DNA from: Candidatus Eutrophomonas brisbanensis
GTDB taxonomy: Bacteria > Pseudomonadota > Gammaproteobacteria > Burkholderiales > Eutrophovitaceae
Length of the DNA: 64,000 nt
NCBI GenBank assembly: GCA_038141705.1
Contig: JAYQIQ010000004.1
Location: 120,539-184,538 of the forward strand
Direction: 5' to 3'
Shown here: piece by piece, positions 1 through 64,000 of the stretch
Numbering within the stretch: position 1 is the first letter of the stretch
Layout of the letters: every line of letters begins with the position of its first letter
The notes under the pieces: model-generated
Databases searched by the model: none
The model's input: only the letters and a program-made list of their open reading frames with translations
What the model was told of the DNA's origin: nothing
Position numbers and translations under genes: made by a program

Positions 1-201
1 TCTTGGATAGATGTCAGAGATATGCCTATGGAAAATCCAGCGAACTATTTCGAACAACATGGTGTCGGTCTCTATGATGGGGCTGACTTTGGCGCACCGG
101 GGTTTCTGCGAGTAAACTTTGCGTGCCCAAGGCCGCTACTCAAGTCCGCTATCGATAGAATCACGGACGCGCTTGAAAACGCGGACGCTGAGATACGATA
201 G
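1..201 (+). CDS. 3' end of a PLP-dependent class I/II aminotransferase / C-S lyase (MalY/PatB-like); partial, starts upstream of the window
   Basis: Frame 1 is open from base 1 to TAG at 199-201. It reads ...GADFGAPGFLRVNFACPRPLLKSAIDRITDALENADAEIR*, the typical C-terminal F-x-R-x-N-F-A block of fold-type I aminotransferases. Confidence 0.6.
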   Translation, partial: SWIDVRDMPMENPANYFEQHGVGLYDGADFGAPGFLRVNFACPRPLLKSAIDRITDALENADAEIR

Positions 202-206
202 ATCCG

Positions 207-548
207 TTAGCTTTTATTTTTATCCGACTTCCCCGTGTTAATCGGAAAAATTTGACCAGCCACCCCTAAAAGAACGACTTTCGGCCCTTCGAAACAGCCC
301 AAATCTATTGTGTACAAACTAAATACAAAGTAGTTCTCAAATTCCGGAGAAAAAGGTTCATCTACAAAACAAGGAAGCCCACTCAATAATTCCAGTATGG
401 GCGTCAAAATATTCCCCTCTTTTGACAACATTTTCTTTGCAATTTCATTTTTTGCAATTTTGTCACCAACATACCCCTCAAAGTCATTCTCCGAAGGATT
501 GTTGGCAGCTAAAACAACTGCAAGTATTGCCAATAAAATAAGTTTCAT
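207..548 (-). CDS. Hypothetical small membrane-anchored or secreted protein (DUF4359-like by eye)
   Basis: Track ORF 207..626. The internal Met at 548 gives MKLILLAILAVVLAANN..., a hydrophobic N-terminus. The longer ORF start would overlap the nuclease gene. Confidence 0.4.
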   Translation of the reverse strand: MKLILLAILAVVLAANNPSENDFEGYVGDKIAKNEIAKKMLSKEGNILTPILELLSGLPCFVDEPFSPEFENYFVFSLYTIDLGCFEGPKVVLLGVAGQIFPINTGKSDKNKS

Positions 549-565
549 CTCTAATGAACCCCTAT

Positions 566-1030
566 CTACTTTCTCTTCTGCTGCCGACGCCAATCCCAAG
601 GTGAGACAGGTGATGCTTCGGCCCACAAACCTAACTTATCTTTTCTTGCCTTACTCTCTGCCTCTGCATAAACCTCACGATCACCTGGTGACTGATCTTT
701 TGAATATGCCCGATACCACCAAGCGTTTCCCAACTCCAATTGCCGCAAATTCATGTCGGCTCCATCAAAAAATATCTTACACAACCAACGCTTGTAACGA
801 TCTTTTTTCTCACACCTCGCTTTGATTTGTTTACCTTCAATAGTCTCTTCTAGATAATTTTTAGATACTAGGCCATGCGGCTGATCTTTCTCCGGAGCAT
901 CAATTCCCACCAATCTTATTTTTATCTTGTCCCCGTTCTTAACTAACACCGTAACGGTGTCGCCATCCGCCACCCGAGTCACAGTCCCGGTAAACTCTTC
1001 GGCCTCGCGTCGAAATGGACACCCCAACAA
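566..1030 (-). CDS. Staphylococcal (thermo)nuclease-like SNase-domain protein, probably a lipoprotein whose signal peptide is out of frame
   Basis: The ORF reads TVTRVADGDTVTVL..IRLVGIDAPEKDQP..., the SNase fold signature. The in-frame upstream extension reads FFFLSFLLGC (a lipobox) but has no start codon. The only ATG (1065-1067) is 37 nt upstream, so it is one base out of frame across a T-rich run. Confidence 0.75.
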   Translation of the reverse strand: MLGCPFRREAEEFTGTVTRVADGDTVTVLVKNGDKIKIRLVGIDAPEKDQPHGLVSKNYLEETIEGKQIKARCEKKDRYKRWLCKIFFDGADMNLRQLELGNAWWYRAYSKDQSPGDREVYAEAESKARKDKLGLWAEASPVSPWDWRRQQKRK

Positions 1031-1152
1031 GAAAGATAAGAAAAAGAAATCTAAGTAGAAAGTTCATATTTAAATTCAATCAGTATTACCAATAACCGAT
1101 CGGTATTTTCTGATAATGTTTCCAAATTATTGCTGCCATATTTGGAATAACC

Positions 1153-1548
1153 ATGCCCGCTATCGGAATGAATCATTTCACTATCTTGACTAACGACCTC
1201 GATAAGACACTTGAATTTTATAACGACTTACTAGGCTTAGTACCAGGAGACCGACCACCACTGCCGTTTCCGGGCGCTTGGCTCTATGCTGGCGAACAGG
1301 CCGTGCTTCACGTGATTGCTGGGCGTCAACTGCCAGCTAATGCCGCGGGCGTTATCGACCACATGGCATTTTCGGCAGAGAATCTAATTGAGACAGTCAA
1401 TAAGCTCGAAGCAAGAGGGTTAGAGTATGCCCTACGCCAAGTCACGCCCAAAGACCCCTGGCAACTTTTCTTTCACGACCCCTCGGGGGCAAAGGTAGAA
1501 CTAGACTACCCGAGTGACGAGGCCCTTCCAGCAACAAACCAGTCTTAA
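1153..1548 (+). CDS. VOC-family protein (glyoxalase / bleomycin resistance / extradiol dioxygenase fold)
   Basis: 131 aa, starting MNHFTILTNDLDKTLEFYNDLLGL... with the later HMAF and FFHDPSGAKVEL blocks typical of VOC domains. Confidence 0.75.
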   Translation: MPAIGMNHFTILTNDLDKTLEFYNDLLGLVPGDRPPLPFPGAWLYAGEQAVLHVIAGRQLPANAAGVIDHMAFSAENLIETVNKLEARGLEYALRQVTPKDPWQLFFHDPSGAKVELDYPSDEALPATNQS

Positions 1549-1775
1549 TTCTGTTTGTTTTCCTGCTGTTGATACGTAGATTCTTCGGCGCTTGAAGAAT
1601 CTTCGGTGGAATTAGCTTCTTTTATTTTTTCAATCGGAATATTTCGCTCGTTCTTATAGTATTCGATCCAATTATTCACGTTGCCCTCTTCGATTTCGAT
1701 TGCGGCATCCTTAGCACCAATAATTTGGATATCAATCAATAGTGCAAAAAGAATCGATAATATCAGCCTGAACAC
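1545..1775 (-). CDS. Hypothetical small secreted protein
   Basis: 76 aa with a hydrophobic N-terminus (MFRLILSILFALLI) and an acidic, low-complexity tail. No recognisable family. Confidence 0.3.
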   Translation of the reverse strand: MFRLILSILFALLIDIQIIGAKDAAIEIEEGNVNNWIEYYKNERNIPIEKIKEANSTEDSSSAEESTYQQQENKQN

Positions 1776-1927
1776 TTATATTCGCTCCCAACTAGAACCT
1801 ATCACTAACCAACCGTTGGTTAATTTTTTTTGCTTATCTCATCGTGATTTTGCAGTGCACATTGTCTGCATAAACTGAGAGGTGTATGTTGAGATCATAA
1901 TAAAAAATCATATCTTCGGGGGAATTT

Positions 1928-2296
1928 ATGAGATTTGTTTTGATCTTTCTAGCGGTCGGGCTGCTGCCAACTAACGTCCTTTCTGACCAACTCCAAGAGG
2001 TGCAATTGACACAGCAAGAGTGTATGGAGGGTGGAGACTTCATAAAAAATGCGGCATTCTCTAGAGATAACGGTGTTGATCGTGAATTTTTTTTAGGTAT
2101 ACTCGAGGAGGATATTGAAGTCATCCGGTCCTTCCCCATTAATCTTCGATGGTTTGTTAAAGGACCGAGTTCGGAGCTACTACTAAAGTCTGCTGCGAAA
2201 GAAGTATTCGACTTTCCTACAACGCCCAGAAGGCATCAGATAAATTTCATTGATCAATGCCTTGAGTCTCCAGATTGGAGACTCAGATCACTCTGA
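1928..2296 (+). CDS. Hypothetical secreted protein
   Basis: 122 aa with a signal-like N-terminus (MRFVLIFLAVGLLPTNVLS). No recognisable family. Confidence 0.35.
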   Translation: MRFVLIFLAVGLLPTNVLSDQLQEVQLTQQECMEGGDFIKNAAFSRDNGVDREFFLGILEEDIEVIRSFPINLRWFVKGPSSELLLKSAAKEVFDFPTTPRRHQINFIDQCLESPDWRLRSL

Positions 2297-2346
2297 CAAC
2301 TTCAGGTCTGATGATTATTGAAGCGTTTATTTAAGAGGGAGAGGAA

Positions 2347-2423
2347 TGGCGCGCCCGGCAGGAATCGAACCCACGACCCCCTGGTTCGAAGCCAGGTACT
2401 CTATCCAGCTGAGCTACGGGCGC
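2347..2423 (-). tRNA. tRNA-Arg (anticodon UCG)
   Basis: The reverse complement is GCGCCCGTAGCTCAGCTGGATAGAGTACCTGGCTTCGAACCAGGGGGTCGTGGGTTCGATTCCTGCCGGGCGCGCCA. It folds as a cloverleaf with anticodon loop CT-TCG-AA and an encoded CCA. Confidence 0.9.
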
Positions 2424-2437
2424 GTTTAGCAATCTTC

Positions 2438-2514
2438 TGGCGCGCCCGACACGATTCGAACGTGTGACCCCCTGCTTCGTAGGCAGATACTCTATCCAGC
2501 TGAGCTACGGGCGC
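2438..2514 (-). tRNA. tRNA-Arg (anticodon ACG)
   Basis: The reverse complement is GCGCCCGTAGCTCAGCTGGATAGAGTATCTGCCTACGAAGCAGGGGGTCACACGTTCGAATCGTGTCGGGCGCGCCA. The anticodon loop is CT-ACG-AA and CCA is encoded. Confidence 0.9.
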
Positions 2515-2633
2515 GCAGAGCATGCGAGTATAGCAAAAGTGTCTCCATCAGTGCATTGAGATTAGTAAAATAGGCGATAAATAATATAAAATTACGCCCT
2601 TTTCCTCGGGTAAAAAGGTATTTTTCGTTTCTC

Positions 2634-3884
2634 ATGGCACTAATTGTTCAAAAATATGGTGGCACCTCGGTGGGTTCAGTCGAAAGAATCCAGAACGTCG
2701 CACGTCGTGTCGCTAAATGGAAAAACGCTGGGCATGATGTTGTAGTCGTGGTTTCCGCTATGTCCGGTGAGACCAATCGCCTGATTGATCTTGCTCGAGC
2801 GATTCAGCCGATACCAGATCGTAGGGAACTCGACGTGGTCGCGTCGACAGGCGAACAGGTAACGATCGGGCTTTTATCCATGGCGCTAATGAGCCTTGGA
2901 GTACCCGCCAAATCTTACAATGGAAGTCAGGTACGGCTATTAACCGACAGCGCTCACACAAAGGCGAGAATTCTCGAAATTGACAATAAAAACATTCAAG
3001 CTGACCTGCGTCGCGGAAAAGTAGTGGTTGTTGCCGGGTTTCAGGGTGTGGACGCTGAGGGCAATATAACTACTCTCGGACGCGGGGGCTCTGATACTTC
3101 TGGCGTCGCTATTGCGGCGGCTTTGGGGGCAGATGAGTGCCAAATTTTCACGGATGTCGACGGCGTATACACCACAGACCCAAGATTAGTGCCTGAAGCG
3201 AGGCGCCTCAGTACGATAACGTTTGAGGAAATGCTTGAAATGGCTAGCTTGGGATCCAAAGTTCTTCAGATCCGCTCAGTTGAATTTGCGGGAAAATATA
3301 AAGTTAAGCTTCGCGTATTGTCTAGTCTTACCGACCCTGATATCGCACTTAATGAAGCGGAAAACTCTGGAACGTTAATTACTTTCGAGGAAGATAAAAT
3401 GAGGGAGACCGCTCTTGTATCCGGCAGCGCCTTTAATAGAGATGAAGCCAAAGTAACAGTACTTGGCGTCCCTGATACTCCAGGGGTCGCTTTTAAGATT
3501 CTCAAACCAATATCGGACGCAAATATCGAAGTCGATGTGATTGTGCAAAACGTCAGCACGGATGGAAAAACCGACTTTTCGTTCACCGTTCATCGTAACG
3601 ACTATGAGCGCACTCTCGAGAACTTGAAGATTGTTGCGAAGGACATCGGAGCACGCGACGTTACCGGAGACGACAAAATTTGTAAGGTTGGGTTAGTCGG
3701 CGTTGGTATGCGGTCGCATGTTGGTGTCGCGAGCAAGATGTTTGAAGCCCTATCGAAGGAAGGAGTCAATATTCAGATGATTTCGACATCTGAGATCAAA
3801 ATCACTGCGGTTATTGATGAAAAATATATGGAGTTAGCAGTGAGAGCGCTTCATCAAGCATTCGATTTAGCTACTTCAAACTAG
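2634..3884 (+). CDS. lysC: Aspartate kinase (monofunctional, with C-terminal ACT domains)
   Basis: 416 aa, starting MALIVQKYGGTSVGSVERIQNVA.., with VVVVSAMSGETNRL and GRGGSDTS motifs. Confidence 0.95.
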   Translation: MALIVQKYGGTSVGSVERIQNVARRVAKWKNAGHDVVVVVSAMSGETNRLIDLARAIQPIPDRRELDVVASTGEQVTIGLLSMALMSLGVPAKSYNGSQVRLLTDSAHTKARILEIDNKNIQADLRRGKVVVVAGFQGVDAEGNITTLGRGGSDTSGVAIAAALGADECQIFTDVDGVYTTDPRLVPEARRLSTITFEEMLEMASLGSKVLQIRSVEFAGKYKVKLRVLSSLTDPDIALNEAENSGTLITFEEDKMRETALVSGSAFNRDEAKVTVLGVPDTPGVAFKILKPISDANIEVDVIVQNVSTDGKTDFSFTVHRNDYERTLENLKIVAKDIGARDVTGDDKICKVGLVGVGMRSHVGVASKMFEALSKEGVNIQMISTSEIKITAVIDEKYMELAVRALHQAFDLATSN

Positions 3885-3949
3885 CGCGGCAGGGCTCATT
3901 CCAATACAATATTGCCCAAGAGTGATACGTATCTCGTCGCAGACGAGAT

Positions 3950-4042
3950 GGAGAGTTGGCCGAGTGGCTGAAGGCGCTCCCCTGCTAAGGGAGTATAGGG
4001 TTTATAGCCCTATCGAGGGTTCGAATCCCTCACTCTCCGCCA
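3950..4042 (+). tRNA. tRNA-Ser (anticodon GCU)
   Basis: GGAGAGTTGGCCGAGTGGCTGAAGGCGCTCCCCTGCTAAGGGAG...GGTTCGAATCCCTCACTCTCCGCCA. It has a long variable arm and anticodon loop CT-GCT-AA. Confidence 0.9.
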
Positions 4043-4077
4043 AATTTAGAGAGATTCTCTCCCTGACAGCTTGGCCA

Positions 4078-4577
4078 TCACACTTCATTCGTCTTCCTCA
4101 GCAATAGAACCGACACGGACGCGGCAATTCCCTCCTCGCGTCCAATCGTCCCAAGACGCTCGGTCGTTTTAGCTTTTACGTTGATTAGATTTTTTCGAGA
4201 TTTAGCAGCTTGCCTAAACGCGTCTTAATTTGATCGATATAACTCCGCAGTCGTGGTCGCTGAGCATATACAGTAGCATCTACATTACTAATGATGTAGT
4301 TCTGCGCATAAACCAAATCTAGCGCATGCAAAACAAACTGACTACTATCTGCACCTCTCCACTTCGGATCATCATCGGGAAAATGTGTTCCTATATCGTC
4401 AGCTCCCAAAGCGCCGAGTAACGCGTCGCAAAGCGCATGTAAGAGCACATCTGCATCTGAGTGCCCGTCGAGACCTTTTTCATGAGGCACTGAGACTCCT
4501 CCAATAAGAAGCTCTTTACCGTCCACTAGGCGATGTATGTCGAAACCTTCGCCAATCTTGATATCACCTGCTTTCAG
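4078..4577 (-). pseudogene. ispF: 2-C-methyl-D-erythritol 2,4-cyclodiphosphate synthase; reading frame interrupted near the 3' end (probable homopolymer indel)
   Basis: ORF 4185..4526 has the IspF core (LLIGGVSVPHEKGLDGHSDADVLLHALCDALLGA). The same frame continues upstream as IKIGEGFDIHRLVDGKE, with only CTG 4575-4577 (overlapping the ispD TGA) or GTG 4526 as possible starts. The C-terminus INVKAKTTERLGTIGREEGIAASVSV..NEV* lies in another frame (stop 4078-4080). The two frames join if the T6 run at 4190-4195 were T7. Confidence 0.8.
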
Positions 4578-5276
4578 GCCAACCTCCCCTTAAGAATTGA
4601 TTCAGCGCGCGAAATATCACCTGAGAATGTGATCTTTATATTATCAGGAGAGGATTCAACAAGGCGTGAACTTAAACCAATCCCCTCAATGGCTCCTGAC
4701 TCATCTGTGATTTTATCAAGATCGCACGTATTCAAGGCCCGCAAAAGCAACTCGAATCGAAACATTTGCGGCGTTTGAGCAGCCCACAACCTTTCTCTAG
4801 AGACCGTCTCAGAAACAAAGCTCTCAGACGGTTGCTAGCTTTAGAGTATCTGATACCGGGATAGCCAATAAACCACCGACCTCTTCATTCTGAAGAGAAT
4901 TTATTAGCTTTTGTATCAACTCCACCGTGATCAACGGCCGAGCCGCATCGTGGACCAAAACCCAATCTTTGGGATCGACATCATTTTCTATCTTTATAAG
5001 CGCATTTCGAACCGTCTCTGCCCTTGTAGCTCCACCCAATTTAAGAACTCGAACCTTTCTGCCATTAGTCTCCAGACTAAGGGATTCAACATATTGATCT
5101 TCAGGAGACACAACTACGTAAACGGATTCGATGCATGCTTGACTAGAAAAAGTATCGACTGATCTTTTTAGAACAGGGACGCCTCCTAACTCGGCGTACT
5201 GCTTAGATGGTCCGCTGCTTCCGCGAAAACGAGACCCATGGCCTGCAGCCGGAATGATTACGTGATATCTGTTCAT
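4574..5276 (-). pseudogene. ispD: 2-C-methyl-D-erythritol 4-phosphate cytidylyltransferase; reading frame interrupted mid-gene
   Basis: ORF 4824..5276 (MNRYHVIIPAAGHGSRF...) is the N-terminal half. ORF 4574..4789 (..LWAAQTPQMFRFELL..) is the C-terminal half in a different frame. Extending the second frame upstream gives SESFVSETVSRERLWAAQTPQ. The frame switch must lie within 4824-4834. Confidence 0.8.
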
Positions 5277-5386
5277 TTAATAGTTAATCCTAAGAGGTAC
5301 GACAATTATACGATTGATAACCAAATGCTAAGCGTAACAGGAGTAGGTAATTTATAATCCGGCCCTTTTACGCGATTTATCAGGTT

Positions 5387-8300
5387 TTGGCGAATAGTAT
5401 TGCTCACCCTATAAAAAATAGTTTACGGATAGCATCTAGGTCTGGAGGGGGATTTTTGATTCCGAAATTCGTATCGGAATCAGATTCGCCAGTGGTGCTC
5501 TTCGTTTCAGAGCCCTCGGATGCAATCAAGCGCTTTGCAGAAATAACATTTTTCAATCCGTCTCTACGCGTGCGGACTTTACCTGATTGGGAAACCCTTC
5601 CTTATGACGCATTTTCTCCGCATCAAGACTTGGTATCTGAGCGCCTTGAGACACTCTATCACCTGACTGAGGAAAAAGTGGACCTGCTTATCGTCCCCGT
5701 TTCGACAGCACTCCATAAGATCGCACCAAAAACGTATTTCAGCCAAAACGTTTTCTTATTGAACGTAGGTGAGCACTTATCTCAAGAGAATTTCAGAGAT
5801 CATTTAAGTAACGCTGGATACGAGCCTGTATCTCAAGTCGTAACGCCTGGTGAGTACAGCATCCGGGGAAGCATCATCGATGTTTTTCCTATGGGAAGTA
5901 TTCTTCCGTATCGGATCGATCTCCTGGATGATGAAATAGATAGCATAAGAACATTCGATGTAGACACGCAGAGGAGTATTTATAAAATTAATGAAATTCG
6001 CGTACTTCCCGCACGAGAATTTCCCACCAACGAAGATGCTATAACTCTATTTCGATCAAATTATCGCGAAATGATCGATGGAGACCCAACTAAGAGTCTC
6101 ATTTATCGAGAGGTATCAAAAGGATCTTTCCCCAGTGGCATCGAATACTATTTACCGCTTTTCTTTAATGACACAGGAACAATATTTAATTACATACCAG
6201 GAAATGCAAAATTAATATACGACCACGATGCATTGAGTGCTATCCAAAATTTTTGGAATGAAACTGAATCTCGATATCGTTTACTGAGAGCCGACTCCGA
6301 GCGCCCATTACTTGACCCGGGCTTTCTTTTCTTGAGGGAAGATCAATTTTTCGGGCAATTGAAATTGTTCGATAGAACTGAGCTCGAATTTTTGGATACC
6401 TCAAATGAGATCTTCTCTAAGCTACCCGATATATCGGTTAACCGACGATTAAAAAATCCGCTTGAGAATTTAAAAAACTTTTTAGAAATCCATGAAGGAA
6501 GATGCGTCCTCATAGCAGATAGCCCGGGGAGAAAAGAAACCATAAGCGAGCTTCTCGGAGCGAATAATATCCCCTTCACCAATGCTGACGACTGGGACAA
6601 GTGCATTAACTCGACGACTCGGTTTTGCGTCACAAATGGAACTATTGATACTGGGTTTATCTATACACCTGATAAATTAGCCGTCATCACCGAAGGGGAA
6701 CTATACCCACAACAGACTCGAGGACGAGGTAGGAATAGACCTTCAACGTCTCCTGAAAATGTTATTCGTGATCTTTCAGAAATTCGAATTGGAGACCCTA
6801 TCGTGCATCTGAATCACGGTATCGGGCGCTACAAAGAGCTCAGCACAATGGATCTTGGAGAGGGGGCTTCTGACTTTTTATGCATTGAATATGCTGAAGG
6901 ATCGGTTCTTTATGTACCAGTCGGGCAGCTTGATCTCGTAAGCCGCTACTCGGGTGGCCCACCCGAGCTCGCGCCCCTACACAAGCTCGGGACTGATAAG
7001 TGGGATAAAGCCAAAAGAAAGGCCGCTGAAAAAATTAGAGATACGGCTGCCGAACTTTTGGGGATATATGCTCAGCGAGCGGCACTGCCTGGTAGGAGCC
7101 ATTCCTTAGATCGGGATATGTATGAGGCATTTTGTGAAGAATTTCCGTTTGAGGAAACCGTCGATCAACAAGCAGCCATTGCCGCCACCATAGAAGACCT
7201 GCAAGCACCGAAACCAATGGATAGGCTAATCTGCGGCGATGTTGGATTTGGAAAAACCGAAGTCGCACTGAGAGCCGCTTTTGTCGCAGTTTCGAATAAT
7301 TATCAAGTGGCGGTTCTAGTCCCTACTACCCTCCTAGCTGAACAGCACTATCAAACCTTTGTCGATCGCTTCAAAGACACTCCAGTGAGAATCGCAGAGC
7401 TCTCTAGATTTCGGAGCAAACTTCAAATCGAGGAGACTAGCAACAATTTAGAAAGCGGAAAAATTGACATCGTTATTGGAACACACAAAATTCTTTCTAA
7501 AGATGTTCGATTCAAAAATCTTGGCTTAGTAATAATTGACGAGGAACACCGCTTTGGTGTTCGACAGAAAGAGGCGTTAAAAGCACTCAGAACCGAGGTG
7601 GATATTCTGACTCTCACGGCGACGCCAATTCCAAGGACACTCGCGATGTCTATGGAGGGCCTCAGAGATTTATCGGTCATAGCGACACCTCCTAGAAGGC
7701 GTCTCGCCATAAAAACATTCGTCAGTCCCTATAGCGAAGGGCTTGTGCGAGAAGCAATTATTCGGGAATTGAAACGTGGCGGACAAATTTTTTATCTCTA
7801 TAACGAAGTCGATTCTATTGAATCGGCTCGAGAAAAACTCCTAAGTATTATCCCAAGCGCAACCGTACGTATTGCGCATGGACAGATGCGAGAGCGCGAA
7901 CTTGAGAACGTCATGAGGGACTTTTATCGAGGTCGTTTTAACATCCTTTTGTGTACAACAATTATCGAAACGGGCATTGATATACCGAATGCCAATACGA
8001 TTATCATCGATCGAGCTGATAAGTTCGGGCTAGCTCAGTTGCATCAACTTCGAGGGCGTGTCGGCCGCTCCCATCACCAGGCATTCGCGTATTTACTAAC
8101 CCCCCGCGGAGTTCCCCTGAAAGGTCAAGCCAAGAAACGTCTTGAGGCAATCCAAATGATGGAGGAACTAGGTTCCGGATTTTTCCTTGCCATGCATGAT
8201 TTGGAGATCCGTGGCGCCGGTGAGGTATTGGGCGACACACAGAGTGGTGATCTTCAAGAGATTGGGTATCAACTCTATACCGATATGCTAAACAGAGCAG

Positions 8301-8812
8301 TCAAATCACTCAAAAACGGAAAAGAGCCAATTCTGAATCTTCAGCTGCAAGATAGTACTGACATCAACCTACACACACCGACACTTTTACCCAACCACTA
8401 TTGCCCCAATGTTCATCAACGTTTGATCATGTACAAACGCTTAGCTGGCGCTACTTCTTTTGATGAGTTGGAAAATATTCAGGAAGAAATAATAGATCGA
8501 TTCGGACCCATCCCGCCAGAAACAAAATCGCTAATTAATAATCACAGACTAAGAATACTAGGACAAGATCTTGGCGTCACGAAAATCGACTCGAATGGTA
8601 CAAAATCAACTATTCAGTTTCTATCAGAACCTAAAGTTGACCCCATGAACATCATAGAGTGCGTTCAACGAAGGGATGACGTTAGATTTTCCGGGCCAGA
8701 TCGTATTCTACTCACGAGTGATGAAGATTCAGTGGATCGCCGGTTCGCAGGCATATTAACCCTGCTCACAGAAATACAAGCTGGTGAAGCGTTAAACTAT
8801 CTCCCGAGTTAG
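5387..8812 (+). CDS. mfd: Transcription-repair coupling factor
   Basis: 1141 aa with superfamily 2 helicase motifs (GDVGFGKTEVALRAAF, DEEHRFGV), a CarD-like region and a TRCF C-terminal domain. Confidence 0.95.
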   Translation: MANSIAHPIKNSLRIASRSGGGFLIPKFVSESDSPVVLFVSEPSDAIKRFAEITFFNPSLRVRTLPDWETLPYDAFSPHQDLVSERLETLYHLTEEKVDLLIVPVSTALHKIAPKTYFSQNVFLLNVGEHLSQENFRDHLSNAGYEPVSQVVTPGEYSIRGSIIDVFPMGSILPYRIDLLDDEIDSIRTFDVDTQRSIYKINEIRVLPAREFPTNEDAITLFRSNYREMIDGDPTKSLIYREVSKGSFPSGIEYYLPLFFNDTGTIFNYIPGNAKLIYDHDALSAIQNFWNETESRYRLLRADSERPLLDPGFLFLREDQFFGQLKLFDRTELEFLDTSNEIFSKLPDISVNRRLKNPLENLKNFLEIHEGRCVLIADSPGRKETISELLGANNIPFTNADDWDKCINSTTRFCVTNGTIDTGFIYTPDKLAVITEGELYPQQTRGRGRNRPSTSPENVIRDLSEIRIGDPIVHLNHGIGRYKELSTMDLGEGASDFLCIEYAEGSVLYVPVGQLDLVSRYSGGPPELAPLHKLGTDKWDKAKRKAAEKIRDTAAELLGIYAQRAALPGRSHSLDRDMYEAFCEEFPFEETVDQQAAIAATIEDLQAPKPMDRLICGDVGFGKTEVALRAAFVAVSNNYQVAVLVPTTLLAEQHYQTFVDRFKDTPVRIAELSRFRSKLQIEETSNNLESGKIDIVIGTHKILSKDVRFKNLGLVIIDEEHRFGVRQKEALKALRTEVDILTLTATPIPRTLAMSMEGLRDLSVIATPPRRRLAIKTFVSPYSEGLVREAIIRELKRGGQIFYLYNEVDSIESAREKLLSIIPSATVRIAHGQMRERELENVMRDFYRGRFNILLCTTIIETGIDIPNANTIIIDRADKFGLAQLHQLRGRVGRSHHQAFAYLLTPRGVPLKGQAKKRLEAIQMMEELGSGFFLAMHDLEIRGAGEVLGDTQSGDLQEIGYQLYTDMLNRAVKSLKNGKEPILNLQLQDSTDINLHTPTLLPNHYCPNVHQRLIMYKRLAGATSFDELENIQEEIIDRFGPIPPETKSLINNHRLRILGQDLGVTKIDSNGTKSTIQFLSEPKVDPMNIIECVQRRDDVRFSGPDRILLTSDEDSVDRRFAGILTLLTEIQAGEALNYLPS

Positions 8813-9128
8813 TCCCAGCGATCATCCTTAATAAAAATATTACCCGCCTCCACTTTAACCGGAAACGCATGTATATCCTCCCAGGCGGGGGCGCAGTGAC
8901 CTTGCCGGTTTTAACTGAAAAACGAGCTCCGTGTCGTGGGCAGATAATCTCATCACCCTCTAGAGGACAGCCACTCAAAACCGCACCATCATGCGTACAG
9001 ATGTCCTCTACCGCATAAAAGTTTCCATCAATATGGTATGTGACTACTAATGTTCCATCGAGATTGACCTGGAGCCAACCACTAGAAACTACATCATCAA
9101 CTTTTCCGACTTCAATCCAATCAGACAT
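8809..9128 (-). pseudogene. Rieske [2Fe-2S] ferredoxin-like protein at the end of the suf locus; frameshifted near the C-terminus
   Basis: It carries the CTHDG...CPRHGARF Rieske motif. After ..KVTAPP the track ORF runs into non-homologous sequence. The alternative frame reads WEDIHAFPVKVEAGNIFIKDDRWD* (stop 8809-8811). The frames join if the G5 run at 8887-8891 were G6. Confidence 0.75.
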
Positions 9129-9146
9129 TTTTCTGGCTCAGCGAAA

Positions 9147-9716
9147 TTAGACAGCTATCACGTCAATGTTTGGATCGATCTCTCGCACAAGACTCGTGAT
9201 TCCAGCAAGCGTGCCCGAGAGAGAACTCGGACAACTTCCACACGCCCCCTGGTAGTGAACGCTGAGAACGTTATCCTCTAAACCGACGACGTATAGATCG
9301 CCGCCGTCACTTTGCAGATATGGCCTCACTCGCTCATCGAGCAACTCGTTAATTTGAACCAGTTTTAAGCGATCGGATTCGCTCAAATCTGAATCATCAG
9401 ACTGCAACCAACTTGCCACTTCGGCAATCTCCTCGGAAGCCTTTTCGGCAGTAGCCGCCTCCCTAATTGGCACGGCCAACTCTCTCATTAAATCCTTCCA
9501 GTCTGCACTACCATCTTGGGTGACAGTTATCCAATTATCTACGTAAAAAACACTGATAACTGGTGGGAAAGCAAACAATTTTGACGCTAAGTCATCATCT
9601 TTCGCCGACTCTTTGTCTTCAAAGGATCTTGCAATTCCGTAGGTAAGTGGCTCCTTGAGCACGAACTTGCGGGCGTTGGGATTTGGGGTCACCTCTAGAT
9701 CAGCTATTTTAGGCAT
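9147..9716 (-). CDS. NFU1/NifU-like Fe-S scaffold or carrier (Nfu_N domain plus C-terminal NifU CxxC domain)
   Basis: 189 aa. The N-terminus LEVTPNPNARKFVL is Nfu_N-like. The C-terminus has VHYQGACGSCPSSLSGTLAGI. Confidence 0.8.
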   Translation of the reverse strand: MPKIADLEVTPNPNARKFVLKEPLTYGIARSFEDKESAKDDDLASKLFAFPPVISVFYVDNWITVTQDGSADWKDLMRELAVPIREAATAEKASEEIAEVASWLQSDDSDLSESDRLKLVQINELLDERVRPYLQSDGGDLYVVGLEDNVLSVHYQGACGSCPSSLSGTLAGITSLVREIDPNIDVIAV

Positions 9717-9733
9717 TCTCGAAAATCTCTCGA

Positions 9734-10216
9734 CTACTTATCCGTCCCAGACCCAGGAACTGGGTCATGATCACCCTCGGTAGATACTTCCCCTTGCGAA
9801 TTAATCGCGGCCGTCAAAGTGTGCCATGGGAGCATTGCACATTTAACTCTTGAGGGAAGATCTCTTATACCTGAAAAAATCGAGAGACTACCCAACGTTT
9901 TTTCCTCGGTATTCTCTAACGCACCAGTCGTTAACGCACGGAAATCATCGATCAATTTTGATGCGGCTACCAATGAACCGCCCTTAATTTTGGTAGTCAT
10001 CATCGAACCTGAGGCCATGCAAATCGCACAACTCTCGCCCTCATACTGAATGTCATCAACAGTGTCGTCGCGTACATTCATTGTCACCCAAATATGGTCT
10101 CCACAGAGAGGGTTGATCCCTTCCGCCTTGTGGGTTGGATTATCAATTTTTCCCCAGTTTCGGGGTTTTTTACAATGATCAAGAATGACTTCTTGATAGA
10201 TTTGCTTCGAACTCAT
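9734..10216 (-). CDS. sufU: SUF-type IscU-like sulfur acceptor / scaffold
   Basis: 160 aa with LDHCKKPRNWG, INPLCGD, GESCAIC and RVKCAMLPWHTL, the Cys pattern of SufU-type proteins. Confidence 0.8.
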   Translation of the reverse strand: MSSKQIYQEVILDHCKKPRNWGKIDNPTHKAEGINPLCGDHIWVTMNVRDDTVDDIQYEGESCAICMASGSMMTTKIKGGSLVAASKLIDDFRALTTGALENTEEKTLGSLSIFSGIRDLPSRVKCAMLPWHTLTAAINSQGEVSTEGDHDPVPGSGTDK

Positions 10217-10224
10217 GACTCACT

Positions 10225-11463
10225 CTAATTAAATAACTTCTGAACTTTTCTTATCGACTCTACGAGCACATCTATATCGTCGCGCGTATTGTACAGATAC
10301 AACGAAGCTCTAGTCGTCGCAGGTACCTTATATCGCTCCATCACAGGTTGTGCACAATGATGTCCCGTTCTCACTGCTACCCCGTAGTCATTTAGCAAGG
10401 TACCCATGTCATGCGCATGAATACCTTTAACGTTAAATGAAATCACCCCTGATTTTGTTGGGGAAGTTCCGAAAAACTTCAAATCACTCACTTCCCGCAA
10501 CGATTCCATTGCATAGCTCGTGAGAGATTTTTCGTACTCATGAATGACAGACATCCCAATATTGTTGAGGTAATCCAAAGCCGACCCCAATCCAATTGCT
10601 GCTGCTATGGGAGGCGTTCCGGCCTCAAACTTAGCCGGCACCTCTGCATACAACGTTTTATCGAAAGAGACTGACAAAATCATATCGCCACCCCCTTCAT
10701 ATGGCCTCATCCGGTTCAGGAGATCCATCTTTGCGTAGAGCACACCGATACCAGTTGGACCACACATTTTGTGTCCCGAAAAAACATAAAAATCACAGTC
10801 GATATCTTGTACATCCACTGGCATGTGTGGCGCACTTTGCGCGCCATCGATTAACACTTTAGCCCCACAATCATGCGCCATCGCCGTGATTTCATTGACA
10901 GGATTTACCGTACCAAGAACGTTAGAAACATGAGTGATAGCGACAAGCTTCGTTCGCTCATTTAGAAGCTCACTAAATACGCTCATATCAAGTTCGCCGA
11001 CATCAGATATCGGCACCACTCTTAACTTGGTGCCTAGCTGTTCGCACAACATCTGCCATGGGACTATATTCGAGTGATGCTCCATATAGCTAATAATAAT
11101 TTCATCACCCGCTTTAAAAAACTCTCTTCCAAAACTATTAGCTACTAAATTGATTGCATTGGTCGTTCCTCGGGTAAATATGATCTCCTCAGCTTTTCGA
11201 GCGTTTAAGAACTCACTAATTTTTTTTCTTGCATCTTCGTACTCTTGTGTAGCTCTCTCCGATAGTTGGTAAACACCACGGTGAATATTTGCGTGCTCCT
11301 GGGCGTGATAATTATTCAACCGATCTACGACAGATTGAGGCATTTGCGCGCTCGCACCGCTATCAAGGTATGTTAATGGGCATCCATTTATTAACTGGCT
11401 CAGTACCGGAAAATCACGTCGCGCTGAAGCGATATCTTTCTTATTATTTTGCTGCTGACTCAT
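10225..11463 (-). CDS. sufS: Cysteine desulfurase, group II
   Basis: 412 aa with FSGHKMCGPTGIGVLY (PLP-binding Lys) and RTGHHCAQP (active-site Cys). Confidence 0.9.
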   Translation of the reverse strand: MSQQQNNKKDIASARRDFPVLSQLINGCPLTYLDSGASAQMPQSVVDRLNNYHAQEHANIHRGVYQLSERATQEYEDARKKISEFLNARKAEEIIFTRGTTNAINLVANSFGREFFKAGDEIIISYMEHHSNIVPWQMLCEQLGTKLRVVPISDVGELDMSVFSELLNERTKLVAITHVSNVLGTVNPVNEITAMAHDCGAKVLIDGAQSAPHMPVDVQDIDCDFYVFSGHKMCGPTGIGVLYAKMDLLNRMRPYEGGGDMILSVSFDKTLYAEVPAKFEAGTPPIAAAIGLGSALDYLNNIGMSVIHEYEKSLTSYAMESLREVSDLKFFGTSPTKSGVISFNVKGIHAHDMGTLLNDYGVAVRTGHHCAQPVMERYKVPATTRASLYLYNTRDDIDVLVESIRKVQKLFN

Positions 11464-11486
11464 ATTTAATTCTTTAAAACAATTAA

Positions 11487-12785
11487 CTAAAAACTCGTGA
11501 GGGTACGAATATTTTCCTCAATCGATGGAAGGAGAGATTTAACTGGCAAATCATCCAGCACATCTCGTGCAAATGCATAATTAAGCAAATTTCGAGCTGT
11601 CCTATCATCGATACCGCGAGCCTTAAGATAGAAGAGCTCTTCGTCATTGACTTGACCAATAGTCGCCCCGTGCGCACATTTGACATCATCTGCAAAAATC
11701 TCAAGCTCTGGCTTTGCATCGATTGAAGCGCGATTTGAGAGAAGCAAACTGCGACTTTGTTGAGCAGCATCCGTGCCCTGTGCATCTTTAAAAACTTTTA
11801 TTTTTCCGTTGAATACAACCCGTGCTTGATCTGCCGCAATATTTTTATGTGTTTGGCGCGAGGAAGTATGGGCCTCAGCGTGGTAAAGGGTCGAGTGGGT
11901 ATCCGATACTCTGCCCTTATCACATAGCGCTAAGCCCTTCAGGTCCGCATGCGCCCCATTACCAGACAAATAAACATGGGGATTTTGACGCGACAATTTC
12001 GCCCCACAACTGATCGACCAATTTCTATATGTCCCAGATCGTTCAATATTTACAAATGAATTACTGATATAAAAGGAATCAAGATCTTCGCGTTGGAGCT
12101 GGACGTGATTTAGCCTCGCATTTTCTCTAACAAATAGCTCGGCAACATTGTTCGTAAAATAGCGATACCCTCCGATATTTAGGCTATCTTCAATAAGGGT
12201 CGCCTCTACCCCTTCCCCACAATCAAAAAGAATTCGAGGGCATGAAAATACATCCTTCTTCGTATTAACATTTAAAACTTGTATCACTCGCTTCGAGGCT
12301 GATTCGCCAGTCGCAGTAACCAAGATAATGTCTCGTGCACCTGATGTATTTAACGCCGAGAAACCATCTCCAAACTTGTCCTCTAAACTTCCAAGCAACC
12401 CTTTACCCAAACTAACTTGAATGCCGGTGGCGTCAGAGCTGGTGTTTGAGAGAATTGAAAACTCTTTGGAACTAAGTGTGCTTGAGTATTTCTCCGAAAA
12501 AATACCGTCGACGGTTACGACAAAGTCAGTAGCCTCAGGCAATCGAAAAGACTGCAAAATTTGTTCGTCGATTTGTTGGCTCTCACTAACCGATGATAGA
12601 TTCAATCCGTATAGGCTGCGCAAATCTGTATATCGCCAGGACTCATCGGTCGTTATAGGTAGAGCACCGGGAGTCAATTTACGTAATGCTTGATCTCTAA
12701 TAGTACGTAATATCGGCGCTTCAGATGAATGCCGATCGGTTTTTGAGAGCATTGAAGCTAAAAATTTATCCGCAATATCTCTCAT
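11487..12785 (-). CDS. sufD: Fe-S cluster assembly protein SufD
   Basis: 432 aa. The C-terminus has LEIFADDVKCAHGATIGQ and FYLKARGI, typical of SufD. It sits between sufC and sufS. Confidence 0.85.
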   Translation of the reverse strand: MRDIADKFLASMLSKTDRHSSEAPILRTIRDQALRKLTPGALPITTDESWRYTDLRSLYGLNLSSVSESQQIDEQILQSFRLPEATDFVVTVDGIFSEKYSSTLSSKEFSILSNTSSDATGIQVSLGKGLLGSLEDKFGDGFSALNTSGARDIILVTATGESASKRVIQVLNVNTKKDVFSCPRILFDCGEGVEATLIEDSLNIGGYRYFTNNVAELFVRENARLNHVQLQREDLDSFYISNSFVNIERSGTYRNWSISCGAKLSRQNPHVYLSGNGAHADLKGLALCDKGRVSDTHSTLYHAEAHTSSRQTHKNIAADQARVVFNGKIKVFKDAQGTDAAQQSRSLLLSNRASIDAKPELEIFADDVKCAHGATIGQVNDEELFYLKARGIDDRTARNLLNYAFARDVLDDLPVKSLLPSIEENIRTLTSF

Positions 12786-13564
12786 GCGGCTTTCGCTTTG
12801 TATTCGTCGACGACCCAGTCATAACCTTTGGACTCGAGTTCTAAAGCTAGCTCTTTAGTACCGGTCTTTATGATTTTTCCACCCTCCATGACATGGATAA
12901 AATCGGGTTCAATATAGTTTAGCAAGCGTTGATAATGGGTAACCAAAACAATGGCATCGTCGTCACCATGTATTGAGTTAACACCATTCGCTACGATACG
13001 CAAAGCGTCAATATCTAATCCAGAGTCTGTTTCATCTAGGATTGCCAACTTCGGCTCGAGGATCGCCATTTGAAGGATTTCATTTCGCTTTTTCTCTCCT
13101 CCGGAGAAACCTTCATTTAAGCTGCGATCGAGGAAACCCGCATCCATCTTTAGAAGCCTCAATTTCTCTTGGATAAAGTCATCGAACTCAAGGGGATCTA
13201 ACTCATCTCCTCCTCTCGCAGCTTGTATGCTGTTAAAGGCAAGTCTCAAAAATGCCCCGTTAGTAACTCCAGGAACTTCTATCGGGTACTGAAACCCCAA
13301 AAATATTCCTTTTTTAGACCTTTCCTCAGGAGCTAACTCAATTAGATCTTCACCAAGAAACTCTAGCTTACCGTCGGTGACAGCATAACTTGGGTGCCCT
13401 GCAATGACTTTAGAAAAAGTACTCTTACCAGAGCCATTTTTTCCCATAATCGCGTGGATTTCTCCAGCCCGCACGCAGAGGTCTAAGCCTTTTAGAATAG
13501 ACGTTCCGTTGATCTCCGCCTTCAGACCCCTCGCCTCTAAAATAATTTTATTCTCGTCACTCAT
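12782..13564 (-). CDS. sufC: Fe-S cluster assembly ATPase SufC
   Basis: 260 aa with Walker A GKNGSGKST, the ABC signature FSGGEKKR and Walker B ILDETDSGLD. Confidence 0.95.
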   Translation of the reverse strand: MSDENKIILEARGLKAEINGTSILKGLDLCVRAGEIHAIMGKNGSGKSTFSKVIAGHPSYAVTDGKLEFLGEDLIELAPEERSKKGIFLGFQYPIEVPGVTNGAFLRLAFNSIQAARGGDELDPLEFDDFIQEKLRLLKMDAGFLDRSLNEGFSGGEKKRNEILQMAILEPKLAILDETDSGLDIDALRIVANGVNSIHGDDDAIVLVTHYQRLLNYIEPDFIHVMEGGKIIKTGTKELALELESKGYDWVVDEYKAKAA

Positions 13565-15000
13565 TACCCTACGCTTCCCTCAAGTTTTAATCCTAGAAGC
13601 TTCGTCGCTTCCACCGCGAATTCCATTGGTAGATGCATGAATACATCTCGAACAAATCCGTTAATAATCATTGATACCGCTTCCTCTGGGTCAATGCCTC
13701 GACTCGCAAAATAAAATAGCTGCTCCTCGCCAATCTTTGAGGTACTAGCCTCATGTTCGACGATTGCAGATTTATTATCGACCTCCAGGTAGGGAAACGT
13801 ATGCGCGCCGCATACCTGCCCAATCAACATAGAGTCACACTGCGAGTAATTTCTTGCATTCTCTGCCTTCGGGGAAACCTTAACTAAACCTCGATAGCTA
13901 TTGTTTGATCTTCCAGCGGAAATTCCTTTGCTGATAATTCTGCTACGGGTATTTTTACCAATGTGAACCATCTTGGTTCCAGTGTCAGCCTGTTGGAGGT
14001 GATTAGTCAGCGCGACCGAATAGAATTCTCCAATAGAACTATCCCCAAGCAAAATACATGATGGATATTTCCAAGTCACAGCCGAACCTGTTTCTACCTG
14101 CGTCCAAGAAATTTTAGATTTTTCTCCCTTGCATAAGCCACGCTTTGTCACAAAATTGAATATGCCACCCACCCCATTTTCATCGCCAGCGTACCAATTC
14201 TGGACTGTCGAGTATTTAATATCGGCTCGATCAAGCGCGACAAGCTCCACCACCGCAGCATGCAACTGATTCGTATCGAATTGAGGTGCAGTACAGCCCT
14301 CTAGATAAGACACTTGCGCATCATCTTCCGCCACAATTAACGTTCTCTCAAACTGCCCAGAATCTTGGGTATTAATCCGGAAATAAGTCGACAAATCCAT
14401 CGGACACTTGATACCTTTCGGTATGAAACAAAAAGACCCATCGGTGAAGACGGCTGAGTTGAGAGCTGCATAAAAATTATCAGTGTACGGAACGACACTG
14501 CCCAGATACTTCTTAACCAAATCTGGATGATCCTTAACTGCTTCAGAGAAGGAACAAAAAATAATCCCCTGCTCTGCTAGCTTTTCTTTGTACGTCGTCG
14601 TAACAGAAACACTATCGAAAACGACGTCAACCGCAACACCGGCCAAGGCGGCGCGTTCGTGAAGCGGCACCCCGAGCTTATCAAAGGTCTTCAGAAGCTC
14701 TGGATCAACCTCATCCATCGATTTTTTAGTAGCCTTTGGCTTCGGAGCGGCGTAATAGATGATGTCTTGATAGTCTATTTTTGGATACTTCACATTTGGC
14801 CACTCAGGCTCTTTCATAGTCAGCCAATGCCGATACGCCTTTAAACGAAAATCGAGCATCCACTCAGGCTCGTTTTTCTTTTTAGAAATTAGCCGAACGA
14901 CATCTTCACTCAGCCCCTTATCGACTGTGTCGGATTCAATATCAGTCTTAAATCCGGCTCGGTAAGGCTGATTAACAATACTGTCAAGTGCTGTACTCAT
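13564..15000 (-). CDS. sufB: Fe-S cluster assembly scaffold SufB
   Basis: 478 aa with conserved blocks [29 protein letters not shown] and [16 protein letters not shown]. Confidence 0.95.
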
Positions 15001-15347
15001 TTTTCCTCACCCAAGCGTTCAGTATTTTCCACCGTGAAGCTCTCTCCACACCCACACGTTGCCATCGCTTTGGGGTTCGTTACCTTAAAGACTTCATTCA
15101 GGCCTTTTCTTTCAAAATCTAAAATAGAACCATCGATGAACAAAAGATCGGCTTTATTGACAACCACGTTAACCCCGGATGAAGAAAAACAGACATCATC
15201 ATTTTTTGCTTCTCGCGCACACTCAAACGTGTAGCTTAATCCGGAGCATCCTACTGTCTTTACACCAAACCTCAGACCAACTCCACTCTCTTTGGATAAA
15301 AACCTCTCGATATGTCTAGCCGCTCTATCTGTAACCGTGATTCCCAT
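14997..15347 (-). CDS. sufA: A-type Fe-S carrier (HesB/IscA/SufA family)
   Basis: 116 aa with GCSGLSY and a C-terminal CGCGESF. Confidence 0.85.
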
Positions 15348-15356
15348 TAATCGTCC

Positions 15357-16499
15357 TCAACTAGCTAAGGCCATTAAATTGTTAAATTTTTTTAGTACTC
15401 TTCTACATGACAGATGAAATCTCTCGGCATCATCTACAGTGCTTTCCTCCCCGACACTAATTCTCACAGCGCACGAAGCTAGAGATTCTTCGACACCCAT
15501 TGCCAACAGAGTGGGACTCACATTTACACTCGCACTCGAACATGCTGAGCCACTCGCCACACCGAACCCCTCCTCGTTGAGAGCAATAACCATGCTCTCA
15601 CCATGAACTCCTGGGAACGAACAATAAAGGGTGTTAGGTAGTCGCGGAGCTAACTTACCAAAAATGACGGCCCCTAAAGACTCAAGATCAGCCTCTATTT
15701 TATCGCGAATTGGAGATACGACCGCTTGGTAAGATTTGAGTTTTTCCGATGCGATTTCGCAGGCAGTCCCAAACCCGACGATCGCCGGGACGTTCTCTGT
15801 GCCCGACCGAAGTCCAAACTCATGACCACCACCGTCGATTAACGGCTCAAGCGGCAATCGTTTGTCAATCACCAGCGCCCCAATACCTTTGGGACCGCCA
15901 AGCTTGTGAGCAGAGATACTCATCGCATGCACCCCTAGTTCAGCGAAGGTTAATGGGATTTTTCCGACCGCCTGTACTGCATCCGTATGAAACCAAACAT
16001 TGTGTTGCCTGAATGACTCGGCAAGCTTTGAGATGGGCTGAATTACTCCAGTCTCATTATTTGCCAACATAACCGATGCAAAACCCGTTTTACTCGATAG
16101 AAACACATCCAAGCTCGACGCATCAACCAAGCCGTTACCCAACGTCGGTAAGTTTGCAAGTTTCCAACCCGATCTCCGGAGCTTTTGGACAGGATTTTTT
16201 ACACAGGGGTGCTCCATGGCGCTCGAAATAATCTGAGATGGCGGCAAACACGCACCCATGCCTTTTATGAAAGCATTATTTGCCTCTGTCCCCCCCGATA
16301 CAAATATCACCTGTGAAGCCTGCACCTCAACGAGATGGGCCACCTGCTCTCGCGCACGATTAATTGCCTCGCGAACCTTCGTTCCCAAAACATGTCGACT
16401 GGATGCGTTACCGTAGTCATCTTTGAAGTAAGGAAGCATGCTTTGCAACACCTTCTCGCCGATGGGCGTTGTCGCGTTGTGATCAAAATAAGAAAACAT
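15357..16499 (-). CDS. Cysteine desulfurase, group I (NifS/IscS-like)
   Basis: 380 aa with FDHNATTP, SISAHKLGGPKGIGAL and SGSACSS. Confidence 0.85.
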   Translation of the reverse strand: MFSYFDHNATTPIGEKVLQSMLPYFKDDYGNASSRHVLGTKVREAINRAREQVAHLVEVQASQVIFVSGGTEANNAFIKGMGACLPPSQIISSAMEHPCVKNPVQKLRRSGWKLANLPTLGNGLVDASSLDVFLSSKTGFASVMLANNETGVIQPISKLAESFRQHNVWFHTDAVQAVGKIPLTFAELGVHAMSISAHKLGGPKGIGALVIDKRLPLEPLIDGGGHEFGLRSGTENVPAIVGFGTACEIASEKLKSYQAVVSPIRDKIEADLESLGAVIFGKLAPRLPNTLYCSFPGVHGESMVIALNEEGFGVASGSACSSASVNVSPTLLAMGVEESLASCAVRISVGEESTVDDAERFHLSCRRVLKKFNNLMALAS

Positions 16500-16529
16500 T
16501 GGCCAGCCTACATTGCTTCGACATAAAAA

Positions 16530-17015
16530 TCAGGCATTCATTCCACCCGGATTGTTGGATATCTTTTTCTTATATTTTGATAAACGCACTACTGATGATC
16601 CCGATGTTTTTCTTTCACGTGCTCCAACTAAATCACTCAGGGTTACCGAATCCATGTAATCGAAGATATGCTCGTTTAAGTTGGTCCAGAGATCGTGAGT
16701 TACACACTCCTCGTCACCTTTACAGTTTTTCATGCCTCTACATTGGGTGGCATCAATTGACTCATCAACAGCCCTTATTATCTCTCCGACAGTTAATGAA
16801 GCTAGAGGTTTTGCCATTTTGTAACCCCCGCCAGGGCCTCTAACACTCGCTACCAATAATTTGCGTCGAAGCTTCCCAAAAAGCTGCTCCAAGTAAGACA
16901 ACGATATCTTTTGACGTTCACTGATATCACTCAAAGCGACGGGCTTGTCAGTGCCGTAAATGGCAATATCCACCATTGCAGTAACCGCAAATCGGCCTTT
17001 TGTTGTCAATCTCAT
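16530..17015 (-). CDS. iscR: Rrf2-family Fe-S regulator IscR
   Basis: 161 aa with an N-terminal wHTH (MRLTTKGRFAVTAMVDIA) and a C-x5-C-x5-C-x2-H cluster ligand set (CRGMKNCKGDEECVTH). Confidence 0.85.
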   Translation of the reverse strand: MRLTTKGRFAVTAMVDIAIYGTDKPVALSDISERQKISLSYLEQLFGKLRRKLLVASVRGPGGGYKMAKPLASLTVGEIIRAVDESIDATQCRGMKNCKGDEECVTHDLWTNLNEHIFDYMDSVTLSDLVGARERKTSGSSVVRLSKYKKKISNNPGGMNA

Positions 17016-17093
17016 AAGTTACCTGGATAAATTAAGTTAGCGGACTGAGGACTAAATAACGCAGGAACGCCAACCCACGGTCGAGACTATATA

Positions 17094-17118
17094 TTATCCG
17101 ACTATTTTAGTCAACTAT
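17094..17118. promoter_or_regulatory. Candidate type-1 IscR operator upstream of iscR
   Basis: TTATCCGACTATTTTAGTCAACTAT matches about 23 of 25 positions of the E. coli type-1 IscR motif ATASYYGACTRWWWYAGTCRRSTAT. It lies about 80 nt upstream of the iscR start and overlaps the cysE stop codon. Confidence 0.45.
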
Positions 17119-17856
17119 TCGATTGAGATAGTCTGCGTCGAAATCGTCTTTTGGCTTCTCAAGGTCACTCAAATCGACCCCGAGTTTTTTTAACTCGGTA
17201 AGCACGAATCGTATCCTTGTGTCGACTTCTACCGAATGATCCAGTAAACCGTGGATGGCCTTTACGACTGGGTCATTCATATCCGAACTGATTGCATAGG
17301 CTGAGAAGCCCATCCCCTCTGCAGCTGACTCCCGACTATGAACCCCAGGGTCCACGACTCGAGCCGGAATACCGATAGCTGTAGCACCAGCCGGAACGTC
17401 CTTCACAACAACCGCGTTCGAACCAATTTTCGCTCCATCTCCAACCACGATAGGACCAAGCACCTTCGCACCAGCACCGATAACGACATTATTGCTCAGC
17501 GTAGGGTGCCTCTTACCCTTCTCCCAAGAAGTCCCACCAAGGGTAACGCCGTGGTACAGAGTGCAATCATCCCCAATGATGGAAGTCTCTCCGATCACTA
17601 TTCCCATACCGTGATCGATAAAAAATCTGGATCCTATAGCTGCACCTGGGTGAATTTCAATGCCGGTTAGCCACCTTGAAACCGAGGACAACCAGCGAGC
17701 AAACCATTTAAAACCCCATTTCCAAAAGCGATGCGCAAGACGATGAAATAGCATCGCATGAAAACCTGGATAACAAGTTATCACCTCCCAAACAGACCTA
17801 GCCGCTGGGTCACGATCAAACACCACCTTCACTTCTTCACGAATTTGTCGAAACAC
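17107..17856 (-). CDS. cysE: Serine O-acetyltransferase
   Basis: 249 aa with the DPAARS..CYPGFHA N-terminal domain and hexapeptide repeats ([20 protein letters not shown]). Confidence 0.9.
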
Positions 17857-17888
17857 TCACTCTTCCCTAAAGATTTACAAATGCAATT

Positions 17889-18628
17889 TTAACGTCGTTT
17901 CTTTTGTATTGCGCCTAATATTCCCCTCAGAATCCCTACCTCATCCTTCTCCAAATGAATACGAGCAAACATACGACGCAATCGCTGAACCAATTTTCCA
18001 GGATTTTTTCGTTCAAAAAATCGATCTCTAATAGGACGTCTTCCATATGCTCATACATCAACTCGACATCTTCATGTCGCGCTAACTCTGAGACATCATT
18101 TCTCGATTGATAATCTTCATCTAAATTCAATGCCATCAATAATTCGTACGCAAAAACCTGTACAGCTTGCCCTAAATTTAGGGATGCGTAGCTACTCCCA
18201 GTTGGGATTCGTGACAAAACTGATGCAAGCGATGCGTCCTTAACAGACAATCCAGTTCTTTCAGGACCAAAAACAATAGCAACATCGCCGCTAAGCGTTT
18301 TACTTAAGGCCTGTGTCGCTGCCTCTCGAACTGGAAAAACTTGGTGACTCAACTCACGTTCACGAGCTGTCGTTGCTATTGAGTAGACGGTACCCACGAG
18401 CGCATTGGACAAAGCCTCACAGGAGATCGCATTGTCTAAAACATCCAGCGCGCCAGACGCCATAGCAGTCGCGTCAGGATGAGGAAACAATTTTGGGCGC
18501 ACAAGATACAACTTATCTAACCCCATGACTTTCATCGCACGCGCCGCTGCTCCAATATTTCCGGGATGGCTAGTCTCTACTAGAACGACACGAATACGAC
18601 TGAGATTTGTTTGATCGCTCATCATCAA
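17889..18628 (-). pseudogene. trmJ: tRNA (cytidine/uridine-2'-O)-methyltransferase TrmJ (SpoU family); C-terminus frameshifted
   Basis: SpoU motifs are present (VLVETSHPGNIGAAARAM, IVFGPERTGL). After ..LLEIDF the track frame gives unrelated sequence. The alternative frame reads ERKNPGKLVQRLRRMFARIHLEKDEVGILRGILGAIQKKRR* (stop 17889-17891). The switch is at the A6 run at 18015-18020. Confidence 0.8.
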
Positions 18629-18715
18629 TTTTTAAAAAGTAATCGAACTGTCACCTACTCAACCAGTTTACTTTACAATCCTGTTTTCGTTCTTTATTAC
18701 CGATGAGCCCTCAAA

Positions 18716-19509
18716 ATGAGCCCGATGCTGAATTTCGCGGTGAAAGCCGCAAGACGTGCTGGAGATATAATCGTTCGCGCTTCAGACAATATTGAAAAAA
18801 TCAAAATCCAACAAAAATCGACGAACGATTTTGTCTCTGAGGTAGACCGAGCAGCCGAGTCGGCAATCATTGAGAGCATCCAGAAGGTCTACCCCGATCA
18901 TGCGTTCTTCGCTGAAGAATCAGGAGTCACCGGCGACTCAGATTATGTCTGGATTATTGATCCGTTGGACGGGACAACAAATTTCTTACATGGATTTCCA
19001 GTTTATGCAGTTTCAATCGCCCTCTCCTTTAAAGGACAAATCCAGCAAGCGGTAGTTTACGATCCGAACAGGAATGACTTATTTACAGCAACTCGGGGTG
19101 GAGGTGCTTATCTAAACGAAAAAAGAATCCGAGTCTCCAAACGGGAAAAATTATTAGACTGCTTGATTGGTACGGGTTTTCCATTCCAAATGGGAACTGA
19201 CATAGATACTATACCGAAATGTTCAAGGCATTAACTTTGAAAACAGCTGGGATTCGTCGTCCAGGAGCGGCAGCACTGGATCTCGCCTATCTTGCTGCTG
19301 GCAGAATCGATGGCTTTTGGGAAATGGGCTTAAAACCGTGGGATATGGCCGCGGGGGCACTACTCATTACCGAAGCGGGGGGGCTAGTGGGAGACTTTTC
19401 AGGAGAACAAGATTTTTTGGAATCCGGGAGAATTGTCGCAGGGAACCCAAAAATATTTGCACAAATGTTAAAAGTACTGGCCCCGCACGCTAAAAAATTA
19501 CCCAAGTAA
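18716..19509 (+). pseudogene. suhB: Inositol monophosphatase family protein SuhB; frameshifted
   Basis: ORF 18716..19234 ([16 protein letters not shown].., [12 protein letters not shown]) and ORF 19219..19509 (..IRRPGAAALDLAYLAAGRIDGFWE) are the two halves in different frames. They join as [12 protein letters not shown] if one T is added near 19210. Confidence 0.85.
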
Positions 19510-19533
19510 AAACAAAACCATTTATTTAAACCG

Positions 19534-22096
19534 GTGACTCCAGAACGCGAAAAACACACTCCAATGATGCGCCAATACTTGGGCATAAAAGCGGAGCACA
19601 AAGACAAGTTGTTGTTTTACCGGATGGGGGATTTTTACGAACTATTCTTTAATGATGCAGAGGAAGCGTCGAGGCTTTTAGATATAACTCTAACATCTAG
19701 AGGAAACTCAGCCGGAGAACCCGTTAAGATGGCCGGTATTCCACATCATGCTGCCGAGCAATATCTTTCAAAGTTACTCAAATCCGGAAAATCTGTCGCG
19801 ATCTGTGAGCAGGTCGGAGATGTCTCCGCATCCAAAGGTCCTGTTGAACGAAAAGTCACTCGTATTGTCACCCCAGGAACACTTACAGAAGCCTCTTTAC
19901 TAAACGGTAGAGAGGAGAATATCCTTCTCACCTGCCATATAAGCGAAGAAACATGTGGTTATGCATGGTTATCAATCGCAAGTGGTACCTTTAAAATTCT
20001 GCAGACAGCTTATCGAGACATCTCTGATGAAATTCAAAGAATAAGACCCCGGGAAATTATCGTAAGCGACAAATTTCCGATTGAAAAGTTAAATACGTTG
20101 AATATCCCAATAAATCGCATTGAAAGTTGGCATTACGATTACGACGTAGCTAGAAAAACCCTAGAGGACCACTTTAACGTCAAGAGCCTAAAGTCGTTTG
20201 GATGTGAAGAGCTACATGTAGGAATATCTGCGGCCGGTGCCCTACTCGAGATATGCTCAAAATACCCAAGGTCAAAAACTCAATCATGTTAAAAATATTT
20301 CATCTGAATCAAATGAGGATTGCCTTCAACTTGATCACACGACGAGAAAAAACCTAGAAATTAACGAGACTCTCTCTGGCGAACGATCTCCATCACCTCT
20401 CTCCACGATAGACAACTGCACCTCGCACATGGGCAGTCGATGGTTATCGCACGCAATAAACCACCCATTAAGAAATCACGACGCGATCCGATCACGGCAA
20501 GACTTGATCTCGTGGATGATTGATCCAGATAATCGACGCAGAAGCCAGAGCATTAGAGACTTGATACGAGGCATCTCGGACATTGAAAGAATAAACACAC
20601 GAGTTGCCATGGGCTCAGCAAGACCGCGAGACCTATCGGCACTTCGTGATTCAGTCACGCTTCTGCCGGATCTTCGGGTCGCCCTAACGGGCTGCGACAT
20701 TGGGCTCGCAAAACAAGTCCTCAGCGATCTTAATTGCGATCCAATTCTGAGTGATTACCTTAAAACCGCCATTCTTCCGGAGCCAGCGAGTATCATTGTT
20801 GATGGCGGCGTTATCAACAATGGGTTTGATGAGGAACTAGACAAGCTTCGAGAACTACAGCACAACCATGGCGCCTTCCTCCTCGAACTCGAGGAAAAAG
20901 AACGGGAGCGAACCGGGATCTCAAACTTAAAAGTCGAATTCAATCGAGTCCATGGTTTCTACATTGAGGTTTCAAAACTTAATACAAAAGCGATTCCCGA
21001 GGACTATAGAAGGCGGCAAACGCTCAAGAACGTAGAGCGCTATATTACACCTGAACTAAAAGAGTTCGAGGACAAGGCTCTATCAGCGAAAGATCGCGCC
21101 CTCAGCAGAGAAAAACTTTTGTACGCTCAAGTTCTCGAAGAGGTCAATAGGTTCTATGACATCCTCAAAAAAGCGGCACAGGCTATTGCGATTTTGGATG
21201 CGCTAAGAAGTCTCGCCGAGTTAGCGCAAAGAAACAACTACACGAAACCCACTTTCACCAACGATTTATCAATTCGTATTGAGAAGGGAAGACATCCAGT
21301 TGTAGAAAACTCCCTGACGACATTCGTCCCAAACGATACTGCCCTGAACGATGAAACAAGAATGTTAGTGATAACTGGGCCAAATATGGGCGGCAAGTCA
21401 ACTTATATGAGACAAAATGCACTCATAGTTTTATTGGCTCATATCGGGAGCTTTGTTCCTTGCGAGAGTGCATCCATTGGACGAGTGGACCGCATATTTA
21501 CTCGTATCGGAGCATCAGATAATTTATCTTTAGGACAATCGACTTTTATGGTTGAAATGTCCGAAACGGCAAACATTCTCCATAATGCAACCGAGAAAAG
21601 TTTAGTGTTAATGGATGAGGTTGGGCGCGGCACATCAACCTCCGACGGATTAGCTCTAGCAACATCCATTGCTCGACAACTCATTGAGATTAATAAAAGC
21701 TACTGCCTATTTGCTACACATTACTTTGAACTTACTGAGTTGTCAGATCATCACCCATCGGCGCGAAATGTGCACGTATCTGCAATTGAGCATGACGATA
21801 GGATTGTGTTCTTACACAACGTGCTGGATGGCCCGGCATCCCAAAGCTACGGCATAGAGGTCGCAAAATTAGCAGGGTTACCCAGACAAGTGATTGAAGC
21901 TGCAAAATTAGAGCTCCAACAAATTTGGAGAAATAATGAGCGCTCAAATATTCAACCACATCTTTTTGACAAAAGTAATCAAGAAACCCGGGACAGATTA
22001 AAGGAAAAAATTTCGGTTATTGAACCCGATCAACTGAGTCCCAAGGATGCTTTAGAAATTATCTACGAGTTAAAAAAAATCTCAACGGACATCTAA
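19534..22096 (+). pseudogene. mutS: DNA mismatch repair protein MutS; frameshifted about 240 codons in
   Basis: ORF 19534..20292 ([15 protein letters not shown].., GDFYELFF) and ORF 20237..22096 (Walker A GPNMGGKSTYMRQ, MDEVGRGTST) lie in different frames. They join as [17 protein letters not shown] if one base near 20251 is removed. Confidence 0.9.
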
Positions 22097-22151
22097 CAAC
22101 GTCATCCCAACAGACTTAGAATCTGCAAGTATCACCATGCAGAATAAAAGT

Positions 22152-22403
22152 CTACCCCTCGGTTACCGAATCGCAGACCTCTTTTGTAAACTTGCGTTTT
22201 CCATACATCGTTTCCTTCTCGCAGGCGCAGGCGGATGACCCACCCCCCATGTCTTTGACTGTGCATACGGTCGTATCGTCCTTCACATGACAGCCGCAAG
22301 AACCTTTATCATCCGCGTGACTGCCCGACAAATACATGAAAAAAGTCGATATTAACAAGGCTAATATTGTTGGTGATATCTTCATAAGTATCCGTCCTTT
22401 CAA
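22152..22403 (-). CDS. Hypothetical small secreted Cys-rich protein
   Basis: 83 aa, or 77 aa from Met at 22385. It has a hydrophobic N-terminus and then 6 Cys in about 50 residues (GSCGCH..VCTV..ACACE..VCD). No recognisable family. Confidence 0.35.
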   Translation of the reverse strand: MKGRILMKISPTILALLISTFFMYLSGSHADDKGSCGCHVKDDTTVCTVKDMGGGSSACACEKETMYGKRKFTKEVCDSVTEG

Positions 22404-22411
22404 TATTAAAA

Positions 22412-23440
22412 TTAGATACCTCTTTTTCCCTTAATTTCAGTGGAGAGTTGAAAAACCGCCATTGCGTAATTTTGGCTGGGATTGTATCGAGTAATCGAAT
22501 AAAAATTTTGGAACGTTACCCAGTATTCATTACCATCAATCGCCGCAAGAGATATGAGAGCTACTTTTTCCTTTGAATCGATATCCGGAACTGAAAGCCC
22601 GACATCCTGTAAATCTTTTATTACCAACCTTGGCTTGCTGGACCCCACAAGAGTTTCGACTTTCTCGTTGCCCTCAGGTATAGATACGAGCGACGCAATG
22701 TTTCCATGGGCGGCCCAACCAAAGCGCGCAAGATAGTTCGCGACACTCCCAACTGCGTCAGCGACGCTTTGCCCCAAATCCGCGCGGCCATCTCCATCAA
22801 AATCAATTGCATACTCTCGATAGCTAGACGGCATAAATTGAGCAATGCCTAAAGCCCCGGCGAAGGATCCACGCACCTCGAGTGGATCCAACTGATTATC
22901 ACGCGCCATCAAGATAAACTGTTCTAACTCAGAGAGAAAATATTTGTTTCTCCGCTCTCCATAGAACCCGAGTGTAAACAAAGCATCGAGGACTCGATGC
23001 GTACCCGTGAAAGAACCGTAATTCGTTTCAACCCCTATAAGAGCAACAATAATTTCCTGGGGAACACCGTACTTCTCTGTCGCTTGATCCAAAACCGCTT
23101 GGTTAGCAGACCAAAACTTTACCCCTTCCTCTATCCGGTAATCAGTTACATATCGCTCGCGGAAATAATGCCATGGCCTAGAAGTCGCGGGCCTTTTGAA
23201 GGCATCTAAGATACTCTGCTGCTTTTCTGCTGACGAGATGATAGTGGCGAGATATTCCTCTTCTAAACCATGCTTACTAGCCACCTCACGAACAAACTTT
23301 TGTATATTTTCGATATCGTCGTCGGTCTTCCCGAAATTTATCCCGAGGCAAAACAGCGTAACCGAGAGAAAAACCCGTACTAACAAATGATTCTTACGTC
23401 TCAACGATATAACCTTTGAGTAGGAGGTAAAAGCCCTCAC
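22412..23440 (-). CDS. mltB: Lytic murein transglycosylase B family
   Basis: 342 aa with VETNYG, SFAGALGIAQFMPSSY and DFDGDGRADL, typical of MltB. Confidence 0.85.
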   Translation of the reverse strand: MRAFTSYSKVISLRRKNHLLVRVFLSVTLFCLGINFGKTDDDIENIQKFVREVASKHGLEEEYLATIISSAEKQQSILDAFKRPATSRPWHYFRERYVTDYRIEEGVKFWSANQAVLDQATEKYGVPQEIIVALIGVETNYGSFTGTHRVLDALFTLGFYGERRNKYFLSELEQFILMARDNQLDPLEVRGSFAGALGIAQFMPSSYREYAIDFDGDGRADLGQSVADAVGSVANYLARFGWAAHGNIASLVSIPEGNEKVETLVGSSKPRLVIKDLQDVGLSVPDIDSKEKVALISLAAIDGNEYWVTFQNFYSITRYNPSQNYAMAVFQLSTEIKGKRGI

Positions 23441-24677
23441 TTTACGCGGCGATCAATCACCAAGTCAACCGTCGAACCGAGACTTATTCTCTTCACTTCA
23501 CCCACGAGGTCTCCGGTCGCCTCAATCGCATTACCGCTTTTTGACACTCTCGCACCCACTAGTACTGAACCAAATTCAGATAATTTACGACTTTGCTGCA
23601 AAGACTCGTTATCACCGATTGAAAATTCGAATGGCAAATCTTTGACTTCTACCTTTAATGCCGCAATTGGCATCGGCGGTCCATCAACTGCTCGGACGAA
23701 AATGAATACCGATTCGGTGGGCAACACCAAATCTCGAACCCCCTCATCCAGTCTCAGACGACCAGTAATTAATGCCTGCGAGGTCTGCCCGGATTCTGAT
23801 ATTTTTGGTAACGCGCCACTATCAGCTGCGACTGTTTTGCCTAACCGGCGCGAGGCCTCAGCCACCCCTCCTTCAGTGTTGAAACTAGATCATCATCATC
23901 GCGCACTAAACTTGCCAGAAGCGACCATCGCTCAATAGCTGTCTCGTAGTCTGCGTTGGCAAATGCAATAGATCCACCCAGTGCCAAACCTTTTACATTA
24001 TTCGGATCGTAGCCCAAGGCTCGATCAATCAACTGCCCAGGCTCGTGATCTTTCATATCGACCAAAGCTAACGCCTCTGCATAATCTACAAGTAAATTCG
24101 CATCATCAGGTGACAATTCATAAGCCTGTTTCCAGGCCGAAACAGACTCATCAAAACGCCCCAATCCCTTGAGAGTTCGACCTAACATCACCCAACCTTC
24201 GACATCGGACGGATCATCTTTGAGGTGCGACCGAATTTTTATAAGAATTTCTTCTAACTGCTCGGGGGTCAGATGCTCTTTTTGATTCTCAACGAGCTCA
24301 GCAACATTCTGCGCTTCGGGTTGGCCAATTTTAAGATAAAGCCCGAGACTACCAATGGGAACCATCACAAAAATCAATCCAGCTGCAACGAATCGATCCA
24401 TCTTTGAGTTAGCCGCCGCCTGGGTTTTATGCTCCCCTATTTCATCCCTTTGCGCCCTGAGTTCTAGCTCGACCATCTCCTCTTCGTACGCAGTACGATC
24501 AATATCCCCATTTTGAAATCGGCGTTCGATGACCTCATAATCCCCCCGAAGGATATCCAAGTTACTACGACCTCTGGATCTGCCGATTTGCCCAACTTTG
24601 AACTTAAAGATCACAAGACCAAGAAAACCGATGACGAGTAGGAGAACGGCTCCAATAAAAAAGGACAGTACCGTCAT
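23437..24677 (-). pseudogene. ccmI: Cytochrome c-type biogenesis protein CcmI/CycH (TM + TPR); frameshifted
   Basis: ORF 23841..24677 covers the N-terminal TM segments and TPR repeats. ORF 23437..23865 covers the C-terminal domain. The frames differ, and the switch most simply falls in the C4 run at 23865-23868 (..STLKEG-VAEASRRLGK..). Confidence 0.8.
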
Positions 24678-25144
24678 AGCTGATCCTTATCACCGCGCAA
24701 TAATGCTCTCAAATCCTCACGATCAGCAGAATTAAGAGCAGAATCCGGCTCCGCGCGCCTCTTCAGTTGGTTACTTACCAAAAAAGCAATCGCTAGTGCT
24801 AACAAAAGAAACGGCCCAAACCAGAGAGCCCAGGTTCTCTCCTTCACCGGAGGATCGTACAAAACGAAGTCACCGTATCTCTCGACCATATACTGCTTGA
24901 TCTCTTGCTCAGACTTTCCTTGGCGAAGCATTCGTGATACCTGATTACGCAAATCAACCGCTAAACTAGCATTCGAGTCAGCGATTGTTTGGTTTTGACA
25001 GACCAAACACCGCAGCTCCGCACTGATGCTCTTAACTTTTTCCTGAAAGTCCGCACTCAACTCCGATGACTGCTCAGCAGTGGAGAGAAATGACAGGCTG
25101 AGAAAAAATGAATATGCCGTAAATAGGAAAAATTTTTTGATCAC
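24674..25144 (-). CDS. ccmH: Cytochrome c-type biogenesis protein CcmH
   Basis: 156 aa with a signal peptide and the LRCLVCQNQTIADS motif. Confidence 0.9.
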   Translation of the reverse strand: MIKKFFLFTAYSFFLSLSFLSTAEQSSELSADFQEKVKSISAELRCLVCQNQTIADSNASLAVDLRNQVSRMLRQGKSEQEIKQYMVERYGDFVLYDPPVKERTWALWFGPFLLLALAIAFLVSNQLKRRAEPDSALNSADREDLRALLRGDKDQL

Positions 25145-25662
25145 TGCAAACTCTCGACTAATGGCAATAATTCATCTTGTATATCGATGGAACTCAAAGG
25201 TCCTATTTTTTTGTATCGGATAACCCCGCTCTTATCAATCAAAAACGTTTCTGGCACACCGTAGACCCCGAAATCCATTCCTACCAGACCATCTATATCC
25301 ACCGCGACAGCTGAGTATGGATTTCCATGCTTACCCAACCAATCTGCAGCACTTTGAAAGCCGTCTTTATAGTTTAGGCCCACGACTATCACTCGATTCT
25401 GGGAAGCAAGCTCCATGAGCATTGGATGCTCATCCAAACATGGGGTACACCATGACGCAAAAACATTTAACACCCAGACTTTCCCATCAAACGTTTTCGA
25501 GGTCACTGCCGAATTTTCTTTCTCCAATTTCGGTAAAGAAAACTCAGGTATCGACTTCCCGATTAAAGGTGAAGGCACTTCCCGAGGATTCAGAAAAAGC
25601 CCTCTCCACAAAAATATGGCGACCAGGACGAAAATGGCGAGAGGAAGAAGATATTTTCGCAA
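25141..25662 (-). CDS. ccmG: Thiol:disulfide oxidoreductase CcmG/DsbE
   Basis: 173 aa with a thioredoxin fold, active site WCTPC and the GVYGVPETF block. Confidence 0.9.
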   Translation of the reverse strand: MRKYLLPLAIFVLVAIFLWRGLFLNPREVPSPLIGKSIPEFSLPKLEKENSAVTSKTFDGKVWVLNVFASWCTPCLDEHPMLMELASQNRVIVVGLNYKDGFQSAADWLGKHGNPYSAVAVDIDGLVGMDFGVYGVPETFLIDKSGVIRYKKIGPLSSIDIQDELLPLVESLQ

Positions 25663-25699
25663 TTAAATTCCCTATGAAATATTTATCAACACATATAGA

Positions 25700-27679
25700 T
25701 CAAGAACTGATGGCTACCTGATTTGGCGCCGACCTCCTCTTGGACCGGTACTTTTTATCAGAAATCGCCAATAGACCACCAAGCGCCATCAAGAACGCCC
25801 CTCCCCAAATCCAGTCAACAAATGGTTTTAAGTAAACCCTAACGACCCAGGAGCCATCCTCTAACGCCTCACCAAGGGAAACGTAGAGATCTCTAAATAA
25901 TCCTGTATCTATCGCGGCTTCAGTCATTGGCATACGCTGAACATGATAAAAACGCTTCTCAGGATAAAGAGTAGACACAAGCTTTCCATCATCACCATGA
26001 ACAAAAACCGTCCCCTTGACCCCATTGTAATTTGGACCAATTAGGTCATCCAATGAGGCCAGACTAAATCTGTAACCGCTCAACTCGACAGACCCCCCTA
26101 CCGCGAGTTTTACGTCACGCTCCTCCTCATAGCCCTTTACTAGGGTGACGCCAAAAATGAAAACTGCCACACCTAGGTGAGCAACGAGCATTCCATAGTA
26201 AGACCTAGGCAGAGAATTAATAACTTGAAAAATAGTTCTCTCAGATCCCATTCTCAGTCTTCGGATCTGCTCGAGTAGATTCACGAGACCCGACACCACA
26301 ATCCAGAAACCCAGCAACAAGCCAATCGATACAAATACCGACCAACTACCCATCACCATCGGAACAATAATTGCCGAAACAAGCGAAATCGCAAAAGCCC
26401 ACTTGAGCTTTGTTGCAAGCTCTAAAGTTTTAGCATTCTTCCAACGCAATACCGGTCCAATACCCATCAGAAACATGGCTGGCGCCATCAGCGGAAAAAA
26501 AATGGCATCAAAGTAAGGGGGGCCCACCGATATCTTACCTAGTCCCATCGCATCTAAAAAAAGTGGATATAACGTACCAAGTAGGACCGATGCCGCAGCG
26601 ACCACCAAAAGCACATTGTTTGCCAATAAAGCCGATTCTCGCGAGATAAAGTTGAAGTTTCCACCCAATCCCACTTTAGGTGCTCGCCAAGCAAATAAGA
26701 GCAGAGACGCCCCTATCACTACAATTAAGAACCCTAGGATAAATACACCTCTCTCTGGATCCGTAGCGAATGCATGGACCGACGTCAACACCCCTGAACG
26801 AACAAGAAAGGTTCCAAGTAACGAAAGCGAAAAAGTAATTATCGATAGCAGCACGGTCCAAATTTTGAAACTTCCGCGTTTTTCTGTCACAGATAATGAA
26901 TGAATCAGCGCAGTTCCACACAGCCACGGCATGAAAGATGCATTCTCTACTGGGTCCCAAAACCACCAACCACCCCAGCCTAGTTCGTAATACGCCCACC
27001 AACTACCTAACGCAATACCAACAGTTAAGAAACACCAAGCCGCTGTTGTCCAAGGGCGCGACCATCGAGCCCAGGTCGAGTCGAGTTTTCCGCTAATCAA
27101 AGCCCCAATCGCAAATGCAAAAACTACCGAAAAACCCACATAGCCCATATAAAGCATTGGCGGGTGTATCACAATCCCCGGATCTTGTAACAACGGATTT
27201 AAATCCCGCCCATCGGCTGCTGGCGGCAGCAATCTATCGAACGGGTTGGAAGTCAGTAGCATGAATAAATAAAAACCAATCGCAATTGCCGACATCACAC
27301 CCAAAATTAGGGAGCGCATCTCATCTGGCATTTGCTTACTAAATAAAGAGACCGCCGACATCCAACCGCTAAGCATTAGCACCCATAAGAGCAAAGACCC
27401 CTCGTGGCTTCCCCAACTCGCCGCAAGCTTATAGGGCCAAGGCAATTGGCTATTGGAGTTGGATGCGACATTTAAGACAGAAAAATCATCGACCAAAAAA
27501 GAGGTCGCGAGACAACAAAAACCCGCCAGCGTAAGCAAGAAAATTACGTAGGAGCTATACCTCGGGAAAGCAATCAGGCGAGAACTCGAACGAACCGCCC
27601 CTCCGAAACAGATTAACGTCTGCGCAATGGAGACCCAGAGTGCAAGGATGATTAAAAAGTGCCCTATTTCTGGGATCAA
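25700..27679 (-). CDS. ccmF: Cytochrome c heme lyase subunit CcmF
   Basis: 659 aa polytopic membrane protein with the WWxWDPVENASFMPW tryptophan-rich motif. Confidence 0.95.
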   Translation of the reverse strand: MIPEIGHFLIILALWVSIAQTLICFGGAVRSSSRLIAFPRYSSYVIFLLTLAGFCCLATSFLVDDFSVLNVASNSNSQLPWPYKLAASWGSHEGSLLLWVLMLSGWMSAVSLFSKQMPDEMRSLILGVMSAIAIGFYLFMLLTSNPFDRLLPPAADGRDLNPLLQDPGIVIHPPMLYMGYVGFSVVFAFAIGALISGKLDSTWARWSRPWTTAAWCFLTVGIALGSWWAYYELGWGGWWFWDPVENASFMPWLCGTALIHSLSVTEKRGSFKIWTVLLSIITFSLSLLGTFLVRSGVLTSVHAFATDPERGVFILGFLIVVIGASLLLFAWRAPKVGLGGNFNFISRESALLANNVLLVVAAASVLLGTLYPLFLDAMGLGKISVGPPYFDAIFFPLMAPAMFLMGIGPVLRWKNAKTLELATKLKWAFAISLVSAIIVPMVMGSWSVFVSIGLLLGFWIVVSGLVNLLEQIRRLRMGSERTIFQVINSLPRSYYGMLVAHLGVAVFIFGVTLVKGYEEERDVKLAVGGSVELSGYRFSLASLDDLIGPNYNGVKGTVFVHGDDGKLVSTLYPEKRFYHVQRMPMTEAAIDTGLFRDLYVSLGEALEDGSWVVRVYLKPFVDWIWGGAFLMALGGLLAISDKKYRSKRRSAPNQVAISS

Positions 27680-27705
27680 AAATACCTCCTCAAAGCCATA
27701 AACCG

Positions 27706-28146
27706 TTATTCACTTGCCTTCAGCTCGCGAGCACGCTTGAGCGCTTCGGCAGCTTCGGGTGGCATATAATTCTCGTCGTGCTTAGCGAGCACTTGATCCG
27801 CAATGAACGATCCATTCTCGATTAATCTACCCTGCGCAACCACTCCCTTGCCCTCCCGAAATAAATCTGGAAGTATTCCCTCATAGGTGACATCGATCGC
27901 ATGGATAGTGTCTGTGACAGAGAAAGAAACACTCACCCCATCCTGTTTTCTTTGTAAGCTTCCGTCCACAACCATGCCGCCAATCCTAAAAGCTCTCGCA
28001 ACCGGAACCTTTCCTTCAACAACTTCCGTGGGAGTATAAAAAAATACGAGGTTGCTCTTGAAAGCATTCAGAACAAGGAGCGCCGCTACGGACACTAGAG
28101 CTAGCACAGCGATGATCAGCAATAAGCGCTTTTGCCTTGGTTTCAT
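27706..28146 (-). CDS. ccmE: Heme chaperone CcmE
   Basis: 146 aa with an N-terminal anchor, an OB-fold and the heme-binding LAKHDENYMPPE. Confidence 0.95.
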   Translation of the reverse strand: MKPRQKRLLLIIAVLALVSVAALLVLNAFKSNLVFFYTPTEVVEGKVPVARAFRIGGMVVDGSLQRKQDGVSVSFSVTDTIHAIDVTYEGILPDLFREGKGVVAQGRLIENGSFIADQVLAKHDENYMPPEAAEALKRARELKASE

Positions 28147-28205
28147 TTATCTAATTGTTTGAAAATATCAGAGGAATACGACCAGAAACAGTCCATGGAG
28201 TTCGC

Positions 28206-28328
28206 TCACGGTTCGCGCAAACTAAATGTTTCAATCGCGATAGCGAAAAGCGTTACTAGGTATGAACCCCAAACATATAGCCCATAGCCGCCCATATCAA
28301 TAAAATTCTGCAAAGAACCCCAATCCAT
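28206..28328 (-). CDS. ccmD: Heme exporter protein CcmD (small; below the ORF-track length cutoff)
   Basis: ATG at 28326-28328 gives MDWGSLQNFIDMGGYGLYVWGSYLVTLFAIAIETFSLREP*, with the CcmD hallmark MGGYxxYVW plus one TM segment. The same frame continues past this TGA for 20 more codons to a TGA at 28143-28145 that overlaps the ccmE ATG. Confidence 0.6.
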   Translation of the reverse strand: MDWGSLQNFIDMGGYGLYVWGSYLVTLFAIAIETFSLREP

Positions 28329-28367
28329 AACTTGATCTCCTCTACCTCAAAAGTCGAACGAGAGAAT

Positions 28368-29084
28368 TCAATTGTTCAACCAACCAGAATTACGCTCACG
28401 GTCTCGAATAATTTTTCTGACTCGCAACATCGAGACGGCGATCGAATACATCCAAAAACTGAGTGCCATCAAGAGCATTCCGAGCAGCATATCGCTGGCC
28501 ATACTGGGAGCTTTAGTAAGTGATACCGAGGCACCTTGGTGTAACGTGTTCCACCATTTTACCGAGAAGTAAATAATGGGAACGTTAACAACACCTACAA
28601 TGGCGAGGATCGCCGACGCTTTATCTGCTCGCCTCGGATCTTCTATCGATGCCCTGAGCGCCATGAAGCCTACATAAAGAAACAATAGAACCAGCTCAGA
28701 GGTTAATCGAGCATCCCATACCCACCAAGTACCCCAAGTAGGCCTGCCCCAAAACGCTCCAGTCCACAGAGCTAAAAAAGTCATAAGAGCCCCTGTCGGA
28801 GCAAGTGCCTGCGCCAACATCGACGACAAACGCGTGTTTAATATCAAACCTACCGCAGCCCAAAAAGCCATAACTACATATATGAACATGGACATCCACG
28901 CTGCTGGAACGTGAATAAAAATGATTCGATAAGCTTCACCTTGCTGGTGATCCGTTGGCGCTACGAAAAATCCAATATAAAGACCCGGTATACCAAAACA
29001 TATCGCTAAAACAAAAAATACAGCTGCTATTTTTTTCGCGGCTGGGTAAAAATTTTGAGGAGTTGAGTATTTCCAAAAACGCAT
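28368..29084 (-). CDS. ccmC: Heme exporter protein CcmC
   Basis: Track ORF 28368..29150. The likely start is Met 29084 (MRFWKYSTPQNFY). The WGRPTWGTWWVWDARLTS tryptophan-rich motif is present. Confidence 0.9.
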   Translation of the reverse strand: MRFWKYSTPQNFYPAAKKIAAVFFVLAICFGIPGLYIGFFVAPTDHQQGEAYRIIFIHVPAAWMSMFIYVVMAFWAAVGLILNTRLSSMLAQALAPTGALMTFLALWTGAFWGRPTWGTWWVWDARLTSELVLLFLYVGFMALRASIEDPRRADKASAILAIVGVVNVPIIYFSVKWWNTLHQGASVSLTKAPSMASDMLLGMLLMALSFWMYSIAVSMLRVRKIIRDRERNSGWLNN

Positions 29085-29182
29085 AAAGTGTAGAAGCTGC
29101 AAAGTTTGCGAACAGATCAAAGCGGTACGATCTCCCCCCAAAGAACACACTGACTGTTGGGAATCTAATCGCTAGGCAGCCG

Positions 29183-29857
29183 TTATTCTAAAGCAATTTT
29201 CAAGGCAGCCGAGGTCGCGAGAGGGCACAAAGCTAGAGAGAGACAGAGGAACGCAAGCAAGATCGAGAAATGGCCGATTGTCTCCATCCCCTGTAAACTG
29301 GCAACAGTGCCTCCAACCCCAAAGATTAATACTGGAATATAAAGGGGAAGAATGAGAAGCGCAGTTAATGCCGCCCCGCTTCGCACCCCAAGCGTTAACG
29401 CAGCACCGACCGACCCTAGTAAGGAGAGCACTGGAGTACCAATTAAAAGAGTAAGCGCCATTATCCATGAAGCCTCAGCGCTAAGACCGAACTGCATACC
29501 AACGAAAGGCGACAAAATAACGATTGGCAAGGTCGTAATTAGCCAGTGTGCAAAAATTTTTGAAACCACAACCAGCACTAATGGCTCCCCCGACAAAAGA
29601 AATTGTTCTAGAGAACCATCAATAAAATCACTCTCAAACATCCGATGGAGTGCTAACAAAGACGAGAGCAACGCCGCTACCCAAACCACACCAGGCCCCA
29701 CCGTTCTTAAGCTGCCAAGTATCAGGGCCAACAGCAAATGGGAATAATGAGGCAACAATCAAAAAAAGAAAAATATCGTTGCAATATCAGTTTTTTGCGT
29801 CAGTGAAATCTTAAATTCACGAAGCAAAACAGCCAAAAATAATGATCGCGAGCGCAT
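29183..29857 (-). pseudogene. ccmB: Heme exporter protein CcmB; two frame interruptions in the N-terminal third
   Basis: ATG 29855-29857 gives MRSRSLFLAVLLREFKISLTQKTDIATIFFFF*. The next frame reads LIVASLFPFAVGPD.. and the track ORF frame (29183..29758) reads ..LRTVGPGVVWVAALLSSLLAL. The switches are at the A7 run 29761-29767 and at about 29716-29724. Confidence 0.8.
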
Positions 29858-29859
29858 AG

Positions 29860-30475
29860 TCAGTTCATAGTCAAGATTTTTGGTCTGACAGCCAGACCGA
29901 TATCTTGATGCGTCGTATAAATCAATAAACCGCCATTGGAAACGTGTTCTGAGAGCGCAGCACTTAAAGACTCTGTAGAACTTTTATCGAGCGACACAAA
30001 AGGTTCATCAAGAATCCAGATAGGCCTTTCACGTGAGATCCGTAATCGAGCAAGCGCCACCCGCTTACGTTGACCAGCAGAAAGTCTACTTACCGGTACT
30101 GATAACTTCGAATGCAGATCTTGTTCGTATAAGAGCCTCACGGATGGTAGCTACATCAGAGTCAATACCCATAACGGACAGAGAAGCAATCAAATTTTCT
30201 TCCGCCGTCAGATTTCCTTTAAGCGCATCAAAGTGACCGAGGTAATTTACTAAACACGAATAGTCGTGTCCGAGAGTCCGGATGTCTTTATTCGCCCATT
30301 GAACTTCACCGGCATCAGGACGAGAAAAACCACACAGGATCCGTAATAGCGTAGTCTTCCCCGAGCCGTTCACTCCATTTACAAGGAGCGCTTCTCCCTC
30401 TTCTAAACTAAAACTCAAATCCTCAAAAAGTTTTTTATAACCACGCGTACTCGTGACCGACTTGAGTTCTAACAC
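29860..30475 (-). pseudogene. ccmA: Heme exporter ATPase CcmA; frameshifted
   Basis: ORF 30086..30475 has Walker A GVNGSGKTTLLR. ORF 29860..30141 has LSAGQRKRVALARL and ILDEPF. They join as ..TIREAL-YEQDL.. if one base near 30130 is removed. Confidence 0.85.
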
Positions 30476-30489
30476 TTTCGAAAAAACCT

Positions 30490-30906
30490 CTAAGACTTGG
30501 GACGCTCTAAAAATGCAAAGAGGCCCATTCCAACAATCATCGAAACTACGAATATCACTGCTTCACTGTACCCCATACCAAAGGCCACTAAACTTGGCCC
30601 CGGACAGAAACCAGCGATCCCCCAACCGATACCAAAAATTAGACTTCCTAAAACTAATCTTTTATCGATAGTTGCGTTGGTCGGAAGAGCCATTGGCTCG
30701 CCTAGAAGACTCAGGGTACGTCTTTTTGCAAAGTGGAACGTCACGAGACCAACTGCTATTGCCCCACCCATAACGAAGGCCAATGAAGGATCCCAATTCC
30801 CGGCAAGATCCAGAAAACCTACCACCTTTGCCGGGTTTGACATTCCGGATACGATCAAACCTATTCCAAAAACTAAGCCCGCAATAAGCGCTGATAAACT
30901 TTTCAT
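30490..30906 (-). CDS. YeeE/YedE-family (DUF395) half-size sulfur-compound transporter-like membrane protein
   Basis: 138 aa with 4 predicted TM segments, GIGLIVSGMSNPAKVVGFLD and GIGWGIAGFCPGP blocks. Confidence 0.7.
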   Translation of the reverse strand: MKSLSALIAGLVFGIGLIVSGMSNPAKVVGFLDLAGNWDPSLAFVMGGAIAVGLVTFHFAKRRTLSLLGEPMALPTNATIDKRLVLGSLIFGIGWGIAGFCPGPSLVAFGMGYSEAVIFVVSMIVGMGLFAFLERPKS

Positions 30907-30915
30907 TCGGTCACC

Positions 30916-31343
30916 TCACAGAATATGCTTAATTAGAAATACCACTACAAATCCCGCGATCATAAAACTCACCGTTGCAGCCAGCGATCTTGGTGATAAC
31001 CGAGAAAGCCCAACAACACCATGGCCACTGGTACACCCGCGGCGTAACGAGTTCCGATTCCGACGAGCAGCCCTGCAAGAACCAAGCTATAGGTCGAGGC
31101 TTCGATAATGGCCTCAGGCACTGCAGCAAAAATACCATACACAAACGATGAGGCCAGGAGCCCGATTAAGAACATCGATCTCCAGCCTAATTCAGATGAC
31201 TTTCCACTGATTACTCCCCCGAGAATCCCACTGATTCCCGCTATTTTCCCATTCATAAATATGAAAATTGCCGTGGATATCCCTAAGAGAACGCCACCAG
31301 CTAACGACATCCATGGCGTGAATACATCCCAATTTATAGTCAT
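30916..31343 (-). pseudogene. YeeE/YedE-family (DUF395) membrane protein; frameshifted
   Basis: Track ORF 30969..31343 ends ..[15 protein letters not shown].. The alternative frame gives [40 protein letters not shown] (stop 30916-30918), which carries the family's conserved GCTSGHG motif. The frames join if the C3 run at 31036-31038 were C4. Confidence 0.7.
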
Positions 31344-31461
31344 ACGCCTCCCCTTTTATGCTCTATGCCCAAGTTACCCGTATCCTGCTTACACAGAATG
31401 CGGCCAATCACATATTTTATTAGATCCTCTCGCCCTGTCATTATATCTTGGTGTTACAAAC

Positions 31462-32644
31462 TTAATAGGATCTCGGCAACCCCAAAACTTTCTCGGCTAT
31501 GTAACAAAGAATCATCTCTCGACTGATCTGGCGCAATACGCATGAGCATTACCTCGCGAAGATAACGTTCGATGTTGTACTCTTTGGCATACCCAACACC
31601 ACCATGCGTTCGCAGTGCGCGATCGCACGCCTCGAACGCCGCTTCCGCTGCCAAATACTTTGCTGCATTTGCCTCAGCACCGCAGTTACGCCCATTATCG
31701 TACGAGCGTGCAGCATGCCAGACCATCAAATCTGCAGCCTCCAATGCCATCCAACTTTCAGCAAGGGGATGCTGAATCGATTGATTCTCTCCAATCTTCC
31801 TTCCGAAAACTTCACGCTCAGAAGCATATTTTGCGGCTAGGTCTACCGCCCTCTTGCCAACGCCGATAGTTTCAGATGCAATCAAAATACGCTCGGGATT
31901 TAACGAATCGAGTAACAACCGAAACCCATCCCCCTCATCCCCAATTCGACTCTCTAAATCAACCTCTAAATTATCGATAAAAACCATGTTCGAATCGACA
32001 GCATTTCTACCCATCTTATCAATCGCCTTAACCTCAATTCGGCGCCGGTCTAGGTCACAATAAAAAAGAGTCAGACCGTCCATAGGTTTTGCACATTGGT
32101 CCTTAGGAGTCGTCCTTACCAATAATAAAATTTTATTAGCCTCTTGCGCTGTGGTAGTCCACATCTTTTGACCGCTGATAACATAGCGATCCCCTACCCT
32201 CCGACCAGTAGTTGAAATACTTGATGTATCAAGGCCCGCATTTGGTTCTGTAACTCCAAATGCAACCTTGTGATTGCCATCGATTAACGGTGGGATGAAT
32301 TTGAGCTTCTGCTCAGTGGAACCATGTTTAACAATTGCGTGAGGACCAAAGAGATTTATGTGAATCGAAGAACACGCTGAAATCGCACCAGCCGAATTCC
32401 CGACGATTTGCATCATCAGCGCAGCATCACTGACCCCTAAGCCACTGCCCCCAAGCTCTCGAGGCATCGTGATGCCGAGCCACCCACCATCAGCGAAGGC
32501 CTGATGAAACTCTGTAGGGAACGAATGTGTCCGCTCCTTCTCTCGCCAATATGCATCATCGAAACGAGCACAAAGAGCCCCAACGGCTTCAAATATCTGT
32601 TGCCTTCTGTCATTGGGCTCGAGACCTGCGGGTAAATTTTTCAT
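31462..32644 (-). pseudogene. Acyl-CoA dehydrogenase family protein; C-terminal frameshift
   Basis: The 396-aa track ORF shows ACAD architecture. After ..LMRIAP the alternative frame reads ISREMILCYIAEKVLGLPRSY* (stop 31462-31464), the canonical ACAD C-terminus. There is one extra base near 31528. Confidence 0.85.
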
Positions 32645-32733
32645 GCTCGCTCACTGATGTAACACACTACTAACTGTCGTCTCCGCAGTGTATCATCCGA
32701 GAACGTCAAAGATATACAACATCACAACAAAAC

Positions 32734-33498
32734 GTGTCCATTACACTCGAGACTAAAACCTGGGAGAACGACTGGGAATTGGTGGTTAACCATCAATTTT
32801 TAAGAACAGTTATGGAGCGTTTCAAACAACACGTGGACAAGAAGGTGCTTTTCATCAATAACGTCCTGAACCCCTCGGTTGTAGCGCGTGCTGCTGATCG
32901 ACTCATCGCTGACGAGATTATTGATGAGTATATATTTGTATCTCAGCATGCGGATAATGCTCTAGAGCACTTCGGCCTTACCAAAGAGGCTTTAGGCAAA
33001 GGTTACTATTATTCAATAGCAGAGCTTGTTTCTATTTTCTTGTGCAGCACAAAGTATCTTGCACATTTTTCGAGCGATACGACAATCACCGAAGATGTAG
33101 CGCCGCATTGGTTGTCGGATGCCACTTCGCTTCTAGCTGAACAAGGGGAAGTCAGCGTTGTAAACCTTACATGGGATCAAAAGTATTCCGAAGCCCTAAA
33201 AGACTCAGACTATCAAGATGACAATTACTTTTACGGGTATGGGTTCTCGGATCAAATGTATGTAATCGAAGTCGAAGAATTTAATAAAAAAATTTACGAC
33301 TTTGAACACCCCGCTTCAGAAAGATATCCAAAGTACGCGGGAGCATTATTTGAGAAAAGGGTCGACTCTTACATGAGGGTAAACGCGAGAATTAGGGCCA
33401 CCTACCGTCACGCATCATATATCCACAAAAATTTTCCAAAACCAAACACCATCCGACGCTGGATCTGGACCCAATTAAACAAACCAAGCGGAGAGTGA
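32734..33498 (+). CDS. Hypothetical protein, no recognisable family
   Basis: 254 aa with no signal peptide and no TM segment. The last 10 nt overlap the 3' end of the antisense tRNA-Ser gene. Confidence 0.4.
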   Translation: MSITLETKTWENDWELVVNHQFLRTVMERFKQHVDKKVLFINNVLNPSVVARAADRLIADEIIDEYIFVSQHADNALEHFGLTKEALGKGYYYSIAELVSIFLCSTKYLAHFSSDTTITEDVAPHWLSDATSLLAEQGEVSVVNLTWDQKYSEALKDSDYQDDNYFYGYGFSDQMYVIEVEEFNKKIYDFEHPASERYPKYAGALFEKRVDSYMRVNARIRATYRHASYIHKNFPKPNTIRRWIWTQLNKPSGE

Positions 33499-33574
33499 GG
33501 GATTCGAACCCTCGAAACGCAAAGCGTTTAACGGTTTTCGAGACCGCCCCGTTCGACCACTCCGGCAACTCTCC
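33489..33574 (-). tRNA. tRNA-Ser (anticodon CGA)
   Basis: The reverse complement is GGAGAGTTGCCGGAGTGGTCGAACGGGGCGGTCTCGAAAACCGT...GGTTCGAATCCCTCACTCTCCG. It has a long variable arm and anticodon loop CT-CGA-AA. CCA is not encoded. Confidence 0.85.
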
Positions 33575-33613
33575 GAAAGCATGTCATTCTAACAGCGCTG
33601 ACAATCGTTCAAA

Positions 33614-34933
<1,320 letters not shown>

Positions 34934-36234
34934 TTATTTTTTTCGATCTTCCTCATCCAGGCGGCGAAGAAAATCCAGCTTTTCTTGAATTTTTCTTTCA
35001 AGCCCTCGCTCGGTCGGAAAATAAAAACGTTGCCCCCTCAAACCATCTGGAAGTATTGTTCGTTTGGAGCGTACCCATAAGCCTCGTCATGAGCATACCG
35101 ATATTTTTCTCCAAAACCGAGTTCCTTCATCAATTTGGTAGGTGCATTCCGAAGATGTATCGGCACCACCTCCGAGCTCGAAGATTTAACAGTCTCTAAA
35201 GCACTATTATAGGCGGAATACAGCGCATTACTTTTTGCAGCACAAGCCATGTAAACAACTGCCTGTGCCAGTGCGAGCTCGCCCTCAGGACTTCCCAACC
35301 TTTCGAAGGCGGACACAGCATCTAATGCAATTGAAAGTGCTTTGGGGTCAGCAAGACCGATATCCTCAGAAGCCATTCTTATCACTCTACGACCGACATA
35401 CAGTGGGTCTGCGCCACCATCAATCATACGAACGAACCAATAAAGGCTCGCATCTGGGTCAGAGCCTCGCACCGATTTATGTAGCGCGGATATCTGATCG
35501 TAAAACGAATCACCACCTTTATCGAATCGGCGATACGCATGAGGCATTGTTTCGAACACAAACGCCTCGTCTATTCTCTCAAGACCAAGCTCATCGGCAG
35601 TATGATTCAAAAATTCCAGCATATTAAGAAGCCTTCGGCCATCGCCATCTGCGAGACTAACAACCGCATCGACAGCCTTCGATTCGTACTTAGCTTTTGC
35701 ATCAAGCGACGACAACCCTTTTGAAAATATTTCAAAAAGATCATCACGCGTTAGTGACTCGAGCTTAAACACAGTAGCCCGAGAGAGTAATGCGCTATTT
35801 ACTTCGAACGATGGGTTTTCTGTCGTAGCACCGATGAAAGTGATGGTTCCACCCTCTACATGTGGAAGAAATGCGTCTTGTTGCGACTTGTTAAAGCGAT
35901 GAACCTCATCTACAAATACTACCGTTTGTCTGGAAAATTGGGTGATATTATTTTCAGCCAGCACAATAACTTCTCGAATGTCTTTAATCCCGGATAGGAC
36001 GGCTGAGATTTGAACAAACTCCGCACTCCAGCCGTTGGCGATAATTCGCGCGAGAGTCGTCTTACCCACACCAGGGGGACCCCAAAATATCAGAGATTGA
36101 GGTTTACCTACTCGATGAATTGTAGATAGCGGCTTTCCGTCACCCACTAGGTGTTTTTGACCAACGAATTCCTCAAAAGTATTAGGCCGGAGTATGTCGG
36201 CAAGTGGCTTTGTGATTGATTTACTAATATGCAT
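34934..36234 (-). pseudogene. rarA: Replication-associated recombination protein A (MgsA/RarA); C-terminal frameshift
   Basis: Track ORF 35038..36234 has Walker A GPPGVGKTT and ends ..NEQYFQMV*. The alternative frame continues PDGLRGQRFYFPTERGLERKIQEKLDFLRRLDEEDRKK* (stop 34934-34936). One base is missing near 35049. Confidence 0.9.
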
Positions 36235-36266
36235 TGGATGCTCAATCTAACATCGCATATCGAAGG

Positions 36267-36906
36267 TCAATCGGTTATCAAATCTACCCCTTCGGGAGGT
36301 GTGAACGTAAACAACGCATTCGAATCGCTCAAATTACCCCTAGAAAACTTCGTAATTTCTATTACCGTTTTCTGCCCAAAGTGATCGAACAACTCCATTT
36401 CGGTCAAAACATCTTTTTTAAACCCGATGTTGATTCGGGCAAACAAAGTATTTTCCTCATAGGGCTTAATCGTTCACCCATTCCAGCCCTCGCCGTGTCT
36501 TTTGACTTTCCAACATAAAGAACCGCTCAATATCACTGGATCCAGCGAGCAATGCCGCAGGGGATGAACCGAGAGCCGAATCCAAATTGACTCGAGTGAC
36601 CTGCTCAAGATCCTTGTCATACACCCAAAGATATACTCCATCACCCACTAATAACTGTTCATACGGCGCTTTATAGACCCATCTAAATTTTCCTGGGCGC
36701 AGAAAACTGAAACTTCCTTCCGATTTTTGCAAAACCTCGCCGCTCTCAAGGAATACAGTCTGAACGAACTCAGCGTGCCCCGCGTTCGTATTACTAATAA
36801 ATGAGCGGAGCCGCTCGATCCCACCCGCATAAGATACCTCGAAGCTTGATGAAAGCGCCAAAGTTACCAACAAACAACCAACAATTTTTCTTATAAATGT
36901 ATACAT
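36267..36906 (-). pseudogene. lolA: Outer-membrane lipoprotein carrier LolA; frameshifted
   Basis: ORF 36466..36906 (signal peptide, GKFRWVYKAPYEQLLV) stops at ..LEWVND*. The alternative frame reads KPYEENTLFARINIGFKKDVLTEMELFDHFGQKTVIEITKFSRG..DLITD* (stop 36267-36269). The switch is near 36468. Confidence 0.85.
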
Positions 36907-36923
36907 GTCACCGCGGTTCGAGA

Positions 36924-40325
<3,402 letters not shown>

Positions 40326-40352
40326 GTGGCTATCTACCCGAGGGGTAGTATC

Positions 40353-40952
40353 ATGAAAAAAACAAAGCGAGTAACGGCAGAGGGCACCACAGAGACCGTA
40401 AAAATCGATGAGAGCTTTGAGGAGATACTCTCAGAGACACTCGGGAATAACATCAAGCGTATCAACTCGGATCAAAATACCGCTGACTTCGTGCGCAAAC
40501 CAAAACCGAAGCCCATTCCCAAACAAAGCTTAAAAGACGAGGCTGCTGTATTAGAAGATAGTCTCAGAGAGGAACAATTTAGCCTCGCAGAAGCGCCGAT
40601 GGGAGAAGATGGCACTTACCTAAAATCGGGACTTCAAATAAATGCCCTAAGAAAACTTAAACGTGGATTTTGGGCAATTCAAGACGAGCTTGACTTACAC
40701 GGAAGCACATCCGGCACTGCAAAAGAATTGGTCGGTAATTTCTTATCTGAAGCTAAAGCGCGCGGATTCAGGTGCGTCCGCGTAATTCACGGTAAGGGTG
40801 TGCGATCCCCAAATCGAGAACCCGTGTTGAAAAATAAATTATTCGTATGGCTGCAAATGCGAAATGACATTCTCGCCTATTGCCCCGCCCGTCAATCTGA
40901 TGGAGGAAGCGGTGCGACCATCCTCCTACTGTCGAACTCAAGAGGAGGATAG
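40353..40952 (+). CDS. smrA: Smr-domain protein (SmrA-like)
   Basis: The C-terminal Smr domain reads ELDLHGSTSGTAKELV..VRVIHGKG. The likely start is Met 40353 (MKKTKRV). Confidence 0.75.
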   Translation: MKKTKRVTAEGTTETVKIDESFEEILSETLGNNIKRINSDQNTADFVRKPKPKPIPKQSLKDEAAVLEDSLREEQFSLAEAPMGEDGTYLKSGLQINALRKLKRGFWAIQDELDLHGSTSGTAKELVGNFLSEAKARGFRCVRVIHGKGVRSPNREPVLKNKLFVWLQMRNDILAYCPARQSDGGSGATILLLSNSRGG

Positions 40953-40962
40953 GCCTACTAAC

Positions 40963-41316
<354 letters not shown>

Positions 41317-41399
41317 TTAACTGGTTACTCAAACCTAGTATAAACCGGTTGGATATTTAATTTAAGTGCAAACTGCTAAGGTAAACAAAAAGTACCGGC

Positions 41400-43072
41400 C
41401 TAGGAATCCCTCCCGACTTCGCCCCGAAAAGTGCTAGTGATCGGGAAACGCCAATCTTTGCCGAACGCTCGTCGGGTAATCCTGACTCCTGGAGGGGCCT
41501 GACGTCGCTTGTATTCATTGATGTGAATTAAACGGACTATTCTTTCCACATCCGCCCTTGGATATCCTGCTTGGACAATTTCTTCGATGCTCCTATTTTG
41601 CTCAACATACTGCTCAACAACAGCATCGAGAGTGTCGTATGGAGGAAGCGAGTCCTGATCTAATTGATCTGGTCGCAGCTCAGCACTCGGAGGTCTTTCA
41701 ATAATACGATTCGGTATCACTTGAGAAAGACTATTCCTGTACTTACACAACCGATAAACCATCTGCTTACCTAAATCCTTGAGGACCGCAAAGCCCCCGC
41801 CATGTCGCCATACAACGTGGCATAACCAGTGCTCATCTCACTTTTATTTCCCGTCGTCAACACTAGAGAACCAAATTTATTAGACATACTCATCAGTAGC
41901 GTCCCTCGGATCCTAGATTGGAGATTTTCTTCTGTGGTATCGAACTCTCGACCAACAAAAACCGAAGAGAGGCCTGCAATAAATTCATCAAAAATAGGTT
42001 TTATAGCAATTTCCTCGTACGTGACATCGAGGATTTCAGCCATTTTCCTGGCATCCTCCAAACTAATGTTGGCAGTAAACTGAGATGGCATCATGACGGC
42101 AGTTAAGTTCTCAGCTCCCAAGGCATCCACGGCTACGGCAAGCGTTAAAGCAGAATCGACACCACCAGAAAGACCAATAATTGCGCCCTTGAAACCATTT
42201 TTTAATACGTAATCTCTCACCCCTTGAACTAAAGCCTCATATGCGGCCTTCTCCTCGGTTTCTGGGTACGCATGGCGCACCCCAATCACATCACCTCGGT
42301 CAATCTCAACGCAGTCCATTGACTGTGAAAATGCAGGTGACTGAAATCCCATATCTCCATTCGAGGTAACCGCGAAAGACGCACCATCAAATACAAGTTC
42401 ATCCTGTCCGCCAACCATATTGCAAAACACGATTGGCATATCCAGCGCCCTAGCCCTTCCAGAAACAAGATCCGTGCGAATCGCCTGCTTTGCGAGATGG
42501 AACGGTGATGCATTTAAAACGAGTAATACCGTCGCGCCAGCATCCTTTGCAGACCGCGCGGCCCGAACTAAAGATAAATCTCCAGCATTCTCGACAACAT
42601 CAATTTCCTCGGCTCGTCCTCCCCAAATGTCCTCACAAATATTGACACCAATACGCACACCATTCACAGAGAACACACATGCATCAAGTCCAGGATCGAA
42701 ATATCGATCCTCGTCAAAAACATGGTAATTTGGAAGCTCTTGTTTGAAGTATCGGCCGATGATTTTTCCATTTTGGATAATCGAGGCAGCGTTGTAGAGT
42801 CGATTATTTTCGCGATAGGGATGCCCAACAACCAGAGTTATATTCTCGGTCTTTGCCCGCAATGACTCTAGCTCTAAATCACACCCCTTCAAAAAGTCTT
42901 CGCGAAGCAACAAATCTTCCGGAGGATAGCCAGAGATGGCAAGCTCAGGAGTGACAACAATATCGGCACCATCAACTTTTGCCTTTTCTAGAGCATTTGA
43001 AATTTTCTCGCCATTCCCGGTCAAATCTCCTACAGTACAATTTAGCTGAGCGAGCAATATTTTTATCGGCAT
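41400..43072 (-). pseudogene. nadE: Glutamine-dependent NAD+ synthetase (CN-hydrolase + NAD synthase domains); frameshifted
   Basis: ORF 41771..43072 ends ..YATLYGDMAGALRSSRI*. The alternative frame gives GFAVLKDLGKQMVYRLCKYRN.. and continues into ORF 41400..41762. The frames join if the C5 run at 41794-41798 were C6. Confidence 0.9.
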
Positions 43073-43089
43073 AGGTATTAGTTACAAAT

Positions 43090-44220
43090 ATGGAAGAAAC
43101 AAAAATAACGATAGCCGATAGTTTAGCGGAGATTAAATCTAGTGATTGGGACAGGCTAATCCGAAAAAATCCCACTGCAAGCTACGATTTTTTGCGCGCA
43201 ATGGAAGTTTCTAACTGCGTTGGTGACGGCACCGGCTGGTATCCGGCGCATATCATCGCGCATCAAGACAATAAGCTGATTGGCGCGATGCCCCTCTATA
43301 TAAAATCGCACTCGTATGGGGAATATGTTTTTGATTGGGCTTGGGCTGACGCTTACCAACGATCTGGCCTCGATTACTATCCAAAACTCTTATGCGCAAT
43401 ACCTTTTACGCCGGTTGGTGGCCCTCGGCTTTTAACTGACGATGAGCACACCAAGAGCCTCCTCATAAAATCTGCGATCCAATTTGCTGAAGCTAACGAG
43501 TTTTCATCATTTCATTGCTTATATCCAGCTGAAGACGAGAAGAATAGTTGGACTCAACAATCGATGATGAAACGTAAATCTTTTCAATTTCATTGGATGA
43601 ATAAGGGTTACATCACATTTGACGAATTCCTATCTAGCATGAATCATCAAAAGCGGAAAAAGATAAGACAGGAGCGAGAGAAACTTAGAAACCTTGGAAT
43701 CTCTTTAGAAACGGTAAAAGGCAACCGAGCATCAGATAATGAGTGGAATTTTTTCTTTAAGTGTTATCAACAGACCTACCTTGAGCGCGGCTCGACGCCT
43801 TACTTAAATCAAAAATTTTTCGACTTGATCCGCTCATCGATGGGCGAGCACATTCTTCTCGTATTTGCAAAATTCGAGGGCAATTTCGTTGCAAGCGCAA
43901 TGAATATCATCGGAGACAATGTTATCTATGGCCGGTATTGGGGTTCTACCCGTTACATTCCTGGCTTACATTTCGAAGTTTGTTATTACCAAGCAATAGA
44001 ATATGCGATAAAAAACGATATAGCTCGTTTTGAAGGAGGCGCGCAAGGAGAACATAAGTTGGCTCGAGGCTTAGAACCGGTTGAAACTGATTCTTATCAC
44101 TGGTTGGCCCATCCACAATTCGCCGAAGCAGTGAGTTCATATCTCGAGCGAGAGAGCCCAGCTGTAGACAATCACGTTGGATCACTGCAAGTGCGATCGC
44201 CGTTTAAACGCCATTTATAA
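43090..44220 (+). CDS. DUF482 / FemAB-like GNAT-fold N-acetyltransferase family protein
   Basis: 376 aa with SYDFLRAMEVS..TGWYPAHII and HSYGEYVFDWAWADAY..YYPKLLCAIPFTP, the family-typical blocks. Confidence 0.7.
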   Translation: MEETKITIADSLAEIKSSDWDRLIRKNPTASYDFLRAMEVSNCVGDGTGWYPAHIIAHQDNKLIGAMPLYIKSHSYGEYVFDWAWADAYQRSGLDYYPKLLCAIPFTPVGGPRLLTDDEHTKSLLIKSAIQFAEANEFSSFHCLYPAEDEKNSWTQQSMMKRKSFQFHWMNKGYITFDEFLSSMNHQKRKKIRQEREKLRNLGISLETVKGNRASDNEWNFFFKCYQQTYLERGSTPYLNQKFFDLIRSSMGEHILLVFAKFEGNFVASAMNIIGDNVIYGRYWGSTRYIPGLHFEVCYYQAIEYAIKNDIARFEGGAQGEHKLARGLEPVETDSYHWLAHPQFAEAVSSYLERESPAVDNHVGSLQVRSPFKRHL

Positions 44221-44278
44221 ACCTCTTAACATGATAAGATTTTCACACAGTAATGTTAGCCATTAATCGGAGTATTGA

Positions 44279-44790
44279 GTGGTCTTTGGTTTCTACGATA
44301 ACTTAACGTCTCGTCAGCAGAGCATATACCGTCAAAGCGACGAAATTAAATATCTCAGGCTAGCAGAAACTTCTCAACTCACGGCGCTGGCTAACGAACT
44401 CGTGGAAACGCTGCCGACTGAGAATAAAAAGGCTGTAGAAAAAATCTGCCAAACAATCGTTGATACCATCAATAACCAATTCAATGCACCCCCACTAAAA
44501 TTACAAGTACTTGCGGTACGCCCATCAGCAGACTGGGGGAACTCCACGGCCTATACCTCCCAGAAGACGATGGTGAACTTGCAAAAATTCAGGTTTGGAT
44601 GCGGACAGCAAAAAATAAAAAAATCGTAGCTTTTAAAAGTTTTTTGCGGACTGTTCTCCACGAGCTGTGTCACCACTTGGACTACGAGCACTTCGGATTT
44701 CCGGCGACATTTCACACCGAAGGGTTTTACAGTAGAGAGTCGAGTTTATTTAAACAAATTTATATACCAAAAGAAAACGCCGGCGATTAG
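44279..44790 (+). pseudogene. Hypothetical HExxH-motif protein (putative metallopeptidase-like); frameshifted
   Basis: ORF 44279..44629 and ORF 44599..44790 (..LRTVLHELCHHLDYEHF..) lie in different frames. The alternative frame reads GELHGLYLPEDDGELAKIQVWMRTAKNKK. The frames join if the G5 run at 44535-44539 were G6. Confidence 0.5.
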
Positions 44791-44802
44791 CCGGCGTTTT
44801 TT
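44774..44802. terminator. Bidirectional rho-independent terminator between convergent genes
   Basis: AAAACGCCGGC-GATTA-GCCGGCGTTTTTT: a GC-rich 7-bp core stem extended by A/T pairs, with an A-run on one side and a T-run on the other. Confidence 0.7.
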
Positions 44803-44819
44803 AATCTTTACCTCGTTTG

Positions 44820-45353
44820 CTAGTTCGCCTCAGGCTTACAAAAAGTCTGCAAAGTTTCATCGAAACACCAGTGTGTATTAAACCCATTATTTCTTACAAC
44901 GCAATCGTATACATACTTCGACATTTCTTTGGTGAAATGGCAATTGCGATATTTATGCATCGTACGCTCTCTCTCAAACGTACCAACCACGTTCTCCTCA
45001 CCCATTCGGGAAGCTCTGGTCCACTCCTCCTGCTCCGGAGCCGCATCGGTCTTGGTTTCTGTCTCGTTTTGAGCGACGATTACAACCAGATCCTGATTTG
45101 CTGAATTCCGATCCACATCTTTCTGGCAGCTTTTCTCCACAGTCGTGTTGAAGCACCAAAGGGTACTGAACCCATTATTCTCTACAATACACTCATGGAC
45201 TTTTCGCCCCATTTCATTCGTCCACTCACACTGACTATACTGCGCAATGATTTGCTCCCTCCGAGCAGATCCGCCAGCAAACACGTCAACAGCGCTGACC
45301 GCAAAAGTGAGTAAAAAAACACTCGCCACCCCTAGCAACTTTTTTATTTTCAT
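44820..45353 (-). CDS. Secreted protein with a tandemly duplicated 4-Cys domain (unrecognised family)
   Basis: 177 aa with a signal peptide (MKIKKLLGVASVFLLTFAVSAVDVFA). The two repeats are QYSQCEWTNEMGRKVHECIVENNGFSTLWCFNTTVEKSC (45126-45242) and KYRNCHFTKEMSKYVYDCVVRNNGFNTHWCFDETLQTFC (44838-44954). Both have spacing C-x12-C-x11-C-x8-C. Confidence 0.5.
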   Translation of the reverse strand: MKIKKLLGVASVFLLTFAVSAVDVFAGGSARREQIIAQYSQCEWTNEMGRKVHECIVENNGFSTLWCFNTTVEKSCQKDVDRNSANQDLVVIVAQNETETKTDAAPEQEEWTRASRMGEENVVGTFERERTMHKYRNCHFTKEMSKYVYDCVVRNNGFNTHWCFDETLQTFCKPEAN

Positions 45354-45389
45354 AAGCTTTTTTCCACTCTCATAATTGACTTAAATCGG

Positions 45390-45797
45390 TTACTGACCAA
45401 ATACAAAACGAATCCGAAGATATCTTCTGCCAGTCAGATCTTTTGTTTCAACAATTTGCTCACCATCGTAGGACGCCTCAATCGTGTACCTACCCCCAAC
45501 CACATCCACGAAAAACAACGGACCCTTGGAGTCATCCTCGATCAAAACGTTCCCCGAAACATCAAGAACTCTCACTCGAACTCCTCTCAAAGGCGCCGCG
45601 GTCTTTTTGGAAACAAATACCAAGTGCATGGGAAACCTAGGGGCCATATCATCCAGTTCCTTCCGCTCGGCCTCCTCAACCCCCCCAGAAACATAACGAT
45701 TACCACCTTGCTTGAGTATTTCTGGAGCCGCCATCACAGGCACAGAAAACCACGCCAACCAACAAATCAACGCTATTCTTCTTAACTTGTAGAACAA
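45390..45797 (-). CDS. Hypothetical secreted protein (carboxypeptidase-regulatory-like beta-sandwich by eye)
   Basis: 135 aa with a signal peptide ending VMA-AP, then ..VSGGVEEAERKELD..MHLVFVSKK..VRVRVLDVSGNVLIEDDSKGPLFFVDVVGGRYTIEA. Confidence 0.4.
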   Translation of the reverse strand: MFYKLRRIALICWLAWFSVPVMAAPEILKQGGNRYVSGGVEEAERKELDDMAPRFPMHLVFVSKKTAAPLRGVRVRVLDVSGNVLIEDDSKGPLFFVDVVGGRYTIEASYDGEQIVETKDLTGRRYLRIRFVFGQ

Positions 45798-45838
45798 AAC
45801 TTTCTCCTAAAACACCAAACTCTTAGACCCGAATTATG

Positions 45839-47053
45839 TCAGGTATTCGAGTTCAATTTCGATTGTGTACCGGATTCTACGACTCGTTCAAAAACGTTTG
45901 CGTCACCAAATCCCCCAGCTTTCGTAATTAAGGTCAATTCACGACCACAGTACTCAAAACTTGAAACCGGAATGCCGGGCATCAAATTTCCGTGCAGGGC
46001 AATTACACTCGCCCCTGCTTCGCGAAGTATAGCGAGCGCGGTATCCCCACCGGTCGCAAACACCGCATCGACTCCAGATGCTCCAACTATTTTTAAAGCT
46101 GACTGAGCTAGCGCACTCGCAACAGCGCTAGAGCCCTTCTCCACCTCACCCTTCGAGGCAGCAAGCACCAGGGCTCGTTCGATAGCTAGATGTACCTCCG
46201 AATAAACCCCATTGGGCGCATAAACAACAGCGCCTGTAAATTTTTTGGAAAACTCGTCGATCTGTAAACTAGCACGCTCTGATCTAGAACCAACCACAAA
46301 CAAGAATCGATCAACCTTCTTCCGACTCCGCTCTACCGTCTGATTCTCACCTAGCAGTCTCGCCAGCTGTGATCCAACCCCAGATGAGCCTACCAAGATA
46401 TTAAGCTTTGGATGTTTAACAAAAAATTCTGCAGCTCTCTGTAAATCCGAATTGTTTTCCGAGTCAAAAATAAACGCCGTGCTTGACCTTGACTTGGGGG
46501 TCACTCCTTCTCCCGCTGGAATCAAAACCACGTGCTCGAAAATTGAATTTTCGAATATTTCCGTTAACAATTGCGACGGGGCTGGACTTAGAGCATCACG
46601 AACAAATTGTGTTTGGCCCAGTGGCACATTATCCACCAACACTTCACCACCTCGAACCGTTCGGCCTTGCTCTGGGAAAGCAGGCGCAAAACAGAGACTC
46701 GAAGCGGAAAAATACGATGCAGCAGCAGCGCTTTCCACCACAACATTCCCACGCATCGTGGAGTCTATTTTTTTAAAAATAAAACTAAAACTTCCAGAAT
46801 CGATTTGTCTGAGGCAGCTTTCCAACCTCGACACAGCGTCTGATGGAGATAGATGACGTGATTCGGTGTTTATCGCGAGAACCTCGGCGTCCTCGATATC
46901 GACCTTATCAGGAAATGCGTCTGGGTCGACGATGGCCTTCACCCGAAAACCGTGGTCACAAAAAGGTCCCGCAGCGTCCAGAGTCCCAGTCAGGTCATCA
47001 GCAATGATCAGGATCCTACGAATACCAGAGGCGATCTCGCTAACCGCCACCAC
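45839..47053 (-). CDS. Four-carbon acid-sugar kinase family protein (DUF1537; DtnK/DenK/OtnK type)
   Basis: 404 aa with the N-terminal [16 protein letters not shown] hallmark. It overlaps the upstream pdxA-family gene by 14 nt. Confidence 0.8.
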
Positions 47054-48023
47054 CAGCTACCATTTTTAGCGCATAAGAAATCGCAGCCTTCATATTTGTA
47101 TTGTTTGCTATCCCCTTCCAAGCAATATCAAAGGCCGTCCCATGATCGACTGATGTTCTATAAATCGGCAAACCCAGGCTCACATTCACGGTTTCATCAA
47201 AGGCAATTAACTTGGTCGGGATATGACCTTGATCATGATATTGAGCAACAACCAAATCAAATTCCCCCTTGAGGGCTCGATAAAACACCGTATCACCTGA
47301 AATAGGTCCAACGGCATCGATACCTTCAGCTCTCGCAAGCTCAATCGCCGGGGCAATACGATCTGACTCCTCGGTCCCAAACAAACCGCCCTCTCCACAA
47401 TGTGGGTTTAGACCCGCAACAGCGATACGTGGTTTTGAGACACCAATTTTTTTGAAGTGCTCATTTCCAATTCGGATTGTATCCAAGACACGTTGTGTAC
47501 TTGGGCGCTCAGCTGCGTTTTTGAGTGATGTATGAGTTGTCACATGAATCGCGCTAAGTTTTGGACCAGCCAAGAGCATGAATGAAGACTTGGCACCGGT
47601 TAGATGCGCGAGAAGCTCGGTATGCCCATCATATTTGTGTCCCGCCATGTGCATCGCCGCCTTATTCAAAGGCGCCGTCACTATCACGGATATATCACCA
47701 TCCAAATTCAACTGTACGGCTTTCTCAACATACCGGTAAGCTGCCTCACCACTAGCAGCGGTAACCTGTCCGTCCACAATATCCGACTCGCCAGTAGTTT
47801 CAACATATGCGACTGGCACCACTCCATTTTTTACATCTAGATTTTCCTCGAAGACTAACTTTGCGCCGAGTAAATCATTTGCCCTTTCTAGGCGCGGGAG
47901 ATTTCCGATAACCACTGAATTGCTGCGATCACGCTCAGACATCTCAAGAAGGGTCTTAACGATAATTTCTGGGCCTATCCCTGCAGGATCCCCCATCGTG
48001 ATGCCGATTCGTTTCGATCTCAA
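47040..48023 (-). CDS. pdxA2: PdxA-family NAD-dependent dehydrogenase (PdxA2-type 4-phospho-tetronate dehydrogenase, decarboxylating)
   Basis: 327 aa with [27 protein letters not shown] and [12 protein letters not shown] blocks. It is paired with a DUF1537 kinase. Confidence 0.8.
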
Positions 48024-48065
48024 CGTATTCTTCCTTTTTTTATTGATGAATTGAGGCGTGAACCA

Positions 48066-48993
48066 TTAAAACGGATTGTTCGCCGCCAGCGCCTCAAGTT
48101 TTTCCGATGAACATGCGATCCGAACCTCAGATCCCCTCGCTAGATCACCTCCGCACTTCTCGATAATCTCGGCAGCTTGCTCTACCAACTGAAGGATTTG
48201 TACGCTCACAACCAAATCTCGCATCTTCAAGCCCCACTCGAATATGACCTCCTTCCGCGATCACTCTTGGAATCAACGGCATGATATCCACATCGAGTCC
48301 GGATGCCATCCAGTTACAGCCCGGAGCCACCTTATCTAGTAAGTTTAAATACGCTGTCAGGCTGAAGTCCTCCGGCGGAAAACCGAAAGTGAATCCAGAG
48401 CTAAACATCAATCGATAGATCGGATCAGGAGTACTCTCCCTCCAATGTAAACTCGCTCCTAATCGAATAAACCCGGGTTCATAAATTGCATAGCTTGGGT
48501 GTATGCCGTACTGCCTTGCTATAGACAACCCATGCCTGACATCTGCTTCATGATTGAGGTAAACGTAACCCGGCCTATCCTCTTTTAGCTGGTCGTAGTG
48601 CGTGATGTTGCATGAGCCTGGGTCCAGAACAGTCCACTCCACGAGACCATCCTTCGCTAGTTCCTCGATGTGCGCATAACGATCGACAGCACTACTGCCC
48701 TCGGCGATTCGATTCATTCCGGGAGCAGGCACGGTCGGATACACAATCGCATCCACTTTAGATCGGATCTCAGTAATAATTTTTTTATAAGTTTCCGCAT
48801 CATCTTTTTGTTGGCCAGTGCTCTCGTCATACGCGTGAATGTGTACGATCGCCGCACCAGCTTTTACACAGTCGATCCCTTGACGCACGATCTCTTCAAC
48901 AGAAACTGGAATACCAGGCTGCTTTGTTCGCGTCCAAGGCCCGTTGAGCCCAACCTCTAACCATGTCTTTTGAGTTACGTCTATCATCATCAA
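48066..48993 (-). pseudogene. Beta-keto acid cleavage enzyme family (BKACE / DUF849); C-terminal frameshift
   Basis: Track ORF 48145..48993 (..AAIVHIHAYDE.., GGHIRVGLEDA) ends in unrelated sequence. The alternative frame reads LQLVEQAAEIIEKCGGDLARGSEVRIACSSEKLEALAANNPF* (stop 48066-48068). The switch is near 48194-48195. Confidence 0.8.
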
Positions 48994-49009
48994 CCTTTAA
49001 TTTACTTAT

Positions 49010-49708
49010 TTACTCAGAACCAACGATATCAACCTGCAGACCAGGAAATCCCTCCACGGTTGCAATAAGCCTATCGCCTGGATTTACTGCTCCAACCCCC
49101 GCTGGGGTCCCCGTAAAAATTAAGTCTCCTGGTTGAAGCGTATAAAAATTAGAGAGAATCGAAATAATCTCGGGTATCGACCAAATCATATCTTTTAGGT
49201 CGCCACGCTGACGGATCTCACCATTCAAGCTCAACGAAATGGCTCCCGCGTTTGGATGCTTTTCACCCGCACGCACCGGTTGAATCGAGCTGATGGGCGC
49301 AGACTGCTCGAAGGACTTGCCAAAATCCCAAGGTCGGCTCAAGCGCTTCGCATCCGCCTGAAGGTCCCGCCTCGTGAGATCGATTCCTACTGCATAACCA
49401 AAAACACATTCGAACGCATCTGCGACTTCGATCGATCGACCACCCTTCCCTAGGGCCACAACCAACTCGACCTCGTGATGCAAATCTTCGGTCGAGGGCG
49501 GATATATAACCCTCCCTCCCTCGGGCACGAGCGAGTCTAGAGACTTCAAAAAGAAAAATGGCGGTTCGCGATCGGGATCGTTGCCCATCTCCCGAGCATG
49601 CTCAGCATAATTACGGCCTACGCAGAATATTCGATGCGCGGGAAATACATCGCGCGACCCAACGACGGGCAGCACGGGTTTTGGAATTTGAGAAAAAACA
49701 AAGTTCAT
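49010..49708 (-). CDS. Fumarylacetoacetate hydrolase (FAH) family protein
   Basis: 232 aa with CVGRNYAEHAREMG, HHEVELVV and GDLIFTGTPAGVG blocks. Confidence 0.85.
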   Translation of the reverse strand: MNFVFSQIPKPVLPVVGSRDVFPAHRIFCVGRNYAEHAREMGNDPDREPPFFFLKSLDSLVPEGGRVIYPPSTEDLHHEVELVVALGKGGRSIEVADAFECVFGYAVGIDLTRRDLQADAKRLSRPWDFGKSFEQSAPISSIQPVRAGEKHPNAGAISLSLNGEIRQRGDLKDMIWSIPEIISILSNFYTLQPGDLIFTGTPAGVGAVNPGDRLIATVEGFPGLQVDIVGSE

Positions 49709-49761
49709 CAGCTATCGGTAACGAATGTGAAATTTATGTGCTGGATTGTGAACTGTAAATC

Positions 49762-49782
49762 AAAAAAGGCGTAATCGCCCTC
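49762..49782 (-). terminator. Weak candidate terminator downstream of the ferredoxin gene
   Basis: On the minus strand the sequence is AGGGCG-ATTA-CGCCTT followed by TTTT. The stem is short, so this is tentative. Confidence 0.3.
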
Positions 49783-49836
49783 CCACTAAAAACGTTGGCA
49801 TTATTGCATACGAGTGGTCGAACCTGACCAAAGAAA

Positions 49837-50166
49837 TTAGTCCAAGCCGAAATTATTTAGTCTTTTGACCCAAACATTACTTTTGGGTACCGCGCGACAT
49901 GTAAGTATGGCGCCGTCGTTACGCTCTTCCGTTGACAAAGCACTCGGGCTATAAACCATGAGATCGACTTCACCCGATAAAAGCTTGCATTTGCATTTTC
50001 CGCAATCGCCGCTCCGGCATTGATAGGCAAGCCGCATCCCGCGCCGCAAAATCGCCGTCAAGATGGTGTCGCCCGGACCCACTTCCACCGACATCACCTG
50101 ATCATCAATTTTTATTTCGTATACCAAAATTTTTTTGTATTGAAGAGTTATGTTCGAAGGTTCCAA
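49837..50166 (-). CDS. Plant-type [2Fe-2S] ferredoxin domain protein
   Basis: 109 aa with a TTG start. It carries C-x4-C-x2-C (CRSGDCGKCKC) plus the distal LTCRAV Cys. Confidence 0.75.
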   Translation of the reverse strand: MEPSNITLQYKKILVYEIKIDDQVMSVEVGPGDTILTAILRRGMRLAYQCRSGDCGKCKCKLLSGEVDLMVYSPSALSTEERNDGAILTCRAVPKSNVWVKRLNNFGLD

Positions 50167-50591
50167 TATAGATCACAAAAAGCACAATATCATGCGTTTT
50201 TTAAGGACCCTAAACTACTATATAAGCAAAATATTAAGCATTGGATTTAATCCTCACTTTATGGGCTCTAAAACTTAGCTTGACTAACCCCTCAGCCACA
50301 TATGAGCCCCTATGCATAACTTATTTTCATGTGCAGGAATAAGGACAACAAAATCGGCCTTAAATTGCAAAAAAAGTATTGCGAAGCACAACAAAAACTT
50401 CACAAAAATTAAGCGTTTTCAATCGCCTTACAAACCTAAATTGCTTGCAAAGCTTTAAGACCCCGTCTAAATTACCACTAGGTGTTCTGAAAGTTAGTAG
50501 ATGGTTCGGTATCTCGAGACCAATTAAGAAGTTTCTAGTATCAAATCTGAAGTAGCTCCGCAGAATTTCCAATATAAGTAGTTAACGGTTT

Positions 50592-50609
50592 ATTTATTCG
50601 CGAATAAAT
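50592..50609. promoter_or_regulatory. Perfect 18-bp palindrome (candidate operator) 31 nt upstream of the PQQ dehydrogenase start
   Basis: ATTTATTCGCGAATAAAT is self-complementary over 18 bp. It lies in the 473-bp divergent intergenic region, and the RBS GGGAGAGAG follows. Confidence 0.3.
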
Positions 50610-50639
50610 CAATTTTGTTTAATTTTTTGGGAGAGAGTT

Positions 50640-52403
50640 ATGACACGTTGGACAAGCGTAGCTGCCGTTAAGGCAATTTCCGCTGTCGCCTTTGTCGGAT
50701 TCGCTTCTCAAGCTATCTCAGCAGATGTTAGCTGGGATCGTTTGTTAAACGCGCACAAAGACGATAACAACTGGATGATGTATCACAAAGACTTCACAGG
50801 TCATCACCACAGTGGTCTTAACCAAATCAACAAGGGCAATGTAAAGAACCTAAAACTTGCATGGCAGCACACACCTGCTTCTAGCAAGCGAGGTATCCAG
50901 TCATTCCCATTAGCTGTTGATGGGGTTGTTTACTACACAAGTTCTTCAGGAGCGATTCACGCTGTTGACGGAACAAACGGTTCGCTCATCTGGAGCCACA
51001 CGGCTAAGATCGACGTTGAGCGTGCTGAAGGAACGTTCTACAACCCATACAACCGTGGTCTTGCAATTGGTCATGGCAACGTTTACATGGGAACAACTGA
51101 CGGTCGCTTAATCGCACTTGATGCGAAGAGCGGTAAGGTTGTATTTGACAACGAAATTATGTCAGTAGCCAAAGGTAACAAGGGCTTCACCGGCGCTCCA
51201 ATGATCGTGAAAGACATGGTTGTTTTAGGTGCAAACGGTGGTGAGCTTTCAGGCTGCTGCGGACCAATCTACGCAGTTGATGCAAAGAAAGGTACCGTTC
51301 GTTGGCAATTTGACACCATTGGTGGCGATCAGCGATCACGTGATTCTTGGGGCAATGACTCCTGGAAAATCGGTGGTGGCGGCGGTTGGATGACTGGGCA
51401 CTATGACGCAAAGCAAAACACCCTATGGTGGGGTACTGCAAACCCAGCTCCTGACTACGACTACATTGGTGAAGACTGGATGAACAACGGTCCACGTCCT
51501 GGCCTTAACCTCTACAGCTCTTCTGTAGTGGTTCTTGATGCAGATTCTGGTGAGCTTTCAGCTTACTTCCAGGAAATGCCTCATGATGCATGGGACTTTG
51601 ACTCAGCCGTTGGTGAGTTCTTAATGGTCGAAGGCGGCGGCAAGCGAAACATGGTTCACCCAAACAAGGGCGGTATCATTTTCGTTTACGATGCTGACTC
51701 TGTTGGCGGCGGTAACGAGCTAGCTGTAAACAACGCCTACATGATTGGCGAGACTTACAACTACATCAAAGGTGTAACAAAAGACGGTCGATTAGTTGGA
51801 CGACGTGAGCTTCCAGAAGGCAAGCACATGGACGTATGTCCTGCAATTGACGGTTCGATTTCTTGGAACACCGGCGCATACAATCCAAAGTCTGGCACAC
51901 ACTTCATGGTCACTCAGGAATTCTGTTTCGACATCGAAGTTGTTAACCCAGAGCGTCCAGATGATTTCTCTGGACAAGCTTACTTCGGCGCTTCATGGAC
52001 CTCAAAAGGACCTAAGCAGAAAGTTGACGGAACTCCAGTTGACGCTGCATACGGTACGCTTCAGGCTCGTGAGCCACTCTCAGGCAAGCTTAAGTGGAGA
52101 GTTGAGTACAAGTACCCAGTACTTGCTTCACTACTCTCAACTGGCGGCGGACTTGTGTTCGTTCCAGGCGCTGACGGCATGTTTGATGCACGTGACGCTG
52201 ACACCGGTAAGCTTCTATGGCAAAACAACAACGGCCTAGGTCACCACGGTGGTGTTATCACCTACATGGCTGGTGGCAAGCAGTACGTTGCTGTTGTTAC
52301 AGGTTGGGGTTCACACGTTTCTGGTAACTTCCCAGGATTGTTTGGTCACCCATTTACCTCTATGCCAACCGACGCTGGTAACTTGATGGTGTTCTCACTC
52401 TAA
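50640..52403 (+). CDS. Periplasmic PQQ-dependent alcohol/methanol dehydrogenase family protein (8-bladed propeller), atypical subtype
   Basis: 587 aa with a signal peptide (..FASQAISA-DV). It aligns by eye to MxaF/XoxF/ExaA along its length (DDNNWMMY, NQINKGNVKNLKLAW, GTANPAP, PHDAWDFD, CPAIDG, KLLWQ). Confidence 0.9.
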   Translation: MTRWTSVAAVKAISAVAFVGFASQAISADVSWDRLLNAHKDDNNWMMYHKDFTGHHHSGLNQINKGNVKNLKLAWQHTPASSKRGIQSFPLAVDGVVYYTSSSGAIHAVDGTNGSLIWSHTAKIDVERAEGTFYNPYNRGLAIGHGNVYMGTTDGRLIALDAKSGKVVFDNEIMSVAKGNKGFTGAPMIVKDMVVLGANGGELSGCCGPIYAVDAKKGTVRWQFDTIGGDQRSRDSWGNDSWKIGGGGGWMTGHYDAKQNTLWWGTANPAPDYDYIGEDWMNNGPRPGLNLYSSSVVVLDADSGELSAYFQEMPHDAWDFDSAVGEFLMVEGGGKRNMVHPNKGGIIFVYDADSVGGGNELAVNNAYMIGETYNYIKGVTKDGRLVGRRELPEGKHMDVCPAIDGSISWNTGAYNPKSGTHFMVTQEFCFDIEVVNPERPDDFSGQAYFGASWTSKGPKQKVDGTPVDAAYGTLQAREPLSGKLKWRVEYKYPVLASLLSTGGGLVFVPGADGMFDARDADTGKLLWQNNNGLGHHGGVITYMAGGKQYVAVVTGWGSHVSGNFPGLFGHPFTSMPTDAGNLMVFSL

Positions 52404-52443
52404 TTAGTGAAGCATTAACCATCGGTTAGTTGGTTAGTAAGTT

Positions 52444-52476
52444 AATTGGGCGGGATTTTCCCGCCCAATTTTTTTG
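52444..52476 (+). terminator. Rho-independent terminator after the PQQ dehydrogenase gene
   Basis: AATTGGGCGGG-ATTTT-CCCGCCCAATT followed by TTTTT. Confidence 0.7.
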
Positions 52477-52557
52477 TCTTCACTTATAATTAAAAAACTT
52501 TGACAGCACGAATAACTCAGAAGAAGTTACAAGCACCAGAAAGGGCAGGAGAATCAG

Positions 52558-52944
52558 ATGTATTTGTTTAGTTCACCAGCGAAGTTTACTCTTGGCTTTA
52601 CTACCACCATGTTTATCGCTTGCCTGGGCTTGTCCATCGCACATGCCGAAGAAGATGTAACAGAGATCGCAGCAGCGGAAATCAATGCCAAGTATCAGTC
52701 ACACAAAGAGAATTTTTCTGTGAAGCGATTATTCGCTTCCAGGTGCAGTTGGTGCCATCAGGGGTATGGACTCAAAGAGGCGGATGGACCAAGACTTTCG
52801 GGAATTGAAAAAACTAAGGAGCAAGTCGTCGAACAAATTATGTACGGTAAAAGCCCAATGCCTGGCTTTAGAAAGCAATTAAAAGAATGGCAGATAGAGG
52901 CACTTGCGGATTACATTAAAGCCCTACCGGATGTAGAGCTTTAA
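52558..52944 (+). CDS. Monoheme class I c-type cytochrome (candidate electron acceptor of the PQQ dehydrogenase, ExaB/XoxG-like role)
   Basis: 128 aa with a signal or anchor sequence, the heme motif CSWCH and a probable Met ligand in GKSPMPGF. Confidence 0.8.
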   Translation: MYLFSSPAKFTLGFTTTMFIACLGLSIAHAEEDVTEIAAAEINAKYQSHKENFSVKRLFASRCSWCHQGYGLKEADGPRLSGIEKTKEQVVEQIMYGKSPMPGFRKQLKEWQIEALADYIKALPDVEL

Positions 52945-52963
52945 ACGATAAATACGTTAGTTG

Positions 52964-52988
52964 AAAACGGCCCGAGTGGCCGTTTTTT
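52964..52988. terminator. Bidirectional rho-independent terminator
   Basis: AAAACGGCC-CGAGT-GGCCGTTTTTT between convergent genes. Confidence 0.7.
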
Positions 52989-53361
52989 ATTTCCGACTTA
53001 ATCGATATTTAATATCATCTCCGCCGTAGACGGCCTCGCCTTTAAGCCTTCCATCACCGATCAAAAACGCAAAACTCGAAAACTCATCCCCTACCTTACC
53101 CGTTGCGCTGAAATTGATCCGATTGCCGATTAATTTCAAGTACTCAAGCGGCATTTCGCTGTCACCAAATTTATCCAAATTTGTAAGACGCAAAGAACCT
53201 TGACCATCAGACCGGATGCTCAACCGAGCGGCGCCACTAGAGCCGCCGAGATACCAAGAGCCTTCCCAATCCCCGACGTACTTCGCAGGAACGTCAATTG
53301 CAAATGCATGAAATGCCAACAACAAACATACACTCATCAAAAATTTTTTAAAAAGTTTCAC
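52987..53361 (-). CDS. Hypothetical periplasmic protein
   Basis: 124 aa with a signal peptide (MKLFKKFLMSVCLLLAFHAFA). No recognisable family. Confidence 0.4.
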   Translation of the reverse strand: MKLFKKFLMSVCLLLAFHAFAIDVPAKYVGDWEGSWYLGGSSGAARLSIRSDGQGSLRLTNLDKFGDSEMPLEYLKLIGNRINFSATGKVGDEFSSFAFLIGDGRLKGEAVYGGDDIKYRLSRK

Positions 53362-53482
53362 CGCCTCAAACCCCGACCGTTTACAAAAAATATAGAGCTC
53401 ATGTTAATGCTTTTAAGAAATAAGAACACGATGGCACCTCGAACTCTATAATGGAGCTAATGAAAAAGTGCCTAGTTTCCTT

Positions 53483-54025
53483 ATGAGCTACTGCAAAAAG
53501 TGTGGACAGACAACGCAAGAAAGCATACCCGAGGGGGATCATTTACCTCGTGCGGTATGTAGCTCTTGTGGCTATATCCACTACGAAAATCCAAAACTCA
53601 TCGTAGGCTGTATCCCCGAGTGGGAAAACAAAATCCTACTCTGTAAACGGGCGATTGAGCCTCGCTTTGGTTTATGGACACTCCCGGCGGGGTTCATGGA
53701 AAACTGCGAGACCACAGCTGCAGGCGCGGCGCGTGAAACGCTTGAGGAGGCAAATGCGCATGTTCGCGACTTGGAAGCATTTACGCTTTATGACATCCCA
53801 CATATCAGCCAGGTCTACTTAATGTTTCGCGCAAAGTTAACCAAACCCGAATATTCCGTTAGCCCTGAGAGTTCAGAGGTTCAACTATTCGATGAGAACA
53901 ATATTCCGTGGGATGAGATCGCGTTCGCAGCGATCAAAAAAACATTACGCCAGTACTTTGAGGATCGCACAAAAGGTAAGTTTAGTTTTCACGTGGGAAC
54001 CATCGAGGCTCCCGCGCGAAAATAA
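53483..54025 (+). CDS. NUDIX hydrolase with N-terminal zinc ribbon
   Basis: It has CKKCG...CSSCG and the Nudix box GFMENCETTAAGAARETLEEANA. The start could be ATG 53483 or GTG 53468. Confidence 0.8.
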   Translation: MSYCKKCGQTTQESIPEGDHLPRAVCSSCGYIHYENPKLIVGCIPEWENKILLCKRAIEPRFGLWTLPAGFMENCETTAAGAARETLEEANAHVRDLEAFTLYDIPHISQVYLMFRAKLTKPEYSVSPESSEVQLFDENNIPWDEIAFAAIKKTLRQYFEDRTKGKFSFHVGTIEAPARK

Positions 54026-54039
54026 CAATCAAAACGAAC

Positions 54040-55241
54040 TTACCAACCCGCTTCTTTCTCTGGCGAACTAGATACCTTATGGATTGCCAGGTCGGCCCCA
54101 ATAAACTCGTCCTCTTCGCTCATACGAATACCCACCATGCTCTTTAAGACACCATATACAATCGCCCCGCCTACGAGCGCCACGATAATTCCAGCGATCG
54201 TTCCAACCAACTGCGACATGAAGGAGACTCCACCTACACCTCCGAGCGACTCAAGACCGAAAATTCCAGCTGCAATCCCACCCCAAGCACCACACAAACC
54301 ATGCAGAGGCCATACACCCAAGACGTCGTCGATTTTCCAGCGATTCTGCGTGACAGTGAACATGTAGACAAAAAGACCACCAGCGATCGCCCCAGTGACT
54401 AAAGCCCCAAGCGGATGCATGATGTCTGATCCCGCGCAGACCGCAACCAAACCAGCAAGAGGGCCGTTGTGAACGAATCCAGGATCGTTACGGCCCACAA
54501 CTAAAGCGGCTAAGGTACCACCAATCATCGCCATTAAGGAATTCAGAGCAACAAGCCCGCTAATAGCTTCGATCGTTTGCGCCGACATCACGTTAAAACC
54601 AAACCAGCCAACTGTCAGCATCCAAGCACCGAGCGCTAGAAACGGAATACTGGATGGCGGATGCGAAGCGATTCCCCTTCCTTTCGGTAACGCCCTTTAC
54701 GAGCGCCAAGCAACATTACTGCCGATAAAGCAATCCAGCCGCCAACCCCATGAACAACAACCGATCCTGCAAAGTCTCGCATCGGCGAACCGAAAATTGC
54801 CTCAAGCCATTCCTGAAAACCAAAGTTTCCGTTCCAGATCATTCCCTCGAAAAATGGGTAAAGAACGCCCACAATAATGGCGCTCGCAAATAGCTGGGGA
54901 TAAAATTTGGCGCGCTCTGCTATACCACCCGAGATAATTGCCGGAATCGCTGCAGCGAACGTTAACAAGAAGAAAAACTTAACGAGACCGTACCCACCGT
55001 TCTCGGCAAGCACATTCGCACCCACCATAAATCCCGTTCCGTAAGCAACAATGTATCCAACAAAGAAATATGCAATAGTTGAAATAGAAAAATCACAAAG
55101 GATTTTAACGAGGGCGTTCACCTGGTTCTTCTTACGAACCGTTCCCACTTCAAGGAAGGCGAAACCTCCGTGCATCGCGAGCACCATGATCGCGCCGAGT
55201 AAAATAAATAGAACGTCAGACGACGAATTTACCGCATCCAT
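54040..55241 (-). pseudogene. amtB: Ammonium transporter (Amt family); frameshifted mid-gene
   Basis: ORF 54636..55241 is the N-terminal half and ORF 54040..54621 is the C-terminal half (..TVGWFGFN..). The alternative frame reads GIASHPPSSIPFLALGAWMLTVGWFGFN. The frames join if the C4 run at 54674-54677 were C5. Confidence 0.9.
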
Positions 55242-55316
55242 AAGATCCCCTTTAATTTTCTGTCACGTGCGTGACTGATTTTTCGTAAATAATAATTGAT
55301 TATTACTTTATATATA

Positions 55317-55332
55317 AGCAAAAATCGTTCCT
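55317..55332 (-). promoter_or_regulatory. Candidate sigma54 (-24/-12) promoter for amtB
   Basis: The minus strand reads AGGAACG-ATTT-TTGCT, against the consensus TGGCACG-N4-TTGCW. The GG and GC are correctly spaced, and the site is about 75 nt upstream of the amtB ATG. Confidence 0.45.
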
Positions 55333-55383
55333 AATAAATGCTATTGATTTTATTGGTATTTTTTTTATTATTTTAAATTTATT

Positions 55384-55400
55384 AGCACCAACTCGGTGCA
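55384..55400. promoter_or_regulatory. Candidate NtrC-binding enhancer site
   Basis: AGCACCAACTCGGTGCA matches 14 of 17 positions of the NtrC consensus TGCACCAWWWTGGTGCA, with an intact GCACC-N5-GGTGC dyad. It lies about 55 bp upstream of the candidate -24 element. Confidence 0.5.
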
Positions 55401-55435
55401 CTGCCAATAAAAATGCACTTTAATAGAGCGAAATA

Positions 55436-55882
55436 ATGGAGAAGAATATGAAACCCACGCTCGTAGAGGGTTTAAAACACACCCACCAATTTACTGTTTC
55501 GGAAAATAAGACCGTTCCCAATCTTTATCCCGAGTCAGACCTATTCCAAGATATGCCAAACGTCTTTGCGACGGGATTCATGGTCGGGCTTTTGGAATGG
55601 GGGTGCATTGAATTGATTAGGAACCACCTTGACTGGCCTCACGAGCAAACTCTCGGTATCCACGTTAATTTTTCACACTTATCCCCGACGCTCCCAGGCA
55701 TGACAGTCACTGTGGACTCCGAGCTTACAAAAATAGAGGGCAGAAAATTGACATTTAAAGTTCGCGCCCATGATGGCATTGATACCATTTCAGAGGGGAT
55801 CCATGAACGCGCGATCATCTCGCGCGAAAAATTCTTAGAAAAACTCGAGCAAAAAAACAGAAAATTACCTAACGCTACTTAG
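55436..55882 (+). CDS. Hotdog-fold thioesterase family protein (FlK-like)
   Basis: 148 aa with ..VFATGFMVGLLEWGCIE.. and ..GRKLTFKVRAHDG..ISEGIHERAII, typical of this thioesterase subfamily. Confidence 0.65.
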   Translation: MEKNMKPTLVEGLKHTHQFTVSENKTVPNLYPESDLFQDMPNVFATGFMVGLLEWGCIELIRNHLDWPHEQTLGIHVNFSHLSPTLPGMTVTVDSELTKIEGRKLTFKVRAHDGIDTISEGIHERAIISREKFLEKLEQKNRKLPNAT

Positions 55883-57053
55883 CTAGCTCCTTCATCGCTT
55901 TTTCCAGACCATCGATCGTGAGGGTATACATACGATCCCCCATTAAATCCTTGGTCATACGTATTGACTCGTGGTAGCGCCAACGATCCATTGGGGTCGG
56001 ATTAATCCAAGCGGATTTTTCATATGTTTTTAATAGTCGATCTATCCATACAGACCCTGCCTCCTCGTTGAAGTGCTCCACACTTCCTCCGGGGTAGGCG
56101 ATCTCATAGGGACTCATCGTTGCATCCCCAACAAATATAAGCTTGTAATCCGGACCATATTTATTGATGACTTGCATGGTCGGGATTCGCTCACTATTCC
56201 GGCGATAGTTATCTTTCCAAACGGACTCATACACAAAATTATGAAAGTAGAAATATTCTAAGTGCTTGAATTCTGACCTGGCAGCTGAAAACAACTCCTC
56301 ACAAACGCGCACATAGTCATCCATAGAGCCGCCCACATCTAAAAAGAGCAATACCTTCACGGCATTATGCTTCTCAGGAACCATCTTGATATCGAGATAT
56401 CCCGCGTTTCGTGCAGTCGATCGTATCGTGTCGTCTAGATCTAATTCATCTGCTGCCCCTTCTATCGCAAACCGACGCAATCGCTTCAATGCAACTTTAA
56501 TATTTCGTGTACCGATCTCGATACTGTCATCGAGATTACGAAATTCGCGTTTGTCCCAAACTTTGACGGCACGCCGATTACGCGAACCGTCCTGACCAAT
56601 CCGCACTCCTTCTGGGTTATATCCATAAGCACCAAATGGGCTTCGACCAGCCGTACCAATCCACTTGGAACCCCCTTGATGTCGTTTTTTTTGCTCTTCT
56701 AATCTCTTCTTGAGTGTCTCCATTAGCTTTTCCCAACCACCAAGGGAATCCACTAATTTTTTCTCTTCATCACTCAATTGAAGTTCCAATTGCTTGCGAA
56801 GCCATTCCTCAGGAATGCGGTCAAGGAAATCTGCAGGGATTGACTCTAGTCCATTGAAATAATCAGCAAAAACTTTATCGAATCGGTCGTAATGGGATTC
56901 ATCCTTCACGAGTGATGCCCTAGATAGGAAGTAAAAGTTATCTACCGTCTCGCTCGCTACCCTTTTATCAAGGGCCTCAACTAAAGTTAAGTACTCCTTA
57001 ATCGAAACTGGAATACCTCCCTCTTTTAATCGATAGAAGAAGTCAATCAACAT
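55875..57053 (-). CDS. VWA-domain protein (CoxE-like), partner of the adjacent MoxR ATPase
   Basis: 392 aa. The N-terminus is MLIDFFYRLKEGGIPVSIKEYL and the C-terminal VWA region has LFLDVGGSMD. Confidence 0.8.
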   Translation of the reverse strand: MLIDFFYRLKEGGIPVSIKEYLTLVEALDKRVASETVDNFYFLSRASLVKDESHYDRFDKVFADYFNGLESIPADFLDRIPEEWLRKQLELQLSDEEKKLVDSLGGWEKLMETLKKRLEEQKKRHQGGSKWIGTAGRSPFGAYGYNPEGVRIGQDGSRNRRAVKVWDKREFRNLDDSIEIGTRNIKVALKRLRRFAIEGAADELDLDDTIRSTARNAGYLDIKMVPEKHNAVKVLLFLDVGGSMDDYVRVCEELFSAARSEFKHLEYFYFHNFVYESVWKDNYRRNSERIPTMQVINKYGPDYKLIFVGDATMSPYEIAYPGGSVEHFNEEAGSVWIDRLLKTYEKSAWINPTPMDRWRYHESIRMTKDLMGDRMYTLTIDGLEKAMKELAK

Positions 57054-57062
57054 TTAACTAAC

Positions 57063-57911
57063 CTAGCTCGCACGCTTTGATAAAAATACGAGGCGCTCAA
57101 AAAGGTGTACGTCTTGCTCATTTTTTAGGAGCGCACCCGCAAGCGGCGGGATGGTTTTGCGGTTATCACTAGACTGCAACGCCTCAACCGGAATATCCTC
57201 TGACAACAAAAGTTTCAACCAATCAAGCAATTCAGAAGTTGATGGCTTTTTCTTTAATCCTGGTATTTCTCGAATATCAAAAAATACCTCCAGCGCCTGC
57301 TGTAACAACGCTTTTTTAACACCCGGAAAATGCACATCAACGATTTTTTTCATAGTTTCCCTATCTGGAAAACGGATGTAATGAAAAAAGCATCGACGCA
57401 AGAACGCATCTGGGAGATCTTTTTCATTGTTACTCGTGATGATAATAACGGGGCGCTTTTTAGCCTTTACGAGCTGCTTCGTTTCATACACATAAAATTC
57501 CATACGATCCAGCTCACGCAGCAAATCATTTGGAAATTCGATATCAGCTTTGTCAATCTCATCAATCAAAACTACCGCAGACTCATCTGAATCGAACGCC
57601 TCCCATAAAGGCCCTCGAACGATGTAATTCCCAATATCTTTGACTTTCTCATCACCGAGCTGAGAGTCCCGTAGCCTTGAGACCGCGTCGTACTCATAAA
57701 GACCTTGCTGTGCCTTTGAAGTCGACTTGATGTGCCACTGTACTAGTGGTCGCTCGAGCGCATCAGCAACTTCTAGCGCCAGCATGGTTTTACCCGTACC
57801 AGGCTCCCCCTTGATCAAAAGCGGCCTCTCGAGGGAGACGGCTGCGTTAACCGCCATCATGAGATCTTCTCCTGCTACATAATTACTCGTTCCCGTAAAT
57901 CTATCTGACAT
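57063..57911 (-). CDS. MoxR-family AAA+ ATPase
   Basis: 282 aa with Walker A GEPGTGKTMLA and Walker B VVLIDEIDKA. It shows the AAA_5-type architecture. Confidence 0.85.
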   Translation of the reverse strand: MSDRFTGTSNYVAGEDLMMAVNAAVSLERPLLIKGEPGTGKTMLALEVADALERPLVQWHIKSTSKAQQGLYEYDAVSRLRDSQLGDEKVKDIGNYIVRGPLWEAFDSDESAVVLIDEIDKADIEFPNDLLRELDRMEFYVYETKQLVKAKKRPVIIITSNNEKDLPDAFLRRCFFHYIRFPDRETMKKIVDVHFPGVKKALLQQALEVFFDIREIPGLKKKPSTSELLDWLKLLLSEDIPVEALQSSDNRKTIPPLAGALLKNEQDVHLFERLVFLSKRAS

Positions 57912-58023
57912 CTTGAATTTCCACGTGTTTAATATTCAACCTACAAGGTTAGCAAAATCTGGCTGTCACCGAACCAATCTCGAAAAACCACTTAAAATCC
58001 AGCATCACTGGGAGAAAAATCAA

Positions 58024-58800
58024 ATGCCTAAATTCAATGCAAACCTATCGATGCTTTTTAATGAAGTCGATTTTCTTGATCGATTTTCAAGGGCAAAACG
58101 CTCTGGATTTAGAGGGGTGGAATTTCTTTTTCCGTATGCTTTTGAGGCGAACGAGATTTTAGATAAATTGCAAGAAAATCAACTTGAAATGGTTTTATTT
58201 AACCTCCCACCCGGCGACTTTGAAAATGGCGACCGTGGATTGGCCGTAGACCCCAGACGCAAGGGAGAATTCCAAGATAGCGTCGATCGAGCGATTGAAT
58301 ACGCGAGAGCGCTGAATTGCTCACAGCTACATTGTATGGCTGGCTTAACCCCCGATGAGTTTGAGGCAAATACGCTCACTGAAAATTACATTTCTAATAT
58401 CCAATTTGCCGCGGACGTTTGTAAAACTCACAACATCGACATATTAATCGAAGCCATTAATACGAGAGACATCCCGGGATACTTCTTGAATTATTCGTCA
58501 CAGGCTCTCGATGTTCTATCGAAGGTCAATCGACCTAATACATATTTTCAGTATGACATTTATCACATGCAAATCATGGAAGGGGATTTAATCCCAACGA
58601 TTCAAAGAATCCTCCCTATGATTAAGCATATGCAATTAGCGGATACCCCGGGACGGCACGAGCCAGGAACTGGAGAAATAAACTACGGCAATCTCTTTAA
58701 TGCAATCGATGAGATGGGGTATGACGGTTGGATTGGTTGTGAATATCGACCAAAAGAAAATACGGAGGATGGTCTATCTTGGATAAAACCGTACCTCTGA
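58024..58800 (+). CDS. hyi: Hydroxypyruvate isomerase
   Basis: The Met at 58024 gives MPKFNANLSMLFNEVDFLDRF.. and the C-terminus has GWIGCEYRP. The track start at 57913 is an upstream extension. Confidence 0.9.
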   Translation: MPKFNANLSMLFNEVDFLDRFSRAKRSGFRGVEFLFPYAFEANEILDKLQENQLEMVLFNLPPGDFENGDRGLAVDPRRKGEFQDSVDRAIEYARALNCSQLHCMAGLTPDEFEANTLTENYISNIQFAADVCKTHNIDILIEAINTRDIPGYFLNYSSQALDVLSKVNRPNTYFQYDIYHMQIMEGDLIPTIQRILPMIKHMQLADTPGRHEPGTGEINYGNLFNAIDEMGYDGWIGCEYRPKENTEDGLSWIKPYL

Positions 58801-58864
58801 AGCAACGTATACTTCTGAAAATTAAAATAGATTCATCAATATCAAATCTACCGAGGTAAAAAGA

Positions 58865-59746
58865 ATGAAAATTGGTTTTATTGGACTTGGCATCATGGGT
58901 AAACCAATGGCGTCTCAAGTCATTAAAGGTGGTTACGAAGTATTTTTATTTTCGAGGACCTCTGTACCATCAGAGCTGACTGAACTTGGAGGGACCGCCT
59001 GCGCCAGCGCAGTGGATGTCGCTACAGCAGCCGATATTGTGATGCTGATGGTGCCGGATACGCCCGATGTTGAGAAAGTTCTTTTTGGTCAGGACGGCAT
59101 CGCAAGCTCTCTTTCCCCAGGCAAAACGATCGTTGACATGAGCTCGATCTCCCCTATCGCCACCAATGAATTCGCTAAAAAAATTCAAGATCTTGGGTGT
59201 GGCTATATTGACGCACCTGTTTCTGGTGGGGAGGTTGGAGCGACCAATGCAACACTGACTATTATGGTCGGCGCCACTGAGCAAGATTTTGAAAAAGTAA
59301 AACCAATTTTTGAATTGATGGGAAAAAACATTACCCACGTAGGGGATGTCGGCGCAGGACAAGTCTGTAAAGTCGCAAATCAGGTAATCGTTGCTCTGAA
59401 CATCGAGGCTGTGAGCGAAGCATTACTCTTAGCCTCTAAAGCTGGAGTAGACCCAGAGCGCGTCAGGCAAGCACTTATGGGTGGATTTGCGTCTTCGAAA
59501 ATACTGGAAATTCATGGTGAGCGAATGATCAAGCGAACGTTTAATCCTGGATTTCGTATTGAGTTACACCAAAAGGATTTAAACCTTGCTCTTTCCACTG
59601 CGAAGAGTCTTGGTGTCTCACTTCCGAACACCTCGAACGCTCAAGAGTTATTCAATTCTTGCAAAGCGCATGGTGATCATGCAAAAGATCATTCGGCGAT
59701 GGTTACCGCCCTAGAACGTTTAGCCAATCACAGAGTTGATCAATGA
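58865..59746 (+). CDS. glxR: 2-hydroxy-3-oxopropionate (tartronate semialdehyde) reductase
   Basis: 293 aa with MKIGFIGLGIMGKPMA (Rossmann fold) and DAPVSGG. This is the beta-hydroxyacid dehydrogenase family. Confidence 0.9.
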   Translation: MKIGFIGLGIMGKPMASQVIKGGYEVFLFSRTSVPSELTELGGTACASAVDVATAADIVMLMVPDTPDVEKVLFGQDGIASSLSPGKTIVDMSSISPIATNEFAKKIQDLGCGYIDAPVSGGEVGATNATLTIMVGATEQDFEKVKPIFELMGKNITHVGDVGAGQVCKVANQVIVALNIEAVSEALLLASKAGVDPERVRQALMGGFASSKILEIHGERMIKRTFNPGFRIELHQKDLNLALSTAKSLGVSLPNTSNAQELFNSCKAHGDHAKDHSAMVTALERLANHRVDQ

Positions 59747-61008
59747 AAGATCGGCAATCTGAATTCCTTCGGGCACTTTTTAACGTTGCGATTGAGGCAG
59801 CTTTACCTGCAAAAACGATTCAACAACACATTCCGAAACCGCCAAAAGGTCGAACAATTGTAATTGGTTGCGGAAAAGCGGCAGCGACGATGGCAAGTTC
59901 ATTTGAACGCAGCTGGCAACACGAGTTGAGCGGACTAGTAGTTACGCGTTACGGACATAAAGTAGAAACCAGCCGTATAGAGGTTTTGGAGGCCTCCCAC
60001 CCGATACCTAATGAAGCCGGTATGGAGGCAACGACCCGAATTCTCGAGCTACTTACTGATACAACTGAAGATGATTTAGTCGTGTTTCTCGTCTCCGGCG
60101 GTGGATCTGCACTCTTCACGCTACCCGCGCCAGGCCTCACCTTACTAGACAAAATGGAGATTAATGCGGCCTTACTGAGTAGTGGTGCAAATATTACCGA
60201 GATGAATTGTGTAAGGAAACATCTCTCAGCAGTAAAAGGTGGGAGACTCGCGCGAGCAATCCATCCAGCGAAATGTTTAACACTAGCCATTTCTGATATT
60301 CCAGGTGATGAGCTCGCGGTGATTGCATCTGGGCCCACCACACCAGACCAAACAACATTCAGCGATGCGCTTGCAATCTTGAGTAAATACGGAATCACAA
60401 AACCTAAATCGGTGTTAGAACATTTACGAGCGGGTATAGACGAGACCCCAACGCACGAGGATCCCGCATTTGAGAACGTAGAGACGAAATTAATTTCCAC
60501 CCCGCAAATGTCTCTCGAGGCCGCTGCAGATCTCGCGAAGCAAAATGGATACACGCCGATTATTCTGGGTGATGCCATCGAGGGAGAAGCGCGCGAGGTC
60601 GCTCGAGTCATGGCAGCAATTACCAAACAAGTGATTCGGCATGGTCAACCATCCAAAGCTCCTTGTATCCTACTCTCCGGCGGAGAAACCACCGTGACTG
60701 TCAGAGGCAAGGGACGCGGCGGAAGAAATGTGGAATTTCTGCTCGCACTTTCTTTAGAGCTATCACACTACAAAAATGTATGGGCCCTCTCTGGTGATAC
60801 GGATGGGATTGACGGCACAGAAGAAAATGCTGGCGCAATTATTAACCCATCGACAATCCCGCGAGCGCTAGAGCTTGGTCTAGACGCCAAGGCAATGCTC
60901 GCGGATAATGATGGATATTCATTTTTCGAAGCGCTGAACGATCTCGTGATAACGGGTCCAACGCTTACCAATGTAAACGACTTTAGAGCCATTCTGATTG
61001 AATCCTAA
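59743..61008 (+). CDS. ttuD: Glycerate 2-kinase / hydroxypyruvate reductase family (DUF4147 + MOFRL; TtuD-like)
   Basis: 421 aa with GCGKAAATMA, LVSGGGSAL, SGGETTV and GTDGIDG blocks. Confidence 0.85.
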   Translation: MKDRQSEFLRALFNVAIEAALPAKTIQQHIPKPPKGRTIVIGCGKAAATMASSFERSWQHELSGLVVTRYGHKVETSRIEVLEASHPIPNEAGMEATTRILELLTDTTEDDLVVFLVSGGGSALFTLPAPGLTLLDKMEINAALLSSGANITEMNCVRKHLSAVKGGRLARAIHPAKCLTLAISDIPGDELAVIASGPTTPDQTTFSDALAILSKYGITKPKSVLEHLRAGIDETPTHEDPAFENVETKLISTPQMSLEAAADLAKQNGYTPIILGDAIEGEAREVARVMAAITKQVIRHGQPSKAPCILLSGGETTVTVRGKGRGGRNVEFLLALSLELSHYKNVWALSGDTDGIDGTEENAGAIINPSTIPRALELGLDAKAMLADNDGYSFFEALNDLVITGPTLTNVNDFRAILIES

Positions 61009-61013
61009 TTAAT

Positions 61014-62513
61014 ATGGGACACACCGAAGCACATTTAATCGAAAATCCGGTACCGAGTGCCACTAAACAAGAGCTCATCACAAAATTGAGTCGAGTTTTA
61101 GCGTCGGAGTGCCTGAAGCATTTAGAAGAGGATTTAAAACCGTTTGAATGCGATGGACTATCAGCCTACCCGAAGGTCCCAATGTTGGTCGCACTTCCAA
61201 CGTCTGAACACGAAGTTTGCGAAGTGCTTAAGATCTGCTATGAAAATAATGTTCCAGTCGTCTTCAGAGGCGCAGGGACTGGCCTATCAGGTGGTGCCAT
61301 ACCTTATGAGAAAGGACTTTTGTTAGTTCTATCAAAACTTAATAAGATTGTTCAAATTGATCCCGTTTCGAGAACTGCGATTGTTCAACCAGGAGTAAGG
61401 AACGCCGCGATCTCGCAAGCCAGCGCTAAACACAAACTCTATTACGCTCCAGATCCATCTAGTCAAATTGCTTGCTCGATTGGTGGCAATGTCGCGGAAA
61501 ATTCCGGTGGTGTGCACTGTCTCAAATACGGACTGACAGTTAACAACATTCTAAAAATCCGATTTGCAACAATCGAGGGCGACATCATAGAAATTGGCGC
61601 CGAAGGGCTCGATAGTCCTGGATATGATCTACTCGCTTTAATTACTGGATCCGAAGGATTACTCGGGGTCGTCACCGAGATTACCGTAAAACTACTCCCC
61701 TCTCCAGAACGGGCTCAGGTCGTAATGGCGGCATTTGACGACGTCGCGAAGGCCGGGAGAGCCGTTGGAGACATTATTGCGGCCGGCATCATTCCAGCAG
61801 GACTGGAAATGATGGATCAAAAAGCGACGGGCGCGGTTGAGCAATTCATAGGCGCCGGCTACCCGTTGGATGCGGCGGCCATCCTACTTTGCGAATCCGA
61901 TGGCACCGAAGAGGAAGTAGCAAATGAAATTGAAAAAACGATTGAAGTCTTAAACAAAGCGGGTGCGACAAAAATAGAAGTCTCTCGAGACGATGCGCAT
62001 CGCTTAAAATTGTGGGCTGGTAGAAAATCTGCATTCCCAGCTGTCGGGAGAATTCTTCCAGACTATTTTTGTATGGATGGAACCATCCCCAGAAAAAACG
62101 CTCCCTACGGTGCTGGAGCGGATCGCAGAAATGGAGACTACCTACAATTTACAGTGTGCGAACGTATTTCATGCAGGCGATGGTAACTTGCATCCGCTCA
62201 TCATGTTTGATGCAAATGATAAAGATCAGCTACGTCGCGCTGAACAGTATGGTGCCGCAATCCTCGAGCTCTGCGTCGAGGTAGGAGGCACGATCACGGG
62301 TGAACACGGAGTTGGGATGGAAAAAATCAATCAAATGTGCGTTCAATTCCAGCCTGACGAATTGTCATCGTTTCTTCAAATCAAAAAAGTTTCGACGAAA
62401 AAGGTCTACTCAATCCAGGTAAGGCAGTGCCAACACTAAATCGATGTGCAGAGTTTGGAATGATGCATGTACATCGAGGGGAAGAACGCTTCCCTGATCT
62501 TCCAAGATTTTAG
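61014..62513 (+). pseudogene. glcD: Glycolate oxidase subunit GlcD (FAD-binding PCMH type); two frameshifts in the C-terminal quarter
   Basis: ORF 61014..62186 ends ..DGTIPRKNAPYG.. and ORF 62077..62439 reads ..TLPTVLERI..NVFHAGDGNLHP... The third frame reads DEKGLLNPGKAVPTLNRCAEFGMMHVHRGEERFPDLPRF* (stop 62511-62513). The switches are at the A6 run 62093-62098 and the T3 run 62390-62392. Confidence 0.9.
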
Positions 62514-62535
62514 AGACTCAAACCAGAAATTTTCG

Positions 62536-63594
62536 ATGCAAGATATGGACTCGATCATTCTCGACCTTCGCGATCAACTAGCAAAGGCAAAGGAAAGTGG
62601 TGAAACCATTCGAATTCGAGGAGGTGGATCCAAAGACTTCTATGGATTATCGAAACAAGGAAAGACGCTAGAAACGACGGCATTAAGTGGGATCATCGAA
62701 TACGAACCAACCGAATTAGTGTTAACCGCTTATGCTGGAACACCTCTTTCAGAAATCGAAGCAGCACTTGCCCAAAATAATCAGATGCTACCGTTTGAAC
62801 CACCCTACTTTGGTGAAAACGCAACGTTTGGCGGTTGTATAGCAACGGGTTTATCCGGTCCGAGACGAGCCACAATGGGAGCAGTGCGGGATTTCGTGTT
62901 AGGGGTACGAATCCTCGATGGCAACGGAAAAGATTTAAGTTTCGGTGGAAAAGTCATGAAAAACGTGGCTGGCTTTGACGTTTCTCGCGTACTCACTGGC
63001 TCTAATGGAACCTTGGGTTTAATACTCTCCGCATCCGTGAAAGTACTCCCTAAACCTGAAGTGGAAAAAAGCGTTTGTTTTGTAATCGGTGAGAAAGAAG
63101 CGATCGTCAAGATGAATGAGATTGCAGGACTTCCAGTCCCGTTGTCTGGCAGCTGCTTTGATGGTGAAAAACTTGTAATTAGACTCTCCGGCGCTGGTGC
63201 AGCAGTTAGAGCTGGAATCGAAAGAATTGGTGGTGATGGTTTTAATGACCAAAACTTTTGGGACGAAGTAAAGGAGCAGCGACATCCTTTTTTCAGAAAA
63301 ACTGGAACACTCATTCGACTATCAATTAACAGTGCGTCACCGCCAATCGAGAACGAGCAAACCTTTTTAGAATGGAGTGGAAGTTTACGCTGGCTTTGGA
63401 GCTCACAAGATCTCCACCATTATCAAGAAATAGCAAAAACGCTGGGCGGCAACGCTTCAATATTTAGGTCAGACGTCACTTGTACTGAGATTATGAAGCT
63501 CTCTAGACCGATGATGAGACTTCAGGAAAAAGTCAAACAATCACTCGACCCACACGGTCTTTTCGGAAAAAACCGAATGTTTAAAGAATTCTAG
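62536..63594 (+). CDS. glcE: Glycolate oxidase subunit GlcE
   Basis: The Met at 62536 (MQDMDSIILDL..) begins a FAD-binding domain with IRIRGGGSKDFYG. The track start at 62467 overlaps the restored glcD end. Confidence 0.85.
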   Translation: MQDMDSIILDLRDQLAKAKESGETIRIRGGGSKDFYGLSKQGKTLETTALSGIIEYEPTELVLTAYAGTPLSEIEAALAQNNQMLPFEPPYFGENATFGGCIATGLSGPRRATMGAVRDFVLGVRILDGNGKDLSFGGKVMKNVAGFDVSRVLTGSNGTLGLILSASVKVLPKPEVEKSVCFVIGEKEAIVKMNEIAGLPVPLSGSCFDGEKLVIRLSGAGAAVRAGIERIGGDGFNDQNFWDEVKEQRHPFFRKTGTLIRLSINSASPPIENEQTFLEWSGSLRWLWSSQDLHHYQEIAKTLGGNASIFRSDVTCTEIMKLSRPMMRLQEKVKQSLDPHGLFGKNRMFKEF

Positions 63595-63611
63595 TAGCAC
63601 GGTCGATAAAG

Positions 63612-64000
63612 ATGAAAACGAATATCTCGCAACAACTACTAGACACGAGACAAGGTCGGGAAGCGAACGATATCCTTCGCGCTTGTGTGCACTGTGGTTT
63701 TTGCACAGCGACATGCCCGACTTATCAACTGCTGGGGGACGAACTCGACAGCCCCAGGGGACGGATCTATCTCATCAAAGAAATCCTCGAAGGCCAGAAG
63801 CCAACAATCGAGACACAAAAACACTTAGATCGTTGCTTGACGTGTCGCTCGTGTGAATCCACTTGTCCCTCTGGGGTTCAATATGGGCGCCTCGTGGATA
63901 TCGGACGAGAGATTGTAGAAAAAATGTATCTCGATCGCTCCTCGATAATGCAAAGCGAAATTTGCTCAACAAAATTATTCCAAATCCAAAGTTGTTTCGA
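63612..64000 (+). pseudogene. glcF: Glycolate oxidase Fe-S subunit GlcF; partial at the window edge, with a frameshift
   Basis: ATG 63612 gives MKTNISQQLLDT..CVHCGFCTATCPTY..CLTCRSCESTCPSG. After ..IVEK the frame changes and the alternative frame reads NVSRSLLDNAKRNLLNKIIPNPKLFR. The switch is at the A6 run 63919-63924. Confidence 0.85.

Follow-up and report, generated by a model that had tools for sequence, protein, structure and literature searches.

The frequency with which conserved genes are interrupted in the 64-kb stretch of DNA analysed here (the window), which derives from an uncultured betaproteobacterium, raises the question of whether its reading frames were broken in the organism or in the assembly. 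Three-frame translation and nucleotide alignment to relatives identified 23 frame breaks, each of ±1 nt, in 21 of the ~68 genes of the window (~31%), a density of about one event per 2.6 kb of coding sequence. The relatives are contigs of independent public assemblies (several NCBI MAGs, several JGI metagenomes, ENA assemblies and Logan assemblies), publicly labelled 'Burkholderiales bacterium' or 'Betaproteobacteria bacterium', which share 90-98.7% nucleotide identity with the window and together tile all of it; close relatives of the organism occur in many public metagenomes. Each site is covered by one to eight relatives, with only one at the nuclease, nadE and HExxH protein genes. An initial annotation had listed 22 of these sites, in what it counted as 19 genes although its own list names 20. 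All 22 are real ±1 frame breaks, each with a 1-nt alignment gap relative to close relatives; the adjacent frame carries the conserved continuation at every listed gene, and the homopolymer runs cited are present in the window where they had been placed. For the nuclease, trmJ and the second glcD event, the break stands but its placement does not: the nuclease break is at ~1005-1012, past the signal peptide, not at 1031-1050; that in trmJ falls in the T run at 18004-18009 (T7 in relatives), not in the A6 run at 18015-18020, which is A6 in relatives too; and the glcD event is an A7 to A6 change at 62383-62388 rather than in the T3 run at 62390-62392. The list had also overlooked the break in the FlK-like thioesterase gene. 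The events are as follows, with L numbers designating individual relatives.

1003..1012, minus strand: SNase-like nuclease, one extra base right after the signal peptide; gap at ~1005 relative to L171
4190..4195, minus strand: ispF, T run one base short (T6; 7 nt, TTTTTAT, in L171 and L173)
4827..4834, minus strand: ispD, one extra base, non-run; gap at 4833 relative to L171, L172 and L173; product 233 aa in relatives
8887..8891, minus strand: Rieske ferredoxin, one base lost (G5; GGGAGG in three agreeing relatives)
18004..18013, minus strand: trmJ, one base lost, T7 to T6; T7 in L084, L086 and L171
19210..19211, plus strand: suhB, one base lost, non-run; relative GATACGTATACC, window GATAC-TATACC; seven relatives concordant
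20248, plus strand: mutS, extra G, non-run; relatives CTC-AGATA, window CTCGAGATA; eight relatives concordant; intact homologue of 853 aa, 95% identity
23865..23868, minus strand: ccmI, C5 to C4; C5 and an intact 413-aa CcmI in relatives
29761..29767, minus strand: ccmB, first event, A8 to A7; 8 in L089 and L090
29719, minus strand: ccmB, second event, one extra base ~45 nt downstream of the first, reinstating the frame; coding strand GATA-TTGG in relatives, GATACTTGG in the window
30133, minus strand: ccmA, one extra base; relatives GGCT-TTAT, window GGCTCTTAT
31036..31038, minus strand: YeeE/YedE-like membrane protein, C4 to C3; L089 and L090 concordant; orthologue in L001 one uninterrupted ORF
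31529, minus strand: acyl-CoA dehydrogenase, one extra base 22 codons ahead of the stop
35052..35054, minus strand: rarA, one base lost, CC to C on the coding strand; L089 and L114 concordant
36472, minus strand: lolA, one extra base, non-run; relatives GTGAA-GATT, window GTGAACGATT
41794..41798, minus strand: nadE, C5/G5 run one base short; 6 nt in L114; product 557 aa in this relative
44535..44539, plus strand: HExxH hypothetical protein, 170 aa, G6 to G5 relative to L174
48196, minus strand: BKACE-family enzyme, extra A, non-run; L174 and L175 concordant; 307/306 aa in relatives
54674..54677, minus strand: ammonium transporter (amtB), C5 to C4; L169, L170 and L174 concordant; 400 aa in relatives
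55851..55857, plus strand: FlK-like thioesterase, A8 to A7; A8 in L169, L170 and L174
62093..62098, plus strand: glcD, first event, A5 to A6, the sole run expansion; product 499 aa in relatives, 96-99.4% identity
62383..62388, plus strand: glcD, second event, A7 to A6, reinstating the frame
63919..63924, plus strand: glcF, A7 to A6; L169 and L170 concordant

All 23 events are changes of a single nucleotide, comprising 14 deletions, which are mostly homopolymer contractions, and nine insertions, eight of which are outside runs. The initial estimate of about 13 events in runs of three or more is borne out (12 of the 22 listed sites, or 13 of 23 with the added one). Nine of the 23 events, eight of them insertions, occur away from runs or in a run of just two bases, and are unexplained by a pure homopolymer model. 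Genes carry one lesion each, with the exception of two mutually compensating pairs, in ccmB and glcD. Alignment to the relatives revealed neither premature stops nor any large deletion or insertion in the window genes, and no insertion sequences, the window being collinear with its relatives across all 64 kb.

A one-base edit at each site turns every gene back into one full-length ORF whose only stop codon is the terminal one. Most of the repaired proteins match NCBIfam profiles over nearly their whole length, with an alignment that runs unbroken through the junction: IspF (TIGR00151, 1-154/155), IspD (TIGR00453, 2-219/219), MutS (TIGR01070, 1-840/840), NadE (5-544/546), LolA (TIGR00547, 4-201/202), the doubly repaired CcmB (2-211/211), GlcD (9-489/499), TrmJ (2-241/246), SuhB (1-257/267), CcmA (TIGR01189, 1-191/198), BKACE (14-262/267) and the ammonium transporter (1-402/406). 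The repaired Rieske ferredoxin, at 106 aa, equals the relatives' gene in length and matches profile positions 4-99/106, RarA gives a one-stretch match over residues 7-421, and the repaired N-terminus of GlcF matches GlcF 1-130/409. The nuclease and CcmI give only partial NCBIfam matches after repair and the HExxH protein gives none; these repairs are supported by an intact ORF of the repaired length in a relative (170 aa for the HExxH protein). In the case of the nuclease, the relative (166 aa, 90.8% identity) reads MNCLLRFFFLICLVGISISARAEEFTG..., and the window changes frame between ...VSIST and R.AEEFTG. The thioesterase break changes the final four residues and lengthens the ORF, so that the protein ends ...EQKNRKLPNAT in the window, ...EQKNKKIT once repaired and ...EQKKQKIT in the relative, each followed by the stop. 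The repaired acyl-CoA dehydrogenase (393 aa) is 100% identical to the protein of L089 and L090, and the 14-kb locus around it differs from theirs by 3% in DNA overall.

Comparison with orthologous loci in close relatives, which the initial annotation had proposed, revealed that every one of the 23 indels is private to the window: the relatives carry none of them, their gene calls are of the repaired length and no alignment contains a frame-breaking gap assignable to a relative. The other intragenic gaps relative to the relatives are of 3 or 6 nt (4094, 22230-22236 and 46490). Coding constraint was estimated on either side of the breaks. In the broken genes, pN/pS is 0.135 downstream of the breaks compared with 0.144 upstream (Fisher p = 0.73), both far below 1; in intact genes it is 0.082. 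In number and in transition/transversion ratio, substitutions private to the window for the most part stay inside the range that the relatives span, the lone outlier in this ratio (20 transitions to 1 transversion) resting on 21 sites. The proportion of runs with altered length rises with run length, from 0.3% of 4-nt runs to 0.75% (5 nt), 2.4% (6 nt), 12% (7 nt) and 30% (8 nt); this tally covers runs of at least 4 in the relative, where all changes are shortenings, and leaves the glcD A5 to A6 expansion unscored. Event positions fit a uniform distribution along the window (KS p = 0.88), the 21 of 68 genes affected compare with 18.6 expected from gene length alone, and the essential genes ispD, ispF, lolA and nadE are among those broken.

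Since the indels are unshared by close relatives and accompanied by no evolutionary decay, we infer that the 23 frame breaks are almost certainly single-base indel errors in the assembly consensus, not gene loss or other mutations in the organism. The initial annotation had likewise preferred base-calling or assembly indel error to pseudogenisation, and the private indels, the unrelaxed selection downstream and the lack of other lesions uphold this preference, as do the length-dependent contraction of homopolymers and the uniform placement of events regardless of gene essentiality. Its description of the error as one of homopolymers holds for the run contractions, whereas the events at non-run and 2-base-run sites imply general consensus indel error rather than purely homopolymer miscalling. 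The errors would stem from a signal-based technology prone to indels, because homopolymers are under-called, isolated non-run insertions occur and substitutions look normal. The most likely candidate is nanopore or another noisy long-read consensus, obtained at low coverage, without short-read polishing, or both.

Each of the biological alternatives that had been raised, namely mismatch-repair deficiency, genome decay and slippage-based expression, fails at least one direct test. Since even the closest relatives differ from the window by 1.3-3% in DNA, very recent real mutations in a single strain are conceivable. The sequence could then be a faithful record of one environmental betaproteobacterial cell or clone in which the +1 insertion at 20248 abolished MutS and an indel burst followed as a consequence, a natural hypermutator sampled before it was purged. 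Although mutS itself is among the broken genes, and replication slippage would produce the same pattern of deletions, mostly in mononucleotide runs and commoner with run length, we consider this history very unlikely. Nine of the 23 events, that in mutS included, lie outside runs of at least three, run changes are nearly all contractions rather than a mixture of expansions and contractions, and neither private substitutions nor transitions are in excess on the branch leading to the window. Moreover, ispD, ispF, lolA and nadE would have to be inactive simultaneously within 64 kb, codons downstream of the breaks show no relaxation of constraint, and the density extrapolates to the order of at least 1,000 frameshifts per genome, which, from what is known of essential pathways, would not be viable.

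Genuine decay, in which genes become pseudogenes under relaxed selection, for example after a recent host restriction, is more improbable still. The frame-broken share is of the size known from recently host-restricted bacteria such as Sodalis and Mycobacterium leprae, but nonsense mutations, large deletions and insertion sequences are all absent from this collinear stretch, genes have a single lesion barring the two compensating pairs, pN/pS in the broken genes is as low after the break as before it, no relative has any of the lesions in common with the window and the same population carries intact genes in many metagenome assemblies. Expression despite the frameshifts, through programmed ribosomal frameshifting or transcriptional slippage, merits the least credence: slippage is conceivable at some sites, which consist of 6-7 nt of A or T, but these are shorter than the poly(A) tracts of roughly 9-10 nt described for slippage rescue in endosymbionts, a slippery sequence is missing from nine sites, the frame would have to be corrected in both directions (+1 and -1), including same-gene pairs 45 nt and ~290 nt apart, and the relatives are single-frame at every site, implying that there is no conserved recoding signal.

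With consensus error as the preferred explanation, the relevance of these sites is to data hygiene and not to biology. Taken at face value, the sequence would imply that mismatch repair, the MEP isoprenoid pathway, NAD synthesis, lipoprotein sorting, cytochrome c maturation, ammonium uptake and glycolate oxidation had been lost. From these 64 kb, gene callers would yield ~40 truncated proteins, lowering completeness estimates and polluting protein databases, and the remaining genome is probably frameshifted about once in every 2.6 kb of coding sequence. The analysis provides 23 correctable coordinates and demonstrates that artefact can be told from biology without reads, by means of public contigs from close relatives.

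Amongst known systems, the genomes of Sodalis glossinidius and Mycobacterium leprae resemble the window in their high fraction of frame-disrupted genes, but there the lesions are of mixed types and shared across the lineage, IS elements have expanded and dN/dS is relaxed, none of which is seen here. Mismatch-repair-deficient mutator lineages are similar in their mononucleotide-run indels and disrupted mutS, whereas the window has neither a transition excess nor a longer branch, many of its events are non-run and essential genes are broken. The flow-based methods, 454 pyrosequencing and Ion Torrent, also generate frameshifting run-length errors. These are both over- and under-calls and are centred on runs, so that the isolated non-run insertions of the window (in mutS, lolA, acyl-CoA dehydrogenase, BKACE, ccmA, ccmB and ispD) fit them less well. 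Nanopore consensus indels in homopolymers are a documented cause of frameshifted gene calls, in genomes as well as in MAGs (Sereika et al., 2022; PMC9262707). The window is like R9-era nanopore and other noisy long-read consensus errors, with their 'IDEEL' signature of truncated proteins, in having only ±1-nt indels, homopolymer under-calling that rises with length, unaffected substitutions, genes split between ORFs in adjacent frames, about once per 2.6 kb of coding DNA, and full-length proteins upon repair against a reference. It differs in its eight non-run insertions, which exceed the strict homopolymer expectation and suggest low coverage or a mixed-strain consensus.

The initial annotation held, from sequence alone, that about 22 +/-1 frame breaks interrupt conserved genes of the window and that they are most economically read as artefacts of the assembly. 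The homopolymer runs that it named were found at their coordinates, and stop-to-stop translation in three frames revealed, for every listed gene, a conserved continuation in an adjacent frame (G+C content over the 64 kb is ~46%). IspF, for example, reads to LNLEKI and a stop codon and continues in the next frame to NLINVKAKTTERLGTIGREEGIA; MutS reads to AAGALLE in one frame and has a 13-residue stretch in another; and the C-terminus of the acyl-CoA dehydrogenase, ISREMILCYIAEKVLGLPRSY followed by its stop codon, is out of frame. Once a base had been inserted or deleted at each site, every gene lying wholly within the window read as one ORF closed by a single stop codon and, in a profile search, the NCBIfam match to the repaired proteins was unbroken across the junction, apart from the HExxH protein, the nuclease and CcmI. 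Of these, the first had no NCBIfam match when repaired and no Pfam match in a relative's copy, and the repaired nuclease and CcmI gave partial NCBIfam matches only; in all three, the repair is backed by an intact ORF of the repaired length in a relative.

NCBIfam profile match of the repaired proteins, and length of the gene calls in relatives
SNase nuclease: relatives 166 aa
IspF: profile positions 1-154 of 155
IspD: profile positions 2-219 of 219; relatives 233 aa
Rieske ferredoxin: relatives 106 aa
TrmJ: profile positions 2-241 of 246
SuhB: profile positions 1-257 of 267; relatives 264 aa
MutS: profile positions 1-840 of 840; relatives 853 or 842 aa
CcmI: relatives 413 aa
CcmB: profile positions 2-211 of 211
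CcmA: profile positions 1-191 of 198
LolA: profile positions 4-201 of 202
NadE: profile positions 5-544 of 546; relatives 557 aa
HExxH protein: relatives 170 aa
BKACE: relatives 307 aa
Ammonium transporter: profile positions 1-402 of 406; relatives 400 aa
GlcD: profile positions 9-489 of 499; relatives 499 aa
GlcF: profile positions 1-130 of 409 (the gene runs off the window)

When CcmF was used as a query against genome contigs, the best of the matches listed had 74% amino acid identity, and judged by these distant relatives the organism is a betaproteobacterium. In one relative's contig (L001), a single ORF encodes each of trmJ, suhB, mutS, ccmI, ccmB, ccmA and the yeeE-like gene, and their order matches that of the window. 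Three protein queries, MutS and GlcD as repaired and the intact Mfd, returned clusters of near-identical proteins (94-99.8% identity), and a metagenome scan identified two JGI contigs whose encoded protein matches the repaired acyl-CoA dehydrogenase at 100% identity. Together, the encoding contigs span the window from end to end, at 90-98.7% nucleotide identity. For a provisional correction of the frames, GCA_038113905.1, GCA_038113015.1 or the JGI contigs Ga0255766_10003310 and Ga0255761_10003524 would serve as references.

Contigs of relatives covering the window, with nucleotide identity
1-18164: L171-L173 (an NCBI MAG and two Logan assemblies), 90-91%
15964-27155: L081-L088 (ENA, NCBI MAGs and JGI), 91.4-97.4%
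21467-38519: L089 and L090 (JGI), 97.0%
31941-42632: L114 (JGI), 92.7%
42557-62943: L174 (GCA_038113905.1), 97.9%
51015-64000: L169 and L170 (NCBI MAGs), 97.2-98.7%

Near-identical contigs come from several JGI metagenomes, from ENA and Logan assemblies and from at least eight NCBI MAGs, the latter labelled 'Burkholderiales bacterium' or 'Betaproteobacteria bacterium'. Most are only 2-36 kb long, a hint that the population is widespread and rich in closely related strains. Among the genes of the window itself are the suf/isc Fe-S cluster genes, ccmA-I and glcDEF, as well as those for an ammonium transporter and for a PQQ dehydrogenase with its cytochrome c.

Nucleotide alignment to these relatives placed a 1-nt gap at all 22 listed sites; at sites covered by more than one relative, the relatives are unanimous against the window, and the proteins called in relatives are exactly as long as the repaired ones. 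Most of the coordinates in the initial annotation stood, but the alignments moved three: the nuclease break lies at ~1005-1012, 3' of the signal peptide, as seen from a relative's sequence, the trmJ event in the T-run 18004-18009, and the second glcD event in the A-run 62383-62388. They also added a site that had escaped the list, an A8 to A7 change at 55851-55857 that alters the C-terminus of a FlK-like thioesterase. This gives 23 frame-breaking indels in 21 of ~68 genes, none of which is attributable to a relative. All other in-gene gaps are of 3 or 6 nt (4094, 22230-22236 and 46490; in the ispF C-terminus, an 83-aa ORF and a 404-aa gene) and, unlike the 23 single-base events, represent natural variation in length with the frame preserved; the rest of the gaps lie between genes. 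Intergenic 1-nt indels private to the window occur at 1792, 30481-30486, 50261, 50358, 50369-50376 and 58850 (one to three relatives per site). Two private intergenic indels are contractions of 7- and 8-base runs, and the changes in the non-coding runs 30481-30486 and 50369-50376 follow the pattern seen in genes. These private intergenic indels probably arose by the same error process, or they may be natural intergenic variation.

Some irregularities proved to be of another kind. The split of MutS (193 + 640 aa) in L083, a contig of MAG GCA_038113905.1, was considered as a shared frameshift and rejected, as it coincides with a run of Ns (L083 ~1465-1475). In L169 a break (5943-6044) divides glycerate kinase into 56 + 383 aa, with ~55 nt of the window aligning on both sides of it, and in L175, a further relative's contig that aligns at window 51918, a run of Ns interrupts the PQQ dehydrogenase. 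All of these blemishes are scaffolding gaps, not frameshifts. An extra frameshift at the start of ispF, where no in-frame ATG, GTG or TTG precedes the conserved N-terminus KIGEGFDIH, was likewise rejected, since the relatives are arranged alike with no gap. At the ispD/ispF junction (4574-4577, minus strand) a CTG that shares bases with the stop codon of ispD (CTGA) lies 5 nt past a Shine-Dalgarno-like GGAGG; this arrangement is kept in L171 and L173, where IspF is called as a truncated 148 aa, and has the appearance of a natural start, non-canonical or translationally coupled, rather than an indel. Separately, 11 nt (CATTTAATTTT) are missing at 33487-33488, directly past the acceptor end of tRNA-Ser(CGA) (33488-33574, minus strand). 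They are present in L089, L090 and L114, including the CA of the genomically encoded CCA, and the gap also falls in the stop region of a convergent gene (32734-33498).

Of the 14 deletions, 12 fall in homopolymer runs (at least four bases long in the closest relative, or broken up there by a substitution), one is CC to C and one lies outside runs; among nine insertions, one expands a run (A5 to A6) and eight lie outside runs. When the runs that the window shares with its closest relative were tallied, the fraction changed in length rose from ~0.1% (1-3 bases) through 0.3% (4), 0.75% (5), 2.4% (6) and 12% (7) to 30% (8), the glcD A5 to A6 expansion being unscored; in runs of at least four bases every tallied change was a shortening. 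A noisy long-read consensus, at low coverage or without short-read polishing, would be expected to under-call homopolymers and to carry occasional isolated insertions alongside normal substitutions, and we infer a platform of this type. Flow-based chemistries are a weaker alternative because the eight insertions lie outside runs.

Three biological explanations, a MutS-deficient mutator clone in which the indels are real, genome decay, and recoding of the frameshifted genes, are very improbable even when taken together. In codon-by-codon comparison with the nearest relative, pN/pS was 0.144 upstream of the breaks (3639 codons) versus 0.135 downstream (2219 codons; Fisher p = 0.73), far below 1 on either side (intact genes, 0.082). 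No nonsynonymous excess was seen downstream of the breaks; by a rough calculation, one would show had these segments gone untranslated over even a small part (more than a few percent) of the window's private branch. The window contains no premature stops, large deletions or insertion sequences, and is collinear with its relatives throughout. It has 47 private substitutions versus 60 and 49 in relatives (one three-way comparison over 6.6 kb), and transition/transversion ratios were mostly 1.9-4.5 versus 1.8-4.4 in relatives, with one outlier of 20:1 in a comparison of 21 sites; neither a consistent transition excess nor a longer window branch was found. Event positions fit a uniform distribution (KS p = 0.88), 21 genes carry events versus 18.6 expected under random placement by gene length, and mean length is the same for broken and unbroken genes. 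ispD, ispF, lolA and nadE, whose functions are normally indispensable in such bacteria, are broken like any other gene. A mutator clone is rejected on four counts, namely the events outside runs, a bias in which runs only contract, an unremarkable substitution branch, and essential genes that would all be lost at once. Decay conflicts with dN/dS, the lesion spectrum and the restriction of the lesions to the window, and recoding fails because no site is out of frame in the relatives and nine of the sites lack a slippery sequence.

Consensus error in this assembly is the simplest account of the indels, as the initial annotation had proposed: privacy, constraint, lesion spectrum, placement and substitutions all fit, and the frame breaks are not a biological feature. 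The source sample may have held mixed strains, as the many closely related strains in public metagenomes suggest, which could degrade a long-read consensus. The effect of noisy long-read consensus errors on gene calls has been described in genomes and MAGs (PMC9262707).

Follow-up and report, generated by a model that had tools for sequence, protein, structure and literature searches.

Why should a periplasmic quinoprotein and a cytochrome stand divergent from a string of genes that joins an FAH-family hydrolase and a BKACE enzyme to PdxA2 and a DUF1537 kinase? The window analyzed here, 64,000 nucleotides of contig JAYQIQ010000004.1 from Candidatus Eutrophomonas brisbanensis, carries this arrangement, and a first-pass annotation had taken it for one terminator-bounded module in which periplasmic oxidation of a polyol or aldose might feed an acid-sugar route. 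At roughly even odds (about 0.5), we propose that the region consists of two units lying side by side throughout one Burkholderiales group, the second being a streamlined remnant of a MarR-controlled operon.

Gene content of the region

The ORF list and family searches place the nine open reading frames where they had first been put and in the families first named for them (Table 1). Family searches of the module also agreed that it lacks a transporter, a regulator, LtnD, OtnI, and OtnC, and no described tetronate route corresponds to it, as had been stated. The PdxA gene overlaps the start of the kinase by 14 nt, and the gaps of 36 to 93 nt reported from FAH onward hold only if a frameshift in BKACE is read through. 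Compared with loci L001 and L010, BKACE is interrupted by one additional C at about 48195, which puts its last 42 codons out of frame. Because there are five frameshifts in the 21 kb that the window shares with L001 (amtB, BKACE, the 169-aa gene, nadE, and lolA), and because BKACE has a dN/dS of 0.02 to 0.05, an assembly indel is more likely than a pseudogene. Every gene has a dN/dS between 0.02 and 0.32, a range indicative of purifying selection on all of them, and catalytic motifs are retained in nearly all lineages.

Table 1. Positions of genes and sequence elements within the window
Feature	Position	Strand	Basis or context
Bidirectional intrinsic-terminator hairpin	44774-44800	.	Between convergent 169-aa gene (+) and 177-aa gene (-)
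177-aa secreted protein	44820-45353	-	ORF, signal-peptide-like N-terminus
135-aa secreted protein	45390-45797	-	ORF
DUF1537 kinase	45839-47053	-	SBD_N + NBD_C
PdxA2-type NAD-dependent beta-hydroxy-acid dehydrogenase (decarboxylating)	47040-48023	-	PdxA, 339 bits
BKACE/DUF849 enzyme, 306 aa after removing 1-nt insertion near 48195	48066-48993	-	BKACE, 167 bits
FAH-family hydrolase, fumarylpyruvate-hydrolase type	49010-49708	-	FAA_hydrolase
Weak hairpin with U-run	49762-49782	-	Downstream of ferredoxin gene
Plant-type [2Fe-2S] ferredoxin, stand-alone (Fer2)	49837-50166	-	Family searches
Conserved putative promoter/leader of PQQ dehydrogenase gene	50445-50639	+	Sequence comparison
PQQ dehydrogenase, periplasmic	50640-52403	+	Family searches
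Strong hairpin with T-run	52444-52470	+	Between PQQ dehydrogenase and cytochrome c
Cytochrome c, secreted, mono-haem, 128 aa	52558-52944	+	Cytochrome_CBB3; CSWCH
Bidirectional terminator hairpin	52964-52988	.	Between cytochrome c (+) and 124-aa gene (-)
124-aa secreted protein, outside the span first annotated	52987-53361	-	ORF

A putative two-gene quinoprotein unit

Both hairpins proposed as the borders of the module are real: they beat shuffled sequences, and each lies between convergent genes. In the left one, 7 of the 11 stem pairs are GC and a T-run follows (-19.2 kcal/mol, z -4.1); it adjoins a 169-aa gene that ends at about 44784 and is frameshifted in the assembly; the right one folds at -16.3 kcal/mol (z -3.7). 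The strongest hairpin of the region, however, had been missed and lies inside these borders, between the PQQ dehydrogenase and the cytochrome; its stem of 12 bp is rich in GC and is accompanied by a T-run (-21.2 kcal/mol, z -5.5). All six Burkholderiales relatives that were folded (6/6) have a GC-rich hairpin and T-run in this gap, with an equivalent GGGCGGG..CCCGCCC element in L001, L010, L002, L005, L090, and L091; two non-Burkholderiales loci have a hairpin there but no T-run. The element could serve as a terminator, an attenuator, or an mRNA-stabilising structure. The conserved unit extends past the right-hand terminator: in Burkholderiales relatives, the dehydrogenase and cytochrome are accompanied by the 124-aa gene. 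Family searches matched its product to no family, and homologues 33 to 92% identical are found at the equivalent place in L001-5, L010, L090, L091, L098, L101, L107, L119, and L121-124 (dN/dS 0.24 to 0.28).

The dehydrogenase scores 390 bits against a TIGR03075 cut-off of 480. It shares WDFDS with PedH and has GTFYNPYNRG in place of ..CCD..NRG as well as GGELSGCCGP, features that hold in 107 to 112 of 114 homologues; the canonical vicinal Cys-Cys is missing, and a Cys-Cys lies at another site. An extra Asp marks lanthanide-dependent PQQ enzymes (PMC11996626), and from these motifs we assign the protein to a distinct alcohol dehydrogenase clade with that Asp. The cytochrome, c550/c551-like and with a CSWCH site, is found 3' of the dehydrogenase in every context examined, non-Burkholderiales included, and is likely its electron acceptor.

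The 473-bp region upstream (50167-50639), first described as noncoding, indeed contains no ORF of at least 80 aa, but it is not a neutral spacer: its final ~190 nt hardly differ among the window, L001, and L010, and the remainder diverges. This leader holds TTGCAA (50445-50450) and, after 17 nt, TAAATT (50468-50473), together with an 18-nt perfect palindrome, ATTTATTCGCGAATAAAT (50592-50609). The spaced hexamers and the palindrome recur in distant L002 and are read here as a putative promoter and operator; the leader matches no Rfam family, and its fold is unremarkable. A promoter region and a hairpin of its own would make the dehydrogenase-cytochrome pair a two-gene unit.

Enzymes and secreted proteins of the cluster

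The DUF1537 protein falls far under the DtnK and OtnK cut-offs (175 versus 450 and 95 versus 350, respectively) and gives weak matches to solved kinases. Its ADDLTG, GGDT, and TKAGGFG motifs are conserved (gene dN/dS 0.21 to 0.23), and we place it in the four-carbon acid-sugar kinase family as a Burkholderiales-specific subfamily. The PdxA protein, at 300 bits to Salmonella PdxA2 (2hi1), 284 to D-threonate-4-phosphate dehydrogenase (6e85), and 178 to E. coli PdxA, groups nearer PdxA2 than PdxA; its three His motifs are conserved, with 68 to 78% identity across lineages and a dN/dS of 0.03 to 0.06. BKACE conserves the HxH, YEPG Glu, and HxRxGLED set as Kce (2y7d) does, a catalytic set unlike that of cis-epoxysuccinate hydrolase. 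The best match of FAH is 4maq, a "putative fumarylpyruvate hydrolase" (292 bits, E 4e-86), with 6j5y at 251 bits, and JGI names the cluster FAH members fumarylpyruvate hydrolase; FAH is accordingly annotated here as a predicted enzyme of this type, that is, of the gentisate pathway. As its nearest outgroup, the PdxA2/kinase pair has a conventional acid-sugar locus encoding a dehydratase, an SDR, a TRAP transporter, and a GntR regulator, and the sister BKACE clade consists of solitary, uninformative genes.

Downstream of the kinase, the 177-aa protein carries a ~40-residue repeat twice, with four Cys in either copy, matched no family in family searches, and yielded an unusable structure model (pLDDT 39). 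Its homologues lie downstream of the cluster in 21/26 loci reaching far enough (dN/dS 0.08 to 0.09), with a single repeat in large-operon lineages. The 135-aa protein, which has a homologue in 20/26 such loci (dN/dS 0.14 to 0.18) and conserved YVSGG and TKDLTGRRYL motifs, is probably a transthyretin/CarboxypepD_reg-like beta-sandwich, judging from a sub-threshold CarboxypepD_reg match (E 0.013) and a single-sequence model (pLDDT 62) that resembles prealbumin-like sandwiches.

Conservation of the neighborhood

Genomes were scanned with the kinase as anchor and metagenomes with BKACE, and further look-ups were PQQ-anchored; together these gave 71 nonduplicate loci, and neighbors were counted only in testable loci, those reaching far enough. 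The first-pass annotation had been prepared to abandon its reading if the neighborhood were not conserved; by our counts it is strongly conserved in Burkholderiales and not a chance association, with FAH directly upstream of BKACE in 53/53 loci, PdxA downstream of BKACE in 58/59, the kinase downstream in 38/39, and the PQQ dehydrogenase within 10 kb in 14/14. The order FAH-BKACE-PdxA-kinase is kept in essentially every locus reaching far enough. In marine lineage L123 the kinase is gone and everything else is kept, and in the L008 lineage BKACE no longer has its HxH metal ligands. The block is therefore not used identically everywhere, and L123 rules out a kinase-first acid-sugar route as its indispensable core.

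The adjacency of quinoprotein unit and cluster may be inherited rather than functional, since beyond Burkholderiales, in Paracraurococcus and on another contig, the dehydrogenase-cytochrome pair is found alone.

Proposed origin by deletion from a larger operon

A larger operon is present in 24/36 classifiable loci, 23/24 of them with gentisate 1,2-dioxygenase (GDO). It runs from MarR through a BenC-like reductase, an SDR, a PaaA-like protein, GDO, and an unknown protein to FAH, BKACE, PdxA2, the kinase, acyl-CoA synthetase alpha, and maleylpyruvate isomerase. GDO (TIGR02272, 546 bits against 442) and the maleylpyruvate/maleylacetoacetate isomerase MaiA (TIGR01262, 287 against 171) exceed their NCBIfam equivalog cut-offs. 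Locus L091 combines this operon with the outer flank of the window (125-aa protein, Nudix, AmtB, and FlK); therefore, the direction of change was deletion in the window's lineage. The module is not a self-contained design and is best read as a deletion derivative of the larger MarR-controlled operon.

The protein first named as a ferredoxin most resembles MmoC/BenC N-termini. Over its whole length it aligns with the Fer2 domain of the reductases, at 36 to 41% identity to residues 1-92, retains four Cys, and ends where that domain ends (dN/dS 0.24 to 0.32). We identify it as what is left of the BenC-like reductase, namely its N-terminal domain. The candidate terminator reported downstream is present and weak (-10 kcal/mol, z -1.75; 10/200 shuffles fold as well), possibly a weak terminator at the deletion junction. 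None of the retained enzymes is an obvious partner for the stub.

These data suggest a MarR-controlled ancestor of about 12 genes. One section would have converted an aromatic acid to gentisate (BenC-like reductase, SDR, PaaA-like di-iron protein, unknown protein, and acyl-CoA synthetase alpha), a ring-fission set would have comprised gentisate 1,2-dioxygenase, a GST-type isomerase, and fumarylpyruvate hydrolase, and the operon would additionally have held BKACE, PdxA2, and the DUF1537 kinase. In the window's lineage (genome ~1.7 Mb), one deletion would have run from mid-reductase to the gene preceding FAH and another would have removed the CoA-synthetase and GST genes, leaving the ferredoxin-sized stub, FAH, BKACE, PdxA2, the kinase, and the two secreted proteins. 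The remaining enzymes appear intact and under purifying selection.

Proposed function

Gentisate breakdown yields fumarate and pyruvate. Because neither is a substrate of BKACE, the kinase, or PdxA2, these three enzymes are unaccounted for in a gentisate operon. The window module lacks GDO and the isomerase yet retains a fumarylpyruvate-type hydrolase, and the window offers no substrate, transporter, or regulator by which its chemistry could be anchored.

From family membership and gene context, the basis for every functional step proposed here, the first unit would be a periplasmic alcohol-oxidation module of PQQ dehydrogenase, small cytochrome c, and a convergent 124-aa periplasmic protein, and the retained block would process aliphatic carbonyl acids. 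FAH would split an acylpyruvate (2,4-diketo acid) into pyruvate and an acid, and BKACE would convert a beta-keto acid and acetyl-CoA to an acyl-CoA and acetoacetate. A short, C4-type hydroxy-acid, supplied by FAH or by BKACE as its CoA ester, would then be phosphorylated and oxidatively decarboxylated by the kinase and PdxA2, giving a ketose phosphate, for example DHAP. The oxidative deoxyribose pathway has a periplasmic dehydrogenase and cytochrome that feed a cytoplasmic BKACE step, which yields an aldonyl-CoA that is phosphorylated after release (PMC6365646); its sequence of glyceryl-CoA, glycerate, and glycerate kinase would parallel the hydroxy-acid proposed to be released by BKACE. That pathway lends precedent to the earlier idea of periplasmic oxidation feeding the cluster, but nothing found indicates a polyol or aldose, and the earlier reading from polyol to acid sugar is supported only in part.

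Full-text literature searches returned no paper treating DUF1537 or PdxA2 together with BKACE. The core of FAH, BKACE, PdxA2, and usually the kinase is a real, conserved, and previously undescribed block.

Results

Whether the minus-strand gene cluster has a conserved neighborhood was left to a survey by the first-pass annotation; that survey has now been run, and conservation among relatives is clear, contrary to the refuting case that the annotation had named, a neighborhood kept by no related genome. Loci were sampled from three anchors: the DUF1537 kinase, the PQQ dehydrogenase, and BKACE. Kinase homologues formed a close group of 87 to 97% identity and a broad group of 36 to 43%, and this anchor comprised the contexts of seven homologues plus a scan limited to a single genome from each species; for scoring, the window's proteins served as tblastn queries. 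Look-ups of PQQ dehydrogenase homologues added four contexts, and a metagenome scan anchored on BKACE added 80 loci. Among 71 nonduplicate loci with an orthologous BKACE, counting in each denominator the loci that reach far enough, FAH lay directly upstream of BKACE in 53 of 53 and PdxA downstream of it in 58 of 59; the kinase was present in 38 of 39, and a PQQ dehydrogenase was found within 10 kb of the cluster in every testable case (14/14).

BKACE orthologues of at least about 56% identity never occurred apart from FAH and PdxA. A sister BKACE clade from metagenomes (loci L148 to L171, on high-GC contigs; 52 to 60% identity) is without FAH, PdxA, and kinase and has mixed neighbors, including urate-degradation genes, an MFS transporter, DUF520, an AraC-TPR regulator, malate synthase, and a sulfite-oxidase-like protein; as these genes are solitary and their surroundings heterogeneous, the outgroup gave no hint of function, and we dropped it as a guide. 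Once kinase identity falls under about 36%, as in Alphaproteobacteria, Halomonadaceae, Firmicutes, and others, all that persists is the PdxA/kinase pair. In Halomonas the neighbors of the pair are those of an ordinary acid-sugar locus: a dehydratase of the enolase superfamily, an SDR, a TRAP transporter, and a GntR regulator. A TRAP transporter shared with these Halomonas loci was considered and rejected, the DctP proteins being only 26% identical.

Exceptions within the conserved group were few. One marine contig of the small architecture (L123, OJFL01000298.1) has cleanly lost the kinase, leaving ~150 nt between PdxA and the gene for the 135-aa protein, and it keeps all other cluster genes. 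In three loci (L008, L009, and L019) S-M-Q replaces the His-x-His metal ligands of BKACE, the sole exception among 83 distinct sequences. Separately, BKACE is called in two pieces in L090, a locus also without gentisate 1,2-dioxygenase (GDO), and is not called in L007; these oddities could be assembly artefacts or true lineage-specific decay.

The survey revealed two architectures. In the small type, that of the window (12 loci), the PQQ dehydrogenase stands beside a unit of ferredoxin, FAH, BKACE, PdxA, kinase, the 135-aa protein, and the Cys-rich protein. The large type is commoner (24 loci): the PQQ dehydrogenase and cytochrome are followed by arfB, sometimes CorA, and MarR and then by an operon of BenC-like reductase, SDR, PaaA-like di-iron protein, GDO, a protein of unknown function, FAH, BKACE, PdxA, kinase, sometimes an OpuAC-type binding protein, an alpha-only ADP-forming acyl-CoA synthetase, and a MaiA-type GST, with the 135-aa and Cys-rich proteins often encoded downstream of the operon. 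GDO is present in 23 of the 24 large-type loci, and the MaiA-type isomerase is present in 16 of the 26 loci reaching far enough downstream. Because the relatives' GDO (546 against 442) and isomerase (287 against 171) both exceed their NCBIfam equivalog cut-offs and the FAH strongly resembles fumarylpyruvate hydrolases, the large operon appears to be built around gentisate ring fission.

One relative, L091, combines the large operon with the outer flank of the window itself (a 125-aa protein, Nudix, AmtB, and FlK), and the economical reading is therefore that the lineage of the window underwent deletion. Over its whole length the ferredoxin matches the N-terminal ~92 residues of the reductases, with all four cluster Cys residues retained, and it ends at the domain boundary; on these grounds we interpret it as the surviving N-terminal domain of the BenC-like reductase, reduced in the window to 109 aa. 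Its dN/dS of 0.24 to 0.32 indicates purifying selection. No remnants of arfB or MarR were found in the 473-bp spacer between the two units. Some large-type details stand apart: L091 has an extra gene between BKACE and PdxA, matching the "E22 family MetX-like putative esterase" model (482 bits against a cut-off of 450), and the corresponding gap in L112 and L118 likewise holds an extra gene. A lone OpuAC-type binding protein, with no permease or ATPase alongside, is encoded directly 3' of the kinase in L005, L015, L016, L018, L101, L107, L115, L116, and L129, which is a minority of lineages but includes both architectures.

All nine ORFs lie where the first-pass annotation had placed them, and Pfam and NCBIfam bear out every family assigned: DUF1537 kinase, PdxA-family dehydrogenase, BKACE, FAH, plant-type [2Fe-2S] ferredoxin, methanol/ethanol-family PQQ dehydrogenase, and small c-type cytochrome. 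Its remark that no LtnD/OtnI/OtnC-type gene is present also holds, and no 2-oxo-tetronate isomerase or class II aldolase-type decarboxylase was found among the ORFs from 44.7 to 53.4 kb. The 177-aa and 135-aa secreted proteins matched no family in Pfam or NCBIfam; a structure model of the 135-aa protein showed a generic transthyretin-like sandwich from which no function was gained, and that of the 177-aa Cys-rich protein was unusable. The surroundings are housekeeping in character (mfd, suf, mutS, ccm, serS, ftsK, nadE, and amtB), and the GC content is 45.8%.

The description of a module bounded by terminators needs amendment. Folding shows both outer hairpins to be real, but the strongest hairpin of the region lies inside and separates the PQQ dehydrogenase from cytochrome c (see the table). 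A GGGCGGG..CCCGCCC hairpin with a T-run was found at this inner site in all six Burkholderiales relatives that were folded (L001, L010, L002, L005, L090, and L091), retained within a spacer that is divergent among relatives. It could serve as a partial terminator or an mRNA-stabilizing element that sets the dehydrogenase-to-cytochrome ratio.

Features of the window and of related loci, with coordinates
Feature	Sequence	Position (nt)	Remark
lolA	window	36270-36906	frameshifted vs L001
nadE	window	41400-43072	frameshifted vs L001
169-aa gene	window	44279-44784	frameshifted vs L001
Outer hairpin	window	44774-44800	-19.2 kcal/mol, z -4.1
BKACE	window	48066-48993	frameshifted vs L001; 1-nt insertion (extra C) near 48195
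Region before PQQ dehydrogenase	window	50445-50639	candidate operator or leader
Palindrome	window	50592-50609	ATTTATTCGCGAATAAAT
PQQ dehydrogenase	window	50640-52403	signature sites at residues ~128-136, 203-211, 287-292, 318-324
Inner hairpin	window	52444-52470	-21.2 kcal/mol, z -5.5
Outer hairpin	window	52964-52988	-16.3 kcal/mol, z -3.7
124-aa secreted protein	window	52987-53361	convergent to cytochrome c
amtB	window	54040-55241	frameshifted vs L001
Extra gene	L091	1350-2528	between BKACE and PdxA
BKACE	L090	2710-3615	called in two pieces
BKACE	L007	7956-8966	not called
BKACE	L008, L009, L019	around 8012-8875	S-M-Q for His-x-His
OpuAC-type protein	L005	11203-12078	3' of kinase
Site of kinase loss	L123	11921-12078	

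Measured against two close relatives, dN/dS was 0.02 to 0.05 for BKACE, 0.03 to 0.06 for PdxA, 0.13 to 0.15 for FAH, 0.21 to 0.23 for the kinase, and 0.08 to 0.18 for the secreted proteins. The reduced architecture is common to lineages whose kinases are only ~42% identical, and nearly every sequence retains its catalytic motifs. By every test available, the BKACE and PdxA comparisons given below among them, the remaining cluster genes are functional. Overlooked at first pass was the single-nucleotide insertion in BKACE, one of five window genes that are frameshifted relative to intact genes of L001, a close relative, all of them within the 21 kb that the two share. Since the essential genes nadE and lolA are affected as well, and since BKACE dN/dS is so low, we attribute the BKACE shift to an assembly error and not to a pseudogene. 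The frameshifts suggest an assembly indel rate of ~1 per 4 kb, and ORF reading elsewhere in the window should allow for indels.

The kinase exceeds the gathering scores of both its domains (SBD_N, PF07005, 139 bits; NBD_C, PF17042, 58 bits). Its motifs ADDxTG, GGDT, and KxGGFG are invariant in a 31-sequence alignment and occur in 51 to 55 of about 56 distinct cluster kinases; we take the first to be N-terminal and the other two to lie in the nucleotide-binding domain, with the roles assumed for them in the DUF1537 family. The protein falls outside the characterized groups, with 175 bits against a cut-off of 450 for D-threonate kinase, 95 against 350 for 3-oxo-tetronate kinase, and 15 against 700 for 3-oxo-isoapionate kinase. 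Compared with solved structures, PdxA scored 302 bits with 4jqp, 300 with Salmonella PdxA2 (2hi1), 284 with D-threonate-4-phosphate dehydrogenase (6e85), and 178 with E. coli PdxA (1ps6); a housekeeping PdxA was rejected, the protein being much closer to PdxA2 structures. It passes the generic model TIGR00557 (about 355 to 356 against 290) and is below the D-threonate 4-phosphate dehydrogenase equivalog NF002891 (331 against 583). The motifs HV[TS]TH, NPH[CS]GE, and [YF]HDQGH were found in all of the 65 to 68 distinct sequences covered per motif, and their histidines presumably correspond to the divalent-metal ligands of the E. coli PdxA structure. Identity to the distant relative L002 is 78% for PdxA versus 42% for the kinase.

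BKACE (PF05853) scores 167 bits, and the profile match ends at 233 of 274 owing only to the frameshift, the repaired or L001 protein being full-length. Its HIH, YEPG, and HIRVGLED segments align with residues of Kce (2y7d) that we take to be the zinc ligands (HxH plus Glu), the catalytic Glu of YE.G, and the Arg and Asp of HxRxGxED. An enzyme like cis-epoxysuccinate hydrolase had been considered, as 5zmu scored near the Kce-like 3c6c; it was rejected because the Kce residues are kept and the replacements by which that hydrolase differs at these positions are absent. Among the Kce, 3-oxoadipate, 3,5-dioxohexanoate, and dehydrocarnitine activities BKACE is unassigned (94 against 382, 66 against 430, and 64 against 350 bits). 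A carnitine or quaternary-amine pathway, to which the OpuAC-type proteins of L005, L015, L016, and L018 had pointed, was likewise set aside: OpuAC occurs in only 6 of 26 loci, the protein matches choline-binding proteins weakly and is unrelated to the transporter beside the Paracraurococcus PQQ dehydrogenase, and identity to the genuine carnitine BKACE, that of Halomonas, is only 29%. By sequence, the nearest matches to FAH are deposited under the name fumarylpyruvate hydrolase, 4maq (labelled putative; E = 4e-86) and 6j5y (E = 1e-73), with FAHD1 and YcgM-type acylpyruvases also among its close relatives.

The PQQ dehydrogenase and cytochrome are the best-conserved genes of the region, with 85 to 87% identity versus 56 to 79% for flanking genes. 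Close relatives hardly differ in the ~190 nt leading up to the dehydrogenase start, a stretch that contains a promoter-like TTGCAA-17-TAAATT and an 18-nt perfect palindrome, both of which recur in L002; no Rfam match to a riboswitch or known RNA was found in the spacer or leader, where the fold z was 0. In Paracraurococcus and on one other non-Burkholderiales contig the pair is present but the cluster is not, and arfB, CorA, and MarR stand between it and the operon in large-type Burkholderiales loci. It is a unit of its own, and its adjacency to the cluster, perfectly conserved within Burkholderiales, is one of position, which may or may not reflect a functional link. The gene for the 124-aa secreted protein, which belongs to no family, accompanies the pair in all Burkholderiales contexts seen and is absent from the two others.

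The WDFDS motif of the dehydrogenase aligns with WDFDG of PedH (6zcv), as against WDYAG in MxaF, and the extra Asp is present in 112 of 114 homologues. An extra Asp two residues past the catalytic Asp marks lanthanide-dependent PQQ alcohol dehydrogenases (PMC11996626), and by this signature the enzyme is probably lanthanide-dependent. Throughout the clade the canonical vicinal Cys-Cys (..CCD..NRG) is absent, the segment reading GTFYNPYNRG, and a Cys-Cys follows the metal-binding Glu instead (GGELSGCCG). These unusual features are found in 107 to 112 of the 114 homologues, which are 54 to 87% identical and come in part from Acidobacteriia and Acetobacteraceae.

Discussion

The family of every part of this cluster is known, as is the logic of the kinase/PdxA2 pair; what is new is that FAH-BKACE-PdxA2(-kinase) form a conserved block, that this block lies within an aromatic operon, and that streamlined genomes have kept it. 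Full-text searches, incomplete in their coverage, returned no paper combining DUF1537 or PdxA2 with BKACE, or gentisate with BKACE. DUF1537 and DUF849 appeared together in a single review that treats each separately, and the main text of the NetSyn BKACE paper mentions neither PdxA nor threonate.

Several known systems share part of this organization. Gentisate operons such as nagIKL and mhb have in common with it GDO and the isomerase, in the operon of the relatives, and an FAH that by sequence is like fumarylpyruvate hydrolases. Unlike them, the window lacks both enzymes, with no match to GDO or to a maleylpyruvate isomerase of the GST/MaiA type anywhere in its 64 kb, and the relatives' operon adds BKACE, PdxA2, the DUF1537 kinase, the PaaA-like di-iron protein, and the alpha-only ADP-forming acyl-CoA synthetase. 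To our knowledge, none of these five additions is known in any described gentisate operon. The DtnK/DenK plus PdxA2 routes for D-threonate and D-erythronate, reportedly worked out by Zhang et al. in 2016 in a study that PMC10971088 cites, join a DUF1537 kinase to a decarboxylating 4-phospho-tetronate dehydrogenase. Similarly, the window kinase, its motifs intact, adjoins and is translationally coupled with a PdxA2-type dehydrogenase whose nearest solved structures are PdxA2 and D-threonate-4-phosphate dehydrogenase. In contrast to those routes, the kinase is far below the DtnK/OtnK cut-offs and dispensable in one lineage, no transporter or regulator is present, and the pair is embedded with BKACE and FAH, in most relatives within a gentisate-type operon. 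The PQQ dehydrogenase resembles lanthanide-type PedH/ExaF enzymes in its eight-bladed methanol/ethanol-family propeller, its D-x-D (WDFD) motif, and the adjoining gene for a small c-type cytochrome, but it scores only ~216 bits to PedH, is below the TIGR03075 cut-off, lacks the canonical vicinal Cys-Cys, and has PGLN in place of PGDN.

The best published analogy is the oxidative deoxyribose/deoxyribonate pathway, described in Pseudomonas simiae and Paraburkholderia (PMC6365646). In that pathway a dehydrogenase in the periplasm, with cytochrome c, and a cytoplasmic C3 dehydrogenase lead to a beta-keto acid sugar, BKACE and acetyl-CoA convert this to glyceryl-CoA and acetoacetate, and the acid, once released, becomes the substrate of a kinase. 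The same kinds of enzyme recur here: periplasmic dehydrogenase with cytochrome c, cytoplasmic dehydrogenase, BKACE, and kinase. However, the periplasmic enzyme of that pathway is a molybdenum iorAB-like dehydrogenase and not a PQQ enzyme, its C3 dehydrogenase is an SDR and not PdxA2, and its kinase is a glycerate kinase and not DUF1537; the window has neither lactonase nor MFS transporter, and the likeness is one of enzyme kinds.

We put at roughly one in four the chance that FAH-BKACE-PdxA2, usually with the DUF1537 kinase, makes up one undescribed pathway in which PdxA2 would oxidize a phosphorylated (deoxy)hydroxy-acid at C3, BKACE would capture the beta-keto product with acetyl-CoA instead of its being decarboxylated, and a lanthanide-type PQQ dehydrogenase of a new clade would supply the substrate from the periplasm. 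Such a pathway would be widespread in soil, freshwater, and streamlined marine Burkholderiales, and its large version would link the gentisate route to an aliphatic branch. As to single steps, FAH may hydrolyze an acylpyruvate, BKACE may use acetyl-CoA to transfer a beta-keto acid's acyl group to CoA, yielding acetoacetate, and the kinase and PdxA2 may phosphorylate a short hydroxy-acid and oxidatively decarboxylate it to a ketose phosphate. By analogy with deoxyribose oxidation, the C4 acid for the kinase/PdxA2 pair could come from FAH or BKACE; alternatively, PdxA2 could provide the beta-keto acid for BKACE. These steps do not account for BKACE, PdxA2, and the kinase being part of an operon for gentisate, which is broken down to fumarate and pyruvate, and they assign FAH no role in a genome region without GDO. 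The pathway hypothesis, drawn from gene context only, is testable.

The first-pass annotation had favored periplasmic oxidation of a polyol or aldose feeding an acid-sugar route. In a sharpened form, the PQQ dehydrogenase and cytochrome would oxidize a polyol, aldose, or deoxy-sugar in the periplasm, and the acid would be imported, phosphorylated by the DUF1537 kinase, and C3-oxidized by PdxA2; decarboxylation to DHAP would follow or, for 2-deoxy acids, BKACE cleavage with acetyl-CoA to acyl-CoA and acetoacetate, in a phosphorylated analogue of the oxidative deoxyribonate pathway. One point for this proposal is the PQQ dehydrogenase, within 10 kb of the cluster in all testable loci despite differing outer flanks. 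A beta-keto acid is the enzyme-bound intermediate of PdxA2, and this counts in its favor along with a complete BKACE catalytic set of Kce type. The same logic operates in the deoxyribose pathway (PMC6365646). Yet the dehydrogenase is of the alcohol-dehydrogenase type (nearest qhEDH, PedH, and MxaF) and not of the glucose, sorbose, or polyol type, and in most lineages the operon is shared with enzymes of aromatic pathways. The dehydrogenase/cytochrome pair has a promoter region and a hairpin to itself; outside Burkholderiales it is present in the absence of the cluster, and where both occur arfB, CorA, and MarR separate them. The window has no lactonase, transporter, or SDR, and the kinase is missing from L123. 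The polyol or aldose reading is one of several possibilities, not the best supported, and we regard its sharpened form as doubtful.

It is unlikely, in our judgment, that the enzymes share no pathway and that their adjacency is inherited synteny. Each would then work singly: PdxA2, with or without the kinase, would salvage 4-hydroxy-L-threonine or 4-phospho-tetronates, as in the supply of PLP or the repair of metabolites; FAH would be an acylpyruvase or an oxaloacetate decarboxylase of general function; and BKACE would turn over acetoacetate or beta-keto acids. Such recycling of 4-hydroxy-L-threonine into the PLP pathway by DUF1537/PdxA2 pairs is on record, at least in the account that PMC10971088 gives of Thiaville et al. 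2016, and a PdxA that clears the generic equivalog cut-off, is far better conserved than the kinase, and can outlast it would fit, as would acylpyruvases among the close relatives of FAH. Gene order and tight spacing or overlap (such as 4 nt between FAH and BKACE in L008 and 14 nt between PdxA and kinase in the window) nevertheless persist though kinases are only 36 to 40% identical and outer flanks are unrelated, which is more than drift usually leaves, and BKACE orthologues keep FAH and PdxA with them, whereas the sister clade is solitary. Very improbable is a decaying, nonfunctional remnant of an aromatic operon, despite the frameshifted BKACE of the window, the truncated reductase, the loss of GDO and GST, and the split or uncalled BKACE of L090 and L007. 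Low dN/dS, from 0.02 in BKACE to at most 0.32 in the kinase and ferredoxin, argues against it, as do intact catalytic motifs, a reduced architecture stable across lineages down to 42% kinase identity, and frameshifts in nadE and lolA that point to assembly error.

For annotation by context, the case is instructive: the window alone suggests a polyol or acid-sugar route, and the addition of relatives leads to an aromatic-acid operon. Streamlining can trim an operon of ~12 genes to four enzymes and a three-domain reductase to a free-standing ferredoxin, and the enzymes retained adjoin a PQQ dehydrogenase of high conservation and probable lanthanide dependence. If the FAH-BKACE-PdxA2(-kinase) block is one pathway, it would represent a new use of the DUF1537/PdxA2 pair and a new BKACE substrate, and it would explain the strong selection on these enzymes in streamlined marine Burkholderiales, with their genomes of ~1.7 Mb.

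Follow-up and report, generated by a model that had tools for sequence, protein, structure and literature searches.

A vicinal cysteine pair in the metal-ligand loop of a probably lanthanide-dependent PQQ dehydrogenase subfamily without the canonical cysteine pair

Introduction

Since the 1990s, a hallmark of the methanol and alcohol quinoproteins has been an eight-membered disulfide ring, formed by two neighbouring cysteines above the PQQ. The role of this ring is still argued, and holding of the cofactor, protection of the semiquinone and passage of electrons to the cytochrome have all been considered. For ExaA, the canonical ring was reported to be indispensable if electrons are to pass efficiently to cytochrome c550 (Mennenga 2009, as quoted in PMC12997753), and whether the canonical pair is oxidised or reduced was reported to modulate the activity of methanol dehydrogenase (MDH) (Chan 2021, as quoted in PMC8561711). 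In lanthanide-dependent enzymes, the extra Asp of the D-x-D motif is described as essential for lanthanide coordination and function, according to a preprint (bioRxiv 10.1101/2020.02.25.964783) and also PMC11996626. D-x-D is also present in the membrane glucose dehydrogenase, although this enzyme functions with Ca, Mg and further metals (PMC11996626).

The first shell of SolV XoxF includes E55, R110, S169, E172, W238, N256, D299, D301, R326 and the C104-C105 pair. When MxaF binds PQQ, two segments are remodelled; G175-V180 is one of them, and it touches MxaI on the surface. Here we describe a quinoprotein dehydrogenase gene within a 64,000-nucleotide stretch of DNA (hereafter the window). Its product resembles the lanthanide enzymes in its metal ligands and differs from them in the site of its vicinal cysteines.

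Results

The dehydrogenase gene and its product

50640..52403, + strand: dehydrogenase gene of the CC clade (the clade carrying the new Cys-Cys pair); intact open reading frame, translation of 587 aa
50640..50723, + strand: probable Sec signal peptide, about aa 1-25/28 (...FASQAISA/DV); hydrophobic N-terminus, then small residues

The 587-aa product is most likely a periplasmic, eight-bladed PQQ-type dehydrogenase of the alcohol/aldehyde/polyol class, as predicted from its sequence. The match to Pfam PF01011 scored 207.8 bits (E 4.1e-61), where the cut-off is 26.7. The AF2 model of the protein (pLDDT 87.3, pTM 0.89) was aligned by Foldseek with 30 solved PQQ propeller chains at TM 0.72-0.83 and E down to 1.6e-44; those with TM of about 0.8 include MxaF, XoxF, PedH and the type II alcohol dehydrogenases (ADHs). 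Model and structural matches thus agree on the eight-bladed beta-propeller fold of the PF01011 superfamily. Identity to every solved quinoprotein structure was 24-29% in the Foldseek alignments. Two NCBIfam profiles scored below their cut-offs: TIGR03075 (PQQ-dependent dehydrogenase, methanol/ethanol family) gave 389.7 bits against 480.05, and the second-best profile, TIGR04528 ('acido-empty-quinoprotein group A'), gave 255.1 bits against 650. At NCBI, members of the clade are named only 'PQQ-binding-like beta-propeller repeat protein'. The signal peptide is a probable assignment, consistent with homologs that are all periplasmic enzymes; residues 1-26 of the model have pLDDT below 50. The whole protein contains four cysteines (206, 207, 400 and 429) and no CxxCH.

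Active-site residues and metal ligands

Motif positions were assigned with HMMER alignments against the PDB chains 1kb0, 6zcv (PedH) and 4tqo (MxaF), and with a MAFFT alignment to which the XoxF chain 4mae was added. Both methods were concordant on the homology of the Cys, Glu and Asp motif positions.

51387..51389, + strand: W250, Trp stacking under PQQ; aligned with W238 of SolV XoxF, invariant
51441..51443, + strand: N268, metal-ligand Asn; aligned with N256 of SolV XoxF, invariant
51591..51602, + strand: WDFD motif, aa 318-321, checked by script
51594..51602, + strand: D319-F320-D321, catalytic/metal Asp and lanthanide-type extra Asp; from the alignment, invariant
51837..51926, + strand: C400 (51837-51839) and C429 (51924-51926), probable ordinary second disulfide; from the alignment, invariant

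E202 falls in the column of the metal-ligand Glu, and R139, T184, W250, E202, N268, D319 and K343 match the reference ligands and are invariant or nearly so. Against the four references, the PQQ contacts (Arg of NRG, Thr/Ser of TGAP and the stacking Trp), the catalytic Asp and the Glu and Asn ligands are all present, with the exception of W467 (SolV numbering), which is replaced by L495. D319-F320-D321 aligned with D299-Y300-D301 of XoxF and with DFD of PedH, whereas MxaF has DYA and 1kb0 has DYT. The first-pass annotation had placed WDFD at exactly these coordinates and taken its second Asp for the lanthanide-type residue; both alignment methods agree that D321 is homologous to the lanthanide-ligand Asp, and this residue, a mark of the lanthanide quinoproteins XoxF1-5 and ExaF/PedH (type 2b), is invariant among the homologs. 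G201, ahead of the Glu ligand, is Gly as in XoxF and PedH, and Ala in MxaF and 1kb0. Gly instead of Ala at this position is what we take to be a lanthanide-type mark, a distinction that reportedly goes back to Keltjens in 2014. C400 and C429 aligned with C380 and C409 of SolV XoxF and with the matching Cys of MxaF, and are absent in PedH and 1kb0.

From this ligand set, a lanthanide ion is most likely bound through E202, N268, D319 and D321, and the enzyme probably uses both PQQ and a lanthanide. The extra Asp could alternatively be inherited from an ancestral state in a calcium-dependent or metal-promiscuous enzyme, with no obligate use of lanthanides. D-x-D looks ancestral and widespread, because 122 of the 154 nearest representatives carry it and it is common in uncharacterised PQQ dehydrogenases; the membrane glucose dehydrogenase offers a precedent for its use with other metals, and the scanned parts of the window contained no genes for lanthanide uptake. 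By this analogy, D-x-D is not sufficient for lanthanide dependence. However, the four lanthanide ligands and the lanthanide-type Gly201 are all invariant, and all biochemically tested MDH/ADH-core enzymes with the extra Asp (XoxF, ExaF, PedH) are lanthanide-dependent and require it. We give the calcium or promiscuous enzyme a modest chance at best.

Loss of the canonical pair and the new cysteine pair

51027..51062, + strand: EGTFYNPYNRGL, loop aa 130-141, blade 1 to blade 2 D-A loop; from alignments, DSSP of the model and conservation
51033..51068, + strand: TFYNPYNRGLAI, aa 132-143, checked by script
aa 197-211, + strand: GANGGELSGCCGPIY, checked by script
51234..51266, + strand: metal-ligand loop NGGELSGCCGP, aa 199-209, blade 3 B-C loop; from alignments and conservation
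51255..51260, + strand: Cys206-Cys207, new vicinal pair, checked by script

Nucleotides 51036-51059 encode FYNPYNRG (aa 133-140). In the HMMER and MAFFT alignments the canonical Cys-Cys columns are occupied by F133-Y134 (51036-51041), in agreement with the earlier claim that no Cys pair stands there. R139, the Arg contacting the PQQ carboxylate, lies in the same loop. The vicinal Cys-Cys located 5-6 residues before the NRG Arg in the MDH/ADH core was found in none of the 114 homologs.

The Cys-Cys that had been noticed near the metal-ligand Glu was located exactly where the first-pass annotation put it, 4 and 5 residues past Glu202. In the alignments C206-C207 stand under Val-Arg of 'GVRG', with S204 as the inserted residue, and the loop is the counterpart of MxaF G175-V180 plus R181. 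Model confidence is moderate here (mean pLDDT 74 for residues 201-210, including the Cys-Cys). C206, C207, G208 and P209 are invariant in 114 of 114 full-length homologs of 54-87% identity. As the mean column identity among these proteins is 70%, conservation of the Cys pair is far beyond chance.

How distinctive the combined pattern is depends on the feature considered. The canonical Cys-Cys is missing in 88 of the 154 nearest representatives, so that this absence, too, is common in uncharacterised PQQ dehydrogenases. The new pair was detected among the 150 nearest representatives only in the CC clade, one fragment and one degenerate relative. By sequence comparison, it is the new Cys pair alone among the three features that is distinctive, and the earlier view of the pattern as a whole as distinctive stands for that feature only.

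Since the protein is periplasmic and its other two cysteines, C400 and C429, correspond to the conserved disulfide of MDH type, C206 and C207 are most likely joined in a vicinal disulfide. The Gly and Pro residues around the pair (G-C-C-G-P) suit the tight turn that such disulfides typically adopt. If C206 and C207 were instead free thiols, they could serve as a redox switch or as soft-metal ligands and change the chemistry of the site. Their position 4 and 5 residues from a metal ligand, and the modulation of MDH activity by the redox state of its canonical pair, are compatible with this; but the periplasm is oxidising, the flanking Gly and Pro suit the disulfide turn, and the complete set of oxygen ligands for a hard cation is kept. 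Free thiols are thus improbable in our judgement.

Distribution and history of the pair

The 114 homologs with the invariant pattern form a single cluster at 50% identity. Together with the low identity to solved structures and the TIGR03075 score below cut-off, this bears out the proposal of a distinct subfamily. In a neighbour-joining tree the CC clade was monophyletic (80% bootstrap) and nested among Arg-type relatives without any Cys-Cys, from Bradyrhizobium, Rokubacteria, Burkholderiales and others; support for the whole superclade was weak (46%) in this one tree. The chains 4mae and 6zcv stood at least eight nodes from the superclade, outside which the XoxF clade and type 2b are therefore placed. 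The bit scores of the dehydrogenase were 189 against XoxF 4mae and 216 against PedH 6zcv, versus 352 between XoxF and PedH.

Because the CC clade is nested among relatives without Cys-Cys, loss of the canonical pair preceded gain of the new one. Judged from the alignments, the new pair arose by a one-residue insertion and an Arg-to-Cys change, after canonical loss in the ancestor of the superclade. The pair had earlier been called 'relocated'; as a literal move this does not hold, the history in the tree being a loss and then a separate gain. Between the CC clade and its sister clade, 16 positions are fixed but different, and 10 of these fall within three neighbouring loops of the top face (aa 130-141, 173-187 and 199-209). 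From the CC clade to the sister clade, 132T>Q, 134Y>H and 135N>S co-vary with 203L>W, 206C>gap and 207C>R.

The superclade also contains degenerate relatives without ligands (P0184, P0188, P0194 and P0250), one of which, the single sequence P0184, keeps CCGP and has lost the metal and PQQ ligands. Such proteins would fit a Cys pair that is only a neutral marker of the lineage, or a propeller that is non-catalytic. Against this, CCGP is invariant where the average column is not, the catalytic and cofactor residues are all intact, and the cytochrome partner is conserved (see below), so that a neutral or non-catalytic reading looks unlikely, and we give it very little weight.

By sequence and source records, the CC clade is a distinct, conserved and uncharacterised subfamily, mainly of uncultured freshwater Burkholderiales. 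It is common in environmental assemblies, where it forms upwards of 120 clusters at 90% identity, several of these with hundreds of members; the record titles of related genome bins point to bacteria of lakes, ponds, rivers and glacier-fed streams. A CC-clade member also occurs in one cultured species, Paracraurococcus lichenis, and experiments are therefore feasible. CC and Arg types can share one genome, as in OZ257154.1, which holds both (loci L012 and L023). By comparison of accessions, those of the Bradyrhizobium sister clade match none of the reference accessions for the Keltjens 2014 types (PMC8561711 Table S3). A full-text literature search for 'type 9' wording found nothing, and the recent diversity papers contain no discussion of the cysteines.

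The partner cytochrome and the gene neighbourhood

52444..52470, + strand: terminator-like hairpin between the dehydrogenase and cytochrome genes; 12-bp stem with 7 G-C pairs, then a T-run
52558..52944, + strand: gene for a 128-aa monoheme class I cytochrome c, presumed electron acceptor (Pfam PF13442, PF00034)
52744..52758, + strand: CSWCH of the cytochrome, aa 63-67, from the sequence
52858..52860, + strand: axial Met101 in MPGF of the cytochrome, from the sequence

The cytochrome carries a signal peptide and is most similar, among PDB entries, to cytochromes c6 and c552. The PDB search gave no match to XoxG or cL even at E<=10, in line with the earlier remark that this partner (128 aa, CSWCH) is much smaller than the cL/XoxG type; it proves to be unrelated to them. 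A homologous cytochrome gene lies directly downstream of the dehydrogenase in 15 of 16 CC-clade loci and 47 of 58 sister-clade loci. A gene for a MoxJ-like binding protein follows the cytochrome gene in 50 of 52 Arg-type loci versus 0 of 15 CC-clade loci. Neither a match of the cytochrome to the XoxG/cL/c550 type nor, near any CC-clade locus, a MoxJ-like partner gene of the XoxJ/PedG type was thus seen.

Genes for PQQ synthesis, PQQ uptake and lanthanide uptake were absent from the scanned parts of the window, where the open reading frames are of housekeeping type, and neither mxaI-like nor mxa genes occur in the neighbourhood of the dehydrogenase. Upstream genes for PdxA, a DUF1537 kinase, BKACE and FAA-hydrolase are common only to close Burkholderiales relatives. 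Other CC-clade members adjoin unrelated genes, such as those for an ABC transporter, formate dehydrogenase and dihydroxy-acid dehydratase. Prediction of the substrate from gene context was rejected, as the cytochrome alone is conserved as a neighbour. Among plasmids, the best match was to one labelled Rhodococcus; it carries a sister-clade gene together with genes for a binding protein and a PqqU-like protein.

Discussion

Starting from the fold, the conserved ligands, the clade structure and the gene linkage documented above, we infer the use of PQQ and a lanthanide, the formation of the C206-C207 disulfide and a role for it. Our leading explanation, which we hold with about evenly divided confidence, is that this protein is a probably lanthanide- and PQQ-dependent dehydrogenase in which the new vicinal disulfide acts as a second-shell brace of the Glu202 loop. 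PQQ would be held over W250 and a lanthanide ion by E202, N268, D319 and D321; the substrate would be oxidised with D319 as the base, and the small c6-like cytochrome c of the gene immediately downstream would take up the electrons and hand them on to the respiratory chain. The ancestor of the superclade would have lost the canonical ring, and the CC clade would later have gained a pair in the loop after the metal-ligand Glu. The C206-C207 ring would hold this loop in place where it borders the PQQ/metal pocket; it may sit on the path to the cytochrome, and would not be a direct copy of the PQQ-stacking ring. Such a brace is favoured by the alignment of C206 and C207 with XoxF residues outside the first shell, by the remodelling of the MxaF counterpart on PQQ binding and its contact with MxaI, and by P0184, with CCGP kept after loss of its ligands; the 10 clade-fixed positions in the three top-face loops would couple the pair to the pocket.

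A functional relocation, the equivalence to the canonical ring that 'relocated' implies, is a different matter from a literal move. In such a case, the C206-C207 ring would lie over or touch PQQ and do the canonical job of C103-C104, that is, hold PQQ and mediate electron transfer to the cytochrome, as a convergent re-invention. The loop with the canonical Cys-Cys columns and the Glu loop share the top face on neighbouring blades of the model, and the corresponding MxaF loops, that of the canonical Cys-Cys and that of Glu177, are the two PQQ-remodelled segments, seen in one close-up. The clade-fixed changes cluster jointly in these two loops, the extra residue S204 makes the Glu loop longer, and the ExaA result ties the canonical ring to efficient cytochrome transfer. 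However, C206 and C207 aligned to V175 and R176 of SolV XoxF, both of which are outside the first shell; the one-residue insertion could place C206-C207 nearer PQQ than these residues are in XoxF. Moreover, F/I/P133 and the conserved Y134 stand in the canonical columns and could cover PQQ on their own; the sister clade, devoid of Cys-Cys, works with a homologous cytochrome; and P0184 keeps CCGP without catalytic residues. A functional relocation appears doubtful on balance, though worth keeping in sight.

For a direct test of the ideas on the canonical ring, close natural variants are now at hand: a ring-less clade with a dedicated cytochrome c, and nested in it a clade whose metal-ligand loop holds a new pair. 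The division between the ring-less and new-pair clades is paralleled by whether a MoxJ-like chaperone gene stands beside the operon. It is a tentative idea that the CC clade, after the canonical loss, re-evolved a ring from another loop that contacts PQQ or gates transfer to the cytochrome. If this were true, canonical ring, no ring and new-site ring would make a natural three-state series that could settle the role of the ring, and gain of the ring could go with doing without an adjacent PQQ-insertion chaperone. With its lanthanide-type ligand set, the CC clade may contribute to the lanthanide-dependent oxidation of carbon in fresh waters.

Comparison with known systems

Among solved structures the best sequence match is 1kb0 (2.9e-70, 240.9 bits), a type II quinohemoprotein ADH. 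The propellers of this type (1KB0, 1KV9, 1YIQ) share with our protein a Lys at the R326/R331 position, but are of Ca type (DYT), with the canonical Cys-Cys in place and a heme c domain fused at the C-terminus. Membership in this type was ruled out, since the protein ends at residue 587 without CxxCH or a fused cytochrome domain. A calcium methanol dehydrogenase of the MxaFI type was also ruled out by DFD instead of DYA and by the lack of MxaI/mxa genes nearby.

PedH/ExaF, the lanthanide-dependent ethanol dehydrogenases of type 2b (6ZCV/6ZCW), are likewise eight-bladed PQQ propellers, with Glu, Asn, Asp and extra Asp ligands, an identical 'WDFD', Gly before Glu, Gln at the E55 position and a separate soluble cytochrome c as acceptor. 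They differ at the level of whole sequence (216 bits, about 29% identity, at least eight tree nodes away); PedH has the canonical Cys-Cys, lacks the C400-C429 disulfide, and works with the c550/cL-like cytochrome PedF and the MoxJ-like partner PedG. The XoxF methanol dehydrogenases (4MAE, 6DAM, 6OC5, 7O6Z) share the lanthanide ligands including D-x-D, the Gly-Glu, and the second disulfide (C380-C409 in SolV). Unlike the protein described here, they are distant in the tree (168-189 bits), have the canonical C104-C105 ring, carry Arg where K343 stands, and have XoxG/XoxJ partners; our cytochrome is dissimilar to XoxG/cL and no J-type gene is adjacent.

Ring-less PQQ enzymes include the Pseudogluconobacter dehydrogenase PsADH (4CVB), sorbose dehydrogenase (4MH1) and the DON dehydrogenases (7WMD/22VI). 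All are eight-bladed but much more distant (124-154 bits, 24% identity), and their metal ligands differ from those found here. Rozeboom et al. are said to have described PsADH in 2015 as being without a vicinal disulfide near PQQ, and to have proposed direct electron transfer to cytochrome c. We know of no Cys pair after the Glu ligand in any of these enzymes.

The Arg-type sister group (for example WP_212372467.1 and WP_008960627.1 of Bradyrhizobium) stands at 44-51% identity to the CC protein. It shares the absence of the canonical Cys-Cys, WDFD, the metal ligands and the C400/C429 pair. Its metal-ligand loop, in contrast, reads '...GGEWPG-RGP...', with Arg and one residue shorter, versus '...GGELSGCCGP...' here, and its canonical columns hold T-H in place of F/I/P-Y.

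The dehydrogenase and its motifs

The first-pass annotation had aligned the PQQ dehydrogenase by eye, and we therefore repeated the motif alignment with HMMER against all PDB sequences and with MAFFT together with four references, 1kb0 (quinohemoprotein ADH), 6zcv (PedH), 4tqo (MxaF) and 4mae (XoxF). The motif coordinates given earlier were found by script to be correct, the first range being FYNPYNRG.

Dehydrogenase, its motifs (located by script) and the adjoining cytochrome gene in the window
50640-52403, plus strand: PQQ dehydrogenase, intact, 587 residues
51033-51068: TFYNPYNRGLAI, residues 132-143
51255-51260: Cys206-Cys207
51591-51602: WDFD
52558-52944, plus strand: cytochrome c, 128 aa, with signal peptide, CSWCH and the conserved Met of MPGF

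Both alignments agreed on the homology of all motif positions. The columns of the canonical Cys-Cys ring are occupied by F133-Y134, E202 is the metal-ligand Glu, and C206-C207 fill the Val-Arg columns of the reference 'GVRG', S204 being an inserted residue. D319 stands in the catalytic Asp column and D321 in the lanthanide-specific Asp column, which holds Asp in XoxF and PedH, Ala in MxaF and Thr in 1kb0. The three features first read by eye, that is, the canonical site without a Cys pair, a Cys-Cys close to the metal-ligand Glu and a lanthanide-type extra Asp, were thus confirmed by alignment. The residue preceding Glu is G201, as in XoxF and PedH, and is Ala in MxaF and 1kb0. The cofactor and metal residues R139, T184, E202, W250, N268, D319, D321 and K343 are all present and are invariant or nearly so. 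Only four cysteines were found, at 206, 207, 400 and 429; the last two fall in the positions of the second, ordinary disulfide found in MxaF and XoxF (C380-C409, SolV numbering), which PedH and 1kb0 lack.

Family placement, conservation and distribution

The protein matched the PQQ propeller family PF01011 in Pfam (207.8 bits), and a confident AlphaFold2 model (pLDDT 87.3, pTM 0.89; built on 51 homologs) superimposed on every solved eight-bladed PQQ dehydrogenase with TM of about 0.8, at only 24-29% identity. The NCBIfam methanol/ethanol family model gave 389.7 bits, under its cut-off of 480. Best scores against PDB sequences were 241 bits for 1kb0, 216 for PedH and MxaF, 189 for XoxF and 124-154 for the sorbose/DON dehydrogenase group, whereas the scores of XoxF itself are 352 bits with PedH and about 600 with MxaF. 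These low scores argue that the window dehydrogenase is a deep, separate branch outside every characterised group, as judged from sequence comparison, although the superclade may equal a named Keltjens type.

Among 5.8 billion proteins searched, 1619 matched at E<=1e-20, the best 120 of which were 54-89% identical. All 114 full-length homologs among these 120 lack the canonical pair and carry (G/A)CCGP after Glu as well as DFD; C206, C207, G208 and P209 are invariant, against a mean column identity of 70%. The distinct subfamily proposed earlier is supported by its deep branch and these invariant residues; it is conserved and uncharacterised, and has a lanthanide-type ligand set. The identical protein is present in several NCBI genome bins. 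In a scan with one genome per species, this Cys-Cys clade was seen in uncultured Burkholderiales/Betaproteobacteria of lakes, ponds, rivers and glacier-fed streams and in some Alphaproteobacteria; an Acidobacteriia bin and the cultured species Paracraurococcus lichenis are among its named members.

An exhaustive search with HMMER, covering 1.84 billion representatives at 50% identity, yielded 23,151 relatives, in which the whole clade is one representative (1203 bits) and the following match scores 499 bits. Among 154 sequences aligned from this search, the canonical Cys-Cys is absent in 88 and D-x-D is present in 122, and each of these two features is commonplace in PQQ dehydrogenases that have yet to be characterised. 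The Cys pair after Glu was detected only in the clade, its fragment P0235 and a degenerate relative, P0184. Of the features taken as distinctive at first, the rarity of this pair stands and that of the other two does not. No description of the clade or of a Cys pair after Glu was found in the searchable literature.

Evolutionary history

The nearest relatives, 44-51% identical, come from many Bradyrhizobium species, Rokubacteria, Burkholderiales and others. Their canonical site is QTHSPYNRG and the stretch after Glu is GGEWPG-RGP; they are therefore without Cys-Cys anywhere, with Arg in the C207 column (Arg-type). Neighbour-joining (154 sequences, 522 columns, 200 bootstraps) recovered the Cys-Cys clade as monophyletic at 80% bootstrap, or 82% with P0184 included, inside a grade of Arg-type sequences. 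The closest outgroups likewise lack the canonical pair, and eight to twelve nodes separate the clade from the four characterised references. The simplest history is that an ancestor lost the canonical ring and that a new pair later arose by a one-residue insertion and an Arg-to-Cys change; this polarity is probable rather than proven because it comes from a distance-based tree in which the superclade as a whole has only 46% support. The long-branch superclade relatives P0184 (locus L092, 1911-3629), P0188, P0194 and P0250 no longer have Glu, Asn and catalytic Asp as ligands and may be non-catalytic propellers.

Cytochrome and gene neighbourhood

At 15 of 16 Cys-Cys loci and 47 of 58 Arg-type loci, the dehydrogenase gene is followed on the same strand by a homologous gene for a small monoheme cytochrome c. 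The window cytochrome is similar to cytochromes c6 and c552, and even at E<=10 it gave no match to XoxG, to cL or to the heme domain of quinohemoproteins, which bears out the unusual partner suspected from its small size. Nothing except this gene is conserved in the neighbourhood across the clade, and context therefore gives no clue to the substrate.

In 50 of 52 Arg-type loci, the cytochrome gene is followed by a periplasmic binding-protein gene related to MoxJ/'quinoprotein dehydrogenase-associated' proteins (62-72 bits against TIGR03871, under the cut-off of 212). It was detected at none of 15 Cys-Cys loci, and is absent too from 11 further loci, the window among them. The nominal Fisher p of 4e-13 overstates this contrast, because it is probably a single evolutionary event. 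The order dehydrogenase-cytochrome-binding protein is that of xoxFGJ and pedEFG (PMC12997753). MxaJ is a chaperone that opens MxaF for PQQ insertion (PMC12276312); a chaperone encoded elsewhere could serve the Cys-Cys enzymes in trans. Two genomes, OZ257154.1 (L012 and L023) and CAWFVX01 (L022 and L071), carry both types, which occupy different loci and have a cytochrome gene each, and the two types are therefore distinct paralogs.

Between the dehydrogenase stop and the cytochrome start lies a strong terminator-like hairpin (52444-52470; 12-bp stem, 7 G-C pairs, T-run), which may keep expression of the cytochrome below that of the enzyme. A gene for a heme lyase of the CcmF/NrfE family (25700-27679, minus strand) indicates that system I cytochrome c maturation is encoded in the window, in keeping with production of periplasmic c-type cytochromes. 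Convergent with the cytochrome gene, 52987-53361 (minus) encodes a 124-aa protein with signal peptide, conserved in the closest relatives (L001, L002, L005) and without Pfam or NCBIfam match. A stand-alone 109-aa 2Fe-2S ferredoxin (49837-50166, minus) resembles the N-terminal domain of MmoC/BenC-type oxygenase reductases; the locus of a 68%-identical relative (L088, 4598-5644) has a full Fer2-FAD-NAD reductase alongside PaaA/PaaC-like and SDR genes, and the window gene may be a remnant of such a cluster. Divergent from the dehydrogenase, a cluster of DUF1537-type acid-sugar kinase, PdxA-family dehydrogenase, BKACE and FAA-hydrolase (45839-49708, minus) is common only to close Burkholderiales relatives; we take it to resemble tetronate (threonate/erythronate) catabolic clusters.

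Compared with genome-bin contig L001 (JAYNPT010000006.1), the window shows 98.0% identity and 16 gap openings. Indels lie between 40640 and 62402 (including 41793, 44534, 50368, 54678, 55850 and 62382), most being one base in homopolymer runs (C6 vs C5, G6 vs G5, A8 vs A7). They break nadE (433-aa ORF, 557 aa in L001) and split the ammonium transporter (54040-54621 and 54636-55241; 400 aa, intact in L001), and look like sequencing errors rather than true pseudogenes. The dehydrogenase gene is free of them. A 619-aa ORF (20237-22096) matches MutS only from residue 224 on, and the overlapping upstream 252-aa ORF (19534-20292) probably holds the MutS N-terminus, an apparent frameshift.

A plasmid labelled 'Rhodococcus qingshengii' (NZ_CP054209.1, 8947-13192) carries a sister-clade dehydrogenase, a periplasmic cytochrome c and a MoxJ-like binding protein, and also a truncated PqqU-like TonB-dependent receptor and TTT-family binding proteins. 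Such Gram-negative-type content under a Gram-positive label leaves the record open to doubt: it could reflect misassignment, contamination or a recent transfer.

Metal

A set of four ligands that includes the extra Asp, together with Gly before Glu, suggests that the metal is rather probably a lanthanide. In XoxF and ExaF, this Asp is reportedly indispensable (bioRxiv 10.1101/2020.02.25.964783). Another source uses it as the diagnostic motif, and also describes membrane glucose dehydrogenase as having D-x-D and running on Ca or Mg (PMC11996626). No lanthanide or PQQ genes were seen in the scanned parts of the window. A MoxR-like AAA+ ATPase and a VWA (CoxE-like) protein are encoded 3.5 kb downstream of the dehydrogenase (55875-57911, minus); this pair is kept in close relatives and absent at more distant clade loci. 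As MoxR/VWA pairs insert the metal of MxaFI methanol dehydrogenase (PMC12276312), a tie to the window dehydrogenase is possible by analogy.

Role of the new Cys pair

Since the other two cysteines, C400 and C429, correspond to a conserved disulfide and the enzyme is exported, C206 and C207 can pair only with each other, and likely form a vicinal disulfide. Stacking of this disulfide on PQQ, as a direct copy of the old ring, appears unlikely in view of three results. V175/R176 are not among the first-shell residues of SolV XoxF used in QM/MM work (PMC13573614); an aromatic pair, its Tyr conserved, now occupies the old Cys-Cys columns; and P0184 retains CCGP despite loss of Glu, Asn, catalytic Asp and the PQQ Arg, and has no adjacent cytochrome gene. 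These results favour a C206-C207 disulfide that would act as a second-shell brace of the Glu202 loop at the pocket rim. As for the 'relocated' pair of the first-pass annotation, its position after Glu holds and its functional equivalence is conjectural.

Fixed differences between the Cys-Cys and Arg types are concentrated in three neighbouring top-face loops, 130-141, 173-187 and 199-209 (10 of 16, about 1 expected by chance; hypergeometric 4e-9), which points to concerted remodelling of one side of the pocket, the old Cys-Cys loop included. The chief value of the clade is that of a natural experiment on what the disulfide ring does. In MxaF, exactly two segments are remodelled by PQQ, A100-D105, which holds the canonical Cys-Cys ring, and G175-V180, which is the Glu177 loop and also contacts MxaI at the surface (PMC12276312); C206 aligns with V180, so that the new pair lies at the end of the PQQ-responsive loop.
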